Shown here piece after piece: positions 1 through 64,000 of a DNA stretch of 64,000 nucleotides. The stretch lies in the NCBI RefSeq assembly GCF_018977255.1, contig NW_024704743.1:11720001-11784000 (forward strand), written 5' to 3'. The position numbers and the translations under genes were made by a program. Within the stretch, counting starts at the first letter, position 1, and each line of letters starts with the position of its first letter. The stretch comes from Callorhinchus milii (taxonomy: Eukaryota). The notes beneath the pieces were generated by a model, which saw nothing but the letters and a program-made list of their open reading frames with translations, was not told the origin of the DNA and made no database searches.

Positions 1-1150
1 GAGGGGTCGGTGAGGGTTGAAGGCCAGAGGGAGAGGAGTTCAGAGGACTCCAAGGCATCGGTTAGGGATTGTGGGGGTAACTTCTTCCAAGGGCGGTAGA
101 AGATGGTGGTGGGTCTGGTGGAGGTGGGGAGGGGGGTGGAGGTGGTGAAGGAGATGAAGTAGTGGTCAGAGATGGCCTTGTCGGTAATAGTGACATCCGA
201 GACACTGAGGCCCCGGGTGATCACCAAATCGAGTGGGTGGCCGTGACTGTGAGTGGGGGAGTTTATGTGTAAGGAGAGGTTGAGTGAGGAGAGCAGGGAA
301 GAGAAGTCTGTGGAGATGGAGCAGGAGGGGGTGAAGTGTAGGTTAAAGTCGCCCAGGATGATGAGGCGATCGGAGCAGAGGCAAAGAGATGTGAGGAGTG
401 TTGAAATGTCAGAGATGAAGGTGGGAGAGGTTTTAGGGGGCCGGTAGAGGAGGAGGATTTTAAGGGAGAGGAATGAGGGGTGGGAGAGGGTGAGGTGCTC
501 AAAGGAGGGGAAAGAGCCAGAGGAGTAGGGGGATAGGGCAAGTGGTGTCCTTGAGATAAGGGCAACACCACCGCCACGGCGGTTGGGGCGGGGGATGTGG
601 TGGGAGGTGTAGCCGGGTGGCGTGGCCTCCGTGAGGGGGAAGGTGTCGCCTGGGGTGAGCCAGGTTTCTGTTAAGGCCATGATATCAACGTTCTCATCAA
701 GGATGAGATCGTTGATGACCAGGGCCTTGTTGCAGAGGGAGCGGACATTTTGCAGTCCGATGTGGAGGGAGCGGTTGACAGAAGGGTGTGTGGGAGGGGA
801 GGGGGGTCCAGGTTGTGAGGCAGGGTGGGGGGAATGGGGATGAGGGAGGAGAGGTTGACTCCCCGGGTCTGTGTCCGGGGTGGGTGGCGAGTGTGGTGGG
901 GAATGGGGCAGTCGGTGTGGCTGCTGCTGGACAGCCAACGCCGAGTGCCACGGTGAGCCCGGCGGAGGATTCCCAGGCTGGAGCAGAGGGAGGTTGTGGG
1001 AGGGTCAAGTGGGGATAGAAGACGAGAGGGACGGAGAGAGAGGAGGAGAGAGCGGGAGAGATGCAGAGGGGGGAGGGTTTGGGGGGAGAGAGGAGGGGGG
1101 CGGGAGGGAGGGGGTGAGGGGGCTCGGGTCAAAGCGGCAGCCATAGTGCG
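1..1150 (-). mobile_element. L2-clade LINE, 5' part of ORF2 (APE endonuclease), runs off the window start
   Basis: Minus-strand frame GLQNVRSL...ALTETWL...GGGVAL...LYRPP...ILGDFNLH...GHPLDLVITRG...SDH; similar to the copy at 53200-54300. Confidence 0.9.
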
Positions 1151-1529
1151 CACGCGGGGACCGGGAGCGAGCGGTCAGGTGGATGGCATTATCCCGTAGT
1201 AGCTTTCCCGCTACTTGTCCAGCTAGGACCACCCTTCCTGTTAGGGCTTTGGCTTGCAGGGTTATCAGGAGCTGAGCGGGATGATTCCTTGCCCCCAGTG
1301 ACTGGTCTGCCCTTCTAAGTCTTGCCGTTGAGCCAGGATGGCTGTGCTGTCATCCCTTGAGCAGAGATCCCAGCAGCGTGAGGAGGGAACTGAGTGAAGT
1401 GGAACAGAGTGAGAATTCAGTTAAGGAATTTGGTGAGAGTGGTAATTCGATGCAGAGGGGGAAAAGAGGTGCTGAATTATAAAGTGTATAATATTTATTT
1501 TAAAATAATATAAAAATGTCTGGGAATAT

Positions 1530-4500
1530 GGCAGGGCAGCTGAGACCATTTGCATGAACAATGTGTGCGGTGTGGGAACTCCAGGATGCTTTGTGTGCCC
1601 TGGACAGACATGTGTGCAGGAAGTGCCTCTGGCTGCTCGCGCTTGTGCTCAGAGTTTCTAGGAGAGGCTGAGGCTGGTGTTACTACATAGCATATGGGAG
1701 GCTGAAGAGTTCATGGATCGAGCGTTTCAGGAGGTGGTCACCCCACAGCTGCAGAGGGTTCAGAAGGAGAGTGAGTGGTGATCACCTGGCATGGTAGGAA
1801 GAGGGGGCAGAAATCCCCTGAGAGAGTGGCATTCACAAACCAGTTCTCTGTACTGAATACCGGCCATGGTGATGACACCTCTGGGGAGGGGAGTCGAAAG
1901 CAAATGGATGCACAGGAGATACAGGGAAGAGTGTCATTGTAATTGTCATTGGGGACACAATGGTGAAAGGAGTAGACAGGCGTTTCTGCAACCAAAGACG
2001 TGACTCTCGCATGGTATGTTGCCTCCCTGGTGCCAGAGTTGAATGCATCACGGAATGGGTGCAAAACGTTCGACAGGGGGAAGGGGAACATCAGAAGTCG
2101 TGACCCGTGTTGGGATCCATGACGTAGAGAAAAAAGAGCTGAGATCCTACAGGGAGAGTATCAGAAGCTAGGGAAAAAGCTAAATTGTAGTATCAGAAGC
2201 TAGGGAAAAAGCTAAATTGTAGGACCTCAAAGGTGGTGATCTCTGGATTACTCTCAGTACCTCGTGCAAGTGAGTATCAAAACAGCAGGATCAAACACAT
2301 GAATGCATGGCTGGAGAAATGGTGCAGAAAGGAGGTTACTGGATCATTGGGACCAATTCTGGGGCAGGTGGGACCTGTACAAGATGGATGGGTTACACCT
2401 GAATAGGGCTGGGACCAATGTCCCTCGTAGGGAGGTTAACTAGTGCTGTAGGGAAGGGTTTAAACTAATTTCGAGGAGGGAAGGGAATCAGGATGTAGCA
2501 TTAATGAGGACAAACAAGTTACATAGGGGACTGGGAGAGACGAATAGCAATGTAATCCAGAAAAAGGAGGGATTAGACGGGGGAGAAATGCAGAACAAAG
2601 AAAGTCGATCTTGGAGTGCATGTGGGTAAATGCACAGAGTGTGACAAATATATTCTGTGACAGTATATTTTGTGAAGCGCTTTGAGGCGTCTAGAAGATG
2701 TGAAAAGTGCTATATCAAATGCAAGGATTATTATTGGTGAGCTGCAGGCTCAAGTTGCCACATGGGGTTATGATGTGGTGGCAATAACGGACACCTTACT
2801 CAAACAAGGGCAGGAATGGGAGCTAAATATTCCTGCCTACAATGTATTAAGGAGGGCTAGGGAAGGAAAAAAAGGAGGGGGGGTGGCAATATTGATTAAA
2901 GACACAGTTACAACCTTGGAAAGGGACGATGTGCTAGTGGGTCCAAAAACAGAATCTATTTTGTAAGCATTAAGGAGCAGAAAAGGAGATGTTACTCTGT
3001 CAGGTGTATGCTATAGTCCACCAGATAGTGGGAAGGAGATAGATGAGCAAATCTGCAAGCAGATTTCAGAAAGGTGCAAAACCAATAGAGTAGCAATAAT
3101 GGGAGACTTCAATTATCCTAACATAGACTGGCAAAATAACAGTGTAAAGGGCAAGGATGGCGAAGGATTCCTGAAATGTATGCAGAATAACTTTCTGGAT
3201 CAGTATGTTTCAGCACAACAAGGAAGGAAGCAGTGCTGGATCTAGTTCTGGGGAATGATTTGGGCTGATTGACACTCTTCCCTTTGTTTCAGTACGAGTG
3301 CATCTGGACAACAATGACCACAACACCATTAGGTTTAGAGTACTTATGGAAAGGGACAAGGAGGAATTAAAGGTGAAGTTACTCAACTAGAAGAGGGCTA
3401 ATTTCAGTGAGTTATAAAGGGACCTAGCCAAGGTGGACTGGAAAGAAAGATTGGCAGGTAAAACAGCTAATGAGTAACGGGAAGCATTCAAGGAGGATAT
3501 AGTTCAAGGGCAGAACAAATACATTCCCAAAAAGGGGAAAGGTAGGGCATCCAAAGCTCCCTTGATGAATAAGGAAATTGGGATTAAAAAACAACAGAAA
3601 GGAAGCTTATGATAAATGTCAGGTCCAACATACAGAAGATAATCAAATAGAATGTAGAAAATACAGAGGAGAACTGAAAAAGTAAATAAAAGGGGCAAAG
3701 AGATTGTATGAGAAAAGACTAGTGGGTAACATAAAAGGGAACCCTAAGGTATTTTATAAGCATATACAGAATAAAAGGTTAGTCAAAGGTAGGGTGGATC
3801 CAATTAGGGATCAAAGAGGAAATCTTCTTGTGCAGGCAGAGGACATGGCTGATGTACACAATGAGTACTTTGCATCTGTCTTCACAAAAGAGTAGGATGC
3901 AGCCAATGCCACAGTATCAGAGGAGAGGGTAGAGAAATTGGATAAGATAAGAATAAACCGAGAGACGGTACTAAAAAGGTTGTCGGTGCTCAAGGTAGAT
4001 AAGTCACCCGGTCCGGACAGGATGCATCCTAGGTTACTGAGGGAGGTAATAATAATAATAATAATCCTTGCATTTGATATAGCGCTTTTCACGTCTTCTA
4101 GACATCCCAAAGTGCTTCACAGAATATACTGTAAAGTGAATTGACTGTATATTTGTGGGCGAACGCGGCAGCAATGCTCCACAAACAGTCATGGATTGAA
4201 AATGACCAATTTATTATTTTTGGTTTTGGAGGGATTATTATAGGCGTGTGGAGTAAGGAAACTTGCCCAAGGTTTCGCCCTGCCTGGAATTGAACTTAGG
4301 TCTCTCATTTGCAAAGCGAGTGCTCTAACCACCGAGCTACAGGTAAGGGTGGAAATAATGGAGGCTCTGCCCACAATCCTTCAATCCTACTTGGACACTA
4401 GAGTGGTGCCAGCGGATTGGAGGGTAGCAAATATTACTTCTCTGTACAAAAAGGGGCAAAGGAATAAACCCGGGAACTACAGGTCAGTCAGCCTAACGTC

Positions 4501-5670
4501 AGTAGTGGGGAAACTTCTAGAGACTATAAACCGGGACAAAATAAATTTTCACTTAGAAAAATATGGGTTAATAAAGGACAGCCAACACAGATTTGTTAAA
4601 GGCAAAACATGTCTAACAAACCTGATAAGAGTTTTTTGATGAAGTAACGGAGAGGGTGGATGAAGGTAGTGCAGTTGATGTAGTTTATATGGATTTTCAA
4701 AAGGCATTTGATAAAGTGCCACAAAGGAGACTTGTAAGCAAAATAGAAGCCCACGGTGTTAAAGGGACAGTGGCAGCATGGATACAGAACTGGCTGGGAG
4801 ACAGAAAGCAGAGAGTTGTGGTGAACGGTTGTTTTTCTGACTGGAGCGAAGTGTGCAGTGTGTCCCCAGGAGTCTGTATTGGGACCATTGCTGTTTTTGA
4901 TCTATATAAATGACCTGGACTTGGGTATAGGGAGTACAATTTCCACGTTTGCAGATAATACTAAGTTAAGAAAAGTAGTAAACAGTGAGGAGGATAGTAG
5001 CAGACTGCAAGAGGACATAGACAGATTGGTAAAATGGGCAGACACGTGGTAGATGAAGTTTAATGTGGAGTGCGAAGTGAAGCATTTTGGGCAGAAGAAT
5101 GAGGAGAGGCAATATAAACTGATGGTACAATCTTAAAGGGGGTGAAGGAACAGAGAGACCTGAGGGTTCATATAAGTAAATCTTTGAAGGTGGCAGGACA
5201 GGTAGATAAAGCTGTTAAAAAAGCATATGGGATACTAAGCTTTATAAATAGGGGCATAGAATGCAAAAGTCAGGAAGTTATGATGAACCTTTATAAAACC
5301 CTGGTTAGGCCTCAGCTAGAGACTGGGTTCAGTTCTGGGCACCACGATAGGAGGATGTCAAGGCATTGGAGAGGGTGCAAAGGAGATTTACCAGGATGGT
5401 ACCAGGAATGAGAGACTTCAGTTATCAGAGAGGATAGAGAAGCTAGGATTATTCTCCTTGTAGCAGCAAAGGTTAAGAGAAGACTTAATAGAAGTTTTCA
5501 AAATTATGAAGGGATTTGATAGGGTGAACAAGGAGAAACTGTTTCCACTGGTGGGTGGGTTGGTAACCCGAGGACACTGATTTAAAATAGTTGAATTGGA
5601 TGCTCTTTTCAAAGAGCTGGCACAGACATGATGGGCCGAATGGTCTCCGTCTGTGCTGTATGATTCTATG
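1530..5670 (+). mobile_element. Decayed near-full-length CR1 LINE (ORF1 zinc finger and esterase-like; ORF2 APE and RT), with SINE insertions
   Basis: Fragments YDVVAITDT...GGGVAILIK, KSPGPDRMHPRLLRE, PGNYRSVSLTSVVGK, VYMDFQKAFDKVP, SVLGPLLFLIYINDL, FADNTK; CR1 3' tail tgtgctgtatgattctatg; many stops and frameshifts. Confidence 0.92.
4047..4342 (-). mobile_element. tRNA-derived SINE inserted in CR1
   Basis: (TAA)n tail plus body matching 61141-61469; flanked by aggtaa on both sides. Confidence 0.9.
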
Positions 5671-5719
5671 AACAGTGCCCTGAAGTACTGTGGAACTGCC
5701 TAGCTCAGGAACCGTACTA

Positions 5720-8700
5720 GAAGGTGGAAGGGATAATGGCAACACAAGCAGTGTGTCAAAGCAGCAGTGTTTGGGAATTTGTGGACAGTAAGACTGTCCC
5801 TGATGGTCACAACTGTGAGAAGTGCCCGTGTCTTGAGTCACTCTGGCTCAGGGTTTTTGATCTGGAGTATGTGTTAGAGACAATCCGACGCATAAGGGAG
5901 GGGAAAGAATATTTGGACAGTTTACTTCAGAACATAACCACGTCACATAGAGAGGTACAGGAAGAAGAGTGTGAGATTGATAGATGGCAGGGTAGCATTT
6001 ATTTAGTAGAGGCAGAGAAGGAGGCACTGGTTCTGTCCAGCAGGTACAGTGTACTTGCTAATTCGATGAGGGAGAGATGTCTGTGGGGAAGGAGGCCTGA
6101 ATGCAAACCAAACTAGAGCAGAAGACAATGCAAGCGGGGGAGGAGCAGAACAGAAACTTTGTAGATATAGAGGATGAAATAAGGGGATCGAGAGTATCCT
6201 CTGCAGTCGAGATCAAGAGTTCAGGAGGGTGTGTTGTCTTGCTGATGCCAGGGTAAGGGATATTTCAAAGCAACTGGAAAGGAACTTGGAAAGGGAGGGG
6301 AAAGAACCTGCAGTTGTTATCTATACGGGAACCAATGACACAGGAAAGAGCAAAAAGGAGGTCCTGCTAAGGGAGTATCAAGAGCTAGGGATTAAATTTA
6401 AAAAAAGGACCTCGAAGGTGGTAATCGCCGGATTCTACCTGAGCCATGTGCAAATTGGCCCAGAGATAAACAGATCAGGAAAATGAATGTGTGGCTGAAA
6501 GGAGTGGTGTGCGAAAGAGGGGTTCCATTTCATAGGTCACTGGCTGCAGTACTGGGTCAGGAATCAGCTGTACTACTGGATTGGGCTGCACCTGAACAGG
6601 GCTGGGACCAAGTTACTAGTGAAAAAGATAAATAGGACTGTAGAAAAAGCTTTAAACCAGTAAGGGAGGGGTGGCGAGAGGGGTCGGGTGGACACCAAAA
6701 CATAAGGTGAGGATGAGAGCAGCGGTCAGAATACAAACAGTGATAAATATAGCATAAGTACTATAGGAAAGATAAAGCTAATAGGAAGTTATCACAAAAG
6801 GTTTAACGAGTCAATAAGTATCAGAAGAACATCGTCAGGGCAAATAGGCATGTTAGGGACAGTTACCCAAATAAGAGTTATGTATACAAATGCACGTAGC
6901 ATAAGAAATAAAACAAATGAGTTAGAAGCACACATTCAGCTTAAAAGGTATGATGTAGTAGCCATTACAGAGACTTGGTTACAAGCTGGACAGGACTGGG
7001 AGCTAAATATTCCAGGTTATAAGATCTTTAGAAAAGGCAGGGATATTGGGAAAGGAGGAGGAGTAGCAATATTGATAAAAGACACTATTACAACAGTGGA
7101 AAGGAAAGATTTCAGTAAAGGCGATCAGGTCGTGGAAACGCTGGAATTAAGAAACAGCAAAGGAGGTAAGGCTCTGTTGGGAGTAGTCCACAGATCTCCA
7201 GAGAGTTGTGATGTATAAATACGGAGATCAGGGAAGCATGTAGCAAAGGTAATGTGGTTATAATGGGAGATTTTAATTTTCACATAGACTAGAAAGCAGG
7301 TCACCTCGGGTAGTAAAGGCAATGAATTTCTAGAATGTATTCAGGACAGTTTTTTGCAACAATATGTTTTAGAATCAACAAAAGAACAAGCCATACTGGA
7401 TTTGGTGACGAGTAATGAGCTAGAACTAGTTAACAATCTGACAGTAATGGAACATCTTGCAAATAGTGATCATAATATGATTGAATTTGACATTGGATTT
7501 GAGAGGGAGAAGGGAGAGTCCCAAACCAAGGTTTTAAATTTGAGTAAGGCAAACTTTGATGGGATGAGAAATATATTGACCATAAGTGGTAAACCTGCAG
7601 GTGAACAATGGGAAATATTCAAAAAAAGTATTTGATACAATACAGAACAAGTACATACCCCTAAAATGCAAAAGCCCAAACTGTAGTTAAGCAACCATGG
7701 TGAACAAAAGAGGTTAGAGACTATCAAGCTAAAAGAAAAGGCTTACTCAAATACAATAAAAAGTGTGAATGCAGGGGAGTGGGAAAACTACAAAAGACAA
7801 CAAAGGGATTCAACGAAAGTAATAAGAAGAGCAAAAAGGAGTATGAAAAAACGTGCAAGGGATACTAAAACCAATAGTAAAAGCTTTTATAAATATATTA
7901 AAAGAAATGGAATGTTCAAGGGGAATGTGGGTCTGTTAAAGACAGATGTAGGTGAGACTATAAAATAAGGAAATGGCTGACTTGTTAAATAAATACTTTG
8001 CTACCATTTTTACAGTAGAGGATGAGGACAAAATACCAGCCGTACAGGGGAACCTAAAAATACGCCAAAGAGAAATGATTAATAAAATTAATATAATAAA
8101 AGAAGGTAATGGAGAAAATAATGAGACAAATGATAGACAAATCTCCAGATAGTTTCCACCCCAGGATGTTAAAAGAAATAGGAGAGGAAATTGCAGATGT
8201 ATTTGTCATAATTTTGCAAAGCTCACTAGATTTGGGAATTGTGCCCTTAGATTGGAAAATTGCGAATGTCAATCCTTTATTTAGAAGGGAGGGAGGGAGA
8301 AACTAGGAAACTACAGACCTGTCAGCTTATTGGGAAAATACAGGAATCCATCATCAGGGACTGAACACTTGGACAGGTATGAGCTAGTCAAAGAGAGTCA
8401 GCTTGGGTTTGAAGTGTAGGTCGGGTCTGACTAATCTGGTTGAATTTTTGAGGAGGTCACTAAAATGGTGGATAAGAGAGCGTCTATGAATGTTGTTTAT
8501 ATGGACTTTCAGAAGGCATTTGATAAGGTTCCACACAAAAGATTATTAGCGAAATGGAAGCGCATGGAGTCAGAGATAACCTTGTGATGTAGCTTGGTAA
8601 TTGGTTGGGAGGCAGGAAACAGAGAGTAGGGATAAAGGGAACGTTCTCTGATTGGCGGGACGTGACAAGTGGTGTCCCTCAGGGGTCTGTACCCAGATAT

Positions 8701-10305
8701 TCGCCATATATATAAATGATGTGGATGAAGGAGTAGAAAGTTTTATATCCAAGTTTGCAAACGACACTAAGTCATTCAGAACTCTGCAGCTCGTGTATTG
8801 TCCCGCACCAGGCTTCACGACCACATCACTCCCACCCTCGCTCGCCACCACTGGTTCCCCATCCCCCAGAGGATCGAATTCAAGATCCTCATCCTCACCT
8901 ACAAGGCCATTCACGGCCTTGCTCCCTCCTACCTCTCTGACCTACTATCCCCCTACCTACCCGCCCGTACCCTCCGTTCCTCTGGCTCCAGTCTGCTCCA
9001 CATTCCCTGCCCCAACCGCCCTATCATCGGTGGCCGGGCCTTCAGCCTCTCAGCCCCTCGGCTCTGGAACTCTATCCCCCAGTGCCTTCGCCGCCTCCTC
9101 CCTTTCCTCCTTCAAGGCCGGTCTCAAGACCTTTCTCTTTGACCGTGCCTTCAGCTCCCCTCTCGACTCTCTACCCCCTCCTCGCTCCCTCCCTTTCCTC
9201 CCCTCACCCTGACCATTTCCCCCTTCCTTGCTCCCTCCCTTTCCCTCCCCTCACCCTGACCATTTCCCCCCTGCTCGCTCCCTCCCTTCCCTCCCCTCAC
9301 CCTGACCATTTCTCCCCTGCTCGCTCCCTCCCTTCCCTCCCCTCACCCTGACCATTTCCCCCCTGCTCGGGTCCTGACCCAACTGTACAGCGCCTTGGGA
9401 CGTCCTCCCGACGTGAAAGGTACTCTATAAATGGAATCTTGTTGTTGTTGTAAGCTAGGAGGCTCAGTAAGTTGTGTAGATGGGAGTAGGAAGTTACAAA
9501 GGGACTTAGACAGATTAAGTGAGTGGGCAAAACTGTGGCAGATGGAGTTCAATGTAGGGAAACTTGGAGGTCATCCACTCTGCCCCCCCCAAAAAATAGA
9601 ATATTTTCTTGATGGGGAGAAATTAAGAACGGTGGAGGAGCAAAGAGATTTGGGTGTCCATATCTACAATCACTAAAAACTAGTTCCCAAGTGCAAAAAG
9701 TAATCAAAAAGGTGAATGGAATGTTGGCCTTTACCTCAAGGGGCCTGGAATACAAAAGGGAAGAAATGATTCACTTGTATAGAGCGTTAGTCAGACCCCA
9801 TCTGGAGACTGCGTTCAGGTTTGGGTATCACACCTCAGGAAAGATATATTGGTTCTGGAGGGGGTGCAGCACAGGTTCACTAGAATGTTACCAGGCCTAA
9901 AGGGGTTAAGTTACGAGGAAAGGCTGTGTAAACTTGGATTGTATCCCCTTGAGCTTAGAAGGTTGAGGGGTGATTTGATTGAGGTATTTAAGATGATAAA
10001 GGGATTTGATAGGGTAGATACAGAGAGCCTATTTCCTCTGGTTGGGGAATCCAAAACCAGGAGGAATAGTCTTAAAATTAGAACCATACTATTTAAGAGT
10101 GAAATTAGGAAGCATGTTTTCACTCAAAGGGTGGTAGGAATCTGGAATTCTCTCCCCCAAAAGGCCATGGATGGCCTTTTGGGGGAGAGAATTCACCTTC
10201 AAGAGTGAGGTTGATAGATTTTTGGTAGGACAGGCTCAGCCATGATCAAATAAAATGATGGAACAGGCTCGAATGGCTGAATGGCCTCCTCTTGTCCTAT
10301 GATTA
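5720..10305 (+). mobile_element. Second decayed near-full-length CR1 LINE (different subfamily), interrupted by L2
   Basis: ORF1-like VCCLADARV...YTGTND; ORF2 YTNARSIRNK...AITETWL, FISKFANDTK, LSYEERL...RLRGDLIEVFK; 3' tail ctcttgtcctatg. Confidence 0.92.
8772..9450 (+). mobile_element. 5'-truncated L2 LINE nested in CR1
   Basis: HITPTLARHHWFPIPQRIEFKIL...GGRAFSLSAPRLWN; (TTG)n tail; taag duplicated at 8768-8771 and 9451-9454. Confidence 0.92.
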
Positions 10306-10454
10306 CTGAGACCATCACAAAGGGTAGGTTCAATTCTGACATTCTGTTGCCAAACTTGGAGCCAGTTCAATTTCAAGGAGACTCCGCTCGTGTGGGGATG
10401 CAGTGTCAAATGCATATGTTTTCAACAGCAGTGATGTGGAGAATAGAAGTAAAG

Positions 10455-12610
10455 AAAACAACAACTTGCATTTATATAGAGCCCTCACGCAGAGTAGTGT
10501 TTCAGATCGCTTGACAGTGACGGAGCATGACACCAAGCCGGGCGGGGGGGTGGCGGCGTGACTGTATGCACGCACAGTCGAATGGGAAGGTCTTCAGGTA
10601 TGACCTGAAGGTGGGGAAAGGCGGAGGTTTAGAGGAAGAGTGTTCCAGAGTTTTGGGGCGTAGTGGCTGAAAGCGTGGCCATCAACGGTAGAATGGAGGC
10701 ACAAGTGAAATGCAGAAGGCCGGACCCTGTTGAGCGGAGGCAGTGGGTTGGGGGATAAACAGATCGGAGAGGTAGGGAGATGCCAGATCATGAAGGGATT
10801 TGAAAACGAGTGAGAGGATCTAGCAATCGATCCATTTGGTAGTAAGGAGCCAGTAGAGCCTGGCTAGAACTGTTGTGATGGGGGGTATGGAGTTCAGTGC
10901 GGGTGAGTATGCGGGCAGCGGAGTTTTATGATCCACTGGATCCTGTGCATGGTGGAGCTGGGGAGACCGGGAAAGAGAGCATTTGAGAAGTCAAGTCGGG
11001 AGGTGTTGAACGCCTGGACGAGTGTTTTGCCTCGTCTGAGGTTAGGTGTGGTCAGAGGCGGGCAATGTAGAGGAGTTGGAGGAAGGCAGACCTGGTCAGG
11101 GACTGGATGTGGGGAAGGCAGGACAGCTGTGGGTTGTGCCTAGGTTGCACACTGCTTCAGTAAGTCTGAGGGGTAGGCTGGGGAAGTTGAGGAGGTCAGA
11201 GCCGCAGGATAGAAGACGTTGACCGGAGCCAATGAACATGGCTTCCATCTTGTCAACGTTGAGTTGCAGGAAGTTTTTGTTCTCGTTCATCCAGGCCCCG
11301 ATGTTCCCCAGACAAGCCAAGAGAACATCAGAGGACCTGGAGTTGCAGCTGGAGAAGTAGTTTTGTGTGTCATCTCTCATACACGTGGACGTTTACCCCA
11401 TGTCTGTGGTTGACATCGCCAAGAGGGAGCATATAGATGAGGAAGAGGAGGGGGCCAAGGATGGAACCCTGGGGTACACCACAGGTGACTGGCCGGTGGA
11501 GGGAGGAGAAACTATTTGAGGAGATCAAGTGAAGGCGGTTTGTTAGGTAGGGCACTAGGCTAGTGTGGTCCCACTGAGGTGGATGACGGAGGAGAGGCGG
11601 TGGATGAAGATGGCATGATCGACTGTGTCGAACGTGGCGTAGAGGTCCAGGAGGCGAAGCAGAGGAAGCCCTGGTCACAGAGAAAGAAGACGTTGTTTGT
11701 GACCTTGACAAGCGCCGTCTCTGTGCTATGGGCAGGGCGGAAACCGGATTGCAGGGGCTCGAGGAGTGGGTGGAGGGAGAGGAAAAAAAAGCTGGTTAGC
11801 GACAAAGCATTCCAGAGCTTTGGCAAGGATTGGCAGGTTGGAAATGGGTTGTGAGGTTGAAGGAGTCGAGGGTGGTTTTTTGAGGAGGGGAGTGATGACA
11901 GTGGTTTTAAGGCGGAGAGGAACAGAACCTGAGAAGAGGGACTGGTTGACTGTGTCGGCCAGCAGCTGGGTGGGGAGGAGGTCTAGGCAGCAGGTGGTGG
12001 GCTTCATCTGGGAGATGGTGGTTGAGAGGGAGATGGGAGTAATCAGAGCAAAGGAGTAGTGGTAGGGGCTGTGGTGAAAGGAGGGGATGGTGTAGATGGT
12101 TTGGGGGGGGGGTGCGTGTGGGAGGTGATGGATGGTGGAGTGCATTGCCTTTGAGTTGTTTTTGGCCTCCAATATGGTTTTGGAGTAAAAGACAGATTTG
12201 GCCTGCGAGAGGGAGTGGCGTTAGTTGTGGAGATCCTTGAGCCACAGCTTGTGGTGGTTTGTGAGGCTGGATTTGTGCTATCTGCGCTCGAACGTCTGGG
12301 TTTTAGTTTTGAGGGAGTGGAGATGGCTGTCAAACCAGGGGGAGGAGGTAGATTTGGAGATAAAGCTGGATTTCAGGGGGGCAAGGGAGTTGAAGGTTGC
12401 AGAGATGCGATCGTTTAGCAGCTTGATAGCAGCATCAGGATCGCTGGGGTGGAAGCCCAGAGTGAGAAGAGATCCGAGATTGTTCGTGACGGACTTGGGT
12501 GGATACTTTTTCCAAGGTCAAAAAAAAGATGGTGGAGAGGTTGGGAGTGGGACGCGGGAGGAGAGGGTGATGAGGGATCAGATGGCCACATTGACCGTCA
12601 TCGATGATCT
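10455..12610 (-). mobile_element. Decayed L2 LINE fragments
   Basis: [48 protein letters not shown]; (CAA)n tail at about 10457. Confidence 0.9.
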
Positions 12611-12687
12611 GAGGTACAAACTAAAGTCAGTGCCTTCCTGGAGTATGTGTTGCTTTGAACAACTCTTTCAATATAAATTGTTTGCAG

Positions 12688-12776
12688 GTGAGAATACGGA
12701 TCTCAGTAATGCTCCATACTTAGAAGTAGCAGATCAGAAAGGACGGCCCATTCCAATCCCCGCTGTGGAGAAAAAG
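12688..12776 (+). CDS. NUB1: NUB1 coding exon (first in window; upstream exons lie outside), phase 1 to 0
   Basis: tttgcag acceptor. Encodes (G)ENTDLSNAPYLEVADQKGRPIPIPAVEKK, matching human NUB1 PYLDIANQTGRSIRIPPSERK as recalled. Donor is AAG|GCAAGT (GC-AG intron). Confidence 0.9.
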
Positions 12777-13938
12777 GCAAGTGGTTTGAATCGTGTATTT
12801 ATGTCCTATATTGACAAAAAAATGTATATCATTGGCACATTTTTTGAATTCTGCAGCATAGGACTAAGTGCCACATGGTTTTGTTAAATTAAAATGTATG
12901 TGTACATCTGCTATCAAGTGCACAATAATTCTGTTACAACAAGATTATCATTGCAATACCCAGCCAACATGTGCTTCATCAAAAACAAATTATATTTATA
13001 TAGTGCCTTTCATGTCGGAAGGACGTTCCAAAGTCCTGGACAGTTAAAGGTTTGCACCTGAGCTGGGGCTTGGAATCAAAATGATTTTACATAATCTAAA
13101 GTTTCGCCCACAAATATATAGTCAATACACTTTACAGTCTATTCTGTGAAGCGCTTTGAGACGTCCAGAAGACTTGAAAAGCGCTATATCAAAAGCAAGG
13201 ATTATTATTATAAAGTGCTTTATAATGTTATTCGTTAAGACCCAGGTTAGCTCGAAAGCAAAAGATTCATGTAGATATGGTTTATAGGCATCTCCTCTCA
13301 CTGTAAAGTAGAACCTAAACTGTGAAGTGCATTCTTGTCATCTGAAGATTAGAACTAAAGGGACAACTGGTGAGGATGTTTTAGCTGCTTCTGGTGATTT
13401 GAGGCGACTACACTTTGGGGATGAAATGGCTGTCTTCTTGTGTTGGGGTGGGGAATCGCTCACCACCTTGGGGGAACTAGACTTTTCGTCCATTCCCCCC
13501 ACTGAATTCCACTTTATCTGATCAGTAGTTCAGGAAATGGATTTTGTTGTGGTAGAGGCATCTCCTCAGAGATGATGTACTTGGCAAAGGGAGATTTTTA
13601 ATATGAATATATAGAGCTCAAATATACAATGCCCTTCTCAAGATAGAATCACTGTTCATTTTCAGGGCATCAGGGGAGGGGGAGGGGGGGAAGAGGCAGA
13701 TAAATGGGACTGAATGGATTGTTGTTTCAAATAGCCAGCACAGACTGTGGGCTGGGCTGTTAAAGTCTGAGTTGAGGCCGGTAAGGTAACTTGGTGGCAT
13801 CCAAAAATGTGGGGAGAAGCGATAATTATCTTGTTTTAAATACTTAATTAAATATTATAAGAAAAAAACTGTTCTAATCTGTTCTGTTGTCAAGCAAGCT
13901 TGTAGCAAGTTTAACATTTGTGTTTTGTTCCCTGCTAG

Positions 13939-14045
13939 GCACTGGTGCTAGCCATGACATTGCATGAAAAGGGCAGAGCATTTATGAAGAAGAAAGATTA
14001 TGTTTCAGCACTGCTGTATCTATTGGATGCTGATGCAGAATTTGG
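13939..14045 (+). CDS. NUB1: NUB1 coding exon, phase 0 to 2
   Basis: cctgctag acceptor; [35 protein letters not shown](G), cf. human ALMLAMGYHEKGRAFLKRKEY; GG|GTGATT donor. Confidence 0.95.
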
Positions 14046-14439
14046 GTGATTGTTTTTGTTGTACACTCTCTTCACTGTAATCATACGTTTAAATACTTTC
14101 TCTCATTTGTGCTTTGAAATAGGGCAGAGACAAGCTACATAGTCAATGCTTTAACAGCACTGGGGCAGTATCTGAAAGGAGCTATGTTATCTGATGGCTT
14201 TGATCCTTGATTATGTTATTGGGATGAAAGTAATTGGGAGTTTCTGGATATATTCTTGAAAAGAAAAAAAAATTGCAAGGCTGTGGGAGAGTGGGATCGA
14301 TTGGGTAGCTCTTTCAAAGAGCCGGCACAGGCATGATGGACCAAATTACCTTATTCTGTGCTGTAAGATTCTATGATTTTATGCTCCATGAGCTTTATTT
14401 GGTTGAAAGATGTTGAACAACAATAACCTGCAACAATAC

Positions 14440-14830
14440 AATACAAATTTACATTTATGTAGCGCCTTTCACATCAGGAGGATGTCCCATGATACTGTAC
14501 AAATAGAGTTTTCACCCGAGCTGAGGGGAGGCGTTCCCGAGGAGGTGGAGTTGAGGGGGAAAAATGGCTGAAAGCACTCAAAGAGGAAGGTCTTGATGTG
14601 AACCTTGAAGGAGGCAAGTAAAAGGGGCGAGTTGAAGGGACTCTGGCATGAAGTTCCGGAGAGTGGGTGCAGATACCCAGAAAGCCTGCTCGACAATCGT
14701 GGAGCGAATAGGGCGAGGGCATGGAACAGGCTGAAGCCTGCTGAGTGGAGGCTGCGGCCACATTGGATAACGTTTGAGAGGTCGCACAAGTAAGGTGGGC
14801 AAGAACATTAAGGGATTTAAATGTGAAGAC
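14440..14830 (-). mobile_element. L2 3' fragment
   Basis: 3' tail cgcctttcacatcaggaggatgtccc; RSTIVEQAFWVSAPTL...LASFKVHIKTFLF. Confidence 0.8.
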
Positions 14831-15195
14831 AAAGATTTTGTGGACGGACTATTATTCCAAGGAATAAATAACTCATTTATTAATCATACAGTCTGTTTAA
14901 CAAATCAACCCTTAAATGCATACTTACTTTAATCATTAGAATAAGGGGCAAGTGGAAAACAGCTTTCATGTATTGATCATCAAGAGTAATTTCTTGAGAA
15001 GATGTCTGCACTTTAATATTCAAAGCTTGATAGTACAAGCTCTTGTACAAAATCTGTGTTTGATTTTTGGTCGGGGTAAATTCCACCCTGGGGTCATAAA
15101 TTTGAGCTCTGTGCTTATCCTTTACATTTTGTCAAGGGATTTGAGGTGCGTGTGTTTTGCTCAGCGTTTGTCGCCGTTAATGTGTTGAATGATTA

Positions 15196-16500
15196 TCATA
15201 GAATCATAGAATCATACAACACAAAAAGAGGCCATTCGGCCCATCGAGTCTGTGCCTGCTCTTTCAATAGAGCAATTAATGTCAATCCCACTACCCAGCC
15301 CTTTCCCCATAACCCTGTAAACCTGGCCTCCTCAAATTCCGCGTTTTTAAAAGTTGTTATCGAATCGGCCTCGACCACCCTTTCAGGCAATGCGTTCCAG
15401 ATTCGAACAACTCGTTGCGTGAAAAAATTTCTTCTCACCTCCCCTCTGCTTCATTTAGATACTATTTTAAATCTGTGATCTCGAGTCACCGACACACCCA
15501 CCAGTGGAAACAGTTTTTCCCTTTCTAACCTATCAAATCCCCATATGATTTTGAAGACCTCCATTTAGTCTCCTCGTAACCTTCTCTGCTCCAATGAGAA
15601 TAATCCCAGCCTCTCGTGCCTTTCCTCATAATCAAGGTCCCTCATTCCTGGTACCATCCTCGTAAATCTCCTCTGCACCCTTTCCAATGCCTTAACATCC
15701 TTCCTATAGTGTGGTGCCCAGAACTGGACGCAGTATTCTAACTGACCAGTGTTCATATGGTTATATATTCTATGGGTTTATATGGGTTTATATATTCTAA
15801 CCAGTGTTTATATGGGTTAATCATAACCTCCTGACTCTTTTACTCTATGCCCCTATTTATAAAGCCTAGTATCCCATATGCCCTTTTTACAGCTTTATCT
15901 ACCTGTCCTGCCACCTTCAAGGATTCATTTACCTGAACCCCCAGGTCTCTCTGTTCTTTCACCCCCCCCTTAAGATTGTATTACCAGCCTATATTGCCTC
16001 CCCTCATTCTTTCTTCCAAAATGCATTACCTCACATTTCTCCACATTGAAATTCATCTGCCATATCTCTGCCCATTTGACCATTCTGTCTATGTCTTCCT
16101 GCAGTTGGCTGCTATCCTTCTCACTCTTTACTACCCTACCTAACCTTGTGTTGTCCGCAAACTTGAAAATGGTACTTGCTATACCCACGTCCAGATCATT
16201 TATGTATATTAAGAAGAGCAATGGTCCTAATACCGATCCCTGGGTGACGCCACTGTACACTTCCCTCCAGTCAGAAAAGCAGCCGTTCACCACAACTCTC
16301 TGCTATCTGTCTCCCAGCCAGTTCTGGATCCAAGCTGCCACTGTCCCTTTTATACTATGGGCTTCTATCTTTCTTACAAGTCTTTCATGTGGTACTTTGT
16401 CAAACGCCTTTTGAAAGTCCATATAAATTACATCAACTGCACTACCTTCATCCACCCTCTCCGTTACCTCATCGAAAAATTCTATTAGATTTGTTAGATG
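15196..16500 (-). mobile_element. CR1 LINE 3' half (RT and C-terminus)
   Basis: YMDFQKAFDKVPH, QGSVLGPLLFLIYINDL, LEYCVQFWAPHY, NFFTQRVVRIWNALP; (ATTCTATG)n tail. Confidence 0.93.
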
Positions 16501-17087
16501 ATTTTTAGGCCCATTTTCACCCATTTCAGGGTGAAACCTTGGGCAAGTTTCCTTACTCCACATGCCTAATAATAATTTCTCCAAAACAAAACAATAATAA
16601 ATTGGTCATTTTCAATCCACGACTGTTTGTGGGACATTGCTGTGTGCAATTGGCTGCTGCGTTTCGCCCACAAATATGCAGTCAATTCACTTTACAGTCT
16701 ATTCTGTGAAGTGCTTTGAGATGTTTAGAAAATGTGAAAAGCGCTATATCAAATACAAGGATTATTATTATTATTTTGGGGATGGGGATCCTCTAGGAGA
16801 TGGGGAGCCAGGGGAGCCGGGCAAAGGCAGTGGTGATAGGCTTGCGCAGCCTAGTGTGGGACTTGCACTTAGTGACTTTCAGAACATTTTGAAGGATGGG
16901 GTCAGATGCCGAACAAGGCAGAAGGGGGAGTTGGCCAAACAGGTAGGTTCGAAAGTACCATCTGTTTTAATTGTCTTCCCTTAGGGAGAATCTAATCATT
17001 CTAATCGTTCTTGACACCAATTGACCATGACTATTGGGCAGCTTGCTTTTGCTGTGGCCCCTGTTAATACCAGATATGTTTTTGCAG

Positions 17088-17274
17088 AAAATGTGGCTCT
17101 GAGATTCTGACCATTGTGGATAACTATGCGGTCCTGCAGCTGGAAGTGGTGTGGTGTTACGTTCATTTGGAGCAACTTGACTGTCTCCGTGATGCAGAGG
17201 ATCGACTGAGGCGAGCTCAGACGCGGCTAAACAGCTGCTATGGAGAGAATCTGGAGCGACTCTACAATCTGAAA
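17088..17274 (+). CDS. NUB1: NUB1 coding exon (helical core), phase 2 to 0
   Basis: tttgcag acceptor; [62 protein letters not shown] contains the NUB1 signature [15 protein letters not shown]; AAA|GTTTGT donor. Confidence 0.96.
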
Positions 17275-17429
17275 GTTTGTTTGTGTTTACCTTTACTCCG
17301 AAACCTAAAGGAGTGTGTGGGGGGTGCTTTCCAACTGTTTTTCATTAAGCATGGTAAACGTGGACAGCGATATCAATGGCAAGCATTACAGTTTTAGCTG
17401 GTTAGATTCTAGCTGAGTGGAGGTCCTGA

Positions 17430-17640
17430 GGTCCCCAATTCTTGGCTCTAACCAACCTGCGCCTAATACTTTCTGGAATTAGGTAAGCAGGAGAGCGTCC
17501 CTCCAGGGAGAGAGTGCGCATTCCATTCCAACAATCTATCTGGGATTTCCATGTGCAGGTGGGATGCATGGACTTCTCAGCTTGGTTTGGATACTCTTAA
17601 GCATGGAGTGATGGGTTTCTGTATGTGTCAGACATCTGAC
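17430..17640. repeat. Unclassified dispersed repeat of about 210 bp (other copies 27335-27485 inverted, 32150-32358)
   Basis: Shared core aattaggtaagcagga...tccagggagagagt...ttccattccaacaat...gatttccatgtg in three copies. Confidence 0.8.
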
Positions 17641-17649
17641 TCGAGTGAA

Positions 17650-18617
17650 GATGCCAGGTGGTGAAGTGAGAAGGTCGGAGAAGTAGGGAGGTGCCAGGGA
17701 GTAAATGGATTTGAATATGAGCGTGAGGATCTTGAAGTCAATCTGGGGAGCCAGTGGAGCCTGGCCAGAACTGGTGAGATGGGGGTACGGAGTTTGGTCC
17801 GGGTCAGTATGTGGGCAGCAGAGTTCTGAATGAGCTGGATTTTTTGAATAGTGGAGCTGGGGAAACCGGCGAGGAGTGTGTTTGAGTAATCCAGGGGGAG
17901 GTGACAAACGCATCCACGAGGGTTTCGGCTGCATTTGAGGTAAGGTATGGTTGGAGCCTGGCAATGTGGTGGAGGTGGAGGAAGGTGGTCCTGGTCAAGA
18001 ACTGGATGTGGGGGAGGAAGGACAACTGGGGGTCAAACCGGATGCCTAGATTGTTCACTGGCTTGGTGAGTCTGAGGGAAAGCACAGGGTGGTTGAGGAA
18101 TTCAGATCTGCAGGAATGAAGAGTTTGACAGGAGCCAAGGCTTCCGTCTTGTCCACATTCAGCTGCAGGAAGTTTGCACTCATCCAGGGCCTGATGTCTG
18201 CCAGACAAGCTGATAGAAGATTGGCGGACCTGGAATCGATGCTGGGGGAGGCCAAGTAGATTTGTGTGTGATCTGCAAACATGTGAAAGTTTACCACATG
18301 TCTGCAGATGACATCGCCAAGAGGGAGCATATAGCTGAGGAAAAGAAGGGGGCCAAGAATGGAGTACTGGGGTACCCCACAGGTGACCGGGTGGAGGGAG
18401 AAACCATTTGTCAAAATGAAATGGAGGCGGTTGGTTAAGTAGGACTCGGACCATGCGAGTGTGGTCTCACTAAGGTGGGTGAGGGAAGAGGATGAGGGAA
18501 GAGGTTGAGAAGGATGGCGTGGTTGACTGTTTCGAACGCGGCAGAGATATCCAGGAGGACGAGGAGGCAGAGGGAGCCCTGGTCACAGATAGAGAGGATG
18601 TCATTTGTGACTTTGAC
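17650..18617 (-). mobile_element. Decayed L2 RT fragment
   Basis: VKVTNDIL...LVLLDISAAFETV, SILGPLLFLSYMLPLG, FHMFADHTQIY. Confidence 0.9.
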
Positions 18618-18820
18618 TGTTGTACACTTCAGTCTATTCAGAAATTGAACCATTTCAAGAATTTGAATCAAGGCGTCAACAACACATTTAATATAGGATC
18701 TTTCACATCCACCCGAGTCCCATTCAGTTTCCTATTGAAACCACTTTAGATTTCTTTACACTAGTTGTATTAATCATCCTCTAACTTGTAACTCCCCTAT
18801 CCTCCATTACTCCCGCATTG

Positions 18821-19150
18821 TGGAGTCCTATAGCTCAGTGAGGGCACGTGAGAGACCTGAGCTTGATTCCCGGCAGGGCGAAATGTTAGGCAAGTTTCCT
18901 TATTCCACATGCCTCTGTTCACCTAGCAATAAGATTATTAGTAACTTGGGGATTGCTTTTCTGGGGTTAATAATAATAAATTGGTCACTTCAAACCACGA
19001 CTGTCTGTGGGATACCGCTGTGCGCAATTGGTTGCCAGGTTTCGCCCACAAAATATACAGTCAATTCACTTTACAGTTAATTCTGTGAAGCGCTTTGAGA
19101 CGTTTAGAGGACGTGATAAGGCGCTATATCAAATGCGAGGATTATTATTA
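18821..19150 (+). mobile_element. tRNA-derived SINE
   Basis: tggagtcctatagctcagtg head, gggcaagtttcc body, (TTA)n tail. Confidence 0.85.
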
Positions 19151-19392
19151 ATTACTGGCTGCAATGAATCGTGGGAAATGACAACCTGACCCGTTACTGC
19201 ATGCGCAGAAGAATTTCATTTCCTATTATTCAATGCGATTCCAATGCTTGCTGGTGATGGGAATGTAGTTTTGACCTGTCTCCCCATGTGCACTCAGACT
19301 TCGCGTAAATCATATTAAATGTTATGGTCCCGACTGATGCGACTTTTGAGGACTTTACTGTAATAAGTTGCTGACGTGCTTGGCTTTCACAG

Positions 19393-19500
19393 GGTAACAC
19401 TGCGAAAGAGCAAGTCCTATTCCTGCGTCTGAAGCTTCTTCAGGGAGTGGTGTTGTACCACAAGGGAAAACTGGATGAGACTAACAAGCACCTGAATGAG
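19393..19500 (+). CDS. NUB1: NUB1 coding exon, phase 0 to 0
   Basis: ttcacag acceptor; GNTAKEQVLFLRLKLLQGVVLYHKGKLDETNKHLNE, cf. human GNCGKEKVLFLRLYLLQG; GAG|GTACAG donor. Confidence 0.95.
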
Positions 19501-20014
19501 GTACAGCAGGTTTTAATTCGCGTTCCATTTTCGCCATTTTAACAAGTTTCTGTTCATCTGCTCGACGATTATCAACAATAAAGCACACTGCTATTTAGGA
19601 CTCAGCCTGATTGCACTCTTGCCTCTGACTCAGAACATTGTGGGTTGATGCCCATGAAAGGACTATGAGTCTAGTCTGGGGTGTCACTGCAGGGCATTTT
19701 GTGCAGGAAGGAGCGTGGTGGGGAAGCACATCATTATCGGCAGCACAGTCCTTTGGATGAGATGTTAAGCTGAGAGCCCATCTGCCTGTTTAGACGGACC
19801 CTAAAAATCCAATGTCATTGCCAGAAACAGAAGGGAGTTTCTCTCTCCTGGTGTCATGGCCAACAATCCCCCATACAAAATTGATCATTCACTTCAAAGC
19901 TGTTTATGGTATATTGCCGTACTCAAAATTGACTACCGTGTCTGCCTAGAAAACCTACCAACTATACAGTAAATCGTGTGAGGCACTTTGAGACAGTTCA
20001 GTGTGATAAGGTGC

Positions 20015-20565
20015 ACTGGAGAGGGTGCAAAGGAGATTCACAAGGATGATCCTAGAACTGAGAGGTAATACCTTTCAGGAAAGGCTGAAAATATGTCGAC
20101 TCTTCTCTTGAAAAGAGGAGGGTAAGGGGTGACCTGATAGAGGTTTTTAAAATTATGAAAGGTTTTGATAAGGTAGACATAGGGAAGATGTTTCCACTTG
20201 TGGGGGAGACCCAAACCAGGGGCCATCAATATAAAATAGTTACAAATAGATCAAATAGGAAAGTTAGAAGAAATTTCTTCACATAGAGAGTAATGGGAAT
20301 GTGGAATATGCTACCACAAGGAGTTGTTGAGGCAAATAGCATAGATGTATTTAGGGGAAGCTAGATAGGTACATGAGGGAGAAAGGAATAGGAGGTTATA
20401 ATAATAATAACAATACTTGCATTTGACATAGCACTTTTTCACGTCTTCTAGACGTCTCAAATGCTTGAAGGCTTAGTTGAGGAAGGCCAGGAGGAGGCTC
20501 ATGTGGAACATAAACCAGTTGGGCCGAATGGCCTGTTTCTGTGCTGTATATTCTAATGTATTCTA
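20015..20565 (+). mobile_element. CR1 3' fragment
   Basis: ggggtgacctgatagaggtttttaaaattatg...gggccgaatggcctgtttctgtgctgtatattcta. Confidence 0.85.
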
Positions 20566-20752
20566 ATGTATTAAGTGCAAGGGTTATTATTATTTAAAAC
20601 TGTAGTCATGTATTGTGCTAAAGGAAGGTGTTATCAATAGTTATAGATAATAATATGGGCAGAAATGGCAAACCGTTGAAGGATATTGGATGTCTGAATT
20701 TGTCCAATGTTTTTCATGCACACCTTTCTCTCTTTTGTTCGTCTCTCTTCAG

Positions 20753-20905
20753 GCGGAAATGTTATTGAGGAAGCTTTCTGTGGACGACACAAAGGTGACT
20801 AAGCTTATGACCTTTGGGTTCACAGCCCAGGAGGCACGCCTAGGTTTGCGAGCATGTGAGGATGATATAGAATCAGCTGCATCCCACATCTATCAGCGGA
20901 GAGAG
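20753..20905 (+). CDS. NUB1: NUB1 coding exon, UBA1, phase 0 to 0
   Basis: Long polypyrimidine tract plus cag; AEMLLRKLSVDDTKVTKLMTFGFTAQEARLGLRACEDDIESAASHIYQRRE (GFTAQEARLGLRAC is a NUB1 signature); GAG|GTAACT donor. Confidence 0.97.
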
Positions 20906-21774
20906 GTAACTTTGTCTTTACAATTTCTCCCATTCCTTGGGTCTTCCCCGGCTCTTGCCAATGTTCAGATTACTACTCCTCCTCTTCGACTGTGCCTTCG
21001 GCCACCCTCCTACCCTTCCTACCCTCCCTTATCCCCACCCCCCACTTTGCTTGGGTCAAATCCCTGACTTGGGACGTCCTCCCGACGTGAAAGGTGCTAC
21101 ACAAATGTAATTTTGAATTGTATTGTGCTACAATAACTTGCATTAATATAGCGCATTCCCTTCTCAATCCTCATTGGCTCCCACTTCTCCTTACCCCACC
21201 CCCTCCCCAGCTCGGGTGAAGCTCTTTGAGACATGAAAGGCGCTGTGTTTTGTAGTAAAGGTATGTGATGATTAATTGTCTGCGTTTAATTGTTATTATC
21301 AATTATCTGGGGGAAAAATAAACATTGATGTCAGTTGAAAATTTTAACAAAATAAATAAAAATCTAATGCAGAATAAAGGATTATTATTTTATAATTTTA
21401 TTTAATTTAATGACGTGATAAAGTCACCATATCAAATGCAAGGACAATTATTGTTTTATAGTTAATAAAGAAGTAGTAGTAGTAATCTGTTTAGGCTTTT
21501 AAGGGCCGATTCAAGACCTTTCTCTTCAACCGTGTCTTAGGTTATCTTACCACCAACAACCCTTTCCCTCCACCCCTCTTGACTCCAACCCACAGCATGG
21601 ATGCAAACCCTTAACTGCTCAATTGCTTGGGATGTCATTCCGATGGAAAATGTGCTATAAAAATGCAATTTGTTGTTGTAGTCCTAATCTATTACTACAG
21701 ATTATTTAGTAAAATAGAGTTCTATGACTCACTTATGCTTGCTTTGATTTTTATATATTCTGACCACTTTGCAG

Positions 21775-21924
21775 GATAAAGCTGAAATCAGGAAGAAGGA
21801 GAGGATGGAGAGGAAAAGGAAAAAGCAGGAAGCGATAAACTCTCTGATGGCCAGGGGATTTTCAGAAAACGCTGCCACTAAGGCATTTAGATCAGCAAAT
21901 AATAACTTCAAGCGAGCCCTGGAT
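21775..21924 (+). CDS. NUB1: NUB1 coding exon, basic NLS-like segment plus UBA2, phase 0 to 0
   Basis: tttgcag acceptor; DKAEIRKKERMERKRKKQEAINSLMARGFSENAATKAFRSANNNFKRALD; GAT|GTCAGT donor. Confidence 0.93.
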
Positions 21925-21929
21925 GTCAG

Positions 21930-21941
21930 TATATATGTGTG

Positions 21942-21976
<35 letters not shown>

Positions 21977-21977
21977 T
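21930..21977. repeat. (TG)n(TA)n microsatellite
   Basis: Read directly, a few nt downstream of the donor of exon 21775-21924. Confidence 0.95.
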
Positions 21978-22776
21978 TATAGCGCTCTGAGACGATACCC
22001 TGTATAAAGGGTGCTGTATAAATGCAAGTTGCTGTGATTGTTGTCTTATCTGATAACACCTTTTATTTGATGCCTTTCACGTCAGGAGGATGTCTTGGGT
22101 GCAAATTGTTGATTGTCCAGGGCCTTGGAACGTCCTCCCGATGTGAAAGGTGCTGTACAATTGTTGTTTACAAGCACTTACTGTACTGTAGACTTGAGTG
22201 ACGGTGTAATTATGCCCCCTGTGGAGTTTTGCCTGACTTTGTTCTTGCTAGGAAAACAAACCAATGCAGGTTATGTTTGTATAGGAAACCTTTCACATTG
22301 GGAGAACATGCCCTTAACACGGCTGGTAAGCAAACCAGTGGGGAGGTGGTCCTTGGGAAGGGGAGGTAAGCAGGGTCTCCTTGGAGCTGAGATGGCTGGC
22401 AATGGAATATCAGAATTGAGCCAGCCCTCTGTGGTGGTAACAGTTGTCTGGTCCCTGAACCAAGTGGGTGCAAAGGACTCCTGTGCACTGCTGATGGCAG
22501 CCCAGTTAGGCTGGCTCATTGACAGGACTACATATTTTCGTGTCTTAATTTACGGTATGAAACCTTTGTGCATTACAATCAAAACCATGCTCTACGGCTG
22601 AGTGTCTTGTGTACCGCTATTCTCTTGCAACAGCCACGTGAAATGCTGGTTGATGATTCCCATTTGCTCTACATCAGAAGCCATGTTGTTTGGCTGCCTC
22701 TGCTATGCATGAACCAAGAGTCTTTGAATGTTTTGGTACGGATTTGTTTTAAACCACTTGCAAACTTTCTTTTTAG

Positions 22777-22869
22777 ATACTTGAAAACAGTCCTGAACTG
22801 TCTCATCCAGAGGATGATCTGCCCGGGCCAAGTCACCAAGTCCAAATTACTGAGGAAACTATTAACCAG
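22777..22869 (+). CDS. NUB1: NUB1 coding exon, UBA2-UBA3 linker, phase 0 to 0
   Basis: ttttag acceptor; ILENSPELSHPEDDLPGPSHQVQITEETINQ, cf. human ILLSNP...SQENIDR; CAG|GTATTA donor. Confidence 0.88.
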
Positions 22870-23208
22870 GTATTAAACGTGTTTGTTCTATGGCCGCTTA
22901 CAAACAGTCGTTCACAAACTCATGTTGGTCTATTGTGTTGCTCCATCACACCTCTGTCTTAAATCGTCCAAATTGGAAGTGCGCATTGTGGGATTGCTTT
23001 GCTGTACTGCAAAGGGCTCAATGGAGCAGCCTGGCAAAAAGCTTGCAAAATGTGCAGGATAATCTAGTTAGCAGGTCCGCAAATCCTCGAGTTTGATCTC
23101 TACCATGTCTGATGGAAGTTTGTGCTAATCTGCCAATATCTACTGCTGTCTTTACTTTTGGATTTTATGTTTTTAACAATATTTCATATAATAATAATGA
23201 CAATAATG

Positions 23209-23515
23209 TGGAATCCTGTAGCTCCGTAGTTAGAGCACTCACTTTGCATACAAGAGACCTGGGTTCAATTCCCGGCAGGGTGAGATCTTGGGCAAGTTTC
23301 CTTACTCTACACGCCTGATAATAATCCCTCAAGAAAAAAAAACAATAATAAATTGGTCACTTCAAACCACGACTGTTTGTTGGACACTGCTGTGCGCAAT
23401 TGGCTGCCGCATTTTGCCCTCAACAAAATACAGTCAATTCATTTTACAGTCTATTCTGTGAAGCGCTTTGAGACGTCTAGAAGCCGTGAAAAGTGCTATA
23501 TCAAATTATTATTAT
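23209..23515 (+). mobile_element. tRNA-derived SINE
   Basis: A-box tagctccgtagt, B-box ggttcaattcc, conserved body. Confidence 0.88.
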
Positions 23516-23559
23516 AATATTTGAAGTGGCGATTGGCAATCCATGTTCTATCTGGCTTC

Positions 23560-26500
23560 TAAAACATAAATACATAAGACCAAGTTAGACGAAAAAAGTC
23601 CAAGGTCCATCTCGTTCGCTTTCCACCTTGCTGGTGGTCGCATGCACATATGTCCCAAACTACCTATGTACTATATCCTATAATGTTATTTCCTAAAAGA
23701 AAACTATCTAATCTGTGTTTGAAAGAATCAACACTTCCTGCTTCAACCTTCTCTCTAGGGAGCCTGTTCCACAGGTTCAGTATTTGCTAATTGAAACAGT
23801 GTTTGCGTAGATTTGTTCTGAATTTACCTCCCTTCAATCGCTGCCTGTGTCCTCTGGTTTTACTATTCTGGACAAGTTGAAACAGCCTGTTATGAACTAT
23901 ATTGTCTTGCCCCTTTAGAATATTAAAGACAGCAAGCAATCCTGAATCTTCTCTTTTCCAGGGTGAACATGTCTAATTTACTTAGTTGCACCTCAGAGTA
24001 CAGTCCCTCCATTCCCTCAACCATTTTGGTTGCCTCCCTCTGTATCTTCTCGATTTCTTCAATATCAACAACAACAAGATTCCATTTATAGAGCGCCTTT
24101 CACGTCAGGAGGACGTCCCAAGGCGCTGCACAGTTGGGTCATGACCCGAGCAGGGGTGAAATGGTCAGGGTGAGGGGAGGGAAGGGAGGGAGAGAGGAGG
24201 GGGGAAATGGTCAGGGTGAGGGGAGGGAAGGGAGGGAGCGAGGAGGAGGAAGAGAGTCGAGAGGGGAGCTGAAGGGAAGGGAAAATATCCTTTTTGTACT
24301 GCGGCGAACAGAATGTACACAATACTATTAAGTATGGTCTCATCAATGATTTATACAGTGACAGGATTACCTCACTATTTCAGCTTGCTATAGATCTTTT
24401 GATACATCCCAACATCTGGTTTGCTTTATGGACTGCCACAGAGCATCGTTGGGAGAGCTTCAATTTATTGTCAAGCAGGACCCCCAGGTCCTTTTCACTT
24501 TCCATGCAGGTTTTCTTCCTTCTGTTCAAATATTAGTCCCTTCAAGGATTTTTTGTCCCCATGTTAAGTACTTTACATTTCTCCACATTGAATTTCATCT
24601 GCCACCGATCTGCCCAATTCCCAAGTATGTTCAAGTCCTCCTGGAACCCATCTTGTTCAGCTTCGCAATCTAACACCTTCATTAGCTTGGGGTCATCTGT
24701 AAACTTAGCGTCTGTGCTTGCAACTCGTTCCAGATATTATAAAAATATTAAACAAAAGAGGTTCCAAAACAGACCTCTGTTGAACTCCAATGGTAACATT
24801 TTCCCAGTCTGATGACATTCCCTGTACCACCACCCTCTGGGTTCTTCCGGTCAACCAGTTGTGTATCCGTTGTAATATACCTCCACTGATTCCCGCTTTC
24901 TTTACTTTCGGCACCAGCCTCTCAAGAGGAACTGTATCAAAGGCCTTACTGAAATCCAGATATATATCCACATCCTTAACCTTATCAAGCTGCCTTGTCA
25001 CACATCAAAGAAAACCAGTAAATTAGATTGGCAAGATCTCCCCTTCATGAACCCATATTGGCTATAATTTATGGTTTTATTTTTGTTACCTTTCTTAAAA
25101 ATAGGAGTAACATCTGCCTGTTTCCAGTCCACCGGCACCTCTCCAGTATTCAGTGATTTTCGCATTTCTGCGACTTCCTCCTTTAATTCTTTAAAGATTC
25201 TTGGATACAATTTATCCAGCCCCTGAGATTTATTTACCTAAGTTTGCACAGCTGCTTGGCAACTATGAATGAATATGAATAGTGTTCCAACTTTCCTCTG
25301 CGACATCCTTGAGTTCTCTTTTTAGGTCAGATAGGTTACCCGTCTCCTCCTTGGTACATACTGATGCAAAAGACTTATTTAGCACTTCTGCAGCCTGTGC
25401 AGCAATATTTGTCATGTTCTCTCCCGAACTCACCTTCAGTGGCCCTATTCCATTGCTTGTTTTTCTTTTACTCTTAATGTAATGTAACTAAAAAACTTTT
25501 TGATATTATCCTTCACATCTCTTGCCATGTTCAATTCAAAGCTTTTCTTTGCTATTCTGATGCCTTTTTTGTAGTCATGGCATGGCTTCTGGTATTGAAT
25601 CCGACTTAATTCTGTGCCATTTTCCTTCATGGCTTTAAATGCCTTTTTTTCCCTTTTTATGATTTGCTTTGTAGCCCCATCCAACCAGGCAGGAGTGCCT
25701 TTAAGCTTGGAATCTTTGCTTCTCATGGGTACACGTTGTTCCATTGCCTTCATAATCACCTCCTTGAAGGAACTCATAGGTCCTCCTCCCCCACTGCCAT
25801 ATTTAAGCCTGCCAGGCCTACGCTGACTGAACTTCCCAAGCGCACAAAGTCAGTCCCCATGGCAATTTGTTTAGGTTTTATAATCTCACCAGTTCTTGTG
25901 ATGTCAAATGTGACTGTATTGTGATCGCTGTTGCTTAATGCTTCTCCCACCTTTATGTTAGAGATTTGCTCATCCCTATTACTCATTATCAAATCCAAGA
26001 TGTTATTTCCCCTTGTTGGCTCTTTCACAAACTGAGTCATAAAGCAGTCTTCCTTTAACTCTAGAAACCCCTTCCCTACCTTACCAGTAGACACATTATT
26101 ATCCCAATCAATTTCAGGTAAGTTTAAAATCTCCAACTACTATGGTTGGTCCTTTGCTAGTTGCCTTCCTTATCTCATCCCACAGTTCCAGATCAAGGCT
26201 TTCACCCTTGCTTGGGGGTCTATAGCAAACCCCCAATAATAGCTTATCTCTGTTGCCATCTTTTAATTCTTCCAAAAATGATTCTGTGTCTGCCTTTCCT
26301 TTTTTATATTCGCCTACTTGTGTCTCAATAAGGGAGCTTATATATAGTGCCACACCTCATCCTCTTCTCCTGATACAGTCCCTCCTAAACAGTCTATAGC
26401 CTTTCAGATGCGTATCCCAAATTGATTGGATTCATTCCACCATGTCTCAGTGATGCTAATGATGTTCAATCTGTCACCCCTGACAAAACCTTCCAGATCA

Positions 26501-27060
26501 CGCATCTTGTTTGTCAGACTTCTTGCATCAATGCAAATACAGCTCCATTGTTTTGCCTTCCCCATTTACTGTATAAGCATTTTTTGTTTCTTTTTCACCA
26601 ACCTTTCGAGTTAAACCCATTACACTGGCAAGCCTTAAGGTTTTCCCTAATTGGTTCGGGTGCTCCCTTACATCTACCGCAACCACCCCTGTGCCTAGTT
26701 TAAACATTCCCTAGCTAAACTATTTATCCTGTCTGCCAACACCTCCACCGCCACGCATTTGTTTAGGTGGAGCCCATTCAGTCTGTATAGACCATTCCGA
26801 AAGGTGCCCCATTGTTTGAGGAAACGAAAGCCTGACTCCCTATACCACGCATTGGTCTGCCTATTTACCCTCTGTCTTTCCTCACAAGCATGAGATATGG
26901 GTACTATTTCGGAAAATACTATGCTTGAAGTCTTCCCTTTAGCTTCATTCCTAATGCTCTAAATTTACCCTAACCTCTGGTCTACTTCTATTTATGTAAT
27001 TTCTTCCCGCATGAACAACTACAATAGGTTCCTTACCTGCTCCCTGTAGCATTTGGTCAA
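23560..27060 (-). mobile_element. Decayed near-full-length CR1-clade LINE (third family)
   Basis: LLGVCYRPP, VVGDF, EPTRGNNILDLIMSN, YPRIFKELK, IYLDFSKAFDTVP; esterase-like ORF1 remnants at about 26700-27050. Confidence 0.9.
24067..24283 (-). mobile_element. Short young L2 3' fragment nested in CR1
   Basis: Near-identical to 9150-9450; aatatc duplicated at 24061-24066 and 24284-24289. Confidence 0.9.
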
Positions 27061-27724
27061 CCTAAGTTTAAAACTATAATTTAAGTACTTGTCAGAAGTT
27101 CATAAGAGGAGTTCAGATCAAAAAGGTCCTGCAACCCATTTAATTTCAGCCTTCCTGGACAGTTGCCCTACTGTCCATACAGCATTAAGTTGTTATTCAA
27201 ATGAGACCAGCATCCTGTAACCTGTTCCCGTCGTTAAACACCCTCTGGCTAAAGAAATGCTTCCCAGTGCCTGTCCTGAAATGGATTTTGTGACCCTAAC
27301 CACATCTGCAATGTACAGGGAGACTACATTGTGTAGAATTCCATGCATTCCACCTACACATGGAAATCCCAGAGATAAATTGTTGGAATGGAACGTGCAC
27401 TCTCTCCCTGGAGGGACACATCCTGCTTACCTAATTCCAGAAAGTATTAAGTGCAGGTTGTCAGGCGCCAAGGCTTGGGGAACCAGGAGTGTGTGTTGGG
27501 GTACTGCGGGAGTTGAGTCTTTTATGGGGGTACTTTAAATTCAATAAATGTTCACAATTCTTTTCTTTCTCCTGCAGAGAAAAATCAAGCAACAACAGTT
27601 TTAGTTTAGCGGAGTGGCAAAGTATTTATCAAGATTTTGTTTTTTGCGAACAGTTTCTGAGCCACTTAAAATTACACCATTGTCTTTGTACCCCCTTCCT
27701 TTCCCCGCCTGTATTTAAATCTAG

Positions 27725-27893
27725 GTGGCATTTCTGGGTTTTGATCACTCTGCTGCCGAGATTGCCCTCAGGAGGTTTCACGGGGACGTGGAGCGGTCGG
27801 TTCAGGCCCTAATAGCTCACGACGGATTTCTTCCTTCAAGTCTCCTGAATTCACCGTCGTCATCGTCACCAGAGGACATGGAGGTGGATGAGG
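27725..27893 (+). CDS. NUB1: NUB1 coding exon, UBA3 plus Ser/Pro-rich segment, phase 0 to 1
   Basis: ctag acceptor; VAFLGFDHSAAEIALRRFHGDVERSVQALIAHDGFLPSSLLNSPSSSSPEDMEVDE(G), cf. human LVYMGFDALVAEAALRVFRGNV; G|GTACGA donor. Confidence 0.94.
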
Positions 27894-28149
27894 GTACGAT
27901 TGTTGCTGTTAATGAGAATTACCTATATTTGCAGATGTTAAGCATTGACACTCTCCTGCATTTATTCATACTTTTAATAATAATAATCCTTGCATTTGTT
28001 ATAGTACCTTATCAAGTCGTTGAGACATCTCAAACCGCTTCACGGATTGTATTGTATTTTAAGGTCTCTGCTTAAATGAGCACCTTAGAAGTATGAATAA
28101 ATGCAGGATAAGATCTCTGCTTAAATGAGCACTTTGAGTAGTTTCACAT

Positions 28150-28306
28150 GAATTGGAGGTTCGTAGATTGATCAGAAAGGAGCAGGCTGGCTTTCGTTCT
28201 CATGAGGAACGTGTGGGATTGGTTGTGGTTCTTGTATCAGACAATAGAATGTCGTGACGGTAAAGGGAAACCCATCTATGTTGCGTTCATCGACTTCCGC
28301 AAGGCC
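28150..28306 (+). mobile_element. Non-LTR reverse transcriptase relic, RTE/L1-like rather than CR1/L2
   Basis: LIRKEQAGFRS, then frameshift, then LYQTIECRDGKGKPIYVAFIDFRKA. Confidence 0.7.
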
Positions 28307-29694
28307 CGTCCCACCATTCTGCCTTCTGCCCCCACCCTCTGGAACTCCATCCCGTATTTCCTCCGCTTCACCCCCTCCCTTGCCTCCTTCAAGATCCATC
28401 TCAAGACCTCTTCGACTGTGTTTTCAATCACCCTACTTCCCCCCCCTCCCACGCCCTCCACCTTCCCCAATCTCGAACCTCAGCTTGAGTCCAAAACTCT
28501 GACTCTCCTGCACCACAAAGCGAAGGCAGATGAGTCCTCATCTCCCATCATGATGGTATGATCAGCACCTGATTTCAGTATTGCACCACAAGAAGGTTGT
28601 AAGGGCACATCCAGAGAAAGAAACAGACCAGTATAGCCTTAATAGAGAACCATGGTTTCTAGGAATCAAGGGTTGCCTGCTTTCCGATGGCGTCCCCTAA
28701 CTATCTTTCATGGAACTGCAGGAGTGTCTGGGACACCCAAGTCTGCTGGTCACGGGGGAAGTAAATTTGCGCCAATTGCTCTCTACTCAGCCCAAAATGC
28801 TGTATTCTGTTGAGAGAACGATCTTCCCTTCATTTCATGGCAGCCCACACAAAGTTGAGTGTGGGGGGAGGGGAAAGAGGTTGGGCTCCTCCCTCCCTGA
28901 GATTTAATTGAATTTAATCAACTCCCTTTCACGTGCGACCCTGGTATCTGGGAGCAAACATTTATCACGTTTGTCTGAGGACGAGACTCCCTCCCCCTTC
29001 ACAAGAGAATGAATGTTCCTCTTGGCTTGTCTTTCAGCTCTCAAGCCTCTATTTCTGGGAGAGGAGGGGACTTTCCCCACGGGAGCAGTGGCTCTGTTTG
29101 GGATCTCCATAAGTGGGCCTTTTAGAACTCCTTTTAATTTAACCAGGAGTAAAGTGTGTTCCCCTTCTGCTCCTGATGAATCACACATATTGTATTACTA
29201 GAAGTAATTTGAAAGGTTGAAAGTCATGATACAAGCTTATATCTAGAAATAGCCTCCCTTTTTGCATCCATTGATAAACTCTGAAATAAATATTGTACAC
29301 AATTCAACAAGGTAATGTCCATTAGCTCCTGACAATTTGTACCTATCTGGTTTCCTTTAGGATAGTCTAACCACCTGGAGATGTAGAATACAGAAGAGAA
29401 TAGAGGAATAGGAGGGATGGTTGGGAGCTTGTGTGGAGTATAAACACCGGCACTGACTGGTTAACCTGTCCTGTCCTGTATCACTCAGTGATACTCCACC
29501 AAGTTTGTGCTACTGAAGTCTTGCAAGTAATTACTCAGGAGTCCCATAGCATAGTGGTTGGTGTACTTATCTCTCAAGCAAGAGTACCCGAGTTCAATTC
29601 CCGGGCAGGGTGAAATCTTAGACACGCCTATGTTTACCTAGCATTAAGTAGTTTGTTATTTGATTGGCGAATCACTTTCTGGGGATAATAATCA

Positions 29695-30960
29695 ACAACA
29701 ACAACTTGCATTTACATAGTGCCCTTCACGCGGGGTAGCATTGCCAGTGGAGTCTGGCAACGAGCCAAGGGAGAGAGGGAGTGGGGCGGTGACCATAAGC
29801 ACAATCAAAAAGGAAGGTCTTTAGGTGGGATTTGATGATGGGGAGGGAGGAGGCAAGGTGGACAGATCGAGGGAGAGAGTTACAGAGCTTCAGGGAGTAG
29901 TGACTGAAGGCATGGCCACCGTTGGTGGAGCGGAGGGCACAATATGACTTATTGTCATAAGGAGGCCGGAGCCAGCCGAGCGGAAACAGTAGGTGGTGGA
30001 GTGGGGGGTAGGCAGGGAGGTGCGAGGAATGAAGTGATTTGAAAGCGAGTGAGAAGATTTTAAAAGTCAATTAATTCAGTGATTGGGAGCCAGAGGATTC
30101 TGGCAAGGATTCTGGAGGCGGCCTCTATCTCGGAGATGAAGAAATCCAAGACTTCTTTGCACTTGACATTTGATGTTAGGATTGAAGGTGCTTGATGGGG
30201 TTCGGGGTGGAGGTGGTGGGTGGTGGAGAACAGAATTTTGCAGTCGTTTTTGACCTCCAGAACGACCTGAGTAGAATGCAGTTTTGGTTTGTGAGAGGGA
30301 GTGGCGTTTGGTGTGAAGATGTTTGAGCTAGCGGTGAACCATGAAGCTGGTTTTGTGCCATCTGCGCTCCAGCAACCGGGTTTGTGATTTGAGAGAGCAG
30401 AGTTGACTATTGTACCAGGAGGAGTGGACAGGTTTGGTGATGATCCTGGATTTCAGGGGGACAAGCGAATTAAAGGTGGAGGAGGAGTGATTGTTTAACA
30501 GCTTGATGGCTGCATCAGGATCACTGCTGGTGGAAGGCCAGAGGGTGTTAGGTCCATGGATGAGAGGGCGTTTGTGCGGGACTCGGGCGGAGGCTTTCTC
30601 CATTGGGGGAAAAAGATTTTGGAGAGCTTGGAGGAGAGAGAGAGATAGGCGAGGACAGGGAAATGAAAAAGTAGTCAGAGATGGGCTTGTCCCTGATGGA
30701 CAGACCAGTCTAGGCCATGTGTGACTATGAGGTTAAGAGGGTGGCTACAGTTGTGGTTCGAGGAATTAATATGGAGGGTGAAGTTTAGGGTGGAGAGGAG
30801 GGCAGTGAAATCAGAGGAGATGGGCAGGAGGAGTTGAGGTGAAAGTTCAAGTCGTCCATGATGAACAAGCGTTCCGTGAAGAGGGACAGGAATGAGAGGA
30901 GACAGGAGATACCCTTGAGGAAGAAGCCAGGAGGTTTGGGGGGGTCGGTTAACTAGGAGA
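29695..30960 (-). mobile_element. Decayed L2 fragments
   Basis: GGHAFSHYSLKLCNSLP...FLFDCAY; WYNSQLCSLKSQTRLLERRWHK; (CAA)n tail. Confidence 0.85.
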
Positions 30961-30983
30961 ATTTGTTAATTGTGCAGATCTGT

Positions 30984-31400
30984 GGAGTCCTGTAGATCAG
31001 TGGTTAAAGCAATTACCTCGCAAGAGTGAGGACCTGGGTTCGATTCCTAGCAGGGTGAAATGTTCAGCAAGTTTCCTTACTCCACTCTGTTTACCTAGTA
31101 GTAAGTAGGAACCCGGTTGTCAGTCGATTGGTGGATTGCTTTTCCGGGGGTAATAATTCGTTCAAAAAAAAATTTGGTAATTTAATCCAAGAGATTAAAT
31201 TATCAAGGGTCCTGGAGTCAAGGGTGGAGGCATATTGGTCACTCAATCCACAAATGTTTGTGGAATCCTGCTGTGCGCAATTGGCAGCTGCGTTTCGCCC
31301 ACAAAATACAGTCACTCCACTTTAAAGTATATTCTGTGAAGCACTTTGAAACTTATCAACAACTGAATAAGATGCTATTTCAAATGCAAGTATTATTATT
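30984..31400 (+). mobile_element. tRNA-derived SINE (older, longer variant)
   Basis: tggagtcctgtagatcagtggtt head, ggttcgattcc B-box, (TTA)n tail. Confidence 0.85.
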
Positions 31401-31550
31401 ACTTCAAAAACAGAAGTCGCTGGGAACACTCAGCAGATCAGGCAGCATCTATGGAGAAAGGAAAATGAGTCAACGTTTCGTCAGAACTCTTGATTTCAGA
31501 TTTCCAGCATCTGCAGTATTTTGTATCTTGTACTTCATTTGGTCTTGCAG

Positions 31551-31717
31551 GTGAGTCTGCGGAGGAAAGGCGAAAGGAACGCGAAATCGTGGAAGAGGTG
31601 TTAGCAGACATTCCCGAGCACGAGGAGGACTACTTGGATATGACTCTGGAGGAGGAGAAGGAAGTGATTTACAAGTACAAAAGCTGGCTACAGGGTTCAC
31701 AGCAATCCACGTCCTAA
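31551..31717 (+). CDS. NUB1: NUB1 terminal coding exon with stop codon
   Basis: ttgcag acceptor; ESAEERRKEREIVEEVLADIPEHEEDYLDMTLEEEKEVIYKYKSWLQGSQQSTS*, containing the NUB1 C-terminal motif DIPEHEEDYLD. Confidence 0.96.
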
Positions 31718-34340
31718 GCATCTGCAAGAGGAGCCGAGTTCCACCTGCCTTCATTTGATCACTCGTCGACTTTAGCTTTAATTTTTAGCAGTGATTTTGA
31801 ACACACCGGACTAGTGTTTTGGCATGTTGAGATTCTGTATTTGTTCTTTATTTTAAATCAACTGTGCTTTTCGTGCAGTGATTTGCACCTCAGTAACACT
31901 CCGCTCGTCTTAAGTAAGACTGGACTCACTTTACCAGCAAAGGTTTTCTAGTTTCCGATGTGGGAGGGGGATTTGGGTGTGGGAGGAGAAATACTACTTG
32001 GTACAGTAAGCGCCAGGGCTCGTTATAATGGCTTGTGGATCTGAAGGATGATTTTGATGGCTGTTGGAGCCCATGTTAAATGGCACTGCTATAGGGGACT
32101 TTCCTTAATTTTCTCTTTTTATCCTCTTAATTAATTAATTAATTAATTGGGGTTCCCAAGTCTGGGCTCTTGCCAACTTGTACATAAAACTCTGCAGAAT
32201 TAGGTAAACAGGATACATCCTTCCAGGGAGAGAGTACACATTCCATTTCAGCAATCTATCTCTGAGATTTCCATGTGAAGGTAGGATGAATGAAAATCTC
32301 AATTTGGTTTGGATATGCTTAAGCATGGTGATGGGTTTCCGCATGTTTCAGACATCCACCCGGTTGACCAAAGAAAATCCTCCTTTTTCTCCCTCCCATT
32401 TCCACTCCCAAAATCCTTCCCTCCCCCACCACCTTTGGGCTGTTCTTCTGCCTCAGTCACACTGTAGTTCATTGCTCTCAGGCTCATGCTTACATCTGAT
32501 CCCAGTAATAGCCTCCTCCCCACATAGAGGAACGTTTCACACACCAGCAGGCACCTCATTTTAACACTGATCAAGATAAGAGGCTGGGACAGTCACAGCT
32601 ACTGTCTTGTCCCTTAACTCAAGCTGAAGTTTCTTTGAGATGCATATTTTATGATGTTGGAATAATAAAATGCGATGCCCCAAATCCCTCTCCATTATTG
32701 AGATTCTACCAAAAGAACTGGAGATTTTTTTTCCCCCTCCCTTACTGGAAAGGTGCACTTTGCTTTTGCTCAGTATTCAGATTGTGCTTTCATCCTCTGT
32801 ATCATCTCTTCACTCACTACTTTCTCCCACATTCTCCTCTTTAAGATTCCTTGTAGGCAAACAACTAGCAGGCTTCAGCACACTGCTGGGTTTGAAATGT
32901 ACATTGTACATGGTGTCCACAAAGTCTTGTTACCCCATGTTTTTTTTTCTACAGTGCACTGACCAACAACTGAAACGTGGAAGAATGATGATAATTGCAT
33001 GGAGAAGTACTTAATTGTATTCAGTATAAGCGTTTAACTGTATTTAGACATCCAACAAAGTGAGTGAGCGCCATCATTTTCATGGCATATAATGATCCGT
33101 CGCCAAGTTCAGTGCCACATCTTCCGTAACGTGATGGAGTGACGAGGAGAAGTGCATCTCTGACAGCTTGTTTCAGCTCCACTGTAGTCTTTTATCGCTG
33201 TTTTGTAACAGGGGGGTAACAGGACTTTGTGGATACCCTGTATAATGCATATGAACTGAACCTCACGGTTTTATTTTTTTTTAAAGTTGAGTGAAAATTT
33301 CAGCAAAAAACAGATTTATATAAAGTTGATTGGAATTTAAAGCATATGAAATTATTTTTTTTGAGAGGTGTATTTTGTCTTAATCTAGTAAATTTTTGTA
33401 GAGAAGCCAGATTGTCAGCAGTTACGCCGACTGAATTTTTTTGATATATATATATATTAAGAGAAATGTGCTTTGGGATTTCAATATCCTGTAGCATATC
33501 CTGGATTTGTCCTCTTTGATCTCATCCGTTCCTTTTTCTCTCTTGGTATGGTAAGTGATAGGTCGCTATATCAAATGCAAGGATTATTGTGGCTGCATTC
33601 AGTGAAGCAATCCGTGCTGCAGCACAGATGGTCAGTCTACGCTGTTGCAATGAGCAGCAGCCTCATGGACTGTGTGAGCGCATGTTGCTCACCAGCATCT
33701 TCTGTTTCGAAAAATTACATTTGAACACTGGTTATTTTTAACTTATTTTGAACCGTGAGTTTTTTTCCTTTTCTCCCCACTAACACCATAGTTGTGGATT
33801 TAAACAAAATTAAGGTAAACCTTTTTTTTCTGTACTGATTTTTTTCACAGCAGATGTTTATGTTTGAGCATTCAGTGTTAGGTCTGCATTTGAAATGGAA
33901 GTGATCTTGTTTTAAAGCAATTGTTTTACAAGACTAGAGTTTTATTTTTAAATTATGGTTAATTTGTCTCTATTTGCAAGGATTTTATCCTCGCTTAATT
34001 GATGTACTCCTAAAAGGAGCTTTTATTTCTCTTCAATCAATTTCCCTTCTATTACCATGTCTTCTGATGCCTTTCGCTGCTTTCCATCCTGACAGTGGAA
34101 ACTCATATGTTTTTTTTGTCTGAAAAATGTACGTTTCTGATGTTGCAGTACCATTTCCTGAACTCCTGGTGTCCAGGTCCATTGAGAACTGTGAGTGAGT
34201 TTTTACATTCTGAAATAAAATGATTGTACTCTACAGCCCCATGTTGCTGATCTATCTTGATCCACGTAATGTACAGAGAACATTGATTTTTTTTCTTTCC
34301 CCCCCAAAAAAAAAATTTGTGAATAAATGTAGAACTTTGT
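31718..34340 (+). other. NUB1: Probable NUB1 3' UTR (about 2.6 kb)
   Basis: AT/T-rich, largely repeat-free sequence after the stop, ending at AATAAA hexamers just before a CR1 fragment. The end point is inferred. Confidence 0.6.
34214..34327 (+). terminator. Candidate polyadenylation signals for NUB1
   Basis: AATAAA at 34214-34219 and 34322-34327; the second is followed by a GT-rich tract (ctttgtgtgg). Confidence 0.5.
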
Positions 34341-34534
34341 GTGGAATAACTTATTGTGTGAGGCCATAAATGGGTTCAAGAGATGCTTTGTCACGTAAAG
34401 TTCAAAGTATAAAACACAAGGTCACAGCCCATTACAATAAATCCTGTGAAGCTCTTTGAGATGTCCTGAGGTGAAATGTTATATCAAATGTAAGGATTAT
34501 TATAGCAATGGGGAAGTTTTCAAATGTTTACTTA

Positions 34535-35506
34535 GCTTTTTGATCTACATAAATGACCTGGACTTGGGTATAGGGAGTACGGTTTCCAAGTTTGCAGGTG
34601 ATACTAAGCTAGGAAAAGTAGTAAACGGTGAGGAGGATAATAGCAGACTTCAAGAGGACATACACAGACTGGTAAAATGGGCAGAATGTGGCAGATGAAG
34701 TTTAATGTGGAGAAATACGAAATGAAGCATTTTGGGAGGAAGAATGAGGAGAGGCAATATAAGCTGATGGTACAATCTTGAAGAGGGTGAAGGAACAGAG
34801 AGACCTGAGGATTCATATAAGTAAATCTTTGAAGGTGGCAGGAGAGGACAAAGCTGATAAAAAAGCATACAGTATACTAGACTTCATAAATGGAATACAA
34901 AAGTCAGAAAGTTATGATGAACCTTTATAAAACACTGCTTAGGCCACAGCTAAGCCCATTTTACCAGTCCGTCTGTGTTCAGTTCTGGGCACCACACTTC
35001 ACAAAGGATATCTCAAGGCATTGGAGAGGGTGCCAAGGAGATTTACCAGGATGTTACCAGGAATGAGGGATTTCAGTTAGCAGGAGAGGCTAGAGAAGCT
35101 GGGATTATTCTCCTTGTAGCAGAGAAGGTTAAGAGGAGACTTAAGTGAAGTTTTCAAAATTATGAGGGGATTCAATAGGGTGAACAAGGAGAAGCTATTT
35201 CCACAGGCGGGTGGGTCGGTAACCCGAGGACACCGATTTAAAATAGTTGAAAGAAACGGGAGGTGAGTAGACATTTTTTCACACAGCGAGTTGTGGCAAT
35301 GCATTGCCTGAAAGGGTGGTGAAAGCCGATTTGATAACAGCTTTTAAGAGAGAAGTAGATGATTATTTGGGGAGGACAAGTTTGCAGGGCTATGGGGAGA
35401 GAGCGAAGGAGTGGGTTTGGTTTGCATAGGTCTTTTCAAAGATCCAGCACAGACATGATGGGCCTAATGGCCTTCTTCTGTGCTGTATAATTCTACGATT
35501 CTATGT
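34535..35506 (+). mobile_element. CR1 3' fragment
   Basis: FLIYINDLDLGIGSTVSKFAGDTKLG; tail ctgtgctgtataattctacgattctatg. Confidence 0.92.
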
Positions 35507-36240
35507 TTCACATAAGACGAAACATAAAATCCCAGCATAGCTTGAGTTGCCTCAACCCAGAACTGGCTCACCCTCTTGAAGATCTGAAAGCCACCAAAAG
35601 AAGAGGGAGGAACGAAGAGTTAGACGAGTAAGCCCAATCCTAATCACTCACTAAACTACTGTAAGGGCACAGTTTAAATGATAATTGTAATTTTGGAAGA
35701 TCCTTTGCAGGTGCTCAGCCTACCATGAACTAAATGTAGGGCAAGAGAATAGGACTGGAGGAAAGTAGTGGTAGGGAGAGCAGATCGTGAAGATAATGAT
35801 AATAAGCCTTCCATTTGGCCAGGACACTGGGAGAACACCCTTCTCGTTTCGAATAGTGCCATGGGAACATCCAGCTCAAGAGGCAGATGAGACCTCAGTT
35901 TAATGTCTCATCCAAAGATGGCACCTCTGAGAATACAAAACCCCACCCCTCTACCAGCACTGCATTTGAATGACAGCCTAGACTGAGTTCAGGTGCCTCT
36001 GACATGTTCAATGTTAATAGGTATTATGACAAACAAGAGGATTCCTATTGGTATTGGTCTGAGAGAAGCTCACTTCTTTGTTCTGTTGCGGAGGGAGCAG
36101 CGTAACATAGCAAGAGAAGAGGGAGAGAGAAAATGTCACTTAAACTGGCCAGGGTGTATATTGTGAATAAAATTTTACTTTTGGTTTGCCATTTACATTG
36201 AATCAATATTTAAAGAGTGCATTATCAGTGTGTGTGTCAT

Positions 36241-36254
36241 TTTCAGTTTCACTT
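36241..36254 (-). promoter_or_regulatory. IRF-E/ISRE motif
   Basis: TTTCAGTTTCACTT, reverse complement AAGTGAAACTGAAA, matches AANNGAAANNGAAA exactly. Confidence 0.45.
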
Positions 36255-36887
36255 GTTAATGTCAAAAGCTGTAAACTTTTCAGAGAACATCAGGCCTCAG
36301 GAGCCTGAGTTGGTAGACTGTAGCCCAGGAGAGTGCCATCTCAGTCTGGTTTTGTAGAGGAAGTCTGACTGGGATGAGGACGCTGAGCTCGTTTAAAGAA
36401 ACATAGCTTGATGCTATGATGGAAATTTTGGAACAAAGCCAGGAATAAATACCTTCATTACCTGCCACATCCTATTCTCTGACCTGGTCATTCCCTAACT
36501 CCTATGTTCACCCCCTCCACTCAGCTAACACAGGCTTGCTCCATATTCCAACCCACCCGCACTCCACCCCTTGCCACCATTGGTAACTAAATGTTCGGTC
36601 ACTGCCCCCCAAACCTCTGGAACTCCCTAGCTGTAACCCTGCTCCTTGCACTCCTCTCTATCCATCTTTGCAGCTCATGCAGGGCTTTGCATTCACAATC
36701 CAGGCTGACTCCATTCCAGTGCTGGGGGAGCACTGCATTATCAGAGGTGCCCCATCTGCTTGTTCAAGTGGATGTTAAAGATTCTGTTGCATTATTCAAA
36801 AATAGGAAAGAAGTTTCTCATGGTTTCCTGGCTAACAATCCCCTGTCTGCTTTTTTGAGAGGGTTGTGTGTTTGCTCAGAGAGCGTG

Positions 36888-36970
36888 GGGGATTTCCAGC
36901 TGTGCTTTCCCCTTTAACTGAACTTTGGAAGCTGCAAAGGTGAAAGTGAAACAAGATTTTGTGATGTCAA
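36888..36970 (+). promoter_or_regulatory. Candidate inducible promoter of the NUB1-like gene: NF-kB site, IRF-E/ISRE and CRE-like site
   Basis: GGGGATTTCC at 36888-36897 (matches GGGRNWYYCC), partial kB GCTTTCCCC at 36904-36912, GAAAGTGAAAC at 36942-36952, TGATGTCA at 36962-36969, all just upstream of a strong splice donor. Confidence 0.55.
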
Positions 36971-36989
36971 AGCTCCTGAGTAACAACAA

Positions 36990-37064
36990 CACTGCACCTT
37001 CTCACTTCCAGTTTCTGCTTCAATTTGAGGCAGAAGAGGATTTGATACAGGAAAAGACTTAAGG
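36990..37064 (+). other. Candidate non-coding first exon of the NUB1-like gene (start approximate)
   Basis: Unique sequence ending in the consensus donor AGG|GTGAGT (intron begins 37065). Splicing to 38208 places an in-frame TAA (37060-37062) upstream of ATG 38221. Confidence 0.5.
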
Positions 37065-37094
37065 GTGAGTGAAAGAGACTGCCAACAACTTGCA

Positions 37095-37690
37095 TAGCTC
37101 GACTATCCCAACGCCTTGCTCGTCAGCCTTCCCAACTCTTCCCTCCACAAGGCACAGCTCATCCAGAACTCTGAGGCTCGTGTCCTCTCCCACACCCGGC
37201 TCTGTGACCCAATCACACGCAGCCTTGCCCAGCTCCACTGGCTCCCCGTGCCTCAGAGGATCAAGTTAAATATTCTCGTCCCCCCTTACCTTCAAGGCCC
37301 TCCATGGTCTTGCCCCCTTCTACTTCTCCGACCTCCTAACCCCTTATCAACCTGCCCGCTCCCTCTGCTCAGCAGGCTCTGGTCTGCTCCACGTCCTCCG
37401 TCTGACCTGCCCCACCATCAGCGCTTGGGCCATCAACCTCTCTGCCCCCACTCTCTGGAGCTCTATTCCACATTCCCTTTGGGTCGTTCTCTCCCTTGCC
37501 TCCTTCAAGGCACACCTCAAGACTCTCCTCTTCGACTGTAACTTTGCCACCCTCTCTGCCCTCCACCCTGCCTGATCTCGACTCCGCCCCCCAGCCCCGC
37601 TTGGGTCCTAATCCCCTCACCGTTCAGCGTTTTGGGACGTCCTCCCGATGTGAAAGGCGCTTTACAAATGTAATTTAGTTTTGTATTGTA
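37095..37690 (+). mobile_element. L2 3' fragment
   Basis: QLIQNSEARVL...LAQLHWLPVPQRIK; tail gggacgtcctcccgatgtgaaaggcgc. Confidence 0.88.
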
Positions 37691-38220
37691 TAGCGTCTCT
37701 CATGTGGAGTAGTGTGACAGAGGTGGAGGAAAGCGGTCTTGGTTAGGGACCAGATGTGCGGTAGAAAGGACGATTGAAGATTGAACCTGACACCTACATT
37801 AAGTACAGGTTCAATAAGTCTGAGGTTGGAGCCGCAGGTGAGAAGACATTTATGGGAGCCAAAAAGTATTCGGGCTATTCGGACCGTCATATCTGGGCTG
37901 GCTCTTTAAAAGAGCAACCCACCTAGTCCTATAATTGAGACTTTACACCAAGGTCCCTTCTATACCTGCTCAGGTGGATATTAAAGGTACTGTGTTACTA
38001 TTTCTGCTCGGCAATGCCCTGGATAATATCAATCATTTAACTTTATGGCTATTTGTGGAACATTGCTATGCACAAATTGGCTGCCACATTCGTCCACAAA
38101 ACACAAAGTGACTCCACTTACGCAAGTAAATATCCAATTTGAAATGTTCTGATGATATGATAAGGTGGTGTATCCGATGCAAAGATCATTATTTGGATCC
38201 TTTTTAGTCAAGAGAAGAAG

Positions 38221-38313
38221 ATGACTGATCGTACAATGGAAGTGAATGAAGGATCGGCATGCGGCAGCTCAAAATCTGTGACCATTTTCATTAATTCACC
38301 AAATGAATGTCAG
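38221..38313 (+). CDS. NUB1-like paralog, first coding exon (acceptor at 38208, ATG at 38221)
   Basis: tttttag acceptor; MTDRTMEVNEGSACGSSKSVTIFINSPNECQ, with VTIFI fitting UBL strand 1 (NUB1 ATIEVF); CAG|GTAAGA donor in phase 0, matching the next exon. Confidence 0.7.
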
Positions 38314-38344
38314 GTAAGAGTGTTGACCAGCGAAGTCTAAGCTC

Positions 38345-38590
38345 ATACTCTAATGCACCATTGGGAGTGTGTTGCATTGTCAGAGGTGCCATCCTTCAGA
38401 TGAGACGTTAAATCGAGGCTCTGTCTGCCTGTTCAGGTGGATGTTAAAGATCCCATGGCATTATTCAAAAAGAGAAGGGAGTTTCTCCCAAGGTCCTGGC
38501 CAACAATACCCCAAATAAAATTGGTCACTTGATTCATGGCTGTTTGTGGGACACAGCTATGCGCAATTGTGCTGCCACGTTTGCTTACAA
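38345..38590 (+). mobile_element. Deu-domain SINE (SacSINE1-like) fragment
   Basis: gatgagacgttaaa...ctgcctgttcaggtggatgttaaagatcccatggca; related copies near 19600-20010, 36700-36845, 39140-39400, 41060-41295(-), 48270-48590, 56430-56700, 62690-62985. Confidence 0.8.
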
Positions 38591-38988
38591 ATATGGGAGT
38601 GGAATCGCTGCAGGTGGAAGGCCAGAGAGAGACGAGGTCCAAGGATAAAAGGACATTTGTGAGGGACTTGTGTGGAAGATTTTTCCACGGGCAGAATAGA
38701 ATGGAAGAGGGCTTGGAGGAGGGGAGAGAGATGCAAGAGGACAGGGAGATGAGGAAATGGCCAGAGATGGCCTTGTCTGTGATGGACAGATCGGAGATGT
38801 CAAGACTGCACCCTGCTTACCTAATATCCAGAGAGGATTAGGCCTCTTAGTATTAAATTGTCTCAAAATAGCAAGTCTCTTTGGGTTCAACCCCTGCTCG
38901 GGTCTAAATCCCTGACTGTCAAACGCCTTGGGACATCCTCCTGGTGTGAAAGGTGCTATACAAATGGAAGTTGTTGTTGTTGTTTCAG

Positions 38989-39059
38989 GGTGCTGGAAAC
39001 AAAACCAAGCATACTGTGCAAATTAACCTGACTGCTACTGGGAAAGATCTGAGAGCAAG
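38989..39059 (+). CDS. NUB1-like paralog exon, UBL domain, phase 0 to 2
   Basis: tttcag acceptor; GAGNKTKHTVQINLTATGKDLRA(R), cf. human NUB1 LETRLHITGRELRSK; AG|GTAGAG donor. Confidence 0.85.
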
Positions 39060-39653
39060 GTAGAGTATTTTAAACAAGATGAATTTAAGGCTAATGTGAA
39101 AATATGGTCACCCTACCTGACACATTTTTTACATCAAAACAGCAGTGTTGGTGGTGGGCTGCATTGTCAGGAGTGCTGTCCTTCAGATGACATGTTAAAC
39201 CCAGGACTGGTCTGTGCCTGTTCAGGTGGACATTAAAGATCCAGTGGCACACCCGAAAAGAGAGAGAATTTCTCCAGGTGTCCTCGTCAACAATCCTTCA
39301 AATAAACAATAATTTGTCATTCACTTCCCGGCTGTCTGTGGGACATTGTTAATTGGCAATACACAGTCAATAAACTTTACAGTAGAATCCTGTCAAGTGC
39401 TTTTGAGTTGTCTCAATAATAATACTTGCATTTGATATTGCGCCTTATCAGGTCTTCGAGACGTCTCAAAGTGCTTCACAGGATATACTGTAAAGTGAAC
39501 TGACTATATTTTGTGGGCCTCAATGACGTAATAAGGCACTATATCAAACTCAAGGATGATTATTATTAAAAATAGTGAAGTACGATTCACCATATCTTTC
39601 ATTGCATATGCTGGTTTAGATATTATGTCTTAATTTGTCCCATTAATTTTCAG

Positions 39654-39724
39654 AGTCTCGGATTTGGTTAAGATAGAACAAGAATGCATTGAGCTGATAT
39701 ACTGCGGCAGGAATCTTGATATGG
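39654..39724 (+). CDS. NUB1-like paralog exon, UBL domain, phase 2 to 1
   Basis: ttttcag acceptor; VSDLVKIEQECIELIYCGRNLDM, with the ubiquitin-fold motif LIYCGRNL (ubiquitin LIFAGKQL); G|GTAAGT donor. Confidence 0.88.
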
Positions 39725-40017
39725 GTAAGTACTCCAGATCCCAGACTCTGTGATCTGTGTACCCTGCTTGGGTAGTTTCGTAAGTCTCACATTTAGTATC
39801 AGTGTTGTACAATCTGCATTGATGATTTTTTTTGGCATTAAACAACAACAATTTGCATTGATACAGTGCCCTTCATGTGGGATAACATCTTACAGCGCAC
39901 TTTCATTTTATCCTTCGTGAAGGGCTCTATATAAATGCAAGTTGGTGTTGCTGTTGTTTATTTTGGTCAGCCGGGTGTCTGAGACACACAGCCATGGAAT
40001 GAATGACTAATTTTATT

Positions 40018-41060
40018 TAGAATCAGAATATTACAACACAGGAGTCTATTCCCCCGCTTGTTCCTCATACCCCTTGTCAAGCACCTATCTAATTGCAGTG
40101 CATTCCAGACCATAACAACTCCCGGTGTAAAATAATTCTCCTCATCTTCTGTCTGGTTCTTTTGCCAATTATCTTAAATATATGGCCCTGGTCATGACCC
40201 ACCGGCCAGTGGAAACAGTTTCTCCCTATCTACTCTATCAAAACCCCTCATAATTTTGAACACCTCTATTAAATCTCTCCTTAACCTTCTCTGTTCTAAG
40301 GAGAACAATTCCAGCTTCTCCAGTCTCTCACATAACTAAAGTTCTTCATCCATAGTACCATTCTGGTAAATCTTCTCTGCATTCTCTTCAAAGCTTTGAT
40401 ATTCTTCCTAAAGTGTGTTACCCAGAATTGGACACAGTATTCCAGTTGAGGCCTAACAAGGTTCAGCAGAACTTGCTTGCTTTTGTACTCTGTGTCTCTA
40501 TTTATAAAGCTAAGGATTCCATAAACATTTTTAACAGCTCTGTCATCCTGTCCTGCCACATTCAAAGACCTGTGTATGTGAACCCCCAGGTCTCTCTGCT
40601 CCTGTACCCCTTTAAAACTGTACCATTTATTGCCTTTCCAAATTGCATCACCTCACAATTCTCTGCATTAAACTTCATCTGCCATGTGTCTGCCCATTTT
40701 ACCAGCTTGTCTATGTCTTCCTGCAGTCTGCTACCATCCTCCTCACTGTTTACTATATTCCCAAGTTTTGTGTCATCTGCAGACTTTCACATTTTGCTCT
40801 CTATGCCCAAGTCCAAGTCATTCACAGATATCAAAAAGAGCAGTGGATCTAATATCGACCCCTGGGGGACACTCCTGTATACTTCCCTCCAGTCTGAAAA
40901 ACAACCATTCACCGCTACCCTCTACTTTCTCCCAGCCAATTTTCTATCCATGCTGCCACTGTCCCTTGTATCCCGTAGCTTCAATTTTGCTAACTAGTCT
41001 ATTACGTGGCACCTTATCAAACGCCTTCTGAAGGTCCATATACACAACATCAACTCCACT
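40018..41060 (-). mobile_element. CR1 3' fragment
   Basis: VYMDLQKAFDKVP, LVRPQLEYCVQFW. Confidence 0.9.
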
Positions 41061-41760
41061 ACCTATTTGGGGGATTGATGGCCAGGACACTGGAAGAAAC
41101 TCCCTTCTCTGTTCAAATGGTGCCACAGGATCTTTAATGTCCACTTGAACAGGCGGATCTCAGTTTAACGTCTCATCCAAAGGACGGCACCTTTGTCAAT
41201 GCAATGCAACTCTAGCACTGCACTGGAATATCAGTTTAGACTGTGTGAGTTCAAGTCTCAACCTGAATGCTACCTCTGAGTCAGGCTGACACACATGTCA
41301 CCTTGGAGTCAGTTCAGTTCCAAGGAGACCTCACTTAACTCTCCCCGAAGGAGGATAGTCCCTAGTTAGTCATTTTACATCCAACAAGCGTGGATTTGAG
41401 GTGGATGTCACGTACCAGAAACTCCCCGCGAGCTTCCTGGTGAACTCAGCATGATATGCGTGAGAGCATTGCCACCATCTTCCTGCCCACAGGACGGACA
41501 CAGAGTTTAACCAGCTAAAGCTGCATAGCTTGCCATTGTCGAACTAGGGCCAGCCAACCCGTTTGGACTTTGCCTTTGAGGGTGAAAAGGAGCTGAATGA
41601 GAAGAATCCCTACTCTGTGTGACCAATCTTCCCCTCCAAGTCCTACTGACGAGCCAGGCTGATCTGATGTGTCATCAGTGGGCCCTGAGTTCCTCATGAG
41701 TGGAGAGGGGGAATGGAATGAGTTTAGTGCAGCACCTGTATTTGTGATTTGTTTTCTCAG

Positions 41761-41892
41761 AAAAACCTCTGTCGGAACAGAAAATAGTCGACAAAGCAAG
41801 AGTTCGGGTGAAAAAGATAGACATGAAAGCAAGAGAGGAGGAGCGCTGCCTGTCCAGGATAAAGAAAGGAGCAGATCTACTGGTTCAGCGAG
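41761..41892 (+). CDS. NUB1-like paralog exon, end of UBL plus linker, phase 1 to 1
   Basis: ttttctcag acceptor; (E)KPLSEQKIVDKARVRVKKIDMKAREEERCLSRIKKGADLLVQR, cf. human KTLEEQGV...IQRTKRGLEILAKR; G|GTCAGT donor. Confidence 0.88.
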
Positions 41893-42333
41893 GTCAGTGG
41901 TCAGGTAACCTCTGCTAGTACAGGCCATATTTGGATACTGGACAAGCACAGGATTGGACTCGGTTGTGGTGTCCTCACAAATAGTGGAATCCTGTAGCAT
42001 ATTGGTTAGAGCACCACCTCACAAGTGAGAGGCCTCATGTTCGAATTCTAGGCAGGGAGAAGCCTTAGGCAAGTTTCCTTACTCCATACGCCTCTGTTCA
42101 CCCAGCAGGAAGTAGGAACCTGGTTGTTAGTCGATTGATGGATCGCTTTCCGGGGGTAATAACAAACATTCGTGGATTGAGTGACCAAATGATTTACTTA
42201 TTTATTTATGAAGGGATTATTACCCTTGAAAAGGTTAACTAAGGTTTCGCCCGGCCAGGAAATCGAAACCAGATACTCTCACTTGCGAGGCGAGTGTTCT
42301 TGCTGTTGATGATTTCTTTGGTTTTGTTTCCAG

Positions 42334-42413
42334 GTGAAAATTTTGAAAAGACCTATTTAAAAATTACAAATGAGAAATTGGAAGTTGTTGAGGTCCCAGA
42401 AAAAGAGCGGGTG
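42334..42413 (+). CDS. NUB1-like paralog exon, homologous to 12688-12776, phase 1 to 0
   Basis: tttccag acceptor; (G)ENFEKTYLKITNEKLEVVEVPEKERV vs (G)ENTDLSNAPYLEVADQKGRPIPIPAVEKK; GTG|GTGAGT donor. Confidence 0.88.
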
Positions 42414-42545
42414 GTGAGTATTGACCCGAACTTCAGTTGAAATTGTTTTTTTTTTGTGCCTCCAGATCCGTACAAGATCGCTTAAGCTGAAAAATCAGCC
42501 CCTCATTCTCTCCCACTCATTGCTCTGACTCTGAGGTGACAGTGT

Positions 42546-43484
42546 GCCGGGCTGACACACACTCTGAGCCGGGCTGACGCACACTCTGAGCCGGGCTGAC
42601 GCACACACTGAGCCGGGCTGACGCACACTCTGAGCCGGGCTGACGCACACTCTGAGCCGGGCTGACGCACACACTGAGCCGGGCTGACGCACACTCTGAG
42701 CCGGGCTGACGCACACTCTGAGCCGGGCTGACGCACACACTGAGCCGGGCTGACGCACACACTGAGCCGGGCTGACGCACACTCTAAGCCGGGCTGACGC
42801 ACACTCTGAGCCGGGCTGACGCACACTCTGAGCCGGGCTGACGCACACTCTGAGCCGGGCTGACGCACACTCTGAGCCGGGCTGACGCACACCTGAGCCG
42901 GGCTGACGCACACTCTGAGCCGGGCTGACGCACACTCTGAGCCGGGCTGACGCACACTCTGAGCCGGGCTGACGCACACTCTGAGCCGGGCTGACGCACA
43001 CTCTGAGCCGGGCTGACGCACACTCTGAGCCGGGCTGACGCACACTCTGAGCCGGGCTGACGCACACTCTGAGCCGGGCTGACGCACACTCTGAGCCGGG
43101 CTGACGCACACTCTGAGCCGGGCTGACGCACACTCTGAGCCGGGCTGACGCACACTCTGAGCCGGGCTGACGCACACTCTGAGCCGGGCTGACGCACACT
43201 CTGAGCCGGGCTGACGCACACTCTGAGCCGGGCTGACGCACACTCTGAGCCGGGCTGACGCACACTCTGAGCCGGCCTGACGCACACTCTGAGCCGGCCT
43301 GACGCACACTCTGAGCCGGCCTGACGCACACTCTGAGCCGGCCTGACGCACACTCTGAGCCGGCCTGACGCACACACGGAGCCGGCCTGACGCACACACG
43401 GAGCCGGCCTGACGCACACACGGAGCCGGCCTGACGCACACACGGAGCCGGCCTGACGCACACACGGAGCCGGCCTGACGCACA
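42546..43484. repeat. 22-bp minisatellite, about 43 units, consensus CTGAGCCGGGCTGACGCACACT
   Basis: Read directly; the 22-aa periodicity of the overlapping ORFs (66 nt = 3 units) confirms the unit length. Confidence 0.97.
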
Positions 43485-43782
43485 TAAACTTGCCCAAGAT
43501 TTCGCCCCGTCCAGGAATCGAACCTGGTTCCTCTTGCTTGTAAAGAGAGAGTTCTAATTCTACGTGACGGAACTCCACAACTTTGCAGTCATTCTGTGGG
43601 ACGCCTATCTCTGTGGGGAGACATTCTTGATGTGATAGATGCTTTGCCAAATGCAAGAATTATAAATATTGTAACAACAACAATTTGCATTTATATAGCG
43701 CCCTTCCTGCCAGTCGGGGTCTCGGAGCACTTATAGCTGCCATTTCTCTTTAATTGATTGTTTTTGTTTGGTTCTTGCACAG

Positions 43783-43895
43783 GCCATTTTAACAGCCTTG
43801 GTTCTGCACGAAACAGCCCGAGATTACATGAAGCCGGAGAAGCAGGACTGGACCAGAGCCCTGAAATTTTTGAAGTTTGCAGAGGAAGCATTTGG
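43783..43895 (+). CDS. NUB1-like paralog exon, homologous to 13939-14045, phase 0 to 2
   Basis: ttgcacag acceptor; AILTALVLHETARDYMKPEKQDWTRALKFLKFAEEAF(G); GG|GTAATA donor. Confidence 0.9.
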
Positions 43896-43896
43896 G

Positions 43897-44234
43897 TAAT
43901 AATAATAATAATATAATAATAATCCTTGCATTTGATATAGCGCTTTTCACGTCAGGAGGACGTCCCAAAGCGCTTCACAGAACACACTGTAAAGTGAATT
44001 GACTGTATATTTGTGGGCGAACGCGGCAGCCAATTGCGCACAGCAGTGTCCCACAAACAGTCGTAGATTGAAAATGACCAATTTTTTATTATTGTTTTTT
44101 GTTTTTGGAGGGATTATTATTAGGCTCTGTGTGGAGTAAGGAAACTTGCCCAAGGTTTCGCCCTCTGCCTGGAATTGAACCCTGGTCTCTCGCTTGCAAA
44201 GCGAGTGCTCTAACCACTGAGCTACAGGACTCCA
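43897..44234 (-). mobile_element. Young full-length tRNA(Ala)-like SINE abutting a splice donor
   Basis: Reverse complement of 61141-61469; (TAA)n tail begins inside the donor GTAATA; gtaat recurs at 44236-44240. Confidence 0.92.
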
Positions 44235-44248
44235 TGTAATGTTGGAGC

Positions 44249-45060
44249 CATAGGAACATAAGAACAGGAATAGACCATTCAGCCCTTCAATCCTGTTCCA
44301 CCATTTAACTAGATCATGGCTGATCTGTACCTCAACTAATCCTTTCAATTCCAATTTCTCACTTTCTCCGCATGTCCCTTAATATCCTGACCCACCAAAG
44401 ATCTATCAACCTCACTATTGAAGGTGTGGATGGATCCAGCATCCATGGCCTTTTGGGGGAGAGAATTCCAGATTCCTACCACCCTTTGAGTGAAAAAAAT
44501 GCTTCCTGATTTCACTCTTAAATAGTATGGTTCTAATTTTAAGACTATTCCCCCTTGTTTTGGATTCCCGAACCAGAGGAAATAGATTCTCTGTACCTAT
44601 CAAATCCCTTTATCATCTTAAATACCTCAATCAAATCACCCCTCAACCTTCTAAGCTCAAGGGGATACAATCCAAGTTTACACAGCCTTTCCTCGTAACT
44701 TAACCCCTTTAGGCCTGGTAACATTCTAGTGAACCTGTGCTGCACCCCCTCCAGAACCAATATATCTTTCCTGAGGTGTGATACCCAAACCTGAACGCAG
44801 TCTTCAGATGTGATCTGACTAACGCTCTATACAACTGAATCATTTCTTCCCTTTTGTATTCCAGGCCCCTTGAGGTAAAGGCCAACATTCCATTCACCTT
44901 TTTGATTACTTTTTGCACTTGGGAACTAGTTTTTAGTGATTTGTGGATATGGACACCCAAATCTCTTTGCTCCTCCACAGTTCTTAATTTCTCCCCATCA
45001 AAAAAAATTCTGCTATATCTTTTTTCGGTCCATAGTGGATGAGCTCACAGTTTCCCTACA
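44249..45060 (-). mobile_element. CR1 3' fragment, near-identical to 9550-10290
   Basis: Same translated segments (VLEGVQHRFTRMLPGLKGLSYEERLCKLGLYPLELRRLRGDLIEVFK). Confidence 0.93.
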
Positions 45061-45533
45061 TGTGATAAGGTGCTACATCAAATGCAAGGATTATCATTAT
45101 TATCACCTTTATAATTATTATAAACAAGGCTCCATCTGCCTGTTCATGTCAATATTAAAGATCCCAAGGCACTACTCCAAAAGAGAAGGGAGTTTCTCTT
45201 GGTGTCCTGGCCAACAATCCCACAGATAAACTTGGTCGTCAACTTCACGGCTGTTTGTGGGATGTGGCTGTGCACAAATTGGCTCATGTGTTCACCAATA
45301 AAATGCACAATCACTACGGTTTACAGTAAATCCTGTGAAGCACTTTGGGACGTCCGACCGACGTTCAACGCATACTGTATGGATTGTTATGATTACTATT
45401 ATTATTGTGTAAAACATGCAGTCAGATCGCAGGCAGAAGAAGCTGTCCCTTCAGACAGTAGCAGGAAGATTGGCCATGTGTTGGTTGGACAGGTTCTATT
45501 AGGTTTCTTTTCACGCATTGCCTCTTTTCACAG

Positions 45534-45720
45534 TGAGTGCAATCAGGACTATATCAAATACATCGATAATAATGGAGTCCTCAATCTAGACGTACTTTGG
45601 TGTTACATGAAGCTGGAGAAACAACCTTCCCTTGAAGAAGCAAACAAAAGATTGGAAAATGCTGAGATGTACCTGAAAAATACCTTTGAGAAAAACACGG
45701 AGTCAGATCAGGAACATGAG
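45534..45720 (+). CDS. NUB1-like paralog exon, homologous to 17088-17274 (same 187-nt length), phase 2 to 0
   Basis: ECNQDYIKYIDNNGVLNLDVLWCYMKLEKQPSLEEANKRLENAEMYLKNTFEKNTESDQEHE; 20/62 identities to the NUB1 exon by hand count; GAG|GTCAGT donor. Confidence 0.93.
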
Positions 45721-45834
45721 GTCAGTTATTGTTATGAGCAAGGAGGCATTGACTCGCTTAGTTCGGTGGCTTCTGCACAATATTGGGGCTGGAAAAGTGC
45801 TAATTTAAGTGCCGCATGAAGAATGTTATATAAA

Positions 45835-46195
45835 TAATAATCCTTGCATTTGATACAGCACCTTATCACGTTGTTGAAACATCTCAAAGCGCTTCACAGA
45901 ATATCATGTAAAATGGGTTGACTGCATATTTTGTGGATGAAGTGCAGCAGCCAATTGCACAAAGCTGTCCCAACAAATAGTCGTGGATTGGGTGACCAAA
46001 TTATAATTTAGAGTAGGGATTATTGCCCCCAATGAGATCTGTCAATCGAGTAACAACCAGGTTCCTAATTACTGCTAGATAAACATAAGCGTGTGGAATA
46101 AGGAAACTTGTCTAAGGTTTTGCCGCACCTGGGAATCAAACCTGGGTCCTCTCGCTTATGAGACAAGTGCTCTGAGCATTATGCTGCAGGATTCC
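45835..46195 (-). mobile_element. tRNA-derived SINE (older)
   Basis: aataatccttgcatttgata tail; gtggaataaggaaacttg body. Confidence 0.82.
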
Positions 46196-47009
46196 GTAAA
46201 TGCAAGTTGTTGTTGTCAGGCCAGCTTGAGCATAAAGGTGACTTCAAAGCTGGGTGCTGTCTCGATCCTCTAGTGAACTAATCATTGGGCAAACAAAAGG
46301 CTCTTCAAAAAGAGACATCTCTGAGGGGACCTTATAGAGGTGTATACGATTTTAATGGGTTTGAGAAAGTAAACCCAGAACAATACTTTTGGATGTGCTG
46401 AGGCATCAGAACAGATACCAGGAAGTGTTATTTTACCCAGAAGTTCATTAACAACTGGAATGGGGTTATCAGGAAGGGTGGTTGAGGCCAGAATACTGGG
46501 ACCCATTTAAGATACTGTAATGGGAGGAATGTGAGCATGGATATCAAATGAGCCAAAGGCCTTCTTCATCCAAACCATTCTTGGGATAAATTGGGCTTTA
46601 GCTTTGTTGTTCATAAATTGACTGCCTACAAAATTTCACAGTTCCTAAACTTGTCAGCAATTACCAATGCAGCATTTTGAGACATTTTGACATTAGTGCC
46701 GCTGTTTCAAATGCCAGAGTAATTTATTATATTATAAAAGTGTCTCCTCCTGGGACCCTCAATTTTGCTGCACTTCAAGAGACTGGCTCTGACCTGAGAT
46801 CAACTCAAAATTCCAGCTTGACTAACATCAGGTCTAATGCATGAGAATCACTTTATGCCCCAACCTGTCTTTTCAAAGGCACTATTAATCCGTACAAACG
46901 TTTATTCAACTTTACAGTCTCCCTTAGATGTCAGTTTTGCTCAATAGTTAGCACTCTCACCTCTGAATCAGAAGGTTGTGGGTTCAAGCCCTACGTCGGT
47001 ACTTCAGCC

Positions 47010-48268
47010 CTAAACACAGAGACGGCGCTTGTCAAACTCACAAATGACGTCCTCTTTCTCTATGACTAGGGCTCCCTCTGCCTCCTGGTCCTGGACCTCT
47101 CGGCCACGTTTGACACATTTAACCACGACATCCTTATCCACTGCATCTCCTTCCTCATCTACTTCAGTGGGACCGCATGAGCCTGATTCGAGTCCAACCT
47201 AACAAACTGCCTTCACTTCAACGGTTTCCCTCCCACCCCACCTGGTCACTTGTGGTGTACTCCAGGGCTGCATCCTTGCCCCCCTCCTCTTCCTCATCTA
47301 TATGCTCCCTCTTGGCGATGTCATCCGCAGACATGGGGTAAACTTCCACACGTTTGCAGATGACACACAAATCTACTTCTCTTCCTCCAGCTGCGAATCC
47401 AGGTCCGCCGATGTTCTCTCTGCTTGTCTGGCGGACATCAGGGCCTGGATAAACGAAAATTTCCTGCAGCTGAATGTGGACAAGACGGAAGCCACACTCA
47501 TTTGCTCCAGTCAACATCTTCTATTCTGTGCCTCTGACCTCCTCAATCTCCCCGGCCTATCCCTCAGACTTACCGAACCAGTGCGCAACCTAGGCATCAG
47601 ATCTTCCCCACATCCGGTCCCTGACCAGCCCCACCTTGCTCCACTTCCTCACATTGCCCACCTCCGACCATACCTAACCCCAGACGCAGCAGAAGCACTC
47701 GTCCATGCGATCGTCACCTCCTGGCTCAACTTTTCAAATACCCTCTCCCCAGCTCCACCATGCCCAGGATCCAGCGGATCCAAAACTCCGTCGCCTGCAT
47801 ACTCATCCGCACTAAACTCCGTACCCCCCATCATACCAATTCCAGCCAGGCTTCACTGGCTCCCTATCGCTGAACATATCGATTTCAAGATCCTCACATT
47901 TGTTTTCAAATCCCTTTATACCCTGGCACCTCCCTCCCTCTACAACCTGTTTCCCCCCCACCCCATCCCACAATCCACTGCCTCCACTCGACTGGCTCTG
48001 GTTTTCTGCATGTCCCTTGCGCCCTCCGTTCCACCATTGGTGGCTGCACTTTCAGCCACTACGCCCCAAAACTCTGGAACACTCTCCCTCTATCCCTTCG
48101 CCTTGCCCCTTCTTTCCCCATCTTCAGGTCAAGCCTGAAGACCTTCCTATTCGACTGTGCCTACAGTCACCTCCCCCTCCCCCGGCTTCGCATCATGCTC
48201 CGCCCCTGTCAAGCTCTCTGGAACGCTACCCTGTGTGAGGGGCGCTATACAAATGTAAATTGTTGTTA
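47010..48268 (+). mobile_element. L2 RT and 3' fragment inserted into a Deu-SINE
   Basis: [29 protein letters not shown] head at 46930-47010 and remainder at 48270-48590. Confidence 0.9.
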
Positions 48269-48656
48269 AGCTCAGTCGAGGCTGACACTCCAGCTGGGGA
48301 GAATGCTGCATTGTCAGAGATGCCGTCCTTTGGATGAGACATTAAAGCCTGTTTTGGCGGACATTAACACTACCATGGCGCTATTCAAAAGGAGAAGGAA
48401 ATTTCTCTGGTGTACAGACCAACAATCCCCCAAATAATTTAGTCATTCACTTGATGAATGTTTGTAGGATATTGCAGTGTGCAAATTGCCTGCCACGTTT
48501 GTCTGCAAAAAAAATACATGTCACTACACTTTACAGGAAATCCTGCAAAACGTTTTGAGTCATCCACCCAAGGGTCTATATCAAATGCATGTATAATTTG
48601 AATTATATTTTTGCTTGACTGTTTTACTCTCTCAAATTATTTCCCTTTTCAAGCAG

Positions 48657-48764
48657 GAAAACAGTGTGAGAAAGAAGATACTGTTCTTGCAAGTGCACAT
48701 TCTCTGGGGAGTGCTGTTCTCCTACAGGAGCATGAAGAAGGAAGCTCTTGATAATTTCCATAAG
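48657..48764 (+). CDS. NUB1-like paralog exon, homologous to 19393-19500 (same 108-nt length), phase 0 to 0
   Basis: AAGCAG tandem acceptor; ENSVRKKILFLQVHILWGVLFSYRSMKKEALDNFHK; donor GTACAG identical to the NUB1 counterpart. Confidence 0.9.
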
Positions 48765-50190
48765 GTACAGGGGGTCAACAACAGCAACTTGCATTTGTAT
48801 AGCGCCCTTCACACGGGTAGCATTTCAATGCGCTTATCAATTTAATCAGTCTATCATTTGCGTAGAAAAAAGGCTTCCTACGTTAGGACTGAATTTAGGA
48901 ATTTTACAAAATTCTGCACGTTCTTGAATTTTAAGATCAAACAGTTAAAACAACAACAAATTGCATTTGTATGGAACTTTCCAAAGCTCCAGACAATCAA
49001 GAATGTGCACACAAGCTGGGGGTTGGGATCAAGGGGAAGGAGGGCAGGGAGGATGCGAGTTGGAGGGTGACCTAAGATGCAATCGAAGAGGAAGGTCTTG
49101 ATACAGGCCTTCAAGGAGGCAAGGGAAGGACGAGGCAAAGGAACTGTGGGATGGAGTTCGAAAGGGTGGGGGCAGAGAGGCTGAAGGCCCTACTGCTTAT
49201 GGTGGGGCCAGGTGGGAGACATGGAGCAGGCTGGAGCCCCCTGACTGGAGGGATGGACAGGTCACATAGGAGGAGCAAGGCTGTGGATGGCTTTGAAAGC
49301 GATATAGCGCCTTTCACGTGGATAGCGTCTCAATGTACTTATCAATTCAGTCAGTCAACCAATTGTGTGTAAAAAAGTTTCCTAAATTAGGACTGTATTT
49401 AAGAATTTTACAAAATTCTGCACGTTCTTCAATTTTAAGATTAAATACTTACATAGGGTAATGTGGCACGGAAAACAGGCCATTCAGTCCACTTAGGTGT
49501 TCATACTCCACACTAGGCCCTCATCACTCCTATTCCTCTCTGCAGTATTACAGAACAATTTACAATACAATTTATACTTGCATAAACACCTTTCAGGTCG
49601 GGAGGACATCCCAGGGCACTTAGTAGGGGCTAGGTCCCAGAGCTGATGTTTTCTCTTAAATAGTCTTACAGGCTAAGACCATGTGGAATTTCAGGCTTGT
49701 AAGGGCCTCTAAATCTATGATAAGGCCACAAACCAAACATTACTTTAAAACTATCTCTACCGAATTCATATATCTGTCCACTTCATGGTGAATCAGGATT
49801 TTTTTTTGTTTCTCTTTTGCATGGAATATCCACAAGATACCACTATGGTCAACATTCATTGTATTAGCTTCAGATCATTATTTCAATGAGCCTTCAGCCT
49901 ATCTGTCCTCACTCTCTGTCACCCCATTCCAGAGTCCCTCCAACTCGCTCCTTCCCCTTGTTCAAGATCCATTGCAAGACTTGCCTCTCTGACCGCCTTT
50001 TGATCATTTTGCCTCTCACCACCCCCTTGGCTTTGACCCCAGCTTGCGTGCCAAGCCAGTATTGTTAAGCGTCTTGGGACACCCTCCCAAAGTGAAAGGC
50101 ACTGTATAAATGGAAATGGTATTGCATTGTATCATCCTCTGCTATCACAACAATAAACAACAAGTTGCCTTTATAAAGCGCCCTTTGCAT

Positions 50191-50732
50191 GTGTTAGCCT
50201 GGCTCAGTTGGTAGCACTCTTGCCTCTGAGTCAGAAGTTTGTGGGTTCAAGTCCTAAATCGGGATTTGGAAGCACATAGAATCATAGAATTATACAGCAC
50301 AGAAGGAGGCCATTCGGCCATCATGTCTGTGCCGCCTTTTTGAAAAGAGCTACCAAATCAATCCCACTCCCTCACTCTCTCCCCATAGCCCTAGATGACA
50401 CTCCAATGCAATGCTGGGGGCGCATTGCATTGTCATCCTTTAGATGAGATGTTAAACCAAGGTCCCTGTCTGCCTGTTCAGCTGAATGTTAAAGATCCCA
50501 TGGCACTATTCGAAAAGAGAAGGGAGTTTCTCCCAGTGTCCTGGCCAACAATCCCCCAAATAAAATTATCATTTGTTTTACGGCTGTTTGTGGGACATTG
50601 CTGTGTGCAATCGGCTGCTGCATTCGCCTAGAAATAAACAGTCACTCCACTTTACAGTAATTCCTGTGAAAACACTTTGGAAAATCCTCACGACACAAAA
50701 GGTGGTATACTAATTGCAAGGATTATTATTAT
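50191..50732 (+). mobile_element. Near full-length Deu-domain SINE with a CR1 tail fragment inserted at about 50275-50392
   Basis: Head gttagcctggctcagttggtagcactcttgcctctgagtcagaag...ggttcaagtcc, Deu-like core, tail gcaaggattattatt. Confidence 0.85.
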
Positions 50733-51140
50733 TTATTAATATTGTCTTTAGGACTTTCAGCTTACAGTCCAGACTGCCATTCAAACACAATACTTTCTTT
50801 CCCTCTAACACTCTGTCTCATCCTCTTTGTGTCTTTAACTCGTACCTCTTGAACTGTGCCTATGGCCACCTCCCTCCCCCATTTCCCTTGCTCAGGATAA
50901 AACCCCATCCCTGTGAAGTGCTCCAAGACATGAAGGACCCTGTATACATGCAAGTTGTTGTTGGTGTTGCATTGTTTGGATCAGACATTAAACCAATCTG
51001 CCTGTTCAGCTGGATGTTAAAGATCCTGTGGCATTGTTCGAAAGGGATTTCTCCCAAGATCCTGGCCAACAATCCACCAGATAAAATGCATCACTCAGTC
51101 CATGCCTATTTATGGGACAGTGCTGTGAACTTGGGACATT

Positions 51141-51463
51141 TGGAGTCCTGTAGCTCAGTGGTTAGAGCACCGCTTTGCAAGTGAGAGACCTGAGTTCAAT
51201 TCCAGGCAGAGGGTGAAACCTTGGCCAAGTTTCCTTACTCCACACAGAGCCTAATAATAATCCCTCCAAAACAAAAACAATAATAAATTGGTCATTTTCA
51301 ATCAACGACTGTTTGTGGGACATTGCTGTGCGCAATTGGCTGCCGCGTTCGTCCACAAATATACAGTCAATTCACTTTACAGTGTGTTCTGTGAAGCGCT
51401 TTGGGACGTCCTCCCGACGTGAAAAGCGCTATATCATATGCAAGGATTATTATTATTATTATT
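51141..51463 (+). mobile_element. Young full-length tRNA(Ala)-like SINE
   Basis: A-box TAGCTCAGTGG, ttTGCaa loop, B-box GAGTTCAATTCC, L2-like 3' end, (TTA)n tail. Confidence 0.93.
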
Positions 51464-51568
51464 TGCCTACAAAGTGCCCAGTCGCAGTAAAAATCCTGTG
51501 AAATGATTTGAGGCGTCCTACCTCCTGCCCAATGTGAAAAGCACCGTATCAAACGTAAGGATTATTGT

Positions 51569-51677
51569 TCATAAAGAAAAATACTGCAGATGCTGGAAAT
51601 CTGAAAAACAAAGTAGAAGTCGCTGAGAACACTCAGCAGGTCAGGCTGCCTGAATATCTCCAGCGACTTCTGCTTTT
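51569..51677. repeat. Short palindromic repeat with 14-bp flanking direct repeats; related copy at 31405-31525
   Basis: aaatactgcagatgctggaaatctgaaa...agaagtcgctg...cagcgacttct; gtaaggattattgt at 51555-51568 and 51678-51691. Confidence 0.8.
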
Positions 51678-51702
51678 GTAAGGATTATTGTCGTTAACAC
51701 AG

Positions 51703-51855
51703 GCAGAGAAGTTGTGTGACGAGCTTCGGTTGGATGACTGCGACTTTGCCCAACTCAGGCATGGAGGGCTGACACGTCAGGAGGCTCGGCTGGGTTTGCG
51801 AGCCTGTGGCGGTGACCTGGGGAAAGCTAGAGAGTTTATTCAGCAAAGGAGACAG
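51703..51855 (+). CDS. NUB1-like paralog exon, UBA1-like, homologous to 20753-20905 (same 153-nt length)
   Basis: AEKLCDELRLDDCDFAQLRHGGLTRQEARLGLRACGGDLGKAREFIQQRRQ; 25/51 identities including QEARLGLRAC; donor GTAACT identical to the NUB1 counterpart. Confidence 0.94.
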
Positions 51856-52927
51856 GTAACTATGTAAATAAGTAAGAGCAAAAATTGGAGCTGAGATCTG
51901 GAGAAAGTGAGACAGAGTCTGACACCAACCGTGGACCCAGCACCAGAAAGGTAAACCATTGCACCAAGCTCAGAATCTGTGGTGGTTCTCGGTAGTCCAG
52001 TTCCTGGGTCAGGCAGGTCTGCAGTAATCCAGGCATTGCTGATGACAGCCATTGAGATGGGATGGGTAGACTGGAAGGATGAGGTAAAATGGGTCGAAGG
52101 CCCTTGTTCATTCGATCCGATCCTATGTTCTTGTGAATTGGCTGTTCCCACTGTTTGTGAAAAGCAAGTCATGCAAGCATGCCAGAAGGGAATGTGAATC
52201 AGTGTTTACACACACACAACTGCCAGCTCCGTGCACCACGACCCGGCTGGGAACACAATGTAATTCTCTTTTGCAGGTGATGCAGGCAAACTGCGGTAGG
52301 TCTTACACCAGCTCTGGACCATCGGTGACCTTTTGTAGCACACTGTGCAGGAACTCAATTTGTTCCCAGTGAGAGGTTGGCCTCTGACCATCCTCCCCTC
52401 CCTCACCCACCCAACTACAATAAAATACAATACAATTTGCATTTAATATTGCACCTTGCACGTCAGGGAGGACATTCACAGTGCTTGGCAATGCTGAGCT
52501 GGGAATGGGGTGCAGTGGCGAGGGGAGTGATTGAAATTTCGGTCAGAGATAGGAACATAGGAATTGCTAGATGAAAAAAGACAGAGGTCCATCTCATTCA
52601 CCTTCTACCTGCTGTTATGCTACAATACCTTTGATGGAGGGGAGAGAGCAAAGAGGAAAGAGGAGACTTGATAAGGAGGCCAACCAGTCTCACTCCCCCG
52701 CTCTTTACCCACAGCCCTGCAATTTTTTTCCTTTTCAAGTATATATCCAGTTCCCTTTTGAAAGTTATTATTGAATCTGCTTCCACCACCGTTTCAGGCA
52801 GTGCATTCCAGATCGTAACAACTCTCCGAGTAAAATAATTTTTCCTCATCTCCCCTGGTTATTTTACTAATCTCTAGAAAGCACATCCCTTTCAATTAGG
52901 TAATGCTGAGTTTCTGGTCTTAAACAG

Positions 52928-53047
52928 CGAATTGAACAGCAAAGACTGGATTCTTACAAAGGCAAAAGAGACCGTACTGAGGTGATGGACGTGGGTGATT
53001 CAGAACATACAGCATCTCAGACCTTGCAACCTAACCAGGCCACACAG
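52928..53047 (+). CDS. NUB1-like paralog exon, degenerate UBA2, phase 0 to 0
   Basis: taaacag acceptor; RIEQQRLDSYKGKRDRTEVMDVGDSEHTASQTLQPNQATQ, where VMDVGDSEHTASQTL aligns with LMARGFSENAATKAF; CAG|GTAAAC donor. Confidence 0.75.
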
Positions 53048-53169
53048 GTAAACAGAGCGCAAATACTTTAACATGATGAGGCTCCCGCTGCACCACTTCT
53101 AGCCCCCACAGCCTCCTGCAGGCTGACAACGCCCCACTAAACCCGCCGCCTGTCATCTCAGTGTGCACA

Positions 53170-56100
53170 TTTTGGCTGCCTCCCCGACCCGAGCTGGCTC
53201 TCCCTCAAAATGCCCCCCTCCCTGCAACTCTCCCGCACTGTCCGGCTCTCTCTCCGCCCTCCCCTCCTCCTATCTCTACTTGACCCCCCCACTGCCTCCC
53301 TCTGCTCCAGCCTGGGAATCCTCCGCTGGGCTCATCATGGCACTCAGCGTTGGCTGTCCAGCAGCAGTCACACCGACTGCCTCATTCCCCACTACCGCCC
53401 CAAGTCACCCCGGGGGCTAACCTCTCCTTCCTCATCCGCATCCCCACCCTCCCTGCCAACCAATCCACTACCCCCTCCCATCCCTGCCAACTGTCCACTG
53501 TGCATTAGCCTTCAAAACATCCGCTCTATCTCTAACAAGACCCTGGCCATCAATGAACTCATCCTCGATGAGAACACTGACATTATGGCCCTCACTGAAA
53601 CCTGGAGCACCCCAGGTGACACCTTCCCCTTCACTGAGGCCACACCACCTGACTACACCTACCACCATGCCCCACGCCCCAACCATCGTGGCGGCAGGGT
53701 GGCCCTCATCTCCAGGGTGTCACTTGCCCTATCCCGCTACTCCACCGGTTCATTACCCCCTTTCAAAACCTTACTCTCTGCCCTCCCTCCCACCTCTCTC
53801 CAAAAATCCTCTTACTTTACCGCTCCCCAAAATCCTCCCCCACCTTCATCTCTGACATCTCCATCCTCCTTGCTTCTGCTCCGACCGCCTCATCATCCTA
53901 GGCAACTTCAACCTCCATTTCACCCCTTCCTGCTCCATCTTCCTCAGACTTCTCCTTTCTCAACCTTTCCCTCCACATCCACTCTGCTACCCACACCCAA
54001 GGTCACCCGCTTGACCTGGTGATCACCCAGGGCCTCAGTGTCTCAGATGTCACGATCACTGACAAGGTCATCTCTGACCACCATTTCATCTCTCTCAACT
54101 CCCATATTCCTCTCCCCACTGCCTCCAAACCTACCACCATCTTCTACCGCCCGTGGAAGAAGATCTCCCTGCAGTTCCTCTCCGCTGCCCTGGAATCCTC
54201 TGAACTCCTCCCCCTCTGGCCCACCTCTCGCACCAACCCACTCACTGTGCTCACTCTTCTCCACAGCACCGTCTCCACCACACTCGATGCCCTTGCCCCC
54301 CTCACCTCCTGAACTGCTTCCTATTCCTGATCCTCACCCTGGTTCACCAGCCGCCTCCGCTCTCTTAAGAGTCAGGTGTGGGCTGCCGAATGCACTTGGC
54401 TCAAATACGGCCTTACGGTCCACCGCCGTATCTGGTTGGACCTCATCAAAACCTACCATTCCACTCTCGCCTCGGCCAAATCATCCTTCTATTCCAGGTT
54501 AATCCTGGAGGCGAAGGGCAACCCCAGGCTCCTGTTCTCCATCATCAACCGGCTCCTCCGCCCACCCCACTACGCCTCGCAGATTCTTTCCTCTGACTCT
54601 CACTGCGAGAAAATGCTGGACTTCCTCAACAACAAAATCAAGGGAATCCGCTCAGCTGCCACTGCCCTCCCTACTTCCACCCCCTCCCTACCCCCACCCC
54701 ACACAATTACCCATCCAACAATTACCCATCCTTCCTTCCACACCTTTGAACCTGTCAACCTCTCCTCTGTCTTCACCACCATAACCTCCATGAAGCCCAC
54801 CACCTGCTCCCTGGACCCCATCCCCACCCTTCTCCTTAAATCTCAGCTCTGCCTCCTTGCCCCACTACCTGCCGATATCATTAACCTCTCCCTGTCATCT
54901 GGCACTGTTCCTTCCCCCCTCAAAACAGCCATTATCACCCCCACAATGAAGAAACCTTCCCTTGACCCATCACAGCTATCTAGCTACCGGCCCATCTCCA
55001 ACCTCCCTTTCCTATCCAAGGTCCTTGAGAGAGCCATTGTCTCCCAGCTTCACTCTTTCCTCTCCTCCCACTCCCTCCATGAATCCCTCCAACTGCTTTG
55101 GTCAAGGTCACAAACGACATCCTGACCATGTGCGACCAGGGCTCCCTCTGCCTCCTCGTCCTCCTCGACTTCTCCGCTGCTTTTGACACCGTGGACCACT
55201 CAATCCTCCTCCACCACCTCTCCTCCCACCTCAAACTTCAAGGCTCTGTCCTTGACTGGTTCAAGTCCTACCTTTCATACTGTCTCCACTTCGTCGCAGC
55301 AAACGGCTTCTCCTCCAGCCCCTGCACCGTCTCGTGTTGTGTCCCTCAGGGCTCTGTCCTCGGTCCCCTCCTCTTCACCCTCTACATGCTCCCCCTTGGT
55401 GACATCATCCACAGACATGGGGTAAATTTCCGCATGTATGCGGATGACACCCAACTCTATCTCTCTGCCTCCACCCTCAACTCCAGGACTACTGGCATCC
55501 TGACAGACTACCTGTCTGACATCAAGTCCTGGACGAGGGACAACTTTCTCCAACTCAACGTCAGCAAGACCGAGGCCCTCCTGATTGGCTCGCGCAAGCA
55601 TCGCCGCACCTTGGGCGCTGGCAGCATCAGCCTCCATGGCTGCACACTCAACCTCACTAAGCCAGTCAGGAACCTGGGTGTCTTGTTTGACCCTGAACTG
55701 TCCTTTCTCTCTCACATCCGTGCCATGACCGGCACTGCCTACCATCACCTCCGCAACATTGCCAGACTCCACCACTGCCTCAACCCTCAGGCTGCCAAAA
55801 TCCTCACCCATGCATTCGTCACACCAAGGCTGAATTACCGGAACTCCTCCTCATTGGCCTTCTCAACTCTTCCCTTCACAAGCTGCAGACCATCCAAAAC
55901 TCTGCAGTTCGTTCTCGTGTTCTCTTGCATACCAGGCTCTGTGACCCCATCACTCCCAACCTCGCCCGACTCCACTGGCTCCCCATCCCGCAGAGGATCG
56001 AGTTCAAGATCCTTGTCCTCACTTTCAAGGCCATCCATGGCCTTGCCCCCTCCTACCTCTCTGACCTGCTGACTCCCTACCAACCTGCCCGATCCCTCCG

Positions 56101-56421
56101 TTCAGCGGACTCCAGCCTGCTCTATGCCTCCTGCCCGATTCGCCCTACCATCGGTGGCCGGGCTTTCAGCCTCGCTGCCCCCACATTCTGGCACTCCATC
56201 CCATGGTTCCTTTGCCTCGCTTCCTCCCTTGCTGCCTTCAAGGCCGGTCTCAGGACCTTCTCTTCGATTGTGCCTTTGGTCCCCCTCACACCTCTCTGTC
56301 TTACCTCACTCCTACACCGCCCTCCCCCATGCTCAGGCCCCAATACCTGACTGTTCAGCGCCTTGGGACGTCCTTCTGATATGAAGGACGCTCTACAAAT
56401 GTAATTTTGTTGTTGTTGTTG
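53170..56421 (+). mobile_element. Near-full-length L2 LINE ORF2 (APE and RT), frameshifted
   Basis: SLQNIRSI...[67 protein letters not shown]; (TTG)n tail. Confidence 0.95.
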
Positions 56422-56699
56422 ATGAGTGTTAGAGAGTTCGCAGTCTAGGCTGCTGATCCATTGCAGCACTGGAGGTGGGGTGGGTCGGAGAGGAGTGCTG
56501 CATTGTCAGAGGTTCCCGTCCTTTGTATGAGATGTCAGCCTGGTGCAGTGGTAGCACTCTCACCTCAGAAGGTTGTGGGTTCAAGTTCCACGTCGGGACT
56601 TGGAATCTTGTAGTCTAAACACTGGGGGAGGGGTTACATTGTCGGAGGTACCGTCCTTTGGATGAGATGTTAAACCGAGGTCTCATCTGCTTGTTCTAT

Positions 56700-59600
56700 C
56701 CCCCTATTCCTCTGACTGTTTCTCCTCCGTTGAGCACCTCACCCTCTAACATCCCTCCTATCTCTCCCTCAAAATACTGCTAGTTTACCGTCCACCCTAA
56801 GCTCCTGGGTCCATCCTCACTGATATCTCCTCACTCCTCTCATCCCTGTCCTTCTGCACTGAACATCTCTTCATAATGGGTGATTTCAACCTCCACCTAA
56901 ACTCCCCTGCACCACATCCTCGGATTTCACTGGCCTGCTCTCCCTAAACATCACCCTCCACATCGACTCGCCGACCCACAACCGTGGCCACCCCCTCGAC
57001 CTCGTCATCACACACGGCCTTGACATTTCCGACCTGTCAATCATGGACAAGCCATCTCAGACCACTTTCTCATCTCCCTCTCCTCCTGCAACCCCCTCTC
57101 CTCTTCCAAACCATCCATCATTTTTTTCTGCCCCTGGAAAAAGCTTCCCCCTGAGTCCCTCACAAATGCCCTCTGTTCCTCGGACCTCCTCTCTCTGGCC
57201 CTCCACCCGCTGCAATCCTGATACAGCCATCAAGCTGCTGAATGACCATCTCTCCATAACCTTCAATTCCCTGAAATTCAGGGTTGTTTCCAAACCCACC
57301 CGCTCCCCCTGGTAAAACAGTCACCTCCGCTCACTCAAAACACAAACCCGGATGTTTGAGCGCAGATGGCAGAAATCTGGCCTCACGATCCACCGCCAGC
57401 TGTGGCTCAAGCACCTCCGCACCCACCGCCTCTCCCTTTCACAGGGCAAATCTGGCTTTTACTCCAACCTTTTACTCTATTCTCAAATCAAACACCAAGT
57501 GCAAAGAGGTCCTAGATTTCTTCACCTCAAACATTGGCTGTATTGTCCTCCCTCCCCAACCACCCCCATGCCCAGACAACAACAAAATTACGTTTGTATA
57601 GCGCCTTTCACGTCAGGAGGCTGTCCCAAAGCGCTGGGCAGTCAGTGTTTCGGATCTGAGCTTGTGATCGGGATTGGGAAGGGTGGAGGGCAACAACAAC
57701 TTGGACTTATATAGTGCCCTCCACGCCGGACAGTGTCTCAGAGCGCTACACAGTAACAGATCCCGGGGCCGAGACGGGAGGGAAAGTGACCAAAGGCGTG
57801 GTTGAAAAGAAAGGTCTTCAGCCAACATCTGAAAATAGGAAGAGAGGGGGCGAGGCGAAGGGAGTGAGGAAGGGAGATCCAGAGCCTTGGGGCGTAATGG
57901 CTGAAGGCACAGCTGCCGATGGTGGAGTGGAGGATTTGGGGGACAAGGAGGAGGCCAGACCTGGTGGAGTGAAGGGAACGGGCACTGTTGTGAGGAAAGA
58001 GGAGGTCAGAGAGATAGGGGGGTGCAGAGGAGTGGAGGAATTTGAAGACAAGGGTAAGGATCTTGAAGTCGATCCTTTCTGGGATAGACAGCCAGTGCAG
58101 TCTGGCAAGAACTGCGGTTATCGGGGAGCGGAGTTTGGTGCGGATAAAAATGCAGGTGGCAAAATGCAACCTCCTTGGCCCCCTTCTCTTTCTGATCTAT
58201 ATGCTCTCTCTTGGGGATGTCATCCGCAGACATGGGGTACACTTCCGCATGTATGCGGACGACACCCAACTCTATTTTTCCACCTCACATTGCGACCCCC
58301 AGTCCCCTGATGTTCTGTCAGCCTGCCTGGCGGTGGGTGACAAGAGGCAGGGCAGGAAGCAGGGAGATCAAAAGCATGGTCGAAGAGGAGGGTCTTGAAA
58401 TGGGTCTTGAAGGAGGCAAGAGAGGGGATGAGGTGAAAGGACTGCAGGTGGAGTTCCATAGGGTGGGGGCAGTATGGCTGAAGGTCCGCCTGCCAATGGT
58501 GGGGCGGGCGAGGTGGGGGACGTGAAGCAGGCTGAAGCCCGCTGAATGGAGGGACCAGGCAAGATGGTAGGGGCTTAGGAGGTTGCACAGGTAGGGAGCA
58601 AGGCCATGGAGAGCTTTGAAGGTGAGGACCAGGATCTTGAACTGTATCCTCTGTGTGATAGGAAGCCAATGAGTCGGTGAGGATGGGGGTGATAAGGTCA
58701 TGAAGCCTGGTGCGAGAGAGGACAAGTGCTGCAGAGTTCTGGATGATCTGCAGCCTATGGAGGGAAGAGTTGGGGGGGCTGACAAGCAAGGAGTTTGCAT
58801 AGTCAAGCCCCAATGTTATGAATGTTTGTATGAGGCTTTGGGCGGCCTGCGATGTGAGACAGTGTCGGAGCCAGGTGATGTTTGGATGTGGGGGGCAGGC
58901 AGAGTACGTCATGACACAGATTTGGGGTAGAAAGGATAATTGAGAGTCAAACAAGATGCTAAAGTTCCAGACTGGCTTAGTAAAGTGGAGTGTGCAACCA
59001 TTGGTGATGCTGTCAGCACCTGAGGTATGGAGGCCCTGACGGGAGCCCATCAGGAGAGCCTCGGTCTTGTTGATGTTCAACTGAAGAAGGTTAGCTCTCA
59101 TTCTGACAGTCATTCTGTCAGAACAGCAGTGGTCCGTCCTGGAGTCAAGAGTGGAGGCAGAGAGATAGAGTTGAGTGTTAGCCCCATACATGTGGAAGTT
59201 GACCCCATGTCTGCATATGATGTCACCAAGAGGGAGCACATAGATATTGAAGATGAGGGCACCAAGGACCGAGCCCTGAGGTATGCCACACGAGACAGTG
59301 GGTGGGGGCTAGAGGAGAAACCGTTTGTGGAGATGGAGGCAGTGTGAGAGGTACGATCTGAACCATTCAAGGACAGAATCATGAAAGTTGAGGCAAGAGG
59401 AGAGGCGGTGGATGAGGATAGGAGGTCAACTGTTGAAGGCAGCAGAGAGGTCAAGGAGGATGAGGAGGCAGAGGGAGCCCTGGTTGCAGATCAACAACAT
59501 GTAATTTGTCACTTTGACCAGGGTTGTTTCTGTGCTGTGGGGGCACGGAAACCCGATTGGAGGGCTTTGTGAAGGGAGAGGAAGGAGCAAAACTGGGAAG

Positions 59601-61590
59601 CAACGACTCATTCCAGGACCTTGGAGAGGAGAGGGATGTTGGAGATGGGGCGGCAGTTTGACCATCCACACCATCTTCTCCCTCCACCACAGCTCCTGTA
59701 ACTCTCCCCTCCTTACACTACTTTGCCCCCAATTTTCCTTCCTTCCTCTCAATCACAATCACCCACATAAAGTTCACCACCTGCTGCCTTGATCCCCTCT
59801 GCACCCAGTTGCTGGTCACTCAACTCCTCTCCCCTCTGTTGGCTGACATAGTCAACCAGTCTCTCTCCTCAGGCTCTGTTCCACTCCCCCTGAAAACCGC
59901 TGTCATCACACCCCTCCTCAAAAAACCCACCCTCGATCCCTCTAATCTCTCACACTATCGTCCCATATCCAACCTGCCCTTCCTTGCTAAAGTCTTGGAA
60001 TGTATTGTTGCAGATCAACTTTGGTCACACCCTCCCTCCACTCTCTCCTCGAGCCCCTGCAGTCTGGTTTTGGCCCTGCCCACAGCACAGAGACAGCGCT
60101 TGTCAAAGTCACAGATTACATTCTCTGTATTTGTGACCAGGGCACCCTCTGCCTCCTCGTCCTCCTGGATCTCTCTGCCGCGTTCGACACAGTCGACCAC
60201 GCCATCCTCCTCCATCGGCTCTCCTCCTTCATCTGCCTTAGCGGGACCAAACTCACATTGTTCGAGTCCTACTTAACCAACCTCCTTCACTTCATCTTGG
60301 CAAATGATTTCTCCTCTCGCCCCCACCCGGTCACCTATGGGGTACCCCAGGGCTCCATCTTTGGCCCTCTTCTTTGCCTTATCTAAATGCTCCCTCTGGG
60401 TGATGTAAACTTCCACATGTTTGGGGATCACACACAAATCTACTTTGCCTCCTCCTGTACCAACTCCAGGTCCGCCGATGTTCTATCAGCTTGTCTGGCA
60501 GACATCAGGGCCTGGATGAGTGTAACCTTCCTGCAGCTGAATGTGGACAAGACGGAATCCTTATTCTTTGGCTTCTGTCAACAACTTCACTCCTGCAGAT
60601 CTAAACTCCTCAACCTCCCTGCGCTCTCCCTCAGAATCACCAAACCAGTGGCAACCTAGGCATCCGGTTCGAGCCCCAGCTGTCCTTCCTCTCTCACATC
60701 TGGCCTCTGATTAGGACCGCCTTCCTCCGCTACATTGTCCGCCTTATGCCAAATGCAGCCGAAATCCCTGTGAATGAGTTTGTCACCTCCCGCCTGGATT
60801 ACTCAAACGCACTCCTCGCCGGTCTCCCCAGCCAAAGGCTCTACTGGCTCCCCATCACCAAACAGATCGACTTCCAGATCCTCATATTCATGTTCAAATC
60901 CGTTCATTCTCTGGCACCTCCCTACCTCTCCGACCTCCTCACTCCCCAATCCACCACCAGGCACCTCCTCTCGACTAGCACCGGCCTCCTGCTCGTCCCT
61001 CGCACCTTCCGCTCCACCATTGGTTTCAGCCACTATGCCCCAAAACTGTGGAACACTCTCCCTCAATCCCTCTGTCTTGACCCCTCTCCCCTTTTTTAAG
61101 TCCCGCCTGAATACTTTGCTTTCCGACTATGGTCATCTCGTGGAGTCCTGTAGCTCAGTGGTTAGAGCACTCACTTTGCAAGCGAGAGACCTGAGTTCAA
61201 TTCCAGGCAGAGGGCGAAACCTTGGGCAAGTTTCCTTACTCCACACGCCTAATAATAATCCCTCCAAAACCAAAACAAACAATAATAAAAAAAATTAGTC
61301 ATTTTCAATCTACGACTGTTTGTGGGACATTGCTGTGCGCAATTGGCTGCCATGTTCGCCCACAAATATACAGTCAATTCACTTTACAGTGTGTTCTGTG
61401 AAGCGCTTTGGGACGTCCTCCCGACGTGAAAAGCGCTATATCATATTCAAGGATTATTATTATTATTATCTCCACCCTTACCCCACCTCCACCAACACCC
61501 CGGCTTGGAGTCAGGCTCCGTCACTGGTTAGTGCTCCGAGACGCTACCCTGCATGGAGGGAGCTATGTAAGTACATTTTGTTGTTGTTGT
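56700..61590. mobile_element. Cluster of L2 fragments in both orientations (about 56700-57580 +, 57580-59660 mostly -, 59660-61590 +)
   Basis: Repeated L2 motifs: [61 protein letters not shown]. Confidence 0.9.
61141..61469 (+). mobile_element. Young full-length tRNA(Ala)-like SINE inserted in an L2 3' UTR
   Basis: tggagtcctgtagctcagtggttagagcactcactttgcaagcgagagacctgagttcaattcc head; (TTA)n tail; atctc on both flanks. Confidence 0.93.
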
Positions 61591-62109
61591 GCTCAATTGG
61601 CTGCCGTGTTTCACATACAAAATACACAGCCAATACACTTTTCAGTATATTCTGTGCTTTGAGACATCTCAACAACGTGATAAGGCGCAATATCAAATGA
61701 AAGGATGATTATTATTATTATATTATTAAACACAGCACTGGAGAAGCTGATGAGCATCAATGGAATTGTGCAGGTTTTGTTTCCAGCACACTGTGAGTTA
61801 ATGGTTGTAAAAAAATGTTTGGGAACAAATGGCTAATTTGTGGCAGTGTGGGAGGAATGTGAGGCAGAATTATCCTGTCATGGCATGAGAACGTCTAACA
61901 CTGAGGAATGAGACCATTTGGCCGATTCATCGGATTCCTTCGCTAGCCCACATACAATGGAGTCCAGTCATGGACTACATCCAATTATTTCATCTCCTGA
62001 GGGAAATTGCTTTTCGAACTCCAGAAGTAATCATTAAACCACGCTCCACAAGCCTATCACTCCCATCCTCATTCGGCTCCACTGGCTCCCCATTCCCGCA
62101 GCGGATTTA

Positions 62110-62454
62110 TTTTATCATTTTGTTAAGATGTCTCACAGCATTTCACAGAATATACCCGTAAAGTGAAATTGACTGTATATTTTGTGCGTGAAACAAGTCA
62201 GTCAATTGCGCACAGCAGTGTCCCACAAACAGCCATGAATTTTTGTTTTTTTTGGAAAAAATTTTTGTAAGTGCTTATTAGCCCCAGAAAGCGATCTGCC
62301 AATCGGCAAAAATCAACCGGGTTCCTACTTACTGACAAGTAAACAGAGGCGTGTGGAGTAAGGAACCTTGCCCAAGATTTCGCCCGGCACAGGAATCAAA
62401 CCCGATTCCTCTCGCTTGCAAGCAATTGCTCTAACCAATACACTACAGGACTCC
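62110..62454 (-). mobile_element. tRNA-derived SINE
   Basis: Ends in ctacaggactcca, the reverse complement of the SINE head. Confidence 0.85.
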
Positions 62455-62526
62455 AGAACTGACATCTATGTACATGAAAACCTGACGCATATTGTGAAAA
62501 GGTGTCTCTTTTATTTCAATGCTCAG

Positions 62527-62647
62527 GTTTGCGGTCAACTCAATGGAACTTCAAGTTCACAAACCACGGAAGCTGCAGATGCACTGATGCTTGTGGGTGC
62601 ACGTGTACAGCCAGTCCTAGCACCCAATCCCACCAACGTGTCCGAAG
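62527..62647 (+). CDS. Probable NUB1-like paralog exon in the position of the UBA3 exon, phase 0 to 1; gene continues beyond the window
   Basis: Unique island between SINEs with polypyrimidine tract plus ctcag acceptor and G|GTAAAT donor. Open frame VCGQLNGTSSSQTTEAADALMLVGARVQPVLAPNPTNVSE(G). Phases match NUB1 exon 27725-27893 but sequence similarity is not recognisable. Confidence 0.6.
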
Positions 62648-63029
62648 GTAAATAGAGAATGTCATTAATATACAGCTAACCGTGTTTTGGAGCAATCGTT
62701 AAGCCGAGGCTCCGTCTGCTTGTTCAGGTGGAAGGTAAAGATTCCGTGGCACTATCGGAAAACAAAGAAGCGACCTCTCCCAGGTCCTGGCCAACAGTTC
62801 CACCACCACACCCCCACCCCCCCCTATCCAATAAAGTTAGTCGTTTGCTTCATGGCTATTGGTGGGACGTTGCTCTGCACAAATTGGCTGCTGCATTCGC
62901 CCAGAAACACAGTCAGTTTCCAGTAAATCTTGTGAATAGCTTTGAGAAGTCCTCCTGACATGAGCCAAATATAAGGATTACTATTAGCAAGAAAGACTGT
63001 AACAGTTGCAGCTTCTCCCTCTGGAGTTG

Positions 63030-63370
63030 AGGTGATCAGGAGGTGACGTGATAGAGGAGATTAAAGTTATGAAAGGTGGATGTTTCTGAGCTGTTTCTAC
63101 TTGTTGGTGAGTTCAAAACTAGAGGGTGTAATGATAAGATAGCCAATAACAGATCTCATAGGGAGTTTAGGATAAATTTCTTAACTCACTGCCGAAAGCT
63201 GCGGTCAAAGCAAATAGCATTAATGTATTTAAGAGAAATGCGTACATAAGAGACAGGGGAAAGGGGAGTATAGGTGAGAGGAATAAAAGGGGCGGAATCT
63301 TGTGTGGAGTATAAACACTAGCACGGACTGATTGGACCAAATGGCCTGTTCACACTCTACGTAACTTAAT
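63030..63370 (+). mobile_element. Old CR1 3' fragment
   Basis: ggaggtgacgtgatagagg...gttatgaaagg; ttggaccaaatggcctgtt. Confidence 0.7.
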
Positions 63371-63704
63371 GTAACTGTGTAAATGCACAGTAATGCTGTA
63401 GTGAGCTACAAAAAGTAGTTTTGAGCAATGCGCCTCTATCTGTGCTCAGTGCGATCTTGTTTTGACTTAACAACTAAATGGGGGTTTCAAAGTTCCTCAT
63501 GGTTTTCATCTTAATTAGGAAGACGGTCTTTAAAAGGAACTTAAGAAAGAAAACCAGCTTCTAAATAAAAAACAATTTAAGGCTTTTTCTAAATTTAAAA
63601 TGTATATATATTCTATATTTTATTTTTATTTAGCATTGTATATTTTATATACGTTTTCTGCCCAATTTTATATCTTTATGTAATGGCTGAGCATGTGATG
63701 CATT

Positions 63705-63985
63705 TTGGACTATATACACATGTATGCACATACACTCACGCACACACAGATACACTTGCATTCAGACTTGTCCGTGCACACATACACCCACAGATGTGTC
63801 TGTACATGCATGCACAAGTTGATACACCTGAGTACCTACATGCGCATTCACACGCGGGCATACATATTCAACTATCGGGACACATGCTTGTATGCATGTG
63901 CACAATTACATCTCGGACCTGAACTTACACATGCCCAAGAGTCTGCTCACGCACACACATACACACACATACTCACTCATATATA
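63705..63985. repeat. Degenerate (CA/TA)n purine-pyrimidine low-complexity tract
   Basis: Read directly. Confidence 0.85.
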
Positions 63986-64000
63986 ATAATAATAATAATA

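Follow-up and report, generated by a model that had tools for sequence, protein, structure and literature searches.

Does the short stretch of unique sequence between NUB1 and a NUB1-like gene of the elephant shark act as a promoter that responds to infection, and what kind of protein is encoded behind it? These questions were addressed in a window of 64,000 nucleotides (the whole stretch of DNA analysed), for which a first-pass annotation had proposed an NF-kB plus IRF promoter module and a non-coding first exon serving a fast-evolving, immune-inducible NUB1 paralog. The best explanation for the evidence as a whole, which we regard as probably correct, is that the region holds the TATA-less, CpG-poor promoter and the first exon of a NUB1 copy that arose long ago by tandem duplication and has been retained across the cartilaginous fishes, and that this promoter is likely to be interferon-responsive.

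The exon at 45535-45720 was 100% identical to Callorhinchus milii LOC103190493, a gene annotated as NUB1 or NUB1-like that is already present in databases through automatic annotation. This gene lies in tandem beside canonical NUB1 and matched human NUB1 with an E value of 2e-45, in agreement with the proposed status of the paralog as a NUB1 duplicate. The 5′ exons and promoter of canonical NUB1 fall outside the window; AATAAA-type signals were present at its 3′ end, at 34322 and 34436, and its contigs from all four aligned runs stopped at 34305 to 34315, beside an A-run. The last coding exon of the duplicate lies past the window end. The UBA1 exon at 51703-51855 is skipped in isoform X5 of RefSeq and in one older model (P0002 and P0003); human NUB1 requires this domain to degrade FAT10, and the product is a possible inactive splice form. 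An intron of the duplicate contains a 22-bp minisatellite (42546-43484; 42.7 copies, 98% matches). Among the papers listed by searches of the open-access literature, none was seen to describe this duplicate or the promoter in front of it. The features of the locus are collected in Table 1.

Table 1. Features of the locus within the 64,000-nucleotide window; the class names SINE-like and LINE2-like are our own reading of the repeats.
Feature	Position	Strand	Remark
Canonical NUB1, last exon and 3′ UTR	31552-34315	+	tblastn; approximate 3′ end; directly upstream, same strand
Distal IRF element AAGTGAAACTGAAAA	36240-36254	-	predicted; about 700 bp 5′ of exon 1
Weak GAS-like site TTCAGAGAA	36279-36287		25 bp from distal IRF element; spotted post hoc
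SINE-like repeat fragment	36708-36843	+	up to 7 overlapping self-matches in window; ends just 5′ of motif module
Consensus NF-kB site GGGGATTTCC	36888-36897	+	about 45-70 bp 5′ of contig 5′ ends
Partial kB-like site	36903-36913	-	fails pattern GGGRNWYYCC
Proximal IRF element AAAGGTGAAAGTGAAAC	36936-36952	+	GAAAGTGAAAC plus degenerate third half-site; overlaps furthest observed 5′ end
Exon 1 of NUB1 duplicate	36940-37064	+	5′ limit is furthest contig end
CRE/ATF-like TGATGTCA	36962-36969	+	within exon 1; overlaps upstream ATG
Upstream ORF, 32 codons	36964-37061	+	in frame with main ORF across splice; closed by one TAA
Splice donor GTGAGT	37065-37070	+	used; AGG/GTGAGT, exon end 37064
LINE2-like repeat	37097-37691	+	in intron 1; 3′ flank of module
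Exon 2	38208-38313	+	annotated start codon 38221
Exon 3, ubiquitin-like domain	38989-39059	+	contigs and tblastn
Exon 4, ubiquitin-like domain	39654-39724	+	contigs and tblastn
Remaining coding exons in window	41760-62647	+	tblastn of protein P0008, 87-100% identity per match
Coding exon (approximate)	41760-41892	+	tblastn
Coding exon (approximate)	42334-42414	+	tblastn
Coding exon (approximate)	43783-43895	+	tblastn
Coding exon (approximate)	45534-45720	+	tblastn
Coding exon (approximate)	48657-48764	+	tblastn
Coding exon (approximate)	51703-51855	+	tblastn
Coding exon (approximate)	52927-53047	+	tblastn
Coding exon (approximate)	62528-62647	+	tblastn

Orthologues of the duplicate were detected in Pristiophorus, Heterodontus, Mustelus, two Scyliorhinus species, Carcharodon, Chiloscyllium, Rhincodon and Stegostoma, and also in Amblyraja, Leucoraja and Hypanus. 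The nine duplicates in a 22-row tree formed a single clade (100/100). Its stem measured 0.88, and the tip of the elephant-shark duplicate measured 0.75, compared with 0.11 for elephant-shark canonical NUB1. Grouping of the duplicate with cartilaginous-fish NUB1, which concerns its placement among jawed vertebrates, gave an AU P value of 0.27. No bony-vertebrate sequence fell inside the duplicate clade in a 57-row quick tree constructed with 45 of the 150 listed matches, and among the sequences examined the duplicate is restricted to cartilaginous fishes. Over 315 columns shared by elephant shark and sawshark, 142 positions (45%) were identical for the duplicate and 268 (85%) for canonical NUB1; together with the long stem and tip, these protein distances establish at the protein level that the duplicate is fast evolving, as had been proposed. 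Two long-branch NUB1-like proteins were observed within the bony-fish clade (P0036, from Betta splendens, and P0038), the former also having a shortened UBA region, and these are perhaps independent fast-evolving duplicates. A scan of metagenome contigs for a related locus produced 165 pattern matches, none of which was confirmed.

Alignment of the proteins indicated that the duplicates keep the UBL, the helical core, UBA1 and the C-terminal helices, while UBA2/UBA3 and the N-terminal domain are missing; no duplicate had more than one UBA stretch, compared with three in canonical proteins. The elephant-shark duplicate scored 34.1 bits for PF18037 (cut-off, 23.2), and this domain was above the cut-off in seven of the eight other duplicates scanned. 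Its UBA1 scored 13.9, below the Pfam cut-off of 22.4, yet reached 48% in the alignment to the canonical exon. The predicted structure had a mean pLDDT of 72.5, with a disordered linker (pLDDT of <50 at 356-423) replacing UBA2/UBA3, and matched the NUB1 UBL of 8usc_g in a fold search, which gave mainly UBL matches because no solved NUB1 core was among the library hits. Judged from its sequence, the duplicate is a NUB1 family member and not the canonical orthologue. Three of the duplicates, from Mustelus and the two Scyliorhinus species (P0016, P0018 and P0019), have a C-terminus in which basic residues come after a hydrophobic segment, resembling a tail anchor; the best 19-residue hydropathy was 1.7 to 2.4 in these proteins versus ≤0.75 in 12 other duplicate sequences, and a membrane-bound form of NUB1, if this is one, would be unusual. 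In the annotation of the Carcharodon duplicate (P0026 and P0177) the C-terminus resembles histone H2B (PF00125; E value, 1e-21), which may be a gene-model fusion with neighbouring histone sequence.

The pattern of loss can be compared with the functional dissection of human NUB1 presented in PMC12285911, where deletion of the N-terminal domain or of UBA2-3 left FAT10 degradation largely intact, while the UBL, a beta-strand trap (212-216), UBA1 and residues D278, N279 and Y572 mattered. By analogy, the domains missing from the duplicate are those that are dispensable for FAT10 degradation by the human protein. D278, N279 and Y572 were retained in all nine duplicates, and the trap strand of the elephant shark reads YLKIT. 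These retained residues name no particular client, because the canonical NUB1 of animals that have no FAT10 keeps D278, N279 and Y572 too.

The proteasome-facing residues behaved differently from the trap residues. M154 and L156, which form the Rpn1 T2 contact of human NUB1 according to PMC12285911, are replaced by R and K in the elephant shark, arguing against simple delivery to the proteasome in this species. M154 was replaced by R in three of the nine duplicates (those of the elephant shark and two batoids), and L156 was hydrophobic in one and non-hydrophobic in eight. An alternative role, which we consider rather unlikely, is therefore suggested by the sequences: an inducible duplicate could serve as a decoy or competitor, binding a ubiquitin-like client through the retained trap but, having no Rpn1-binding patch, keeping that client out of reach of both canonical NUB1 and the proteasome. 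This role is compatible with induction and so does not exclude it. However, M154 was retained in the other six duplicates, the register of this strand was read from an ungapped alignment only, and the UBL fold itself is kept, both by PF18037 and by the predicted model. Under the preferred explanation, the beta-strand trap and the Asp-Asn/Tyr triad would most likely catch the His-bearing strand of a ubiquitin-like protein that is unstable, as in human NUB1, and the UBL of the duplicate would most likely pass the captured protein to the proteasome.

Contigs from four of 14 listed runs were aligned to 34000-39800; the RNA status of these runs was guessed, and the set carried neither a DNA control nor a record of library or treatment. 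A GT..AG joint from 37064 to 38208, exactly the junction that had been predicted, was present in contigs from three of the four runs (X3, X5 and X6, from two studies), and spliced contigs ran on through the joints 38313-38989 and 39059-39654 into exons 3 and 4. The spliced contig of X3 had 29 letters on the exon 1 side. Run X2 had no exon 1-2 joint, but exon 4 was uncovered as well in this run, so that the missing joint is uninformative. Zero depth was observed for all four runs in the unique bins 35552-35745 and 36134-36327, which fits RNA but is not taken to speak against transcription in these bins, and the exon at 45533-45720 was present in 12 of 14 listed runs, 8 of these being guessed to be RNA. 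One X2 contig matched 37713-37795 without a mismatch, leaving 73 letters unplaced; this match falls in a possible cryptic exon (37713-37837) within a LINE2-like fragment of intron 1, with an AG before it and a strong donor after it, and could represent an alternative 5′ UTR form or another copy of the repeat.

The longest contigs ended at 36956 (X5, letter 1 of the record) and at 36940 (X6, last letter), in both cases flush on the genome and without any letters left unaligned. A contig end does not by itself mark a start site, but in some molecules transcription must have begun at 36956 and 36940 or further 5′, upstream of the 36970-37010 interval estimated by the first-pass annotation. The IRF element thus lies at the observed 5′ end; the kB site is about 45 to 70 bp upstream of it, and TGATGTCA falls within the exon. 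The last of these had been counted as an upstream promoter element, a role that does not fit its position in exon sequence transcribed in both of the longest contigs; its presence is probably incidental, and a function for it seems improbable. The description of exon 1 as non-coding holds for every annotated protein, with all the elephant-shark proteins inspected beginning at 38221, but needs qualifying in that the ATG at 36964 opens an upstream ORF. The last 11 bases of the exon (37054-37064), read in the frame of the main ORF, are one base per codon off possible coding for MAEG, the residues with which six elasmobranch duplicates begin. Exon 1 may therefore, speculatively, be the remnant of an exon that once encoded protein.

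Reading of the sequence located the claimed kB, partial kB, IRF and CRE-like motifs and the splice donor at the positions given for them. GAAAGTGAAAC occupies 36942-36952 within AAAGGTGAAAGTGAAAC (36936-36952), and bases 36942-36951 match GAAASYGAAA, that is, an GAAANNGAAA-type element near the contig 5′ ends at 36940 and 36956. The strict ISRE, AGTTTCNNTTTCNY, and the 12-base IRF-E consensus had no perfect match in 36000-37100; the proximal site departs from the strict ISRE at the first of 14 positions. Both GAAASYGAAA matches in this interval lie within 700 bp 5′ of exon 1. The second IRF element, reported at 36241-36254, is present (36240-36254) and is the sole AANNGAAANNGAAA match within the 64-kb window, but, like the proximal site, it is not a perfect match to the strict consensus. 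The nearby TTCAGAGAA is weakly similar to the GAS consensus. The kB and IRF sites had been described as adjacent; the measured spacing between the upstream kB site (36888-36897) and the IRF site (36942-36952) is 44 bp. No TATAWA, CCAAT or GC box was found at the start region (CCAAT and TATAWA being checked on both strands of 36756-37006), where the CpG observed/expected ratio was 0.09.

Neither the 253 bp of the proximal module (36844-37096) nor 35989-36573 had a repeat match elsewhere in the window; delivery of the motifs by a transposon was ruled out within the window, as the motif segments lie outside repeats. Rfam gave no structured-RNA matches in 34000-38400. Two more consensus kB sites, GGGACTTTCC, were observed in the last intron and the 3′ UTR of canonical NUB1 (29067-29076 and 32095-32104), sites that occur at chance frequency.

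All the consensus patterns were chosen by the analyst after the site had been seen. None of the single motifs was enriched by itself across the 64-kb window, the observed and expected numbers being 9 and 14.6 for the kB pattern, 3 and 1.9 for GAAANNGAAAS, 7 and 4.9 for GAAAGYGAAAS with one mismatch, and 6 and 4.5 for TGAYGTCA. A kB-IRF pair no more than 100 bp apart occurred once in the window, and such a pair appeared anywhere in 15% (loose IRF pattern) or 4% (stricter IRF pattern) of 150 shuffled windows, which makes the pair by itself no more than modest evidence. Placement of the pair at the RNA 5′ end was more discriminating. For the region from -200 to +50 around 36956, 30,000 dinucleotide shuffles were performed; a kB site was found together with GAAANNGAAA in 18 of these and together with GAAASYGAAA in 4. 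A kB site and two IRF matches within 1 kb were obtained in 2 of 10,000 shuffles, for a region picked post hoc. Both motifs were present in none of 254 tiles of 251 bp, a result that is uninformative because a tile edge cuts between the kB and IRF sites.

These figures bear on whether the exon is real and the gene simply constitutive or tissue-restricted, with kB and IRF matches that are due to chance or serve basal, IRF2-type transcription only. The lack of enrichment of single motifs and the 15% of shuffles with a loose pair agree with such a gene, as do the spliced contigs from runs in which no stimulation was recorded (treatment being unrecorded). The isolated proximal promoter of human NUB1 was likewise weakly inducible in the reporter assays described in PMC12960655, with a modest response to IFN-beta and little to IL-1. 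Against this stand the rarity of a kB and IRF co-occurrence at a start defined by RNA, the second IRF element 700 bp upstream, and the nature of the parent gene: NUB1 is listed as a core interferon-stimulated gene in Table 1 of PMC5747502, as expected from the claim that mammalian NUB1 is interferon-inducible, and its row in that table carries no asterisk, a sign taken to mark mammal-only genes. An IRF promoter is thus to be expected in a duplicate of such a parent, which raises the prior for induction while lowering the surprise. A constitutive gene is, on balance, an unlikely reading. By the same token, the idea of a specialised immune copy is weakened, since the parent itself belongs to the core interferon-stimulated genes of mammals and chicken and the type of promoter may have been inherited. 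In a carp poly(I:C) paper, NUB1 was absent from the main text.

We regard it as very unlikely that 36940-37064 represents a minor or internal exon of the 5′ UTR, with the main promoter further upstream (for example, near the distal IRF element) or with read-through from NUB1. In favour of this reading, the X6 contig stops at 36940 directly after an AG, a possible weak acceptor; the isoform X1 protein stands under four RefSeq accessions (three in the older annotation), so that other 5′ UTR forms probably exist; and 125 weaker joints fall outside those listed. Against it, the pyrimidine tract before the AG is poor, the two contigs end flush, and no joint among those listed enters 36940 from upstream. 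None of the listed contigs bridged 34315 to 36940.

For the interferon-responsive promoter that we favour, IRF1/IRF2 or ISGF3 at the proximal element would support basal transcription, interferon or viral RNA would produce an IRF-driven rise in transcription, and NF-kB at the kB site would provide added inflammatory input. Induction through IRF factors appears quite likely, while a real contribution of NF-kB, known as an input at the promoters of MHC class I (as described in PMC7281430) and FAT10 (as described in PMC7356809), is evenly poised, and function of the distal IRF element is somewhat doubtful. The arrangement of sites suggests that infection may switch the duplicate on.

The promoter by itself is ordinary for an interferon-stimulated gene, and the trimmed duplicate is the interesting part. 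Only for FAT10 is the way in which NUB1 captures a client understood; FAT10 is described in PMC12285911 as exclusively mammalian, as the first-pass annotation had stated, and in the reconstituted system of that report NEDD8 fusions were not degraded via NUB1. A duplicate that has kept exactly the trap module, carries an immune-type promoter and persists in rays, sharks and chimaeras offers a natural bait for whatever the NUB1 trap catches outside mammals, and would reveal whether inducible degradation without ubiquitin is older than the mammals. It is conceivable, though we would not expect it, that a dedicated interferon/NF-kB-induced duplicate of cartilaginous fishes, reduced to the trap for unfolded strands, serves its own inducible ubiquitin-like modifier, a functional counterpart of FAT10, or traps pathogen proteins, with the rapid change in the proteasome face and the membrane-anchor-like tail of carcharhiniforms reflecting a host-pathogen conflict and a shift between disposal and decoy functions.

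The protein is most readily compared with human NUB1/NUB1L (PDB 8USB and 8USC; PF18037 and PF00627), with which it shares the order of exons encoding the UBL, the core, UBA1 and the C-terminal helices, and also the trap strand, D278, N279 and Y572; it differs in being without the N-terminal domain and UBA2/UBA3, in the replacement of M154/L156 in the elephant shark and in evolving far faster. For the promoter, the first-pass comparison was with MHC class I, whose enhancer A and ISRE, as described in PMC7281430, show the same order of kB, partial kB, IRF and CRE-like sites. The duplicate, however, has a kB-IRF gap of 44 bp, an IRF element at the start and not well upstream, a CRE-like site that is transcribed, and no CCAAT/Y box or TATA. 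On these sequence features the resemblance is one of analogy and not homology, and the promoter is not an MHC class I-type module. A closer analogy is provided by the TATA-less promoters with a start-proximal IRF element: that of TRIM14, where an ISRE at -27 to -17 binds IRF1 and IRF2 (as described in PMC6668374); that of ISG20, a TATA-less promoter with a start-proximal ISRE (as described in PMC9157404); and those of zebrafish IFIT genes, in which the presence of an ISRE predicted induction (as described in PMC3688568). Multimerised GAAA half-sites similarly mark inducible IRF binding in the macrophage data of PMC4335295. Shared with the TRIM14, ISG20 and fish IFIT promoters are an IRF element tens of bases from the start, the absence of a TATA box and a basal transcript; the promoter of the duplicate, known here from sequence, differs from them in having no GC box or CpG island and in its added kB site.

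Follow-up and report, generated by a model that had tools for sequence, protein, structure and literature searches.

A trimmed tandem paralogue of NUB1 retained in cartilaginous fishes

Background

In the chimaera Callorhinchus milii, a second NUB1-like reading frame lies directly downstream of NUB1, which raises the question of whether it is a working gene, how old it is and what its product might do. We address this question for a window of 64,000 nucleotides (the whole stretch of DNA analysed), in which copy A denotes the upstream full-length NUB1 and copy B the tandem paralogue directly downstream of it. A sequence-only reading had presented copy B as a hidden gene. It is not hidden, because RefSeq already holds the model LOC103190493 (XP_042188366-72, XP_007909497) and UniProt the entries V9KJH5 and A0A4W3IX42; orthologous models are named "NEDD8 ultimate buster 1-like" in eight elasmobranchs and "hypothetical" or "uncharacterized" in two others. 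These entries represent the same gene and its orthologues and differ only in bearing automatic names, so that copy B is an annotated lineage-specific paralogue. In the chimaera, the plain NUB1-type name is attached to the trimmed copy B and the "-like" name to the full-length copy A, indicating a swap of names between the two copies. Literature searches, including those on NUB1 and sharks, yielded no paper describing copy B.

Gene structure and transcription

The locus is organised as follows, in window coordinates.

12688..31717, + strand: copy A (NUB1), last 9 of its 14 coding exons, the other five lying upstream of the window
37012..37064, + strand: putative non-coding 5' exon of copy B, GT donor at its end, start uncertain; outside the reads of the spliced contig
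38208..38313, + strand: coding exon 1, with ATG at 38221 and the start of the UBL; matches the 159-nt NUB1 exon
38989..39059, + strand: coding exon 2, 71 nt, phase 0-2, UBL
39654..39724, + strand: coding exon 3, 71 nt, phase 2-1, UBL
41761..41892, + strand: coding exon 4, 132 nt (183 nt in NUB1), phase 1-1
42334..42413, + strand: coding exon 5, 80 nt, phase 1-0, beta-strand-trap linker
43783..43895, + strand: coding exon 6, 113 nt, phase 0-2, helical core; in the spliced contig
45534..45720, + strand: coding exon 7, 187 nt, phase 2-0, core with D198/N199 (human D278/N279); in the spliced contig
48657..48764, + strand: coding exon 8, 108 nt, phase 0-0, core; in the spliced contig
51703..51855, + strand: coding exon 9, 153 nt, phase 0-0, UBA1; in the spliced contig
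52928..53047, + strand: coding exon 10, 120 nt, phase 0-0, helix followed by disordered linker; in the spliced contig
62527..62647, + strand: coding exon 11, 121 nt, phase 0-1, disordered linker replacing the UBA3 exon; in the spliced contig
62648..64000, + strand: last intron, extending past the window end
L009:597-760 (window-equivalent 64597-64760), + strand: terminal coding exon, 597 bases beyond the window end

The eleven exons proposed earlier were recovered, all with AG/GT ends and with 416 open codons counted from the ATG, and the terminal exon, which was feared to be missing or broken past 64000, is intact 0.6 kb outside the window and ends in TAA. It carries tandem AG acceptors and encodes the C-terminal helices, including Y444 (Y572 in human NUB1). 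The spliced product of the 12 exons has 470 aa, agrees letter for letter with the stored protein P0007 and is identical to V9KJH5; that of copy A equals P0187, with 609 aa. The segment 37012-37064 is considered non-coding because of an in-frame stop. Coding exon 4 encodes the final strand of the UBL, in which R/K stand at positions M154/L156, as well as the linker helix; coding exon 10 occupies the place of the 150-nt and 93-nt exons of NUB1, with loss of UBA2. Coding exon 9, encoding UBA1, is left out of the models P0001 and P0002.

The three exons of equal length in both copies (187, 108 and 153 nt) give protein identities of exactly 20/62, 8/36 and 25/51, as previously counted, and a further equal-length pair, of 71 nt, has its NUB1 member upstream of the window. 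Intron phases agree with NUB1 exon by exon, but the totals of coding exons differ (12 in copy B, 14 in NUB1): three rather than four exons lie 3' of the 153-nt exon, and copy B lacks an equivalent of the first coding exon of NUB1. The suggestion that the intron repeats of the two copies are unrelated did not hold, as the repeats in the two sets of introns belong to the same genome-wide families and occur in either orientation; of 150 blastn hits, the 25 longest showed no collinear series. When the coding sequence of copy B was randomly substituted (5000 trials at each level), the frame stayed open in one trial at 20% and in none at 40% or 50%. Among the best-scoring candidates, no third NUB1-like locus was found in the genome, as all 8 caecilian NUB1 matches and all 14 copy B matches fell here.

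One assembled contig, from a run presumed to be RNA, connects six exons of copy B at the predicted junctions. Since it joins the exon ending at 53047 straight to the one starting at 62527, an extra exon between these positions is ruled out for the observed isoform. Among the pieces listed for a second run presumed to be RNA (X6), a spliced piece of copy B was absent.

Phylogeny and evolutionary rate

B orthologues were identified in 10 sharks and rays besides the chimaera, and the B proteins of the 11 species form one clade (100/100); the duplication is therefore older than the chimaera-shark split. In a profile comparison of 295 stored proteins, 30 scored higher with the B profile, all of them from the 11 cartilaginous fishes, and this comparison revealed no B orthologue outside that group. 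Over three exons, dN/dS between the two copies is approximately 0.36, with dS near saturation. The proposal of an old duplication kept under selection, giving a second NUB1-family protein, thus agrees with the spliced contig, the intact last exon, the orthologues and dN/dS. The open frame, the spliced contig, dN below dS and the conserved D/N/Y triad argue against a pseudogene.

Copy B evolves at several times the rate of NUB1, and in the trimmed tree the chimaera B branch (0.87, against 0.11 for chimaera A) is the longest among the near-complete B proteins. This tree omits four partial B models (P0011, P0020, P0021 and P0024) and most bony vertebrate and invertebrate rows, and two B rows in it are shortened at their C-termini. 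At the node joining A, B and bony vertebrates, its best version groups A with B at 50/0, and the alternatives stay unrejected (B with bony vertebrates, p-AU 0.49; A with bony vertebrates, p-AU 0.34); an untrimmed quick tree places B next to bony NUB1 (SH-aLRT 85). The tree thus allows a duplication before all jawed vertebrates, followed by loss of one copy in bony vertebrates. Taken together, these data show that copy B is a functional tandem NUB1 paralogue dating from early jawed vertebrates and retained in cartilaginous fishes.

Domain content and conserved positions

Copy B had been called apparently intact, which is true of its reading frame and not of its domains, since it has lost UBA2-UBA3 as well as the N-terminal domain. 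This loss, overlooked in the sequence-only reading, is its most informative feature. The full N-terminal domain and UBA2-UBA3 are missing from all B proteins: the former (human 1-72) is missing altogether or reduced to a short remnant in the aligned B rows, and three UBA stretches occur in P0187 and in P0018, compared with at most one per B model. Judged by sequence, copy B is trimmed to a UBL, the beta-strand-trap linker, the helical core, UBA1 and the C-terminal helices.

The NUB1-type UBL (PF18037) is present in P0007 above cut-off (E 3e-8), and matches with E below 0.003 occur in 8/11 B models. In the AlphaFold model of copy B, the UBL, core, UBA1 and C-terminal helices are predicted with confidence and the linker at 356-420 is disordered (pLDDT below 50). 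The predicted UBL fold matches ubiquitin-fold chains, including those of NUB1 (1wju, 8usc); the Foldseek matches listed are nearly all short and to ubiquitin-like chains, and none covers the core. The core is 34% identical to that of the neighbouring NUB1 over 246 aa (E 1e-41) and about 50% identical among B proteins across the chimaera-shark split. UBA1 is modelled as three helices with pLDDT about 90, encoded by the exon that is 25/51 identical to copy A; the Pfam UBA score is 14 in the chimaera, under the cut-off of 22.4, which three of the 11 B models exceed.

For human NUB1, the mechanism paper (bioRxiv 10.1101/2024.06.12.598715) reports that UBA1, the trap linker and D278/N279/Y572 are needed, that deletion of residues 1-72 has no effect and that of UBA2-3 no major effect, and that the UBL contacts the Rpn1 T2 site via M154/L156. 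The H240 and D278/N279 positions are conserved in all ten covering B rows, and Y572 and L562 in all 11. A216 of the trap linker is altered in 10/10 covering rows, and the channel positions C317 and R324 are T and S in chimaera B alone. The L156 position is polar or charged in seven of the eight B rows that have a residue at this site and hydrophobic in the remaining one, compared with hydrophobic in 21/21 other rows; at the M154 position, M is retained in 5/8 B rows and replaced by R in 3/8. The hydrophobic M154/L156 centre for the T2 site thus appears to be missing in copy B, with R/K in the chimaera.

Among the folded parts of copy B, the UBL shows the lowest conservation: between the chimaera and four sharks, 19-24 of 78-80 residues are identical in B, against 56-58 of 77 in copy A. 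The I44-equivalent residue is I in seven, V in one and T in one of nine B rows. Two B models, skate P0011 and bamboo shark P0021, do not contain the last UBL strand. One NUB1-type protein, P0023, shares this gap, and such models may therefore be ordinary isoforms or annotation gaps; for some species the B models are of poor quality (P0024, P0020). The missing F169 anchor was abandoned as a diagnostic for copy B because F occurs only in two primate rows and cyclostomes are gapped there too.

Possible function of copy B

Two motif matches lie 5' of the putative first exon.

36888..36897, + strand: NF-kB-type motif in unique sequence (fits GGGRNWYYCC); motif match only
36942..36952, + strand: ISRE/IRF-type motif (fits GAAANNGAAAC); motif match only

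We take GGGRNWYYCC to be the NF-kB consensus and GAAANNGAAAC that of ISRE/IRF. In the window, ISRE-type matches number three against 0.62 expected, and the kB motif alone is unenriched (9 observed, 14.6 expected). The combined kB-plus-ISRE pattern, which was defined post hoc after its sighting at this locus, has 15 matches across the 991-Mb genome, one of them 1.3 kb 5' of the B ATG, and its backwards control is about as common (17 matches). NUB1 itself belongs to the core set of interferon-stimulated genes of vertebrates (PMC5747502).

Our preferred explanation, with a probability of roughly 45%, is that copy B is an inflammation-inducible minimal beta-strand trap which hands a non-FAT10 client to the proteasome. 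Interferon and NF-kB signals would induce the gene; its trap linker would pair with a beta-strand that a loosely folded client exposes, and the D/N/Y triad would pin one residue of this client; and the client would be kept unfolded and passed by the UBL, ubiquitin-free, to the 26S proteasome. Docking may be different from, or weaker than, that of NUB1, because the UBL surface is altered. FAT10 is reported in mammals only and sharks are not known to have one, so the client would not be FAT10; a ubiquitin-like modifier linked to immunity, or another strand-bearing protein, is the probable candidate. Four ISG15-like genes were found, and none of the three with a translated first domain has His at the FAT10 H75 position. 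A complex predicted without alignments between copy B (100-470) and an ISG15-like protein (48-155) scored 0.01, which informs neither way. Several points run against the inducible trap: the altered Rpn1-contacting positions, the changed A216, the C317/R324 changes confined to the chimaera, the post hoc promoter pattern and the ISG15-like proteins without the His.

A less likely but still plausible alternative is a trap without delivery, in which copy B binds a NUB1-type client after losing its Rpn1 docking and functions either as a holdase or as a decoy, while the UBL may serve another partner; off Rpn1, it would therefore stabilise clients or compete with copy A. Human NUB1 without its UBL still binds FAT10 and delivers it poorly, as reported in the mechanism paper (bioRxiv 10.1101/2024.06.12.598715), and the poorly conserved UBL, the R/K at M154/L156 in the chimaera with a mostly polar L156 in other B proteins beside an invariant triad, and the missing strand in P0011 and P0021 all fit this alternative. 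However, the UBL fold and the I44-equivalent residue persist in all three lineages, M154 is retained in 5/8 B rows, and the NUB1-type P0023 misses the same strand segment.

It is doubtful, yet conceivable, that cartilaginous fishes divided the roles of NUB1 early between a conserved housekeeping copy and a minimal trap, inducible by interferon/NF-kB and with a rewired Rpn1 patch, its non-FAT10 client being shielded or rerouted rather than fed to the proteasome.

That copy B is instead a constitutive or tissue-restricted, non-immune specialist, for example for NEDD8 or a structural client, with motifs present by chance, seems unlikely. The motif A(X4)L(X10)L(X3)L, quoted in PMC7226360 as a consensus for NEDD8 binding, appears to fall on the C-terminal helices, where copy B appears to keep the spacing with conservative changes, and the promoter pattern is post hoc; against this stand the fast evolution, the presence in unique DNA of two immune-type motifs where such motifs would be expected and the result that human NUB1 in vitro gave no turnover of NEDD8 fusions.

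Slow decay of a weakly constrained, near-redundant duplicate, or ongoing loss of the chimaera copy, is very improbable, for the long branches, three lost domains, chimaera-specific C317/R324 changes and poor models P0024 and P0020 are outweighed by open frames with one trimmed architecture in 11 species of chimaeras, sharks and rays, the invariant triad, the roughly 50% core identity after the chimaera-shark split, dN below dS and the spliced contig.

Comparison with known systems

NUB1 is far older than FAT10, its only well-understood client, and its clients outside FAT10-bearing lineages are a stated open question in the mechanism paper (bioRxiv 10.1101/2024.06.12.598715). The trimmed copy B offers a direct handle on clients other than FAT10; it is a gene-family story inside a known system and not a new kind of system.

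Compared to human NUB1/NUB1L (8usb, 8usc, 8usd, 1wju), copy B is homologous from the UBL through the C-terminal helices (E 2e-44), the helices forming a second matched stretch to 8usc. It keeps the trap triad, UBA1, the helices at the C-terminus and the intron phases of the neighbouring NUB1; it differs in the absence of the N-terminal domain, UBA2 and UBA3, in a shorter UBL-core linker, in a polar Rpn1-binding face and in much faster evolution. A short NUB1-like protein of Betta splendens (XP_029003744, P0029) is also without UBA2-UBA3 and retains the triad, but it is nested in teleost NUB1 (SH-aLRT 99) and is therefore not a B orthologue: either the trimming arose separately or the model is faulty.

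The closest parallels are engineered: the human delta 1-72 and delta 422-527 variants each leave FAT10 degradation largely intact, and copy B is the natural counterpart of both combined, a double deletion that is not known to be among the constructs of the mechanism paper. Unlike those variants, copy B is only 21-50% identical, by domain, to the neighbouring NUB1. Two copies kept since before the chimaera-shark split, one of them pared to the minimal module, thus provide natural support for that module.

Structure, annotation and transcripts of the trimmed gene

Downstream of the full-length NUB1 (copy A), and on the same strand, lies a second, trimmed NUB1 gene (copy B). The window corresponds to G000:C2:11720001-11784000, and exact protein matches assign it to the chimaera Callorhinchus milii.

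12688-31717, + strand: last nine exons of copy A, from the spliced product
38208-62647, + strand: eleven exons of copy B in the window, ATG at 38221, from AG/GT ends and splicing of the exons

The eleven AG/GT-bounded exons of copy B gave 416 open codons counted from the ATG at 38221, confirming the 11 exons and frame of about 416 codons of the sequence-only reading; the intact last exon that it had set as a test beyond 64000 is present in the correct phase (window-equivalent 64597-64760), with TAA as its stop codon. Spliced together, the 12 exons encode 470 aa that match P0007 (UniProt V9KJH5) at every residue, and the 14 spliced exons of copy A encode P0187 (609 aa). Under random substitution, the B frame stayed open in 1/5000 cases at 20% divergence and in 0/5000 at 40% or 50%. 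Intron phases agree between the copies, exon against exon. The first coding exon of A has no counterpart in B, the fourth exon measures 132 nt in B and 183 nt in A, and one 120-nt exon of B stands opposite two exons of A (150 and 93 nt), and the alignment suggests fusion of these two in B through an internal deletion.

The intron following the copy A exon 12688-12776 begins with GC rather than GT, while the equivalent B intron begins with GT. A B intron contains a tandem array (42546-43484; 22-nt unit, 42.7 copies, 98% matches), and 3' of B a long degenerate short-period satellite (L009:3600-8250, L009 being the stretch directly past the window end) and an AT-rich block (9550-10000) were recognized by eye.

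The earlier description of this paralogue as "hidden" was wrong, because RefSeq holds isoforms X1-X5 (formerly listed as LOC103190493) and UniProt has two entries. The RefSeq labels of the two copies look swapped: "-like" is attached to the full-length P0187, and the plain "NEDD8 ultimate buster 1" to the trimmed copy (P0003-P0006). Database isoforms P0001 and P0002 omit the UBA1 exon (51703-51855); others show an alternative donor 12 nt beyond the 41892 donor, and tandem acceptors at 48654/48657 and L009:597/600. Although the gene models are public, we found no published description of copy B in a literature search of mainly open-access main texts, nor in the available portions of PMC8742441, PMC4453063, 10.64898/2026.09.15.751670 and PMC7226360.

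Four sequencing runs were compared with 43600-63500. In run X4, successive pieces of one 1,924-nt contig match six consecutive B exons, supporting the predicted spliced transcript, the RNA origin of X4 and of X1, both from one study, being only guessed. No extra exon within the 9.5-kb intron was found in this contig, which, judged by subtraction for the parts outside the compared stretch, would be long enough for the entire coding sequence together with about 18-30 nt before 38208. Among the pieces listed, run X1 gave a contig on the 187-nt exon alone and run X6 no spliced piece; contigs of the genome-sized run X8 cross from exons into introns.

Age, distribution and constraint

B-type proteins occur in ten sharks and rays (Pristiophorus, Carcharodon, Scyliorhinus, Heterodontus, Rhincodon, Stegostoma, Chiloscyllium, Hypanus, Leucoraja and Rhinoraja) and form one clade with that of the chimaera (support 100; 100/100 for the seven fuller rows in a second tree). 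The listings covered the top 150 of the 352 representatives and the top 120 of the 238 NUB1 matches. A B profile outscored an A-plus-bony profile in 30 of 295 stored proteins, all 30 from the 11 cartilaginous species, and among the matches listed B is so far confined to cartilaginous fishes. Because ten of the B species are sharks and rays, B is older than the split of chimaeras and sharks some 400 million years ago. In the tree of the named set, B is nested within jawed vertebrates (100/99); as to how A, B and bony NUB1 branch relative to one another, a topology test rejected no arrangement. No further NUB1-like locus was found among the best-scoring candidates in the 991-Mb chimaera genome.

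Direct adjacency was shown in Callorhinchus milii alone. Elsewhere the linkage is indirect, with A and B on same-sized contigs in four of five comparable species (Heterodontus, Carcharodon, Rhinoraja and Rhincodon); in Chiloscyllium the contigs differ in size, apparently representing two assemblies. P0029 of Betta splendens, a short NUB1-like model without UBA2-3 nested in teleost NUB1, is possibly an independent trimming or a faulty model. In Carcharodon, P0014 has a histone domain (Pfam PF00125) at its C-terminus and probably reflects a fusion in the gene model; P0164 is a longer isoform of it.

Copy B is constrained yet fast-evolving. Between chimaera and sawshark, identity is 74/148 in the core of B and 130/148 in that of A, and 22/78 against 58/77 in the UBL; in three shark pairs it is 186-209/314 for B and 291-302/313 for A. 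The A-B identities stated in the sequence-only reading for the three equal-length exons (20/62, 8/36 and 25/51) proved exact, and these exons gave dN 0.60 and dS 1.68 (ratio about 0.36, dS near saturation). The clade, the open frame and this dN below a nearly saturated dS bear out the proposal of an old, constrained second NUB1-family gene: copy B is a real, spliced paralogue of trimmed architecture.

Putative promoter motifs and candidate clients

Two motifs lie in unique DNA just before a putative non-coding exon (37012-37064).

36888: NF-kB-type motif
36942: ISRE-type motif

As regulation of B these are a lead only. The kB-plus-ISRE pattern, defined after sight of these motifs, occurs at 15 places genome-wide against 17 for a backwards control; in the window, there are 3 occurrences of the ISRE pattern by itself (0.62 expected) and 9 of the kB pattern (14.6 expected). 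Over the 15 kb that precede the first coding exon of A, a stretch set by that exon and not by a mapped promoter, no strict ISRE was observed. A further IRF/ETS-like motif, on the minus strand at about 37001-37013, extends across the beginning of the putative 5' exon. The other 14 places (L042-L056) may in some cases mark inducible promoters.

The chimaera genome also contains a cluster of four di-ubiquitin genes, presumably ISG15-like, ending in or near LRLRGG (G000:C8:9849372-9874630; L028-L030, L038), with ISRE-like motifs at three of the four loci. Two carry a short first-domain insert and extend C-terminally past LRLRGG; one ends in LQLRGG, its frame seemingly interrupted between the two domains. 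His at the position of FAT10 H75 is absent from all three genes whose first domain was translated; H75 belongs to a conserved FAT10 surface (PMC13244463, in part). FAT10 is known only from mammals, according to the accessible text of bioRxiv 10.1101/2024.06.12.598715 and PMC6539292, and the ISG15-like proteins are only candidate clients of B.

In the available text of PMC5747502, NUB1 is one of 62 core vertebrate interferon-stimulated genes; a brachiopod and a limpet each have nub1 beside a gasdermin gene (PMC8742441, in part), which is another tie to immune loci.

Comparison with human NUB1

Homology places copy B in the NUB1 family; it is not a canonical NUB1. The N-terminal domain and UBA2-UBA3 are absent from B and its orthologues as a result of the exon changes (no first exon, a shorter fourth and one 120-nt exon). 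The predicted structure (mean pLDDT 74.9, 14 sequences) is consistent with this: UBL, core, UBA1 and C-terminal helices are modelled with confidence, and residues 356-420 form a disordered linker. With human positions placed via the tarsier sequence and checked against a PDB alignment, D and N of the trap triad are retained in 10/10 covering B rows and Y in 11/11, and we infer that B is a beta-strand trap.

Our leading reading, with a probability of about 45%, is that this trap would deliver its client to the proteasome. The position of L156, on the Rpn1-binding face of the UBL, is polar or charged in 7/8 B rows but hydrophobic in 21/21 others; that of M154 is R in 3/8 B rows, and chimaera B has R and K at the two. 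The channel positions C317 and R324 are lost only in chimaera B; both are among the mutant constructs of bioRxiv 10.1101/2024.06.12.598715. These changes count against B as a plain copy of the human mechanism, and a trap without delivery is the next, less probable reading. A non-immune specialist is unlikely, and decay is very improbable beside the open frame and dN below dS. Going by the human data, the form without UBA1 (P0001, P0002) should not deliver a client. In human NUB1, according to the accessible text of that preprint, removal of residues 1-72 had no effect and removal of UBA2-3 no major effect; the parts dispensable there are exactly those missing from copy B.
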